Positions 1 to 25,128 of a DNA stretch of 25,128 nt are shown in pieces. The translations under genes were made by a program, and so were the position numbers. This stretch comes from a virus. Lineage: Duplodnaviria > Caudoviricetes. The number at the start of each line of letters is the position of its first letter. Positions within the stretch are counted from its first letter, which is position 1. The stretch covers positions 1-25,128 of IMG/VR virus record IMGVR_UViG_3300032330_000882; one strand, 5' to 3'. The notes under the pieces were generated by a model. That model was not told the DNA's origin. It ran no database searches and worked only from the letters and a program-made list of their open reading frames with translations.

Positions 1-25
1 ATCTAACCCTAATTGAAAGGAAATC

Positions 26-1177
26 ATGTCTGATTTCATCAAGGGTCAGGCAGAAGTTCGCAACAACCTAGTTGCTCAGATGCGCGAAATTTTAGATTTT
101 GCAGAGGCTGAGAAGCGTGGACTAACTGCTGAAGACCTACAAAAGATTGACCGCATTGAGGCTGAAATTACTCAGCGCGATGCAGCGATTGCAACCGCAG
201 AGAAGGTAGCACAGCGTTCAGCTGAGGCTGCTCAGGCTGCTGCTTCATTCGTTCCAGAAGTTGCTAAGACTTCTACCGATGCTGATGTTCTACGCGCGAT
301 TGCTCGTGGCGAGGTTCGTGGACACGAGTTCAACCGCGAAGTTCGTGCTGCTCTAACTCCATCAAGCAACACTGTTCCTACCTCGTTCTACAACCAGGTA
401 TTCCAGATTGCTACCCTAGTTGGCCCAATGCTTCAGACTTCAGAAGTATTCAACACCGCATCAGGTGAGGCACTTGTTCTCCCAACCGTAACCGCAATCA
501 GCTCATCTGGATCAGTTGCTGCTGCTGGAACTGTTGCTGAATCAAACCCAACCTTCTCAAGCATTACCCTGAACGCTTACAAGTACGGAGCAATCGTAAA
601 TGTTGCTAACGAACTTGTTGCAGATGCCGGCTTCGACATCACTGGTTACATCGCTCAAGAACTTGGTACTTCACTAGGTGTACAGACCAACACTGTTCTA
701 ACCGGCAACCTAGTCAGCGCAGCTGGCTCAGTTGTAACTGGTGGAACTGGTGTATCTGGTGCTGCAACTTACGAGAACCTAATTGACCTCGTATACGGAA
801 TCGCTGACGGAGCGCGTTTGCTTCCATCACTCGGCTTCATGATGTCAAAGACCGGTATTGCTTCTGCTCGTAAGCTAAAGGATTCATCAGGTCGTTACAT
901 CTGGACTGATTCAGCAATTGCTGGACAGCCTGCACAGTTGCTTGGTTACTCGGTTTACGAGAACCCTGCTGTTCCTGCTGTTGCTACCGGTGCTAAGTCT
1001 GTTCTATTCGGTGACTTGAAGTCATTCAAGGCTCGCGTTGCTGGTGGTGTACAGGTTGCACAGTCATCTGACTTTGCGTTCAATACTGATGTCACTTCAT
1101 ACCGTGGACTAATCCGCGTTGATGGTGGACTAACCCACGCAACACATATCGGGTATTTTAAAGGCGGGGCGAGCTAA
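26..1177 (+). CDS. Major capsid protein, HK97 fold, with N-terminal coiled-coil scaffold (delta) domain
   Basis: 383 aa; helical EKRGLTAED N-terminus; HK97-type motifs (ITLNAYKYG, ELVADAGFDI, KLKDSSGRYIW, LLGYSV, FGDLK, RVDG); RBS GAAAGGA; strongly biased codon use. Confidence 0.95.
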   Translation: MSDFIKGQAEVRNNLVAQMREILDFAEAEKRGLTAEDLQKIDRIEAEITQRDAAIATAEKVAQRSAEAAQAAASFVPEVAKTSTDADVLRAIARGEVRGHEFNREVRAALTPSSNTVPTSFYNQVFQIATLVGPMLQTSEVFNTASGEALVLPTVTAISSSGSVAAAGTVAESNPTFSSITLNAYKYGAIVNVANELVADAGFDITGYIAQELGTSLGVQTNTVLTGNLVSAAGSVVTGGTGVSGAATYENLIDLVYGIADGARLLPSLGFMMSKTGIASARKLKDSSGRYIWTDSAIAGQPAQLLGYSVYENPAVPAVATGAKSVLFGDLKSFKARVAGGVQVAQSSDFAFNTDVTSYRGLIRVDGGLTHATHIGYFKGGAS

Positions 1178-1202
1178 AAACTCGTTTGTCTTTATAAAGA
1201 CC

Positions 1203-1247
1203 GGAAACTCCCTGAAGTGCGTAGGCTTCAGGGAGTTTCCCTTTTCT
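1203..1247 (+). terminator. Intrinsic terminator after capsid gene (15-bp perfect stem, loop TGCGTAGG); may also serve the convergent HNH gene
   Basis: GGAAACTCCCTGAAG (1203-1217) / CTTCAGGGAGTTTCC (1226-1240) followed by CTTTTCT. Confidence 0.85.
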
Positions 1248-1779
1248 TACGCCATTCCATAATGGTCAAGTCACGCTTTTGACTATTACAAGATTTACAA
1301 GCACTGACTAAATTGCCGATTGAATCACGGCCACCACGAGCCACGGCAATAACATGATCTACAGTTAGTCGCTCAGTTGCGCCACAGTAAAAGCAAGGTG
1401 TTTGGCTAAGTTTCAAAAGTTCTTTTTTAGTTATCTTGAAAATTCCGTTGGCTTTCCGTCTAGCATTTCTGCGCCTAGTATTAGCGGCAATTGCAAGGTG
1501 ATTTCTGCGTTTTGAAATTGCCATATATGCTGCATGGCGTTCAGGATTTTCGGCAATGCGTTTATTGGCATAGGCGATTCGCTTATCACGATTGCGATGG
1601 TAATTATCGGCTTGTTGAATGGCAATGTTTTTTGCTTGCCTAATTCGATAAGCAGCTCTGGCTATGCGCCGGCAGGGTTGGCATTGGCTGTAAAGGCCAT
1701 CAGTCGTTTTGGTGTGTTTGCCAAATTCTGTTCTTGGCAAAAGTTGCTTGCATTTTGAACAAGCCTTAGTATTGGACAA
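1228..1779 (-). CDS. Free-standing HNH endonuclease with N-terminal zinc finger
   Basis: CSKC..DGL..QCQPC N-terminal Zn finger; CFYCG..TVDHVIAVARGG..NLVSACKSCNSQK HNH domain; preferred start TTG 1779 (SD AGAAAGG 8 nt upstream), longest ORF starts at 1806. Confidence 0.92.
   Translation of the reverse strand: MSNTKACSKCKQLLPRTEFGKHTKTTDGLYSQCQPCRRIARAAYRIRQAKNIAIQQADNYHRNRDKRIAYANKRIAENPERHAAYMAISKRRNHLAIAANTRRRNARRKANGIFKITKKELLKLSQTPCFYCGATERLTVDHVIAVARGGRDSIGNLVSACKSCNSQKRDLTIMEWRKKRETP
1744..1772 (+). promoter_or_regulatory. Putative antisense promoter inside the HNH 5' end
   Basis: TTGCTT (1744-1749) - 17 nt - TAGTAT (1767-1772). Confidence 0.55.
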
Positions 1780-1840
1780 TCGAACTACCTTTCTTAGTTT
1801 GGTCATGCCCCTGGATGTTTCCGCATCGCAGGGGTTTCTC
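1779..1840 (+). ncRNA. Predicted cis-antisense RNA to the HNH leader and RBS
   Basis: Hairpin ATCGAACTA/TAGTTTGGT (G-U pairs only on this strand) with anti-SD loop CCTTTCT, then GC-rich hairpin 1807-1835 and TTCTC; promoter at the expected distance. Confidence 0.55.
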
Positions 1841-2449
1841 CTATCTTATAGCCTCGATTATGCGTGTCAGTAGCCTGTTCAGGTATTGGTGGCTCATGTC
1901 ACCGATGGCTAATACTTCATCGTGATCTAAACGGGTCGGGCTTATTCCTGCAGCTTGGTTTGTGACTAGCGATAAGCCAAGAACTTCCATGCCTAGTTCT
2001 TTAGCAGTAATGGCTTCTAGCGCTGTGGACATTCCCATTAGGTCTGCTCCGAAACTGCCAGCCATTCTTACTTCTGCCGGTGTTTCGTATTGTGGGCCAC
2101 GGAACTGGGCATAGATTTCTTCTGGTAGTGGCTCAATGTTTTGCACTATTTGGCGTAGGCGTTGGCTGTATGTGTCGCTCATGTCTACAAAGTTTTTGCC
2201 GGTTAGTGGGCTGTGGCCGGTGAGGTTTATGTGGTCGCTTATTAGGCAGACTTGACCTGGCTTGTGTCGTATTGATCCGGCGGCGTTTGTCAGGATTAGG
2301 GTTTCTACTCCAAAGTATTTGGCTTGGCGTATCGGGTCTGCTACGGCATCAATCCCTAAACCTTCATAAAGGTGTGTGCGTGGGATGATGCGTACATCAT
2401 CATTTTTGTATGTCCAGCCTGAGCCTAAAACTAACCCTATTTTCTTCAT
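1841..2449 (-). CDS. punA: Purine nucleoside phosphorylase (trimeric inosine/guanosine type), internally shortened
   Basis: Motifs LVLGSG, RTHLYEG, LTNAAG, ISDHINLTG, GPQYETPAEVRM, GADLMGMST, SLVTNQAAG, DHDEV; ATG 2449 lies 6 nt after TAGGCT (leaderless). Confidence 0.93.
   Translation of the reverse strand: MKKIGLVLGSGWTYKNDDVRIIPRTHLYEGLGIDAVADPIRQAKYFGVETLILTNAAGSIRHKPGQVCLISDHINLTGHSPLTGKNFVDMSDTYSQRLRQIVQNIEPLPEEIYAQFRGPQYETPAEVRMAGSFGADLMGMSTALEAITAKELGMEVLGLSLVTNQAAGISPTRLDHDEVLAIGDMSHQYLNRLLTRIIEAIR
1843..1848 (-). promoter_or_regulatory. Putative -10 box (TAAGAT) for the HNH gene, in the PNP 3' end
   Basis: TANNNT hexamer about 7 nt upstream of the structured HNH leader. Confidence 0.45.
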
Positions 2450-2510
2450 TGTCACAGCCTATAAAAGTGCGTGGTTTTTTAGTAGTCTTTTATTACTACG
2501 AGAGGTAAAA
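2450..2510. promoter_or_regulatory. Divergent promoter region between PNP and glycosyltransferase operon
   Basis: Minus-strand TAGGCT (2461-2456); plus-strand TAGTCT (2483-2488); RBS GAGAGG before ATG 2511. Confidence 0.55.
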
Positions 2511-3731
2511 ATGGGTAAATCTGGAAATCCGGCTAAGGCCAACGCTAAGAAACTTCAGGGCATTGTTTCTTGGTTTAGTAATTCTGCGACTGCTCCTACT
2601 GGCTACGGTATGCAGTCTGCTCAGGTTCTAAATCGGTTTATTCGTGATGGACTTGATGTTGCCGTGTTGTCGAACTATGGGCGTGAAGGTGTCAATGGAA
2701 CTTGGGCGAGTGATTATGGTGTTGTGCCTGAGTATGCTCGTGGTGCTGAACCTTATTCACAAGATGTGACACCGCTGAATCATCAGCATCATGTGGCCAG
2801 CGTAGAAAAGAAGAAGGGCAAGCTGCCTAATGTTCTGATTACGCTTTACGACACTTGGATTCTTCGTGGGGAAAAGTACAAGGAACTAAACATTGCTTCT
2901 TGGACACCGATTGACCACACTCCTGTTCCACCGCTAGTGCTTGACTGGTGTAAGCGTGAAAATGTAACTCCGATTGCTATGAGCCGTTTTGGTCAGGAGC
3001 AGTTGGCTAAGTATGGTGTGGAATCTGAGTATGTGCCGCACGCTGTCGAGCCGGTATTTCAGCCTACTTTTGTGGTGAATGGTATGGATGTTCGCGAGTA
3101 CATGGGCATCACTAAAGACAACTTCCTAGTGGGTATGAATTTTGCTAATAAGGCTTCTGGTGCGATTCACCGTAAGGCCATCGCTGAAGCGTTTTTGGCG
3201 TTCAGTATTTTCGCTAAAGACAAGCCGGAGGCTGTGCTGTATTTGCACACCGATATGTTTGGGGCTTTTGGTGGGTGGAAGTTAGACCACCTTTTGACCT
3301 CGTGTGGTTTGAAGAAAGAACAGGTGATTTTCTGTGATCAGGTTGCGTACCGTTACGGCTACTCGCAGGAAGAATTGGCGGCCTTTTATACGGCTATGGA
3401 TGTTTATTTGGGTGTTTCTTATGGGGAAGGCTTTGGGGTTGGCACTATCGAAGCACAAGCCTGTGGAACACCGGTAATTGTTTCTAACATTTGTGCATCA
3501 CCTGAACTTGTTGGCGATGGCTGGGTTGTTGAGTGTCAGCCGTTGTGGGATGAAGCTCAGAAGTCTTGGTTTAGTGTGCCTAGTATTCCGCAGATTGTGG
3601 CAGCTCTGGACGAGGCGTATAAGTTGCCGCGTGGTAAGTCTGAGCGTGCGATTGAGTTTGCTAAGGGCTATGGTGCTGAGGCTGTCTATCAGAAGTATTG
3701 GTTGCCTGTTTTAGCGAAAATTCTAAAGTGA
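2511..3731 (+). CDS. Glycosyltransferase, GT-B fold (GT4-like)
   Basis: PTGYG N-terminal motif; MDVYLGVSYGEGFGVGTIEAQACGTPVI (EX7E); start reassigned to ATG 2511 on RBS evidence. Confidence 0.93.
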   Translation: MGKSGNPAKANAKKLQGIVSWFSNSATAPTGYGMQSAQVLNRFIRDGLDVAVLSNYGREGVNGTWASDYGVVPEYARGAEPYSQDVTPLNHQHHVASVEKKKGKLPNVLITLYDTWILRGEKYKELNIASWTPIDHTPVPPLVLDWCKRENVTPIAMSRFGQEQLAKYGVESEYVPHAVEPVFQPTFVVNGMDVREYMGITKDNFLVGMNFANKASGAIHRKAIAEAFLAFSIFAKDKPEAVLYLHTDMFGAFGGWKLDHLLTSCGLKKEQVIFCDQVAYRYGYSQEELAAFYTAMDVYLGVSYGEGFGVGTIEAQACGTPVIVSNICASPELVGDGWVVECQPLWDEAQKSWFSVPSIPQIVAALDEAYKLPRGKSERAIEFAKGYGAEAVYQKYWLPVLAKILK

Positions 3732-4375
3732 TTCCGATTCTTGGCTTTTGTACTCTGAAACGGTTTGACCTTGCGGAACGGCTTCTACGATCTATTGATT
3801 ATCCTGTTGAGCATTTGGTTATTGTCAATAATTCTGGAACACGCACCTGGCAACCTGTAAAGCCTGACCTTGTAAAAAACTTGTGGCACATCGAAGTACC
3901 GTTTGGGCTTGGTCTTGTGGGTGCTTGGAATCTGATTGTGAAGTCCACGCCTTATGCACCGTATTGGGTGCTTGTGAATGATGATGCTTGGTTTGAACCT
4001 GAGCAGATGAAGAAGATACCTGAGCAGGTAGATACTCAGGCATTGAACTTTCTGGACATCGTGCCTCAATGGTCTGCCGTGGTTTTCGGTGAGGGCATGG
4101 TGGACAAGATTGGTCTTTATGACGAGAATTTTTATCCGCTGTATTTCGATGACAACGATTTGGAACGCAGGGTGGATTTGGCAGGTATAGACAAGAAATC
4201 TATACAATGCAAAATGGGTCACGACAACAGTTCTACGCTTCATAGCGGCTTCACTACGGTCAATGGTAGAAGTTACTCTGCCAATGGTGCGTTAGCCTCT
4301 CTACGAGCCTCACAAGGGCTTACAACAGCGTTTCCGTGGGAACTCAAAACTAGAAGGGCAAATAGATGGGATTAG
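3728..4375 (+). CDS. Glycosyltransferase, GT-A fold (GT2-like)
   Basis: LVIVNN, GLVGAWN, LVNDD, IGLYDENFYPLYFDDNDLERR; GTGA overlap with upstream gene. Confidence 0.88.
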   Translation: MIPILGFCTLKRFDLAERLLRSIDYPVEHLVIVNNSGTRTWQPVKPDLVKNLWHIEVPFGLGLVGAWNLIVKSTPYAPYWVLVNDDAWFEPEQMKKIPEQVDTQALNFLDIVPQWSAVVFGEGMVDKIGLYDENFYPLYFDDNDLERRVDLAGIDKKSIQCKMGHDNSSTLHSGFTTVNGRSYSANGALASLRASQGLTTAFPWELKTRRANRWD

Positions 4376-4782
4376 TTGTCTATACGGGTGGAACTTTCGA
4401 CCTGTATCACAGCGGTCACGCAGCTTTTCTTGAGCGTTGTGCAGAACTCGGCTCAGTCGTAGTCAGCCTGAACACCGATGAATACATTGAGTTGTATAAA
4501 GGCACTGCACCGGTCATGTCTTTTGCCGAGCGTAAAGCAGTTTTGGAATCTGTGCGTTGGGTGGATCAGGTTGTGCCTAACATTGGCGGTCACGATTCGA
4601 CACTGGCCATCGAACAAGTAAAACCTGACCTTGTTGTAATCGGTTCGGATTGGGCTAGGCGTAACTATTACGGGCAAATGTGTTTCGACCAAGACTGGCT
4701 TGACGAGCGTGGCATTGGTCTTGTGTATCTGCCTTATACTCAAGGGATTTCTTCCACGGAGATAAAGACCCGTCTGCGATAA
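4366..4782 (+). CDS. Cytidylyltransferase-family nucleotidyltransferase (TagD/RfaE-II-like)
   Basis: YTGGTFDLYHSGH (HxGH), ERKAVLESVRWVD, GSDW, YTQGISSTEIK. Confidence 0.92.
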   Translation: MGLVVYTGGTFDLYHSGHAAFLERCAELGSVVVSLNTDEYIELYKGTAPVMSFAERKAVLESVRWVDQVVPNIGGHDSTLAIEQVKPDLVVIGSDWARRNYYGQMCFDQDWLDERGIGLVYLPYTQGISSTEIKTRLR

Positions 4783-4809
4783 ACTGGAAACACCTATTTA
4801 GGAGTTTTT

Positions 4810-5418
4810 ATGGCAATCACTAACGGCTACTGCACACTTGCAGAAGTTAAGGCTTCGCTAAGAATTAGCGACAGCGTAGATGACACATTGCTGGAGTTGG
4901 CTGTGGAATCTGCAAGCCGTAGCATTGACGAGTTCGCAGCTCGTGTGTTCTACTCAATCGGCACAGCCGTCAAATACTTTGCCGCTGACACTGATGAGTA
5001 TGTTCGCATTGATGACCTACTGACCATCACTGAACTGAAGACTGATGACAACGGAGATAGCACTTACGGCCAAACCTGGTCTTCGACTGACTACCAGTTA
5101 GAACCGCTAAACAACTCGTATCCGGTAGATGGTGTGATTTCACCGGTCACTGCGATCCGTGCAAGAAACACCAAATACTTCCCAATTCTGAACGGTCAGG
5201 CTCTAGTCAAAGTCACCGGCACTTGGGGTTACAGTTCAGTACCTACCGCCATCAAACAGGCAACCGTCATTCAGGCAGCTCGTTACTTCAAACGCAACGA
5301 TTCACCTCTAGGTGTTTTGTCTGCACCTGACCTCGGCTACATTCGTGTCGGCTCACGCCTTGACCCTGATGTGGAAATGATGATTAGCGGTTACCGCCGA
5401 GTTGCTGGTGTTGCCTAA
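4810..5418 (+). CDS. Head-to-tail adaptor/connector protein
   Basis: YCTLAEVKASL..DDTLLE..ASRSID and WGYSSVPTAIKQA motifs; position; RBS AGGAG; upstream TAAACT at 4780-4785. Confidence 0.85.
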   Translation: MAITNGYCTLAEVKASLRISDSVDDTLLELAVESASRSIDEFAARVFYSIGTAVKYFAADTDEYVRIDDLLTITELKTDDNGDSTYGQTWSSTDYQLEPLNNSYPVDGVISPVTAIRARNTKYFPILNGQALVKVTGTWGYSSVPTAIKQATVIQAARYFKRNDSPLGVLSAPDLGYIRVGSRLDPDVEMMISGYRRVAGVA

Positions 5419-5825
5419 TGGCGAACATCACTGACCTCCGCACCGGCATAGCAACTAACTTAGCCACGATTACTGGGTTGCGTACTGGTGCGACTATTCC
5501 CGAAAATGTTTCCCCACCGTATGCGATTGTTGCACCGTCAGGTATTTCTTACCATCAGTCAATGCGTAACGGAATGAGTACCTACAACTTCACCGTTACT
5601 CTCGTAGTAGGTCGTGCCGATGCACGATCATCGCAGAACGCTCTTGATGCTTACTGTGGAAGCACTGGCTCTAGTAGTATTAGAAGTGCAATCGAATCTG
5701 ACCGCACACTAAGCGGAAAAGCATTTGATTGTGTGGTAACTGGCATGAGAAATTATGGCAGTATCTCTATCGGCGATAACACATACCTGGCAGCCGAATT
5801 TGATTTGACTGTTCAGGCTGATTAA
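5418..5825 (+). CDS. Tail terminator / neck protein
   Basis: Size and position between adaptor and tail tube; AIESDRTLSG motif; TAATG coupling. Confidence 0.7.
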   Translation: MANITDLRTGIATNLATITGLRTGATIPENVSPPYAIVAPSGISYHQSMRNGMSTYNFTVTLVVGRADARSSQNALDAYCGSTGSSSIRSAIESDRTLSGKAFDCVVTGMRNYGSISIGDNTYLAAEFDLTVQAD

Positions 5826-5839
5826 GTAAAGGAAATCAA

Positions 5840-6247
5840 ATGGCAAAATTTGTTGCTACTGATTACTCAATTACCCTGAACGGCACTGACCTAAGCTCAT
5901 CGCTTCAGTCTGTAAACCTCACCATTCAGAGTGATGAAGTAGAAACAACTACCTTCGGTGGCGGTTGGAAGACTATGGTTGGCGGATTGAAGTCTGGTTC
6001 AATCCAGTTGAACTTCTTCCAGGATTTCGCAGCTGGTTCTGTGGATGCCACACTCTGGCCACTCCTCAACACCATTGGTACTGTTGTAATCAAGCCAACT
6101 AGCACTGCTGTATCGGCAACAAACCCGTCATACACAGTTCTTGCGCTTGTGAGCCAACACCAACCATTCGCATCATCAGTGGGCGATGCAGCTACACTTT
6201 CAGTTACTTGGCCAACCTCTGGCACAGTAACTCGCGCTACTGCCTAA
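5840..6247 (+). CDS. Major tail (tube) protein
   Basis: 135 aa Thr/Ser-rich beta protein (EVETTTFG..GLK, NPSYT, SVTWP); strong RBS; precedes chaperone. Confidence 0.85.
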   Translation: MAKFVATDYSITLNGTDLSSSLQSVNLTIQSDEVETTTFGGGWKTMVGGLKSGSIQLNFFQDFAAGSVDATLWPLLNTIGTVVIKPTSTAVSATNPSYTVLALVSQHQPFASSVGDAATLSVTWPTSGTVTRATA

Positions 6248-6280
6248 TCAGTCAGTAGTACATAACTAAAAAGGAAACAA

Positions 6281-6535
6281 ATGAAACTGAACCTACGCGC
6301 AGAATTTCTTGATGGCCGTGTCATTGATCCAGTAGTGGTTCAAATGCCGGAAATGTTGAAGTTTGAAGAAAAGTTTTCTGTGAGTGTGACTGTTCTTGAG
6401 AAGGAACAGAAACTTACTTACATCGCGTTTCTTGCTTGGGCTGCTCTAACCCGTCTGAAGCAAACTGCTTTGTCTTACGAGGAATTTGTGGACACTGTTA
6501 GTTCTATCGGAGCGAGTGACGCAGACCCAAAATAA
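6281..6535 (+). CDS. Tail assembly chaperone (gpG-like)
   Basis: Follows tail tube; ends at slippery C CCA AAA TAA. Confidence 0.8.
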   Translation: MKLNLRAEFLDGRVIDPVVVQMPEMLKFEEKFSVSVTVLEKEQKLTYIAFLAWAALTRLKQTALSYEEFVDTVSSIGASDADPK

Positions 6536-6684
6536 AACCGCTGGGTGAGAGTTCGATGCATTGGATTCTTGCTCAGATGGCGGTTGAAACTGGTATTGCT
6601 CCTAGTGTGCTTGCTAATGAATCGCCAAGAATGTTGTGGACTATGTATCGGGTTCTTGTAGCTCGTAACAATCCACAGGAATAG
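6526..6684 (+). other. Programmed -1 frameshift site and 50-aa extension (gpGT-like)
   Basis: X XXY YYZ heptamer CCCAAAA 6526-6532; -1 frame open: IKPLGESSMHWILAQMAVETGIAPSVLANESPRMLWTMYRVLVARNNPQE, stop 6684 just before a terminator. Confidence 0.8.
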
Positions 6685-6685
6685 A

Positions 6686-6720
6686 AAAAGACCCTAGCCA
6701 ATCGGTTAGGGTCTTTTCTT
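6686..6720. terminator. Bidirectional intrinsic terminator
   Basis: AAAAGACCCTAGCC / GGTTAGGGTCTTTT with A and T tracts, between convergent genes. Confidence 0.85.
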
Positions 6721-6730
6721 TATCCGGCAA

Positions 6731-7138
6731 CTACTGGGGGCTGAGTTGCTGGAAGCCTGTTAGTCGGAAGTTTGGGTTTTGTAATACTGCACCACAGGCA
6801 AGGTCAAGCATCTGCTGGACTTCTTGTGCGCTGAACCGTGAGTGGGCAATGCAGTATTCAAATTCTTCTGTGCTGGTAATGGCGTTGTATGCCAAACGCA
6901 CGACTAGGCGTTGCCAATCTTCGTTGTCATGTGGAATGTGACCCTGCTCAATAATGACCAAAGCGGCTTCGTATTTGTATTCATCTGTTAGTTGATCTGC
7001 TAAGTCATGGTCGTATTTACCAATTTCATCCCAAATAACATATTCGCTGTTGCACCAGTTTTCACCGGCAAGCATTTTTTTAGCAGTGGCATTGACAGCA
7101 TCCTGGTAGGTGATGTCTAGTTCTTTGTAAATTCCCAT
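6731..7138 (-). CDS. Hypothetical acidic protein, reverse-strand insert in tail module
   Basis: 135-aa ORF, RBS GAAAAGGG, own promoter and terminator. Confidence 0.8.
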   Translation of the reverse strand: MGIYKELDITYQDAVNATAKKMLAGENWCNSEYVIWDEIGKYDHDLADQLTDEYKYEAALVIIEQGHIPHDNEDWQRLVVRLAYNAITSTEEFEYCIAHSRFSAQEVQQMLDLACGAVLQNPNFRLTGFQQLSPQ

Positions 7139-7182
7139 TAGTTTCCCTTTTCTAGTTGGTATACAAAATCTTGCGAGTTAAC

Positions 7183-7260
7183 TTATTTCTTTTTGCTTCT
7201 TTTAAGGTGCTTACGCTGGCGAGCCTTTGCCTTATGTGTAGGCCAAAAAACTTTGTTCAT
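7183..7260 (-). CDS. Possible 25-aa basic peptide MNKVFWPTHKAKARQRKHLKRSKKK
   Basis: First ATG ORF after the minus-strand promoter and leader hairpin; AGAAAG about 12 nt upstream (weak spacing). Confidence 0.35.
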   Translation of the reverse strand: MNKVFWPTHKAKARQRKHLKRSKKK

Positions 7261-7288
7261 TCTGGTAAATCACTTTCTACTGGTTATA

Positions 7289-7385
7289 TCGGCTTTTGCC
7301 GAGTATGTCCATAATGCCACGGCTGAGCCGGATAACGCAACATTTCAGATAACGAGTTGATAACGGTGGCGGTAGAATTGAAGGC
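7289..7385. promoter_or_regulatory. Divergent promoters with GATAACG direct repeats
   Basis: Minus: TTGCGT (7340-7335) - 18 nt - CATTAT (7316-7311), leader hairpin 7289-7302; plus: TAGAAT 7373-7378, 7 nt before ATG 7386; GATAACG at 7331, 7348, 7359. Confidence 0.65.
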
Positions 7386-8015
7386 ATGGCCGATGACTTG
7401 AAACTTACTGTTGCTACTTTTAGCGGTGGTTTAGGCCGTTCCGGTGTAGGCACTAACGATTTCAGTGTTCAAGATGTGCGTGAACTAAACCGTAGGTTGA
7501 GGGCTATTGAGCCTCGACTAAAAACACAATTAGTTAGACATTTGAAGCAAATCGCCAAACCATTAGAATCTGACATAAAAAGTTCGATTGCTAGTGTCGA
7601 GCCGATATCTGGAATGTTGAAAGACCGTGGCCGTTTAGGTTGGGGAGTTGGTGTAAGGCCAGATAAAACACTGATTCAATATAGAACTTCTGCTGGTAGT
7701 AAATCGCTAACAACTTCTTTGGTCAGGATTAAGGTGACATCGCCTGGAACTGTTTTGGCTGACATGGCTGGTAGATCAGGGCGTTACATTGGTCAAGGTC
7801 GCAGAAATGATAATGCTTCACCTACGCTCAAACGGCGTAATGCAAATCAGGCCAAAGGTGAGGCGTTTATTCGTAGCCTTAATGAGAATGTTGGCGATGG
7901 TTCAGCTTCCCGATTTATCTGGCCAGCAGCTGAACATAGTATTCCAGCAGTTCGATTGGCCATTGAAAATGCCATGAGATTGGCTTTTGATTTCGTAAAC
8001 ATGAGAGGGCTATAA
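7386..8015 (+). CDS. Putative HK97 gp10-like tail completion/neck protein
   Basis: Basic; VRELNRRLRAI N-terminus and SRFIWPAAE C-terminal motif; abuts tape measure. Confidence 0.6.
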   Translation: MADDLKLTVATFSGGLGRSGVGTNDFSVQDVRELNRRLRAIEPRLKTQLVRHLKQIAKPLESDIKSSIASVEPISGMLKDRGRLGWGVGVRPDKTLIQYRTSAGSKSLTTSLVRIKVTSPGTVLADMAGRSGRYIGQGRRNDNASPTLKRRNANQAKGEAFIRSLNENVGDGSASRFIWPAAEHSIPAVRLAIENAMRLAFDFVNMRGL

Positions 8016-10421
8016 ATGGCCGGTGCAGTCAATATCCCACTAAAAGCAATATTTGATGATGCTGGTGTTAAAAAAGCCTTGCGTAGCATTGGTGGGCTGA
8101 GTAAAAGCCTAAAAGGTGCGCTTGCTGGTATTGGTGTCGGGCTAAGTATTGGTGCAATTACTTCACAGTTAGAGGCTGCTGCAAAAGCTGCAACTGCTGA
8201 TGTAAAGGCTCAGGCACTACTTGCTCAACAGTTGCGTAACACCACTGGCGCAACTAACGATCAGATTGCTGGCACTGAAGCATTTATCCAGAAACTTCAA
8301 CTACAAACTTCTGTTCTTGATGACCAACTACGACCTGCAATGGCTTCTTTGGTTCGAGCCACTGGTGATGTTTCTAAGTCACAAGGTCTTTTGGCTTTGG
8401 CTACTGATGTTAGTGCTGCTACTGGTAGGGATTTAGAAAGCGTTGCTCTTGCTTTAGGTAAGGCCGTTTCTGGTCAGACAACTGCTTTGTTCCGTATGAT
8501 TCCTGGTCTAAAGGGTTCATCAGATTGGATGGCTAAACTTCAAGCCGAAACTAAGGGAGCGGCGGCTGCAGCGGCAAACACTGATCCATTTGCTCGTTTG
8601 AATGTTATTTTCAATGACCTTCAAGAATCTATTGGAATGGCGTTATTGCCTGTTCTGAATGATTTTGCTAACTGGCTAGCATCGCCTGAAGGGCAAAAGG
8701 CTGTACAGGATTTTGCTAATGCTGTCAAAGATGTCATCAAGGTAATCGTTGATTTAGTCAGATGGATTAGTGAAAACATTCAGTGGTTGAGCGTTTTGGC
8801 CACTCAGGTTGGATTAGCGACTGTTGCTGTTGTCGGCTTCAATGCTGTATTGAATGTGAACCCAATTATGTTGATGGTTACTGCCATTGGTTTGCTTGTA
8901 GCGGCATTTGCTGCTTTGCAAAATGTTGGCACTACTGCCGCTAACGGTATTCCTAAAGCCATCAACAATGCTGCCAATGCTGCTGGTAAAAAAGCCTACG
9001 AGGAAGCATTACGGGCTAAAGAAAATTTCGAGATGACACCTACTGGGCCAGCTTTGAAACCTGGCGCACAGATGAAGGCAGAGCAAGCGAGAAATGCTGC
9101 TGCCCAAAAAGTCATTGACCAATTCAAGGCTGATCAGGCTCGTATTGCTGCACAAACTACTAAGGGTATTACTGGTTCTTTAGTCCCTACTCTGCCAGAT
9201 ATCAAAACTCCTACTACTGGTGGAACTAAAAAAACTACTGCTGACAATAAGGCTTTGACTAAAGCCATTGAAGACGCAAAGGCTGCTTTTGATGAAAAGG
9301 TAAAGGCTTATCAGGCGGCTGTTCAGGCAGCTCAAGAAGTCATTGACAGCACTAAAGAAATGACTGCCTCGTTCGTTGATTTGTTCAAGGTCACGCCAAA
9401 GATGGGCGAGTTTGAGTCAAAGGTTGTAGATGGGTTTGATGCCATTTATGAAAAAATCAAGTCCACTCTTGCCGATAAGCGTATTCTTCAATCTTCTGCT
9501 GATGCTCTAACCAAATACGCGGATAGCACTCTTGCTACATTGCGTGGACTTGCGAAACAGCAGGATGTTTTGGCTCAGAAGATTGACATTGCACGTACAA
9601 TCACGAGCGGTGTTACTGGCTTGGCTAACTTGACTGGGATGCTTGATAGCATTACTCAGTCAGTTACCGAAACTACTCGTTCGATGTCTAACGGTATTGA
9701 AACGATTATGACTAAGACTTTTGATGTCACTAAGACTGGTGGCATTGTGGACAACTTCAAGGCTTTGGTTGATAAGACTAAGGCTTTTGCTAAGAACCTC
9801 ATTGATCTGAAGAAACTTGGTCTGAACAAGAATTTGTTTGCTCAGTTGGTTCAGGCTGGTGCTGATGCCGGTGGGGCTACCGCACAGGCTTTGGTTGATG
9901 GTGGTGCTGACACTATTACGGCACTAAACGACCTTTATGCGCAACTTGATGACACTGCCACGGTTATTGCCGAAACTTCAACACAAACTCTTTATGAAGT
10001 AGGCCAGCAGGTTGTTACCAATGGGTTTATCGAGGGCTTGGTTTCTCAGCAAGACCAATTAGTAGCAGCGGCTCAGGCACTTGCTCAATCGTTTGCTGAT
10101 GCGTTCAATACTCAAATGGCTAATGCTTTACAGGTTGCTCTACCTCCTATGCCTGTTGCACCGGCTGCTGAAGCGATTACTACACGACCTGACCCTACTC
10201 GCTCACCTCAACGCTACGCGGCTTGGTTGGCTGGCATTGGTGGCATTGACCCTATTCGTTCACCTCGGTCTTATGCGGCAGCTCAGGCGGCTAAGAATAC
10301 TGGTTTGACTGTGAATGTTCAGGCTGGTTTGGTTACAAGTCCTGCTTCGGTGGCTCAGGAAGTTGTTAGTGCCATCAAGCAGTATGAGCGTGTCAATGGC
10401 GCGGTTTGGGTAACTCCATAA
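8016..10421 (+). CDS. Tape measure protein
   Basis: 801 aa, Ala-rich helical, central hydrophobic segment (NPIMLMVTAIGLLVAAF), longest tail gene. Confidence 0.93.
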   Translation: MAGAVNIPLKAIFDDAGVKKALRSIGGLSKSLKGALAGIGVGLSIGAITSQLEAAAKAATADVKAQALLAQQLRNTTGATNDQIAGTEAFIQKLQLQTSVLDDQLRPAMASLVRATGDVSKSQGLLALATDVSAATGRDLESVALALGKAVSGQTTALFRMIPGLKGSSDWMAKLQAETKGAAAAAANTDPFARLNVIFNDLQESIGMALLPVLNDFANWLASPEGQKAVQDFANAVKDVIKVIVDLVRWISENIQWLSVLATQVGLATVAVVGFNAVLNVNPIMLMVTAIGLLVAAFAALQNVGTTAANGIPKAINNAANAAGKKAYEEALRAKENFEMTPTGPALKPGAQMKAEQARNAAAQKVIDQFKADQARIAAQTTKGITGSLVPTLPDIKTPTTGGTKKTTADNKALTKAIEDAKAAFDEKVKAYQAAVQAAQEVIDSTKEMTASFVDLFKVTPKMGEFESKVVDGFDAIYEKIKSTLADKRILQSSADALTKYADSTLATLRGLAKQQDVLAQKIDIARTITSGVTGLANLTGMLDSITQSVTETTRSMSNGIETIMTKTFDVTKTGGIVDNFKALVDKTKAFAKNLIDLKKLGLNKNLFAQLVQAGADAGGATAQALVDGGADTITALNDLYAQLDDTATVIAETSTQTLYEVGQQVVTNGFIEGLVSQQDQLVAAAQALAQSFADAFNTQMANALQVALPPMPVAPAAEAITTRPDPTRSPQRYAAWLAGIGGIDPIRSPRSYAAAQAAKNTGLTVNVQAGLVTSPASVAQEVVSAIKQYERVNGAVWVTP

Positions 10422-11650
10422 TGGCACTTCCAGTCGAAAAGGTTGAACTTGGTTTTGATGCTAATGGGCCAGGTAACTTCTTCACGCTCGATGACACTGT
10501 AAAAGGTGTGCTTGACAACATTGACTTCGTGCTTTCGGGTGCAAGCAACTTCTACGATGTTTCGGCTTATGTGCAGTCAATCAATGTGAGCCGTGGTAAG
10601 TCCCGTGCGTTAGATCGTTACAACGCTGGACAGGTCAGTGTGACCTTCGACAACCGCAACCGTTACTTTGACCCTACCTATACGGCTTCACCGTTCTATG
10701 GGCAGATTGTCCCTCGTAGAGATGTGCGTATCTGGTCTAACGGCGTAATCGTGTTCTATGGTACGACTGAAGACTGGAATTTGGACTATTCGCCATCGGG
10801 TGAAAGTACCGCTACTTTGTCTGCCGTGGATGGGTTCGCGTTCTTGGCTCAGCAGACTTTGACGGCACAAACTTACACTTCACAGTTGTCTGGCTCTCGC
10901 GTGTCTGCGGTCTTGGATGATGCTTCTGTGGCTTGGCCTTCTGCTCAGCGTTCGATTGATGCCGGTGATGAAACATTGCAAGGTGATGCTGTGACGTCTG
11001 CTGATAATGCGTTGCAGTATCTCCAGCAGATTGAAACTAGCGAACCTGGTGAGTTGTTTATTGCCAAGAATGGTGATTTGCGGTTTATTGCTCGTAACTC
11101 AGTATCAGCTTCTTCAGGTGTTCCGGTGTTGTCTGATAACGGCACTGGTATCAAGTATTCGCAGGTTCGTGTTGTCTACGGATCAGAGTTGCTTTACACA
11201 CAGACTGAGTTGAGCCGTAAGGGTTCTTCGACAGTCGTGCAAGTAAATGACACTTCAGCACAGGCCACTTACGGTATCCGTACCTTGTCTGAAAATGAAT
11301 TGCTACTAAATAGCGATGCTCGTTTGGCTGAGTTCGGTAACTATCTTCTAGGTCAATACAACGCACCCGAATACCGTTTCGACCAAGTAGATGTTCTGTT
11401 TAGTCAGTTATCTACAACAGACCAAAACACTTTGTTAGGGCTTGAACTTGGTTCGATTTGTCGCGTGGACTTCACACCTAACGGCATTAGTCCAGCAATC
11501 AGCAAATACGGGCGAGTAATCGCAATCAATCATCAAGCATCACCGATTGAACACCGTATGACTATCGGTCTAGGTACGCTCGTAGGTGCGACCTTCGTGC
11601 TAGATGACTCGGCGTTTGGTATCCTAGACACAGGCATACTTGCCTTCTAA
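10421..11650 (+). CDS. Minor tail protein (distal tail/hub)
   Basis: Directly after tape measure (TAATG); SINVSRGKSR..FDNRNRYFDP motif; similar F(T/V)LDD..G(V/I)LD motifs at both ends. Confidence 0.75.
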   Translation: MALPVEKVELGFDANGPGNFFTLDDTVKGVLDNIDFVLSGASNFYDVSAYVQSINVSRGKSRALDRYNAGQVSVTFDNRNRYFDPTYTASPFYGQIVPRRDVRIWSNGVIVFYGTTEDWNLDYSPSGESTATLSAVDGFAFLAQQTLTAQTYTSQLSGSRVSAVLDDASVAWPSAQRSIDAGDETLQGDAVTSADNALQYLQQIETSEPGELFIAKNGDLRFIARNSVSASSGVPVLSDNGTGIKYSQVRVVYGSELLYTQTELSRKGSSTVVQVNDTSAQATYGIRTLSENELLLNSDARLAEFGNYLLGQYNAPEYRFDQVDVLFSQLSTTDQNTLLGLELGSICRVDFTPNGISPAISKYGRVIAINHQASPIEHRMTIGLGTLVGATFVLDDSAFGILDTGILAF

Positions 11651-11665
11651 CTTTTAGGGAGATTC

Positions 11666-12196
11666 ATGGCTGGCTCAGGCTGGAGAACTTTCACCGCTGG
11701 TGCAGTTTTGACTGCGACTCAGGTACAGAACTATTTGCAAGATCAGACCGTTCAGGTTTATGCGACAACAGCAGCTCGTTCATCTGCTCTTGGTACTGCC
11801 GTTTCGACTGGTATGGTTTCGTTTGTTACCGCTACTGAGGGTCTTGACCTTTACACTCACGGTGTTTGGACTGGTATCAACTATTCGACCATTACTAACG
11901 GCACGACTACTGCCTACACTGCGACTGCAAGTGATGCGAATACTACTTTTGTGGCAAGCAACGCTTCAGCACAAACAATCGTGATTCCTGACTTGTTTGA
12001 CATTGGTGAGCGTCTGGACATTATCCGTGATGGTGCTGGTACTGTTTCGATTTCGGCTGGTACTGGTGTGACGACTTGGGCTGGTGCTGGTACTGCTGGA
12101 ACGGCTAAATCGTTTGCTATGGGTACACAGTATTCGGCTGCTTCGGTTATCAAGGTTGCGGCTAACTCTTACCGTGTTATTGGTGCGGTGGCGTAA
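11666..12196 (+). CDS. Minor tail / tail fibre base protein
   Basis: FTAGAVLTATQVQNYL N-terminal motif; Thr/Ala/Gly-rich. Confidence 0.7.
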   Translation: MAGSGWRTFTAGAVLTATQVQNYLQDQTVQVYATTAARSSALGTAVSTGMVSFVTATEGLDLYTHGVWTGINYSTITNGTTTAYTATASDANTTFVASNASAQTIVIPDLFDIGERLDIIRDGAGTVSISAGTGVTTWAGAGTAGTAKSFAMGTQYSAASVIKVAANSYRVIGAVA

Positions 12197-12753
12197 TGTC
12201 GCTTATGCCTTTGGGCTTATTGTCGCAGGGTGGTGGTGCTGGGGCTGGTGGTAATGCGCTAACTTTGATTAGCACGACACTTTTATCTTCGGCTGCTGCT
12301 TCGGTCACTTTCAGTTCAATAGTAGGCACATATAAACATCTCCAAGTCAGGTTCACTGCACGATCCGCTTCTGCTGGTGGTGACAATGTTCGTATGCAAA
12401 TAAATGGTGATACTGCAAATAATTATGCTGTTCATTACCTAATAGGTGATGGAACGATTTATTCTGGTAATGCCGTTCCGTGGAATACTTCGGTTTATTC
12501 CCCTACCGCAAGTGCAGCTTCAGCCGCAAACATTTGGTCTGCTGGAATTATTGACATTCTTGATTACAGTCAAACTACAAAAAACAAAACTATTAGAACT
12601 TTTGGCGGTAAAGCAATTAGCGGTGATAACAATATTCATTTACAGTCTGGTGTTTGGTTGAATACGTCCGCCATCACTTCTTTAACTGTTTATATGGGTT
12701 CAGGTTCAAACATTGCTGCTAATAGTCGTGTCAGTCTTTATGGGGTGAGCTAA
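12196..12753 (+). CDS. Tail-tip protein, paralog 1 of 3
   Basis: VTFSSI..TYKHLQ / IDILDYS..TKNKT / WLNTSAITS / SLYGV. Confidence 0.65.
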   Translation: MSLMPLGLLSQGGGAGAGGNALTLISTTLLSSAAASVTFSSIVGTYKHLQVRFTARSASAGGDNVRMQINGDTANNYAVHYLIGDGTIYSGNAVPWNTSVYSPTASAASAANIWSAGIIDILDYSQTTKNKTIRTFGGKAISGDNNIHLQSGVWLNTSAITSLTVYMGSGSNIAANSRVSLYGVS

Positions 12754-13239
12754 ATGCCGTCAGCGTTAGTACCTTTGGCAAACATTACTTTAGGATCACC
12801 AGCAGCGAGTATTATATTTTCATCTATTAGTGGTTCTTATAGAGATTTGATGCTTGTTATATCATCTGCACCAGGTGCAAACGGCTATGCGATGTATATA
12901 TCTTTCAATAGCGATACAACAAATGCTAATTATTCATCAATATTAATGACTGGTAACGGTTCATCTACTAGTAGTGGTACCCAAACATCGCAACCTAGAG
13001 CAATCGCAGGTGAGGGTTATGTTTATCCATATCAAAAAATTATTCATTTGATGGATTATTCTGCAACTGACAAACACAAAACTTTCTTGGCTAGAACTGA
13101 TGGGGCAAACGATAGTACTCAAGCAATTGTTACAAGATGGGCTAACACGGCTGCGATAACAAGTATTGCATTTGCTTTGTATGGCGGTAACAATATGGCT
13201 GCTGGAACTTCTATGGCTCTTTATGGGGTGTCTGCCTGA
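12754..13239 (+). CDS. Tail-tip protein, paralog 2 of 3
   Basis: IFSSISGSYRDL / MDYSATDKHKT / WANTAAITSI / ALYGV. Confidence 0.65.
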   Translation: MPSALVPLANITLGSPAASIIFSSISGSYRDLMLVISSAPGANGYAMYISFNSDTTNANYSSILMTGNGSSTSSGTQTSQPRAIAGEGYVYPYQKIIHLMDYSATDKHKTFLARTDGANDSTQAIVTRWANTAAITSIAFALYGGNNMAAGTSMALYGVSA

Positions 13240-13754
13240 TGACTTATGGAACTCTTATTAGCAGCGTAACTGTTGGGGCTGGTGGGGCTTCGAGTATCGA
13301 CTTCACTTCAATTCCTGCAACTTATACAGATTTGTGTGTTGTTTTATCGGCTAGAAGCAATGCTGGTGACAATGTTGCCTATTTTCGAGTGAATACTGCA
13401 ACAACATCATTCTCGCAAAAATTTTTGATGGGAACAGGTGCATCGGCGGTAAGCGGTTCAGACACACAACTTTATGTGCCAGTCAGCAACTCAGGACACA
13501 CAGCCAACACTTTTGGCAACACAATTATTTATATTCCAAATTACACATCATCGGCGAATAAAACATTTAGCATTGACGGTGCAAATGAAAATAACTCAAC
13601 TGATGTAAGGCATCTAATTGAGGCTGGTTTGTGGAGTAATACTGCCGCAATTACATCAATTCAAATTCCTTGTCCTGGTGGGTCATTTGTGCAATATTCA
13701 ACGGCATACTTGTATGGCTTGTTAAAAGGATCTGGTGGCGCAACAGCCGCCTAA
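13239..13754 (+). CDS. Tail-tip protein, paralog 3 of 3
   Basis: DFTSIPATYTDL / IPNYTSSANKT / WSNTAAITSI / YLYGL. Confidence 0.65.
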   Translation: MTYGTLISSVTVGAGGASSIDFTSIPATYTDLCVVLSARSNAGDNVAYFRVNTATTSFSQKFLMGTGASAVSGSDTQLYVPVSNSGHTANTFGNTIIYIPNYTSSANKTFSIDGANENNSTDVRHLIEAGLWSNTAAITSIQIPCPGGSFVQYSTAYLYGLLKGSGGATAA

Positions 13755-13769
13755 TAGATAGGAAAACAA

Positions 13770-14006
13770 ATGACTACTACTCCAAAAAAGATTATTGTGG
13801 ACTGCTCTACTGGTGAAACCACCGAGGTAGAACTTACAGCACAGGAAATCGCTGATTTGGAAACTGCTCGCGCACAAGCAGAAACTGAGCGTCAGGCTCG
13901 TGAAACCGAGGAAGCCCGTATTGCGGCTCTAAAGGATTCTGCTAAGCGTAAACTCATCGCCGGTGAGAAACTTACCGCCGATGAAGCTGCTCTCCTTATC
14001 GGCTAA
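13770..14006 (+). CDS. Small tail-associated protein (possible fibre chaperone)
   Basis: RBS AGGA; DCSTGE..ELT..EIA followed by coiled coil; last gene of tail module. Confidence 0.6.
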   Translation: MTTTPKKIIVDCSTGETTEVELTAQEIADLETARAQAETERQARETEEARIAALKDSAKRKLIAGEKLTADEAALLIG

Positions 14007-14057
14007 ACTAGACAAGTACTCGCACCGATCTACGCTCGGTTTATTCTTTAGGGCTTT

Positions 14058-14276
14058 ATGGAATCGGAACAAATACCTCAGTGGGCTATCGAACTCATCA
14101 AACAGGTTGAGCGTTTGAATGAGAAAATTCCTACACATGTTGAGTGGGTTGAACGCAACATTAAAGACCATGAGTTGCGTCTACGACAGCTTGAGCAGTT
14201 TAAGTGGGTTTTGGTTGGTTTGGCTTTGGCTTCCGGTGGCGTATCGGCAGCAATTATGAAAGTGATTGGGGCATAA
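14058..14276 (+). CDS. Membrane-anchored coiled-coil lysis-module protein (XhlA/holin-like)
   Basis: DHELRLRQLE coiled coil plus a C-terminal TM helix; precedes endolysin. Confidence 0.6.
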   Translation: MESEQIPQWAIELIKQVERLNEKIPTHVEWVERNIKDHELRLRQLEQFKWVLVGLALASGGVSAAIMKVIGA

Positions 14277-14277
14277 G

Positions 14278-14745
14278 ATGGCTCAGATGCAGTATTTTGA
14301 TCCGTTTCCTGGAAACCGTGGCGACGAACTAGGTAACATGGCTTCTTACCGTAAGCACCCTCACCGTGGGAGCGATTGGGGAGCGAAAAAGGGCATTGAG
14401 AAAGCTGCTATCAAGGCGATCACTAATGGTCGTGTAAAAAAGATTTTCTGGTCAGATATTCTAGGTCACTGTTTGGTGCAGTCTTCAGGTGATGGCATTA
14501 ACTGGCTTTATGCTCACCTAGCTGAGAAGCCAACTATGGAACTTAACAGCCTTTTGGTTGGTGGGGAAACGGTGATTGGTCATGTTGGCGGTGGCAAGAA
14601 CACTCCATCTGGATCAGCCTCGACTGGCGCACATCTTCACATGGCTGGTGCTGCTGGCACTTTGGATGTTCACCTAGCACCGTATGAGAAACTGGTGGAT
14701 GTTCACAAGCACATAGATGCCAACATAAAGCCAGTTCAGGGTTAG
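14278..14745 (+). CDS. Endolysin, M23 family metallopeptidase
   Basis: HRGSD (HxxxD), YAHL, STGAHLH (HxH). Confidence 0.88.
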   Translation: MAQMQYFDPFPGNRGDELGNMASYRKHPHRGSDWGAKKGIEKAAIKAITNGRVKKIFWSDILGHCLVQSSGDGINWLYAHLAEKPTMELNSLLVGGETVIGHVGGGKNTPSGSASTGAHLHMAGAAGTLDVHLAPYEKLVDVHKHIDANIKPVQG

Positions 14746-14754
14746 AATAAGGCT

Positions 14755-15042
14755 ATGTCTAAAGAAACTATGAAAAGCCGCCTACGAGCCGTATACGGCG
14801 TTTTAGGGGCTATTGTCTGGCGTGGGTTTGGACTGTTTTTGTTTATTCTTGGTGCTTCAGCTGGTACTGGTGCAGTCGTAGTCGGTAACTGGGTGACTGG
14901 TGTGCTTATCGCCTGGTTTACTTTGATGCTCGGAATTGTTGGGGCTGTTGGCTATGCGATTGCTGTTACTGGCAAGGTAGATGTTGCTGATGTGGCTAAG
15001 GCTTCACAGGATGCTGTGCAGAAGGCCACTGAAAAGAAATAA
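14755..15042 (+). CDS. Putative holin (two TM segments)
   Basis: Two hydrophobic stretches with charged termini; after endolysin; TAGAAT 6 nt before ATG. Confidence 0.6.
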   Translation: MSKETMKSRLRAVYGVLGAIVWRGFGLFLFILGASAGTGAVVVGNWVTGVLIAWFTLMLGIVGAVGYAIAVTGKVDVADVAKASQDAVQKATEKK

Positions 15043-15333
15043 TCAATTCGCTGATCTGTCTTTAGGGGATAAGCCTCCCCAAATGCCATAAGGCTGATTA
15101 CTTGCTATCGCATAATCCCTGCACATAATTAGCAGTGGGCATTGTTTACAAAGTGACTTCGCTAAGCGTTCGGCCATTGTTATCATTTCGTAATCTGTAA
15201 CACGGCCATCTTGTAAAGTTCTGCCGTAATCTTCAGGGAAGAACAAATCTGGACTGTCTTGACAAGGTGAACCGGTTTCTTCCTGCTTTTCTATTAAGCG
15301 GAAGTACATTGATTCGTTTTGTCGGTGGCTCAT
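15043..15333 (-). CDS. whiB: WhiB-family Fe-S transcription factor
   Basis: C..DLFFPE..AKSLCKQCP....C..YA..YGIWGG. Confidence 0.93.
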   Translation of the reverse strand: MSHRQNESMYFRLIEKQEETGSPCQDSPDLFFPEDYGRTLQDGRVTDYEMITMAERLAKSLCKQCPLLIMCRDYAIASNQPYGIWGGLSPKDRSAN

Positions 15334-15367
15334 GATGTACTAACACTAACCGTTGAAAGGGTAAAAA

Positions 15368-16240
15368 TTGGCAGTGTTTTTAGGTAATTATGAATCGGGT
15401 TCAGCCGAGTGGCTTGAGCTGCGTGAAGGTGCTGGTGTTGTTACTGGCACTTTGTTTGGCACTATTTGTGGGCTGAATCCGTGGGAATCGGCGTTTACTG
15501 CTTGGGCTAAGGCCACAGGGAAAATTCCGAATGAGGTGCGTAAGTCACGGCCTATGCGTTTAGGTCAGTTGTTGGAATCACCTATTAGGCAGATTTGGTC
15601 TGAGGAAAACCCTGAGTACCTGGTTGAATATGATCTAGGCACTTGGTCACATGATGAATACGACTGGGCTAGGGCTAACCCTGATGGGTTCATTACTTAC
15701 CCTGATGGCGTGAAGGGTATTTTGGAAATCAAGACTGCTCGTGTGCCATTCGAGGAAGTTCCGGCACATTACAAGGCTCAGGTGCTTTGGTATATGTGGG
15801 TTTTTGGTTTGCGCCGTGCCAAGCTCGTGGCTTTGTTTAGTGGTAACGATTTGCAGACTTTTGATATTGAGTGGGATGCTTTTGAGTTTCAGGCAATGTT
15901 TAGCCGTGTAATGGTTTGGCGTGATCATGTGCTGGAGGAAAAGAAACCTGAATGGGATGGGTCGGCTTCGACTTATGAAACCGTCAAGGCTCTCAATACT
16001 GGTGCTAACGATACGGCTATCGAATTGGGTGATTTGGGTGTGCATTTGTCTAACGCTCAGTCTGATTTGGATAAGGCCACCGAAAATTTGACAAAATTGA
16101 AAAGCATTACTCTCGACAATTTGGGTGATGCTAAGTACGGTTATGTTGATGTAAATGGCGAGCAGGTGAATGTGGCTGTTCGTTCCGTAAATAAGAATGG
16201 CATCGTGTCATTGACAGTAAAGAAGGGTAAAAATGTCTAA
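15368..16240 (+). CDS. YqaJ-like (lambda exonuclease family) recombination nuclease
   Basis: SAEWLELR, NPW, GQLLE, ANPDG, LEIKT, YKAQVLWYM; TTG start with RBS GAAAGGG. Confidence 0.9.
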   Translation: MAVFLGNYESGSAEWLELREGAGVVTGTLFGTICGLNPWESAFTAWAKATGKIPNEVRKSRPMRLGQLLESPIRQIWSEENPEYLVEYDLGTWSHDEYDWARANPDGFITYPDGVKGILEIKTARVPFEEVPAHYKAQVLWYMWVFGLRRAKLVALFSGNDLQTFDIEWDAFEFQAMFSRVMVWRDHVLEEKKPEWDGSASTYETVKALNTGANDTAIELGDLGVHLSNAQSDLDKATENLTKLKSITLDNLGDAKYGYVDVNGEQVNVAVRSVNKNGIVSLTVKKGKNV

Positions 16241-16427
16241 GGAACTATGGGAAGACAACTTGGCTTTGTGGGAAACACAAGACAAGATGAACGAGTTGCA
16301 CTCGCAGCGTATTGACCAACTAACGGAGGCGGTCAAGCAGTTGAGTGAAGTGTTGGCTAAGGTGCTTGTGGCTGATAAGGCTATTTGTACTGGTAAGCAT
16401 TGCAAGTGTGGGAAGGTGGCTCACTAA
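16233..16427 (+). CDS. Hypothetical protein
   Basis: 64 aa, RBS AAGGG, overlaps both neighbours. Confidence 0.7.
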   Translation: MSKELWEDNLALWETQDKMNELHSQRIDQLTEAVKQLSEVLAKVLVADKAICTGKHCKCGKVAH

Positions 16428-16918
16428 TGGCCAGATTTGATTTGGACTCGTACGAGACGGTAGATAGCCGTATAAAGCGTTTCATGGCTGACTGGCCTAA
16501 TGCTCGTCTATTGACCGAGATTGTTGATGCTCAGGGCGAACCTGGCAAGACCCGTTGGATTGTGAAGGCTAGCCTTTGGCGCGAACGCACCGATGGCGAA
16601 CCGGATGCTACTGGATTTGCTTTTGAGGTTGATGGATCAGGAATGGCCAACCAAACCTCGGCTCTTGAAAACGCTGAATCGTCAGCTCGTGGCCGAGCAT
16701 TACAGGCTCTCGGCTATACCGGTGCTAAATCACCTAGCCGTGAAGAAATGGAAAAGGTTGCCCGTTCTAGGGATTGGCTAGGCGAGGCTGATGCTCTAGC
16801 TCTTGTCTACAATGTCGAGGGTTTGCGACTACTTTACGCAGATGCTGTGGCGGCCAAAGTAGATAAAGAAACATTGGCTAAAATCAAAGACTATGGAACT
16901 AACGCTGCAAAACCGTAG
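16427..16918 (+). CDS. Putative single-strand annealing protein (Rad52/Sak-like)
   Basis: YETVDSRI..ALENAESSARGRAL..SREEM motif; downstream of exonuclease; TAATG start. Confidence 0.6.
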   Translation: MARFDLDSYETVDSRIKRFMADWPNARLLTEIVDAQGEPGKTRWIVKASLWRERTDGEPDATGFAFEVDGSGMANQTSALENAESSARGRALQALGYTGAKSPSREEMEKVARSRDWLGEADALALVYNVEGLRLLYADAVAAKVDKETLAKIKDYGTNAAKP

Positions 16919-17096
16919 GATTTTGATGGCTTCGATGCTTGAATTGCAACAGGCCATTGATGAAGCGTATTTGCGGTCTGACTTGTCTTCGATGGCTAGT
17001 CTTATTCAGTTACAGAATGAAAGGGTGAATCGTCTTGACAATTTTGACACCAGATTTGGTGAACGCGGAACTGCAACGGATAATTCAGGAGAGTAG
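16893..17096 (+). CDS. Hypothetical protein
   Basis: 67-aa ORF bridging neighbours in a tightly packed operon. Confidence 0.5.
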   Translation: MELTLQNRRILMASMLELQQAIDEAYLRSDLSSMASLIQLQNERVNRLDNFDTRFGERGTATDNSGE

Positions 17097-17373
17097 CAAA
17101 GCACCTCAAGCCATTTATGAGGCTGAGAAGAAATTGGCTGAGGCTGAGTTTGCTTATGAGCGTGAGAAGGCTTTGCAGTTTATGAACGCTGAGGGTACGG
17201 TTGCTGATCGTGAAGCATTATCTAAGTTTCAGTCTTCTGAGCTGCGTTTGGCCGCTGACATTGCTAAGGCTGAACTTAACCGTGTACGGTCTAAGGCTAA
17301 ACAGTTGGCTGATGCCGGTATTTTGACTGCGACTTTGGCTAAGTCTGTTGAGATGACTTATCGCAATGGGTAA
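17035..17373 (+). CDS. Coiled-coil hypothetical protein (possible recombination mediator)
   Basis: Helical, GTVADREA motif; start uncertain. Confidence 0.65.
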   Translation: MTILTPDLVNAELQRIIQESSKAPQAIYEAEKKLAEAEFAYEREKALQFMNAEGTVADREALSKFQSSELRLAADIAKAELNRVRSKAKQLADAGILTATLAKSVEMTYRNG

Positions 17374-17491
17374 GCGTGTCTGGTTTATTTGGTGTGACCG
17401 TTGTGAGTACGGTGGGATTAGGCGTGGGCGGTTTGGTTTGTTCAAGTGTCGTATGGGTAAGCATTTTGTCAAGTCGAAAATTTGGACATGA
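17366..17491 (+). CDS. 41-aa Cys-containing protein, not in ORF track
   Basis: MGKRVWFIWCDRCEYGGIRRGRFGLFKCRMGKHFVKSKIWT; fills the gap, ATGA overlap with next gene. Confidence 0.55.
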   Translation: MGKRVWFIWCDRCEYGGIRRGRFGLFKCRMGKHFVKSKIWT

Positions 17492-17700
17492 CTATTAGCG
17501 AAACTTGTGGCAACTGTGGGTCTTCTTTTGAGATTGACCGCACTGATGAAGTTACACTTTGGCGTGATTGGCAACGCAATCATTTATGTAAGACCACCGA
17601 AAAGGCAGAGTTTTTTAGTTCGCCTAACACGGTAGTTGAACAGTCTGAATCGAAACTTGGTTTTACTCGTAGCACTCAGTTTGATGATCCAGATGAATAG
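17488..17700 (+). CDS. Small zinc-binding hypothetical protein
   Basis: ETCGNCG..W..W..HLC; ATG 17488. Confidence 0.65.
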   Translation: MTISETCGNCGSSFEIDRTDEVTLWRDWQRNHLCKTTEKAEFFSSPNTVVEQSESKLGFTRSTQFDDPDE

Positions 17701-18046
17701 GGCAACATTCGCTAAGTATCTGGAACGGGATAAACGCTGTTGGCATTGTGGGTCTGATGGCGATGACCTGATTCCGCATCACAGGGCTAATCGTGGGCAT
17801 GGTGGGGCTGGAAAACAGTCAATACTGAATCAGCCGTCAAACATTATCCTGATGTGCAGTCAGGCTAATTTCCTGATGGAGCATGATGCCGAGTTTGCAG
17901 CTCGTGCCAGGTTGTTTGGTTGGAAGATAAGCAGATACGCTGACCCTGCTACTGAACCTGTCTATGATTTGAACAAAGCTGTTTATTGTATTTTGACAAA
18001 CGACTTTGTACGAGTAGAGTTACACAACTACCGAGGAACTGCATAA
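17693..18046 (+). CDS. HNH-like nuclease (recombination-module type)
   Basis: RDKRCWHCG..PHHRANRG..SNIILMCSQAN; ATG 17693. Confidence 0.75.
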   Translation: MNRATFAKYLERDKRCWHCGSDGDDLIPHHRANRGHGGAGKQSILNQPSNIILMCSQANFLMEHDAEFAARARLFGWKISRYADPATEPVYDLNKAVYCILTNDFVRVELHNYRGTA

Positions 18047-18048
18047 GG

Positions 18049-18162
18049 TAGAATTGAAAGAAGAACGGCCACAGTGCATGGAAACCCTGTGACCGCTCAA
18101 AACCAGTAAATGAGCTACTGGCAACAACAAGTTTATATGTTGCCGGAGAAAGATGGCAACAA
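18049..18162 (+). promoter_or_regulatory. Promoter and structured leader of GIY-YIG/replication operon
   Basis: TAGAAT 18049-18054; TGTTGCC 18138-18144 can pair with GGCAACA at 18120-18126 or 18155-18161. Confidence 0.6.
18056..18122 (-). ncRNA. Predicted cis-antisense (countertranscript) RNA
   Basis: Minus promoter TTGCCA (18159-18154) - 18 nt - TAAACT (18135-18130); hairpin CCAGTA/TACTGG; 12-bp terminator stem GAGCGGTCACAG/CTGTGGCCGTTC, fully paired only on this strand, followed by TTCTTTC. Confidence 0.6.
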
Positions 18163-18782
18163 TGGAAAATACTGTTTTATACCGCTATTTTGATAGCGAT
18201 AATCGACTTCTTTATGTCGGAATCACAAAAAATCAAAGTCGGCGATTTTCGCAACATAATCATAAAGCTCAATGGATAGATCTGATTCATACTGCTACTT
18301 TTCAGCACTTCAAAACTAGGGAAGAAGCCTTTTTTGCTGAGGCTCAAGCGATCAAAAATGAAAAGCCTTTATACAACATTGCCGGAAATGAAAAGGCCAT
18401 TGTTGGTAACTATTCGTTTGTTTCAAATGACCATTTTCTAAGAATGTTCTGCAATTCCGCTGATCAACAAGATGAATTGCATGAGGAATTTTGTTGTGAA
18501 ATACAGCGAGGGATTGCTTGGCGTGATGCTGATAAAGAACTAAGATTAGGCTCTATCCTTACTGGAACTGAATATATAGCCTTATCCATGAAGCTGGCGA
18601 TGGATGAATGGGATTATCCAAATGTTACTCAATGTCCTGAATGTGTCGAAATCTTTGCATCGGGACAATTCAAGGCGGAATGTATTTCAGGTTTGACTGA
18701 AATTGAAATGGCAAAAAACCCAGGTGTGGATTTATTAGATACATGGAAAAAAATTGAACTTGGAGATGGGTGGAATAACTAA
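18153..18782 (+). CDS. GIY-YIG domain protein
   Basis: LYRYFDSDNRLLYVGIT..RFSQH..AEAQAIKNEKPLYN; unrecognised C-terminal half. Confidence 0.85.
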   Translation: MATMENTVLYRYFDSDNRLLYVGITKNQSRRFSQHNHKAQWIDLIHTATFQHFKTREEAFFAEAQAIKNEKPLYNIAGNEKAIVGNYSFVSNDHFLRMFCNSADQQDELHEEFCCEIQRGIAWRDADKELRLGSILTGTEYIALSMKLAMDEWDYPNVTQCPECVEIFASGQFKAECISGLTEIEMAKNPGVDLLDTWKKIELGDGWNN

Positions 18783-19474
18783 TGAGTTTCGGAGCATCAG
18801 CCGTTGCCTGGCATCACTCAAAAGCCACTGGCACAGATTTATTAGTTTTGATGGCGATTGCCAATTACATCAGCGATGATGGTGCATGGCCAAAAGTAGA
18901 AACAATCGCTCAAGATGCTCGAACGAGTGTTAGACAAGCTCACCGATCAATAAACAGCCTGAAGGCTTTAGGTGAGATTGATTGGGTACAGAAAGCCGGT
19001 AAAGGTCGCGGCGTTTACAAGTCAAACCTCTATGTATTTCTTTTGAAGTGTCCGCCAGAATGTCAGGGTGACTGGAATCATACCTGCCAAGATGTCACCT
19101 CCAGACCTGACAATTTGTCACCTCTAGACATGACACACACGGCAGACAAACCTATTACTCAACCAGTCATTGAAAAAGTTACATATATGAAAAAAGAACA
19201 AACTAAAAATGAACTGGAATTTGAAATCTTTTGGAAGCAATACCCTCGCAAGGAAGGCAAACCAAAAGCGAACCGTGAATACCTGAAACTGGCTAACGAG
19301 CTAGGCACTGATTACCTTATGCAGCAACTCCTTATTTGGCTAAGTCATCCGAGCAAGAAAGACCGCACCTACTGGCCACACGCTGAGAGGTGGCTTCGTG
19401 ATCGGCGGTTTGATGATGAACTGCCAAGTGCCAGCGGAATGGATAAGTCAAAGATTTTGGGGTGGTTTGAATAA
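18782..19474 (+). CDS. Replication initiator (N-terminal winged HTH)
   Basis: LVLMAIANY..AWPKVETIA..SVRQAHRSINSL..SNLY; C-terminal FEIFWKQYPRK..HAERWL..RFDDE; upstream of DnaB. Confidence 0.85.
   Translation: MSFGASAVAWHHSKATGTDLLVLMAIANYISDDGAWPKVETIAQDARTSVRQAHRSINSLKALGEIDWVQKAGKGRGVYKSNLYVFLLKCPPECQGDWNHTCQDVTSRPDNLSPLDMTHTADKPITQPVIEKVTYMKKEQTKNELEFEIFWKQYPRKEGKPKANREYLKLANELGTDYLMQQLLIWLSHPSKKDRTYWPHAERWLRDRRFDDELPSASGMDKSKILGWFE
19053..19215 (+). repeat. Putative replication origin: iterons plus A-rich tract within initiator gene
   Basis: 23-bp tandem repeats at 19082 and 19105 with degenerate copies at 19053 and 19128, core TG(A/C)CA-N3-TGTCA; A-rich 19170-19215. Confidence 0.7.
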
Positions 19475-20106
19475 TGACAGCATCATTCAATTTGGGCAAA
19501 TTTGACTGCTCTACTGGATACTCAAACACTTTGTATGTGTCAGGTGACTTGAAAGTTCGTACGGCCACAGAAAAAGATAAAACATTTATTGACAAATTAC
19601 AGAAAGATAATTCTTACGCTGTTGGATTTATTCAATCTACCGTTTGGGATAAATATGTTTTTGGTGGTGAACGCAATTTTGTTGTCTTTATCTGCGAAAA
19701 GAATGATGACATGGTTGGGTATGTTTTGCTTACACCTGGGCGTGGGCCATACACATATGCGAAAGTTCAACAAATCGCAGTTCGTGAAGATGCTCGCCGC
19801 CTAGATTATGGCTCAGCTCTAATCGCAGTAGTTAGAGATTTTTGCAATACATTTACTCGTATTGGAGTAACTCTTAGATGCCGTATTGATTTGGAATCAA
19901 ATAAATTTTGGCGAGCATTGGGGTTTCACCTATACGGTGTTTGGGAAAAGGGAAAAGTAAACCATGTTGGCTTCAAGGCCTCAAACGATATCAATCTCTG
20001 GCGTATTGACCTGAATGACACCATTTTGACATTATTTGAAACTACTGAATTAGAAAATGGCCTATGGCTAGAATCTGAAAAGCCAAAGACTGAGGAATCT
20101 AAATGA
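19474..20106 (+). CDS. GNAT-family N-acetyltransferase
   Basis: QIAVREDARRLDYGSALI (motif A) and SNKFWRALGF (motif B). Confidence 0.85.
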   Translation: MTASFNLGKFDCSTGYSNTLYVSGDLKVRTATEKDKTFIDKLQKDNSYAVGFIQSTVWDKYVFGGERNFVVFICEKNDDMVGYVLLTPGRGPYTYAKVQQIAVREDARRLDYGSALIAVVRDFCNTFTRIGVTLRCRIDLESNKFWRALGFHLYGVWEKGKVNHVGFKASNDINLWRIDLNDTILTLFETTELENGLWLESEKPKTEESK

Positions 20107-21350
20107 GTTACCAGACAAACGCTGAAAAGGCCGTTATTGGGTCAATTCTTATCAGCCGAGGCGATTACCTAGATGACACCAAACTGATACCAGATGATTT
20201 CGTAAACAGTACCGAATCCGCACTATTCCGTGTCTTGCTCGACATGAGGCGTAGCGGTGAGGGCATTGATGAAATGACTTTGGGTGCGAAACTGCCTGAG
20301 CATCAAGTTTTTATTTGGGAATGTTCTAGTGAAACACCTTCAGCCGGTAACGCTAGTTTCTATGAGCAGTTGATTCTTGACCGTAACGCTCGTTCAGTCA
20401 TGTCAGGCGTTGGGCTTATGTTGCACGATGCAGCTAGTCAGCCTGATTCTGATGTGGACAAGGTTGTAGATAATGCGCGTGTACAGATTGACCGTGTTGC
20501 TGAGAAACGCTTAGTGCAGGGCGTGGACTTTATTAGCGACCTGATTTTTGAGGCCGTAGACCACCTAAACAGTGAACCTGATTTTATTAGTTCGCAATGG
20601 TCAAGCCTGAATGAGTACATTGGTGGGTTTAGACCTGGTGCTTTGTACATCATCGGTGCTAGACCGGCGGTAGGTAAATCTGTCGTGGCAGTGAATATGG
20701 CTTATGGTTTGGCAGCTAAAGGCGCGGTTTCTTTTCACAGCCTTGAAATGTCAAAGCGTGAAATCGTGAATCGTATTTTTGCGAGTGAAGCCAGCGTGAG
20801 CATGGATCACATTGAAAAGCGACAACTTACTCAGCTTGACTGGGAGCGTATCGCGACTAATCGTGAAACTATTTCGGCTAGGCATATTGCTATTGCAGAT
20901 AAATCTGGACAGACACTGAACGACATTCGAGCCTATTCACGGCAGGTGAGCCGTAAACAGCCTTTGGCGGCTATTGTGGTGGACTATCTACAACTAATGC
21001 AGGATACGGAACGTGGGCGTTCTAGGTATGAATCAGTAACGGCAATCTCTAACGGCTTGAAGATTTTGGCTCGTGACCTAGATGTGCCAGTAATCGCGTT
21101 AGCTCAGTTGAACCGTGCCGTGGAAAATCGCAAAGAATCAGCTCCTGGGTTGTCTGACTTGCGTGATTCGGGTGCTATCGAACAGGATGCCGATGTTGTG
21201 ATTCTGCTACACCGCGAAGCCGGTCTAGGCGATTTCGGGGATGAACGGTCAAAAATGATTCTTCATGTGGCCAAGAATCGCCACGGAAAAACAGGAATGT
21301 TGGCACTCCGCTTCGAAGGATTGTTTGCACGAGTAGTGGAAAACCACTAA
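20103..21350 (+). CDS. dnaB: Replicative DNA helicase
   Basis: GARPAVGKS, SLEMS, VVDYLQLM, LAQLNR, DLRDSGAIEQDAD, AKNRHG. Confidence 0.97.
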   Translation: MSYQTNAEKAVIGSILISRGDYLDDTKLIPDDFVNSTESALFRVLLDMRRSGEGIDEMTLGAKLPEHQVFIWECSSETPSAGNASFYEQLILDRNARSVMSGVGLMLHDAASQPDSDVDKVVDNARVQIDRVAEKRLVQGVDFISDLIFEAVDHLNSEPDFISSQWSSLNEYIGGFRPGALYIIGARPAVGKSVVAVNMAYGLAAKGAVSFHSLEMSKREIVNRIFASEASVSMDHIEKRQLTQLDWERIATNRETISARHIAIADKSGQTLNDIRAYSRQVSRKQPLAAIVVDYLQLMQDTERGRSRYESVTAISNGLKILARDLDVPVIALAQLNRAVENRKESAPGLSDLRDSGAIEQDADVVILLHREAGLGDFGDERSKMILHVAKNRHGKTGMLALRFEGLFARVVENH

Positions 21351-21360
21351 TGTCGAACTT

Positions 21361-21627
21361 GTGGAAGATAACCAAGTGCAATGCAAAAGATGCAGTCTCA
21401 TCTGGGTTGTCGCTCCTAAAAAACGCAAGTCAGCCGAATACTGTTCGAGTTGCCGTGCAAAACCTGCTAAGTCAGTCAAATACGATGGCGAAGCGTGTAT
21501 CCCACATCATGGGGCATTTGACCGGCATGACCGGCCTGTGGTTGATGGTGTGTTGTATCTACCTGGTGAGCGTACTTGTGGTCATTCTGACTGTATTCGC
21601 GCTGATCATGTGGTGGGTAGTAAATGA
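21361..21627 (+). CDS. Cys/His-rich zinc-binding hypothetical protein
   Basis: CKRC, CSSC, PGERTCGHSDCI..H; TAATGT 7 nt before GTG (leaderless). Confidence 0.75.
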   Translation: MEDNQVQCKRCSLIWVVAPKKRKSAEYCSSCRAKPAKSVKYDGEACIPHHGAFDRHDRPVVDGVLYLPGERTCGHSDCIRADHVVGSK

Positions 21628-21676
21628 ATTGTCGGTAGCCGCCGATAAATTGAAAAGAACTCTGAAAGGGTAGAAA

Positions 21677-22054
21677 ATGGCTAAAAATCTAGTAGTTACA
21701 TTGTCAGGCTATGTGCAAGACATTAAGCAAACCAAGAACGGCAGCGACTATGCCGTCATCAAGGTGGATAAGAAGAAGAAGGAAGGCGATCAGTGGGTTG
21801 TTGCTGAAAAGCACTACTTCAGCATCATTCTGGAAGCCGGTCATAACATCAGCAAGGATGACTTGTATGAGGTCACTGGTGAACTTGACATTAGCAAGTG
21901 GAATGATGACAAGGGCAATGAAAAGGTTTCGTTCTGGGTGAAGAAGTCACAGTGGAAGAAACTAGCTACCGTGCAGAAGCAAGACACTATTAAGAATGGT
22001 TGGGCTGCTCAGGCTGAAGAAGTCTTGGCTGACTTTGGGGCTACGCCGTTCTAA
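21677..22054 (+). CDS. ssb: Single-stranded DNA-binding protein
   Basis: OB-fold-like pattern (V.GEL..SKW.D..G.EK), acidic tail ending PF; RBS GAAAGGG. Confidence 0.75.
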   Translation: MAKNLVVTLSGYVQDIKQTKNGSDYAVIKVDKKKKEGDQWVVAEKHYFSIILEAGHNISKDDLYEVTGELDISKWNDDKGNEKVSFWVKKSQWKKLATVQKQDTIKNGWAAQAEEVLADFGATPF

Positions 22055-22221
22055 TGGTTGGTAAATTCTTTGCTTCTGTATTGCAGTTTTTTGTAATCTA
22101 TGTCTTATGGGCTTATGCAGATGCCACAACCAATCCGTTCATATTGAGGGCTTTGGCACTTTTTGTAATGGTGTTTCAACTGGTGGCATTGGTGAAGTTG
22201 TGGACAAAGAACTTCAAATAA
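22054..22221 (+). CDS. 55-aa two-TM membrane protein, not in ORF track
   Basis: MVGKFFASVLQFFVIYVLWAYADATTNPFILRALALFVMVFQLVALVKLWTKNFK; TAATG coupling. Confidence 0.65.
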   Translation: MVGKFFASVLQFFVIYVLWAYADATTNPFILRALALFVMVFQLVALVKLWTKNFK

Positions 22222-22649
22222 AGTCGGAGCAGCGTCAGAGGTTGCTGGTTGTCGTTGAAGGGCGGCCAGCACCTCAAGGCTCTAAGTCTTACCGTGGCAA
22301 TAATCGGTTTGTTGAAGCCAGCAAGTATCTTCCTGCTTGGCGATCAGCAATTGTGTTGGCTATCAAGCGTGAGATTGAAGAATCACAAACACTGAGCAAG
22401 TTCGACAGCCCTGTAAAGGTCAGCATTGATTTTTTCATTGAGCGACCTAAAAACCCTAAGTGGGCTTACCCTGCGACTACTCCTGATCTGGATAAGCTGG
22501 TGCGTGGCGTATTCGACAGCATCACCCAATCAGGCGTTTGGACTGATGACTGCTTAGTAGTCCAGTTACAGGCTCGTGAGGTCTGGACAGGCACAAGCAC
22601 CGATTCTTACCCGTTACCAGGGGCAAGAATCTACATTGAGCGTTTATAA
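22200..22649 (+). CDS. rusA: RusA-family Holliday junction resolvase
   Basis: GRPAPQGSK, PDLDKLVRGVFDSIT, WTDDCLVV; start GTG 22200 approximate. Confidence 0.9.
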   Translation: MDKELQIKSEQRQRLLVVVEGRPAPQGSKSYRGNNRFVEASKYLPAWRSAIVLAIKREIEESQTLSKFDSPVKVSIDFFIERPKNPKWAYPATTPDLDKLVRGVFDSITQSGVWTDDCLVVQLQAREVWTGTSTDSYPLPGARIYIERL

Positions 22650-22757
22650 CGGCTTTATAACAAGGCGCGACACGCCAAAGAAATCCCTTGCCTAAACCCT
22701 TGACTATCCCATAATCTGTACTTATCGGATTAGAGAACCGATAGGAAAAGGGAAAAA
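22646..22757 (+). promoter_or_regulatory. Putative early promoter with upstream operator-like motifs and leader hairpin
   Basis: ATAAC-N6-ATAAC (22646, 22657); GCGACACGCC (22667-22676); TTGCCT 22688 / TTGACT 22700; CATAAT 22710-22715; hairpin 22721-22745; RBS GAAAAGGG. Confidence 0.65.
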
Positions 22758-22997
22758 ATGTCAAAGTTTCAAATCGGCGAAAAAGTCGAATTTCACACTA
22801 ACCACAACTACGAAACAAACTGTGCCATTTGCGCAAAGCCATTGGGTGCAAACTTCAAGGAAATCCTTATCGGTGATGGCAACATTTTGCTTACAGCTGA
22901 TCAGTACGAAGAATCATCTGTAAACGGTGGTTTTGTTTACACTGCTCCAATTGGTAGCAGTTGTGTAAAAGATTTTCCAGCTGAGGTGGTTGCGTAA
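22758..22997 (+). CDS. Small Cys-containing hypothetical protein
   Basis: CAICAKPL..PIGSSC; strong RBS. Confidence 0.8.
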   Translation: MSKFQIGEKVEFHTNHNYETNCAICAKPLGANFKEILIGDGNILLTADQYEESSVNGGFVYTAPIGSSCVKDFPAEVVA

Positions 22998-23155
22998 TGA
23001 AAAATCTAATCATTGCCGGACTATTCATCGGCGTACTATTTGCAGCTGACTACCTACAACTACACGGCTACGCTAAATGGATTGGTGTGGCTTATGTCGT
23101 AATCGGCGGCACTTACTTTATCCGTTACATCATCAAGGCGGTTCGCCGTGGATAG
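22997..23155 (+). CDS. 52-aa membrane protein, not in ORF track
   Basis: MKNLIIAGLFIGVLFAADYLQLHGYAKWIGVAYVVIGGTYFIRYIIKAVRRG; TAATG coupling. Confidence 0.7.
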   Translation: MKNLIIAGLFIGVLFAADYLQLHGYAKWIGVAYVVIGGTYFIRYIIKAVRRG

Positions 23156-23351
23156 CACAACATTCACTATAGATCAGGTCACACTTATTCTGAAGACGGC
23201 TCAAGAACTCGCATACGAGCAGGGCAAGAATTACGCTCAAAACAAAATCGGTGACTACCTGGAACGCTTGGCAGATTATCCGTGCCTAAAACCTAATTGG
23301 TCACAAATCGCTTTGGACATTCGAGAGGGCAACCATGTCTACAATTCTTGA
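23148..23351 (+). CDS. Hypothetical protein
   Basis: 67 aa, overlaps neighbours. Confidence 0.7.
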   Translation: MDSTTFTIDQVTLILKTAQELAYEQGKNYAQNKIGDYLERLADYPCLKPNWSQIALDIREGNHVYNS

Positions 23352-23604
23352 TTTGTCAAAACCGGAAATTGAACGGGCTTACAAACTTGGCATCAAAGCC
23401 GGTGAGGTTGTGGCTGTCAAAGCTCGACAAGAAGCCACCGCAAAAGAACGAAACCGAATTGTGAGGATGCTGGACTTTTTGGCTCGCCGCGAAAACAGAC
23501 GGCATCATTACGCAAGTGAACGAATGTACCGCGAACTAATCGTGGCTATTGAATCTGAAGTGAATGTATTTGAAAAGGCAATGACGGAGTTGGACAATGA
23601 ATAA
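23335..23604 (+). CDS. Hypothetical protein (ERxRI motif)
   Basis: RBS GAGAGG; AYKLG..ERNRIV. Confidence 0.75.
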   Translation: MSTILDLSKPEIERAYKLGIKAGEVVAVKARQEATAKERNRIVRMLDFLARRENRRHHYASERMYRELIVAIESEVNVFEKAMTELDNE

Positions 23605-24019
23605 TCCTGATATCAAAAAGCAAATTGACCCTGCATGGTTTCTACCTGCACCTAACCAAGACCCGTACACTAAAGGCTTTTATGCTGGCCGTGACTACGA
23701 GCAGAACCGTATTCTGGCAATCCTAGAAGACTGGACACTAAACGCTCAGTGGACTTGGGCTGACATTTATACAGCCATCCACGAGGGTTTGGAAAAGTCT
23801 GTTACGACTATCAGCAAGCAGTCACTCGAAGCCACCATTTTTGACAAGGTGAACCAGGAGCGTGAACGCATCATTGACAACATCCGTATCGCTCTAACAA
23901 ACCAGTACGGTTCAGCTCTTGACGGCAACCACAACCCAGTCATTGATCCGATACTGGCCACAGTGAAAGAAGCGATTTATGGACAAGTTGCTGACAATAG
24001 TGACAATCTTCACAGTTAG
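23597..24019 (+). CDS. Hypothetical protein (two ERxRI-like motifs)
   Basis: RBS GGAG; EQNRIL and ERERII. Confidence 0.75.
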   Translation: MNNPDIKKQIDPAWFLPAPNQDPYTKGFYAGRDYEQNRILAILEDWTLNAQWTWADIYTAIHEGLEKSVTTISKQSLEATIFDKVNQERERIIDNIRIALTNQYGSALDGNHNPVIDPILATVKEAIYGQVADNSDNLHS

Positions 24020-24032
24020 TACGACAGTGGTT

Positions 24033-24254
24033 ATGGCTTTGAAAGAACAAGATGAACATTGGCGTACAGTCTGCCCTAAGTGTGGGGTTGAGGGTGCTTA
24101 CAGCACTAGGACTATTGATAAGCGTAAAACTCGCGGAGTAGAGGAACACGAGTTGTTTTTGTGTAAAGACTGCAAGCCGTATAAGTTGCGTAAGGGCAAG
24201 ATTACTCCTGAAGAAGTTTGGGAAGCGTACAAGAAGGAAATGGGCATCAAATGA
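24033..24254 (+). CDS. Zinc-ribbon hypothetical protein
   Basis: CPKC..CKDC; start taken at ATG 24033. Confidence 0.65.
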   Translation: MALKEQDEHWRTVCPKCGVEGAYSTRTIDKRKTRGVEEHELFLCKDCKPYKLRKGKITPEEVWEAYKKEMGIK

Positions 24255-24463
24255 GCCATAACAGCGAAAAGTTGTTTATGTCCAACTATCAGCAGTTATC
24301 GGCAGCAGCTAACCTATTGGCTGATAACAACCTGGTATGGGATGCTGACTTGGAAACTATCCGCAAACACTTAGCAGCGTGGCTACTCGATGAAGCACGA
24401 TCAGCCAACTACGCTTCAGTCCATGCTTTGAAATTGGCTAAAGCACTAACAAAGGGAAACTAA
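24251..24463 (+). CDS. Hypothetical protein
   Basis: ATGA overlap with upstream gene, TAATG with downstream gene. Confidence 0.7.
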   Translation: MSHNSEKLFMSNYQQLSAAANLLADNNLVWDADLETIRKHLAAWLLDEARSANYASVHALKLAKALTKGN

Positions 24464-24681
24464 TGCTCGAAGACATGATGCCACCAAAAAGACTTTATTC
24501 ATGCAGAATCCGTGTTTTAGCGGCAACGATGACTAAAGAAGATGCTGTTATTTTCATCAAAGCAGTCAATGACCCGAATTGGCCTGTCGTTACACTTGTT
24601 GAAGCACTACGAAACCGAGGTGTAGACATTTCTGCATCACCGATTACTAAACACCGTAAGGGGATGTGCAGCTGTGCTTGA
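24463..24681 (+). CDS. Small putative HTH/zinc-binding protein
   Basis: SC..LVEALRNRG..IS..ITKHRKGMCSC; RBS AAGGG. Confidence 0.7.
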   Translation: MLEDMMPPKRLYSCRIRVLAATMTKEDAVIFIKAVNDPNWPVVTLVEALRNRGVDISASPITKHRKGMCSCA

Positions 24682-25128
24682 AGACCTAACACCGGCTCAA
24701 AAGATTGACCCACCTAAAGACTGGAAACCGTCAGTCGAATTTGATGGCACTAATGGTGAGGCTACACTTCCGGCTCTACGAGATGAAGACAAGCCTGACT
24801 TTGACCAATTCCTAATTGATGCTGGCTTTGACCCTGCGACTATCGAAATCGTGGGCGAACCTCGCACTTCACGCTGGCAGGTCGCTAGGCCGTTTCCTCT
24901 TGAACCTATGTGGATGACTTCCTATAAGTTCCGTTTCCGTAAACGCACAGGTGCAACACTTGACCTACCGTTGCTGTATGCCGAGGCTAAGAAGACTAAG
25001 AAGACAACACCAAAGGCCACCGAAAAGGGCAAAGCCTTCATTGTTTGCCTAGCAGATTTTCAGGTTGGCAAGGTGGACTATCGCGGTGGATCTAAAGAAC
25101 TTGTTGAACGAGTGTTGGCTAGTTACGA
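24674..25128 (+). CDS. Putative metallophosphoesterase (Mre11/calcineurin-like), truncated by window end
   Basis: Open from GTG 24674 to end: MLEDLTP..GFDP..RTSRWQ..IVCLADFQVGKVDYRGG; only the first metal motif is visible. Confidence 0.65.
   Translation, partial: MLEDLTPAQKIDPPKDWKPSVEFDGTNGEATLPALRDEDKPDFDQFLIDAGFDPATIEIVGEPRTSRWQVARPFPLEPMWMTSYKFRFRKRTGATLDLPLLYAEAKKTKKTTPKATEKGKAFIVCLADFQVGKVDYRGGSKELVERVLASY

Follow-up and report, generated by a model that had tools for sequence, protein, structure and literature searches.

Two candidate families of sar-like cis-antisense RNA modules before nuclease and replication genes in a virus of the Caudoviricetes

Closest described systems

Self-protection from free-standing phage endonucleases has been worked out mostly in T4. 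A nuclease is also kept untranslated by means of a hidden ribosome-binding site in the IS10 RNA-OUT and SymR systems, and the pT181 and repABC countertranscripts (ctRNAs) control rep in plasmids. In T4, cis-acting leader hairpins keep the homing endonucleases' ribosome-binding site sequestered, in addition to the use of late promoters (PMC2988022). The restriction endonuclease Eco29kI is silenced by intragenic antisense promoters, and the silencing is needed for establishment (PMC3113576). The sar RNA of phage P22 (RF00262) pairs with the ant mRNA and blocks ant translation (PMC13397905), and the pairing partner of the OOP RNA is the cII/c1 3' end (PMC5869508). A 'Sar RNA' antisense to its neighbours has been predicted and detected in a prophage region of Mycobacterium mucogenicum (PMC6582537).

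The window analysed here is the whole stretch of 25,128 nt. It contains two loci in which a short antisense RNA is predicted to face the 5' leader of an endonuclease gene. Both loci are likely to be cis-antisense control modules after the pattern of P22 sar, and they are separate families with a common layout.

Layout of the two loci

The features of the two loci are as follows.

1228..1779, minus strand: HNH endonuclease gene with a zinc-finger N-terminus (PF01844, Pfam E 6e-13)
1744..1772, plus strand: candidate locus-1 antisense promoter within the HNH coding sequence (TTGCTT 1744-49, 17 nt, TAGTAT 1767-72)
about 1779..1843, plus strand: predicted type-1 antisense RNA (fold, R1 covariance model, covariation)
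1843..1870, minus strand: candidate sense promoter for HNH (CTGACA-16-TAAGAT, promoter scan), overlapping the phosphorylase gene end
18049..18054, plus strand: candidate sense -10 box of the GIY-YIG/replication leader (TAGAAT, by eye), present in 21 of the 22 type-2 loci examined
18055..18122, minus strand: predicted type-2 antisense RNA (fold, alignment A3)
18120..18160, plus strand: three-way repeat in the mRNA leader (GGCAAC at 18120, GTTGCC at 18139, GGCAAC at 18155)
18130..18159, minus strand: candidate antisense promoter of the type-2 RNA (TTGCCA-18-TAAACT, promoter scan)
18162..18782, plus strand: GIY-YIG endonuclease gene (PF01541, Pfam E 1.5e-7), whose homologues begin at MENT
18782..19474, plus strand: O-like replication initiator with a helix-turn-helix (PHROG 270, E 2e-23), whose start overlaps the GIY-YIG stop

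At locus 1, the HNH gene most likely starts at TTG 1779, because its relatives align from residue 10. The predicted RNA begins with a 9-bp hairpin (1779-1803) whose 7-nt loop, CCUUUCU (1788-94), is an anti-Shine-Dalgarno sequence; the linker CAU is followed by a terminator-like hairpin (1807-1835) with a bulged G, a G-UUUCCG-C loop and a U-rich tail. Folding of 1779-1845 gave -24.6 kcal/mol (z -4.8), which was equalled by none of 200 shuffles, and the R1 model scored 56.3 bits at this locus, which belongs to its own training set. The RNA would lie antisense across the HNH ribosome-binding site. The antisense promoter was spotted by eye and was not listed by the promoter scanner; its -10 box covers bases 8-13 of the HNH coding sequence, and the HNH relatives keep an antisense TTGCTT..TAGAAT/TATACT. 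The module was found at 19 of 20 HNH loci, the sole exception being a 28%-identical relative, and we infer that the HNH gene is the target of the type-1 RNA. The gene occupies a fixed site between the capsid and glycosyltransferase genes in 19/19 relatives, and there is no sign of mobility for the HNH gene of the window. Viral scans with the HNH-like upstream protein or the GIY-YIG protein as single query gave no matches.

At locus 2, the RNA is predicted to form a 5' hairpin (18122-18102), a UUU linker, a terminator hairpin (18098-18063) with a GUU-UCCAU-GC loop, and a U-rich tail; folding of 18122-18049 gave -30.6 kcal/mol (z -5.9). The preliminary description had given both RNAs about 60-65 nt and a 5' loop of 7 nt. 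These values hold for locus 1 (~65 nt), whereas the locus-2 RNA would have about 68-70 nt and a 5-nt loop that reaches 7 nt when the last pair is open. The 3-nt linkers, terminator-like hairpins and unrelated downstream nucleases were found as described. An in-frame ATG of the GIY-YIG gene is also present at 18153. Upstream ORFs starting at ATG 1806 (locus-1 linker) and ATG 18110 (locus-2 loop) were rejected as conserved features, since their frame and presence vary, and the sequence behind a CRISPR-like reading of ATTGAAAG at 18053 is not kept in alignment A3.

All promoters of both types are consensus matches only. An additional sense promoter at locus 2 (17993-18020) scored 10/12 in the promoter scan. 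The motif (T/C)ANNNT lies 5-6 nt ahead of the TGCC of the RNA in 21 of 22 type-2 loci, and the -35 boxes are weak in many of them. At each locus, the candidate promoters stand face to face at a distance of about 70-80 bp; moreover, the type-2 antisense promoter overlaps the ribosome-binding region, whereas the type-2 RNA leaves the ribosome-binding site and start codon of the GIY-YIG gene uncovered. The antisense promoter and terminator might thus act chiefly by transcriptional interference or collision, with the short RNA as a by-product and mRNA pairing of minor weight. This seems improbable to us, since the 5' hairpin covaries (double changes in 5/6 of its pairs in the type-1 alignment A4 and in 3/7 in A3) and the anti-Shine-Dalgarno 7-nt loop is kept, neither of which interference alone would need.

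Comparison with sar, OOP and countertranscripts

Type 1 resembles P22 sar in its two hairpins, the 5' end opposite the start codon and the anti-Shine-Dalgarno in the 5' loop. The lengths are also similar (about 68 nt for sar), and in both the -10 box lies among the earliest target codons (in P22, TATACT at bases 7-12, codons 3-4, of ant). The sar terminator loop GUU-ACC-GC fits the type-1 form GUU-NNN-GC. However, the type-1 5' loop has 7 nt instead of about 16, the CAY linker and bulged G are fixed, and the targets are free-standing actinophage nucleases rather than the antirepressor ant. Type 2 is less like sar: an anti-Shine-Dalgarno is found in the 5' loop of 8/21 RNAs only, and the Shine-Dalgarno lies outside the RNA. 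The best RF00262 match in the window (1809-1833; 7.5 bits, E 4.6) did not reach the cut-off of 43 bits, whereas P22 itself scored 97.8 bits. No sar match was obtained in 40 further loci (38 of type 1), and none of the five weak RF00262 loci checked matched R1. The M. mucogenicum RNA, compared by its description, resembles type 1 as a sar-like RNA of an actinobacterial prophage; it differs in being reported as a single case with low homology (PMC6582537).

The lambda and P22 OOP RNAs are likewise short cis-antisense RNAs just 5' of a replication gene, with terminator loops of the same type (GUU-GCC-GC and GUU-CCC-GC). They differ in lacking a 5' hairpin in the R1 alignment and in the side of the target that they pair with, a 3' end for OOP and a 5' leader here. 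In 90 kb of P22 and lambda, the top two R1 matches were oop and sar, both weak (E 0.09 and 0.39), and OOP was the top match of R1 and R2 within P22. The layout and the looser terminator loop of both loci are those of P22 sar and of lambda/P22 OOP, which the preliminary description overlooked. No mention of the GUU..GC loop as a link to sar and OOP was found in the literature searched. Like plasmid countertranscripts such as ctRNA_pGA1 (RF00236), type 2 sits in the leader before a replication initiator; it may also act via alternative leader hairpins, which are predicted, and the RF00236 consensus terminator loop resembles that of type 2. Type 2 differs in its phage context and in the GIY-YIG gene that often lies between leader and rep. 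The Rfam ctRNA families gave no match at locus 2 (E<=5) or in L094 and L102 (E<=1).

In line with the possible novelty raised earlier, Rfam searches covering the window plus 40 further loci matched no relevant family. No description of these RNA families was found in a full-text literature search covering listings and the starts of abstracts, or in the portion of the Minerva preprint covered. A search for the short motifs in four files of the supplement set of Fremin 2023 (PMC10690425) gave no match; a type-1 or type-2 family may be among the 10,000 candidates of that study.

Conservation, distribution and target genes

In alignment A4, 96.7% of positions in the pairs are paired and 13/19 pairs show double changes; in A3 the values are 99% and 15/20 pairs changed on both sides. 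None of 500 shuffles, a control that leaves the relatedness among the sequences in place, reached these levels, and the counts lean upward because the outer stem of the terminator is prescribed by the type-1 pattern, A4 was fitted to its model, and A3 was filtered by pattern and fold energy. Both loci thus contain conserved two-hairpin elements, as had been claimed. Their face-to-face promoters are likewise borne out as consensus boxes on both strands, and their antisense polarity by G-U pairs, which outnumber A-C on the antisense strand by 299 to 10 and 81 to 0 in two counts built on the structure drawn for that strand. In a different reading, there is no antisense RNA, and the hairpins serve solely as cis elements within the mRNA leader, for stability or translation control. 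Leader hairpins control T4-type endonucleases (PMC2988022), and a hairpin that covers the RBS appears when the type-2 leader is folded by itself. However, we regard this as very unlikely: antisense-strand G-U pairs would be A-C mismatches in the mRNA, the U-rich tail belongs to the antisense side, the type-1 Shine-Dalgarno lies in a loop rather than a stem, and the -10 box keeps its position within unrelated coding sequences.

The two loci had been proposed as one RNA family with an exact GUUUCC-GCA loop. The R1 model misses locus 2 at E<=5 and matched no type-2 element, and R2 gives locus 1 only 13.6 bits, below an ordinary terminator (14.7). Its scores on type-1 elements (12.8-20.6 bits) fall within the range of ordinary terminators (14.7-23.5). 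The exact loop is not a shared mark, since orthologues carry UUUCUG, UUGCUG, CUGAUUA or UUUGUG; GTTTCC(0-2)GCA occurs twice in the window, once per locus, and 14 of 100 shuffles yield at least two, so this alone is not beyond chance. The looser GUU..GC loop was found in 47/63 type-1 and 15/21 type-2 RNAs versus 2/129 control terminators. This loop, the common layout and the co-occurrence of both types in the window, L091 and L368 would fit a single homologous family in which the shared loop served for cross-talk or nuclease guidance. We give this little credence, since the models do not cross-match better than plain terminators, the 5' hairpins, linkers and targets differ, and the loop is present in sar and OOP too. 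The suggested cross-regulation by pairing also failed: the cross duplexes (-34.8 and -38.0 kcal/mol) equal the shuffled controls (means of -34.3 and -33.3), whereas the cognate duplexes reach -133 and -145. The guide-RNA reading was rejected, since the target proteins have unrelated folds.

The type-1 DNA pattern gave at least 120 matches in viral contigs (110 distinct among those listed) and at least 120 in genomes, where the titles of the 80 listed are mostly Streptomyces. One Streptomyces genome has 10 R1 matches, and among 151 genomes from the genus to which L449 (titled Mycobacterium sp.) belongs, 10 have type 1. The type-2 pattern is unspecific: most of its at least 120 matches are an unrelated abundant sequence or chance, and about ten are true. 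Among the viral type-1 loci listed, the antisense -10 box TANNNT lies at base 8 of the coding sequence in 95/109 (same-frame control 1.5%; 1/33 gene starts of the window), and a sense TANNNT lies 5-28 nt upstream in 72/110 (6% of control windows), being absent at 38/110. The anti-Shine-Dalgarno-like run is present in the 5' loop of 62/63 and 75/85 type-1 RNAs in two counts, and the loop is 7 nt long in 45/63.

Nuclease-type products (HNH, EndoVII, GIY-YIG and LAGLIDADG-like) are encoded by 66 of the 74 tested genes downstream of type 1 (89%), 57 identified via Pfam and 9 via PHROGs, with 16 of the 17 Pfam-negative genes checked. The 74 include one replication initiator and none called antirepressor. 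Cultured phages with the module are Mycobacterium phage LilSpotty (gene 83), Gordonia phage Malisha (gene 15) and Rhodococcus phage REQ2. The annotation of LilSpotty 83 appears to run through the element. Nuclease and unstable antisense RNA could form an addiction or abortive-infection cassette like a type I toxin-antitoxin system, beyond a dampened homing endonuclease. The share of nucleases among the tested targets, the copy number in the one Streptomyces genome, the layout and the silencing required for Eco29kI establishment (PMC3113576) would fit such a cassette; however, modules also lead replication initiators or non-nuclease genes (L239, L294, L351, L368, L533-L536), and we consider it unlikely.

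The portability suggested earlier is upheld: the modules stand before replication genes as well as before nucleases of unrelated kinds, and one and the same GIY-YIG gene can have either of them. Homologous GIY-YIG genes that share a genomic position have type 1 in L089, L092, L095, L099, L119 and L128, and type 2 in L023, L025, L026, L090 and others. The homologues in L024, L036 and L088 have neither directly upstream, so the module is dispensable. Type 2 immediately precedes replication-initiator genes in L294, L351 and L368, and in these three as well as L359 and L381 its position is that of a countertranscript within a replication-initiator leader. The replication initiator is probably the original target of the type-2 leader, judging from these gene orders.

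Proposed mechanism and meaning

The sequences show conservation, covariation, strand asymmetry, the position of the promoter box, the association with certain genes and the exchange of modules; from them we infer that the RNAs are transcribed, pair with the mRNA and repress it, that type 2 acts as a switch, and what the modules are for. In type 1, a promoter in target codons 3-5 would fire an RNA that starts opposite the start codon, exposes the anti-Shine-Dalgarno in its loop and is ended by its own terminator. Pairing with the nuclease mRNA at its 5' leader would block ribosome loading, and duplex degradation and promoter interference may contribute. In this the unit would resemble the T4 leader hairpins, Eco29kI, IS10 RNA-OUT and SymR, where a nuclease is silenced via its ribosome-binding site; however, T4 uses cis hairpins and Eco29kI is one system, neither being described, in the parts of those reports covered, as a portable shared RNA family. 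Promoter, RNA and leader form one unit of ~100 bp, which is therefore re-used before many unrelated free-standing endonucleases, and it would hold them silent in prophages or at an unsuitable stage of infection.

Locus 2 probably acts via a hairpin switch, according to predicted folds. The three-way repeat (GGCAG/CTGCC/GGCAG with variable spacing in type-2 relatives) is predicted to form mutually exclusive leader hairpins, the downstream one of which would cover the purine-rich ribosome-binding region. The type-2 RNA would pair farther upstream and capture the first GGCA repeat, which would force the GIY-YIG/replication-initiator mRNA into the hairpin hiding its ribosome-binding region, in the manner of plasmid countertranscripts. 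In predicted folding, the nascent leader takes the upstream pairing and the full leader the downstream pairing. At most type-2 loci, the predicted minimum-energy leader hides the ribosome-binding region even without the antisense RNA; therefore the switch would need a kinetic on-state, which was seen only for the nascent RNA of the window.

A more tentative idea, which we think doubtful though worth stating, is that the GUU-(N2-5)-GC loop is a recognition signal common to phage cis-antisense RNAs, from the enterobacterial sar and OOP to hundreds of actinophage copies, either recognised by an RNA-binding or decay factor of the host or serving rapid pairing of loops, and that the type-1 unit is an autonomous regulatory part of ~100 bp spreading unrelated toxic nucleases through the Actinobacteria, possibly as addiction or abortive-infection cassettes.

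The two RNA models are not in Rfam, and the loop motif ties both RNA types to sar and OOP. The type-1 element is a marker of true start codons, and its presence in the three cultured phages makes the module directly testable. A small antisense switch, swappable, sar-like and outside Rfam, appears to lie before nuclease or replication genes in many actinobacterial viruses. This points to a general actinophage answer to self-protection, in which one small antisense unit is re-used over nuclease classes.

Genomic setting of the two predicted antisense RNA loci

The window, a virus record of 25 kb, belongs to a tailed phage and encodes capsid and tail proteins together with WhiB, YqaJ, a replication initiator, a DnaB-like protein and RusA; the WhiB gene and the relatives of this phage point to an actinobacterial host. 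Locus 1 (about 1779-1843, plus strand), a predicted type-1 antisense RNA, lies upstream of the minus-strand HNH gene (1228-1779). Locus 2 (about 18122-18055, minus strand), a predicted type-2 RNA, lies in the leader upstream of the GIY-YIG gene (18162-18782, plus strand), whose stop codon shares bases with the start of the replication initiator gene. Both RNAs are predicted to fold into the two hairpins of the preliminary description. The z-scores for the antisense strand are -4.8 at locus 1 and -5.9 at locus 2; those for the sense strand are -2.9 and -2.5. Some of the face-to-face promoters proposed there were called by a promoter scanner, and the rest were read by eye. The quoted GUUUCC..GCA motif does occur twice in the window, but 14 of 100 shuffles contained the same number. 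An Rfam scan gave no match at either locus (E≤5).

Other features of the window
1203-1240, strong two-way terminator after the capsid gene
1841-2455, minus strand, purine nucleoside phosphorylase-like gene (PF01048), directly upstream of the type-1 module
2514-4782, plus strand, two glycosyltransferases and one cytidylyltransferase, which in this phage group separate the capsid gene from the head-tail genes
6674-6757, strong two-way terminator after the 6731-7138 gene
6731-7138, minus strand, 135-aa gene without a Pfam family, running against the surrounding tail genes and followed by a terminator of its own
12196-13754, plus strand, three adjacent similar-looking tail-region genes with N-terminal motifs in common
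19474-20106, plus strand, GNAT acetyltransferase between replication initiator and DnaB-like helicase

The phosphorylase-like gene accompanies the module in the window and an identical contig (L003) and in none of 18 other HNH loci; it is likely a recent auxiliary-gene gain. The 2514-4782 genes possibly have a role in capsid or DNA glycosylation, and the 6731-7138 gene is moron-like. The terminator at 6674-6757 weakly matched Yfr10 and the type-2 covariance model (R2).

Type-1 elements and their downstream genes

The type-1 module was present in 19 of the 20 loci with an HNH relative, counting the window itself; the exception was the 28%-identical relative. The stems showed paired changes across these relatives. 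The exact GUUUCC-GCA loop proposed earlier was not conserved, as the loop varies (UUUCCG, UUUCUG, UUGCUG, CUGAUUA, UUUGUG). A search pattern based on the outer terminator stem gave at least 120 matches in viral contigs (110 distinct loci among the matches listed) and at least 120 in genomes; of the 80 genome matches listed, most were from Streptomyces. The type-1 covariance model (R1), built from 63 sequences, found 87 matching places in 99 further loci. The expected covariation was seen: 96.7% of the alignment cells were paired and 13 of 19 pairs had changed on both sides, in an alignment fitted to the model and with four invariant pairs fixed by the search pattern. One Streptomyces genome holds ten R1 copies and two others hold none; copies occurred in 10 of 151 genomes from the genus of L449 (a compared sequence). 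The cultured phages LilSpotty, Malisha and REQ2 carry clear copies (61-71 bits).

A start codon was assigned in 109 of the 110 distinct viral loci. The antisense box TANNNT stood at CDS base 8 in 95 of these 109, compared with 1.5% for same-frame windows further in; in the window, only the HNH gene has it among 33 gene starts. A sense -10 box was found upstream in 72/110 loci, versus 6% in the control. The annotated start of LilSpotty gene 83 (L560, 599-1306) is about 155 bases upstream of that implied by the type-1 element. In two HNH genes with intact modules (L015, about 3645; L196, about 1556), the start codon is replaced by ATC or ATT, which may reflect decay, unusual starts or assembly error.

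Most downstream genes encode nuclease-type proteins. Among 74 proteins (≥60 aa) from 80 long loci, Pfam assigned 29 HNH, 9 HNH_3, 11 endonuclease VII, 5 GIY-YIG-like, 2 NUMOD3 and 1 LAGLIDADG-like, and 17 were blank. PHROGs on 16 of these 17 added nine nucleases, one replication initiator and two unknown families, and four stayed blank. The genes behind the ten copies in the one Streptomyces genome (L533-L542) are mostly short and not nuclease-looking, which suggests broader type-1 targets outside phages; one resembles a serine recombinase in its first residues.

Type-2 elements and a proposed leader switch

An alignment of GIY-YIG homologues retrieved 66 viral and 80 metagenome loci, and the locus-2 layout was found in fourteen distinct loci of this set. 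A pattern scan revealed further type-2 loci that lack the GIY-YIG gene and lie directly before replication initiators. The type-2 alignment (A3) comprises 21 sequences; 99% of its cells are paired, and 15 of its 20 pairs show changes in both partners. The sense and antisense -10 boxes each keep a fixed place in 21/22 loci. An abundant, near-identical viral-record sequence (L290 and about 70 similar loci, about 1501-1544) matches the type-2 pattern and lacks the type-2 hairpins.

The predicted RNA stops short of the ribosome-binding site. The leader contains three repeats (GGCA, YTGCC, GGCA); because their spacing is variable, alternative RNA hairpins are favoured over a DNA operator. The full leader is predicted to form a hairpin hiding the ribosome-binding region, and the nascent leader of the window the alternative one. 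An antisense RNA bound to the leader would make the first repeat unavailable and so hold the leader in the off state.

With structures drawn on the antisense strand, G-U pairs were far commoner than A-C pairs (299 against 10, and 81 against 0); together with the U-rich tail on that side, this excess indicates that the antisense strand is under folding constraint.

Two families, a common loop and known antisense RNAs

The two loci had been read as possibly one portable family. R1 matched neither locus 2 (E≤5) nor any type-2 element. R2 scored 13.6 bits at locus 1, below a plain terminator (14.7), and at most 20.6 at other type-1 elements, below a terminator that follows the HNH gene of L005 (23.5). 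Cross-regulation by pairing was not borne out either, with cross-duplex energies at shuffle level. Type 1 and type 2 are thus two separate families. They have in common the layout and a looser GUU..GC terminator loop, found in 47/63 and 32/84 type-1 RNAs, 15/21 type-2 RNAs and 2/129 other terminator-like hairpins of the same loci. In the window, this loop occurs in two of nine such hairpins, those of loci 1 and 2.

Portability held. A type-1 leader precedes the GIY-YIG gene in ten of 100 loci searched, and GIY-YIG homologues that share both flanking genes carry type 1, type 2 or neither; however, the HNH gene is at the same site in 19/19 relatives, against mobility at locus 1. One locus (L103) has three type-1 copies within 5.5 kb, and two (L091, L368) have both types, as in the window.

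Similar features are known from other phages. In the P22 record, sar resembles type 1: it begins across from the start codon of ant and has an anti-SD in its 5' loop; its promoter box (TATACT) is in ant codons 3-4, and its terminator loop is GUU-ACC-GC. The same looser loop is seen in lambda OOP (GUU-GCC-GC) and P22 oop (GUU-CCC-GC). Among 60 terminator-like hairpins of P22 and lambda, four have it: those of sar and of the two OOP RNAs, and a fourth shortly after the end of P22 gene 23 (L562, 19649-19709, plus strand), which is not a listed antisense RNA. The best two R1 matches in 90 kb of P22 and lambda were oop and sar, both weak (E 0.09, 0.39). The window's best match to the Rfam sar family scored 7.5 bits against a cut-off of 43, short of membership. 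The likeness may reflect deep homology or convergence. Three reports describe an expressed sar-like RNA in an M. mucogenicum prophage region (PMC6582537), control of T4 endonucleases by cis hairpins (PMC2988022), and intragenic antisense promoters in Eco29kI (PMC3113576).

Neither type has an Rfam family or a description in the literature searched, of which the Fremin 2023 supplements were searchable in part. The mechanism class of the predicted RNAs is already old; their breadth, nuclease targets, module interchange and shared loop appear to be undescribed.
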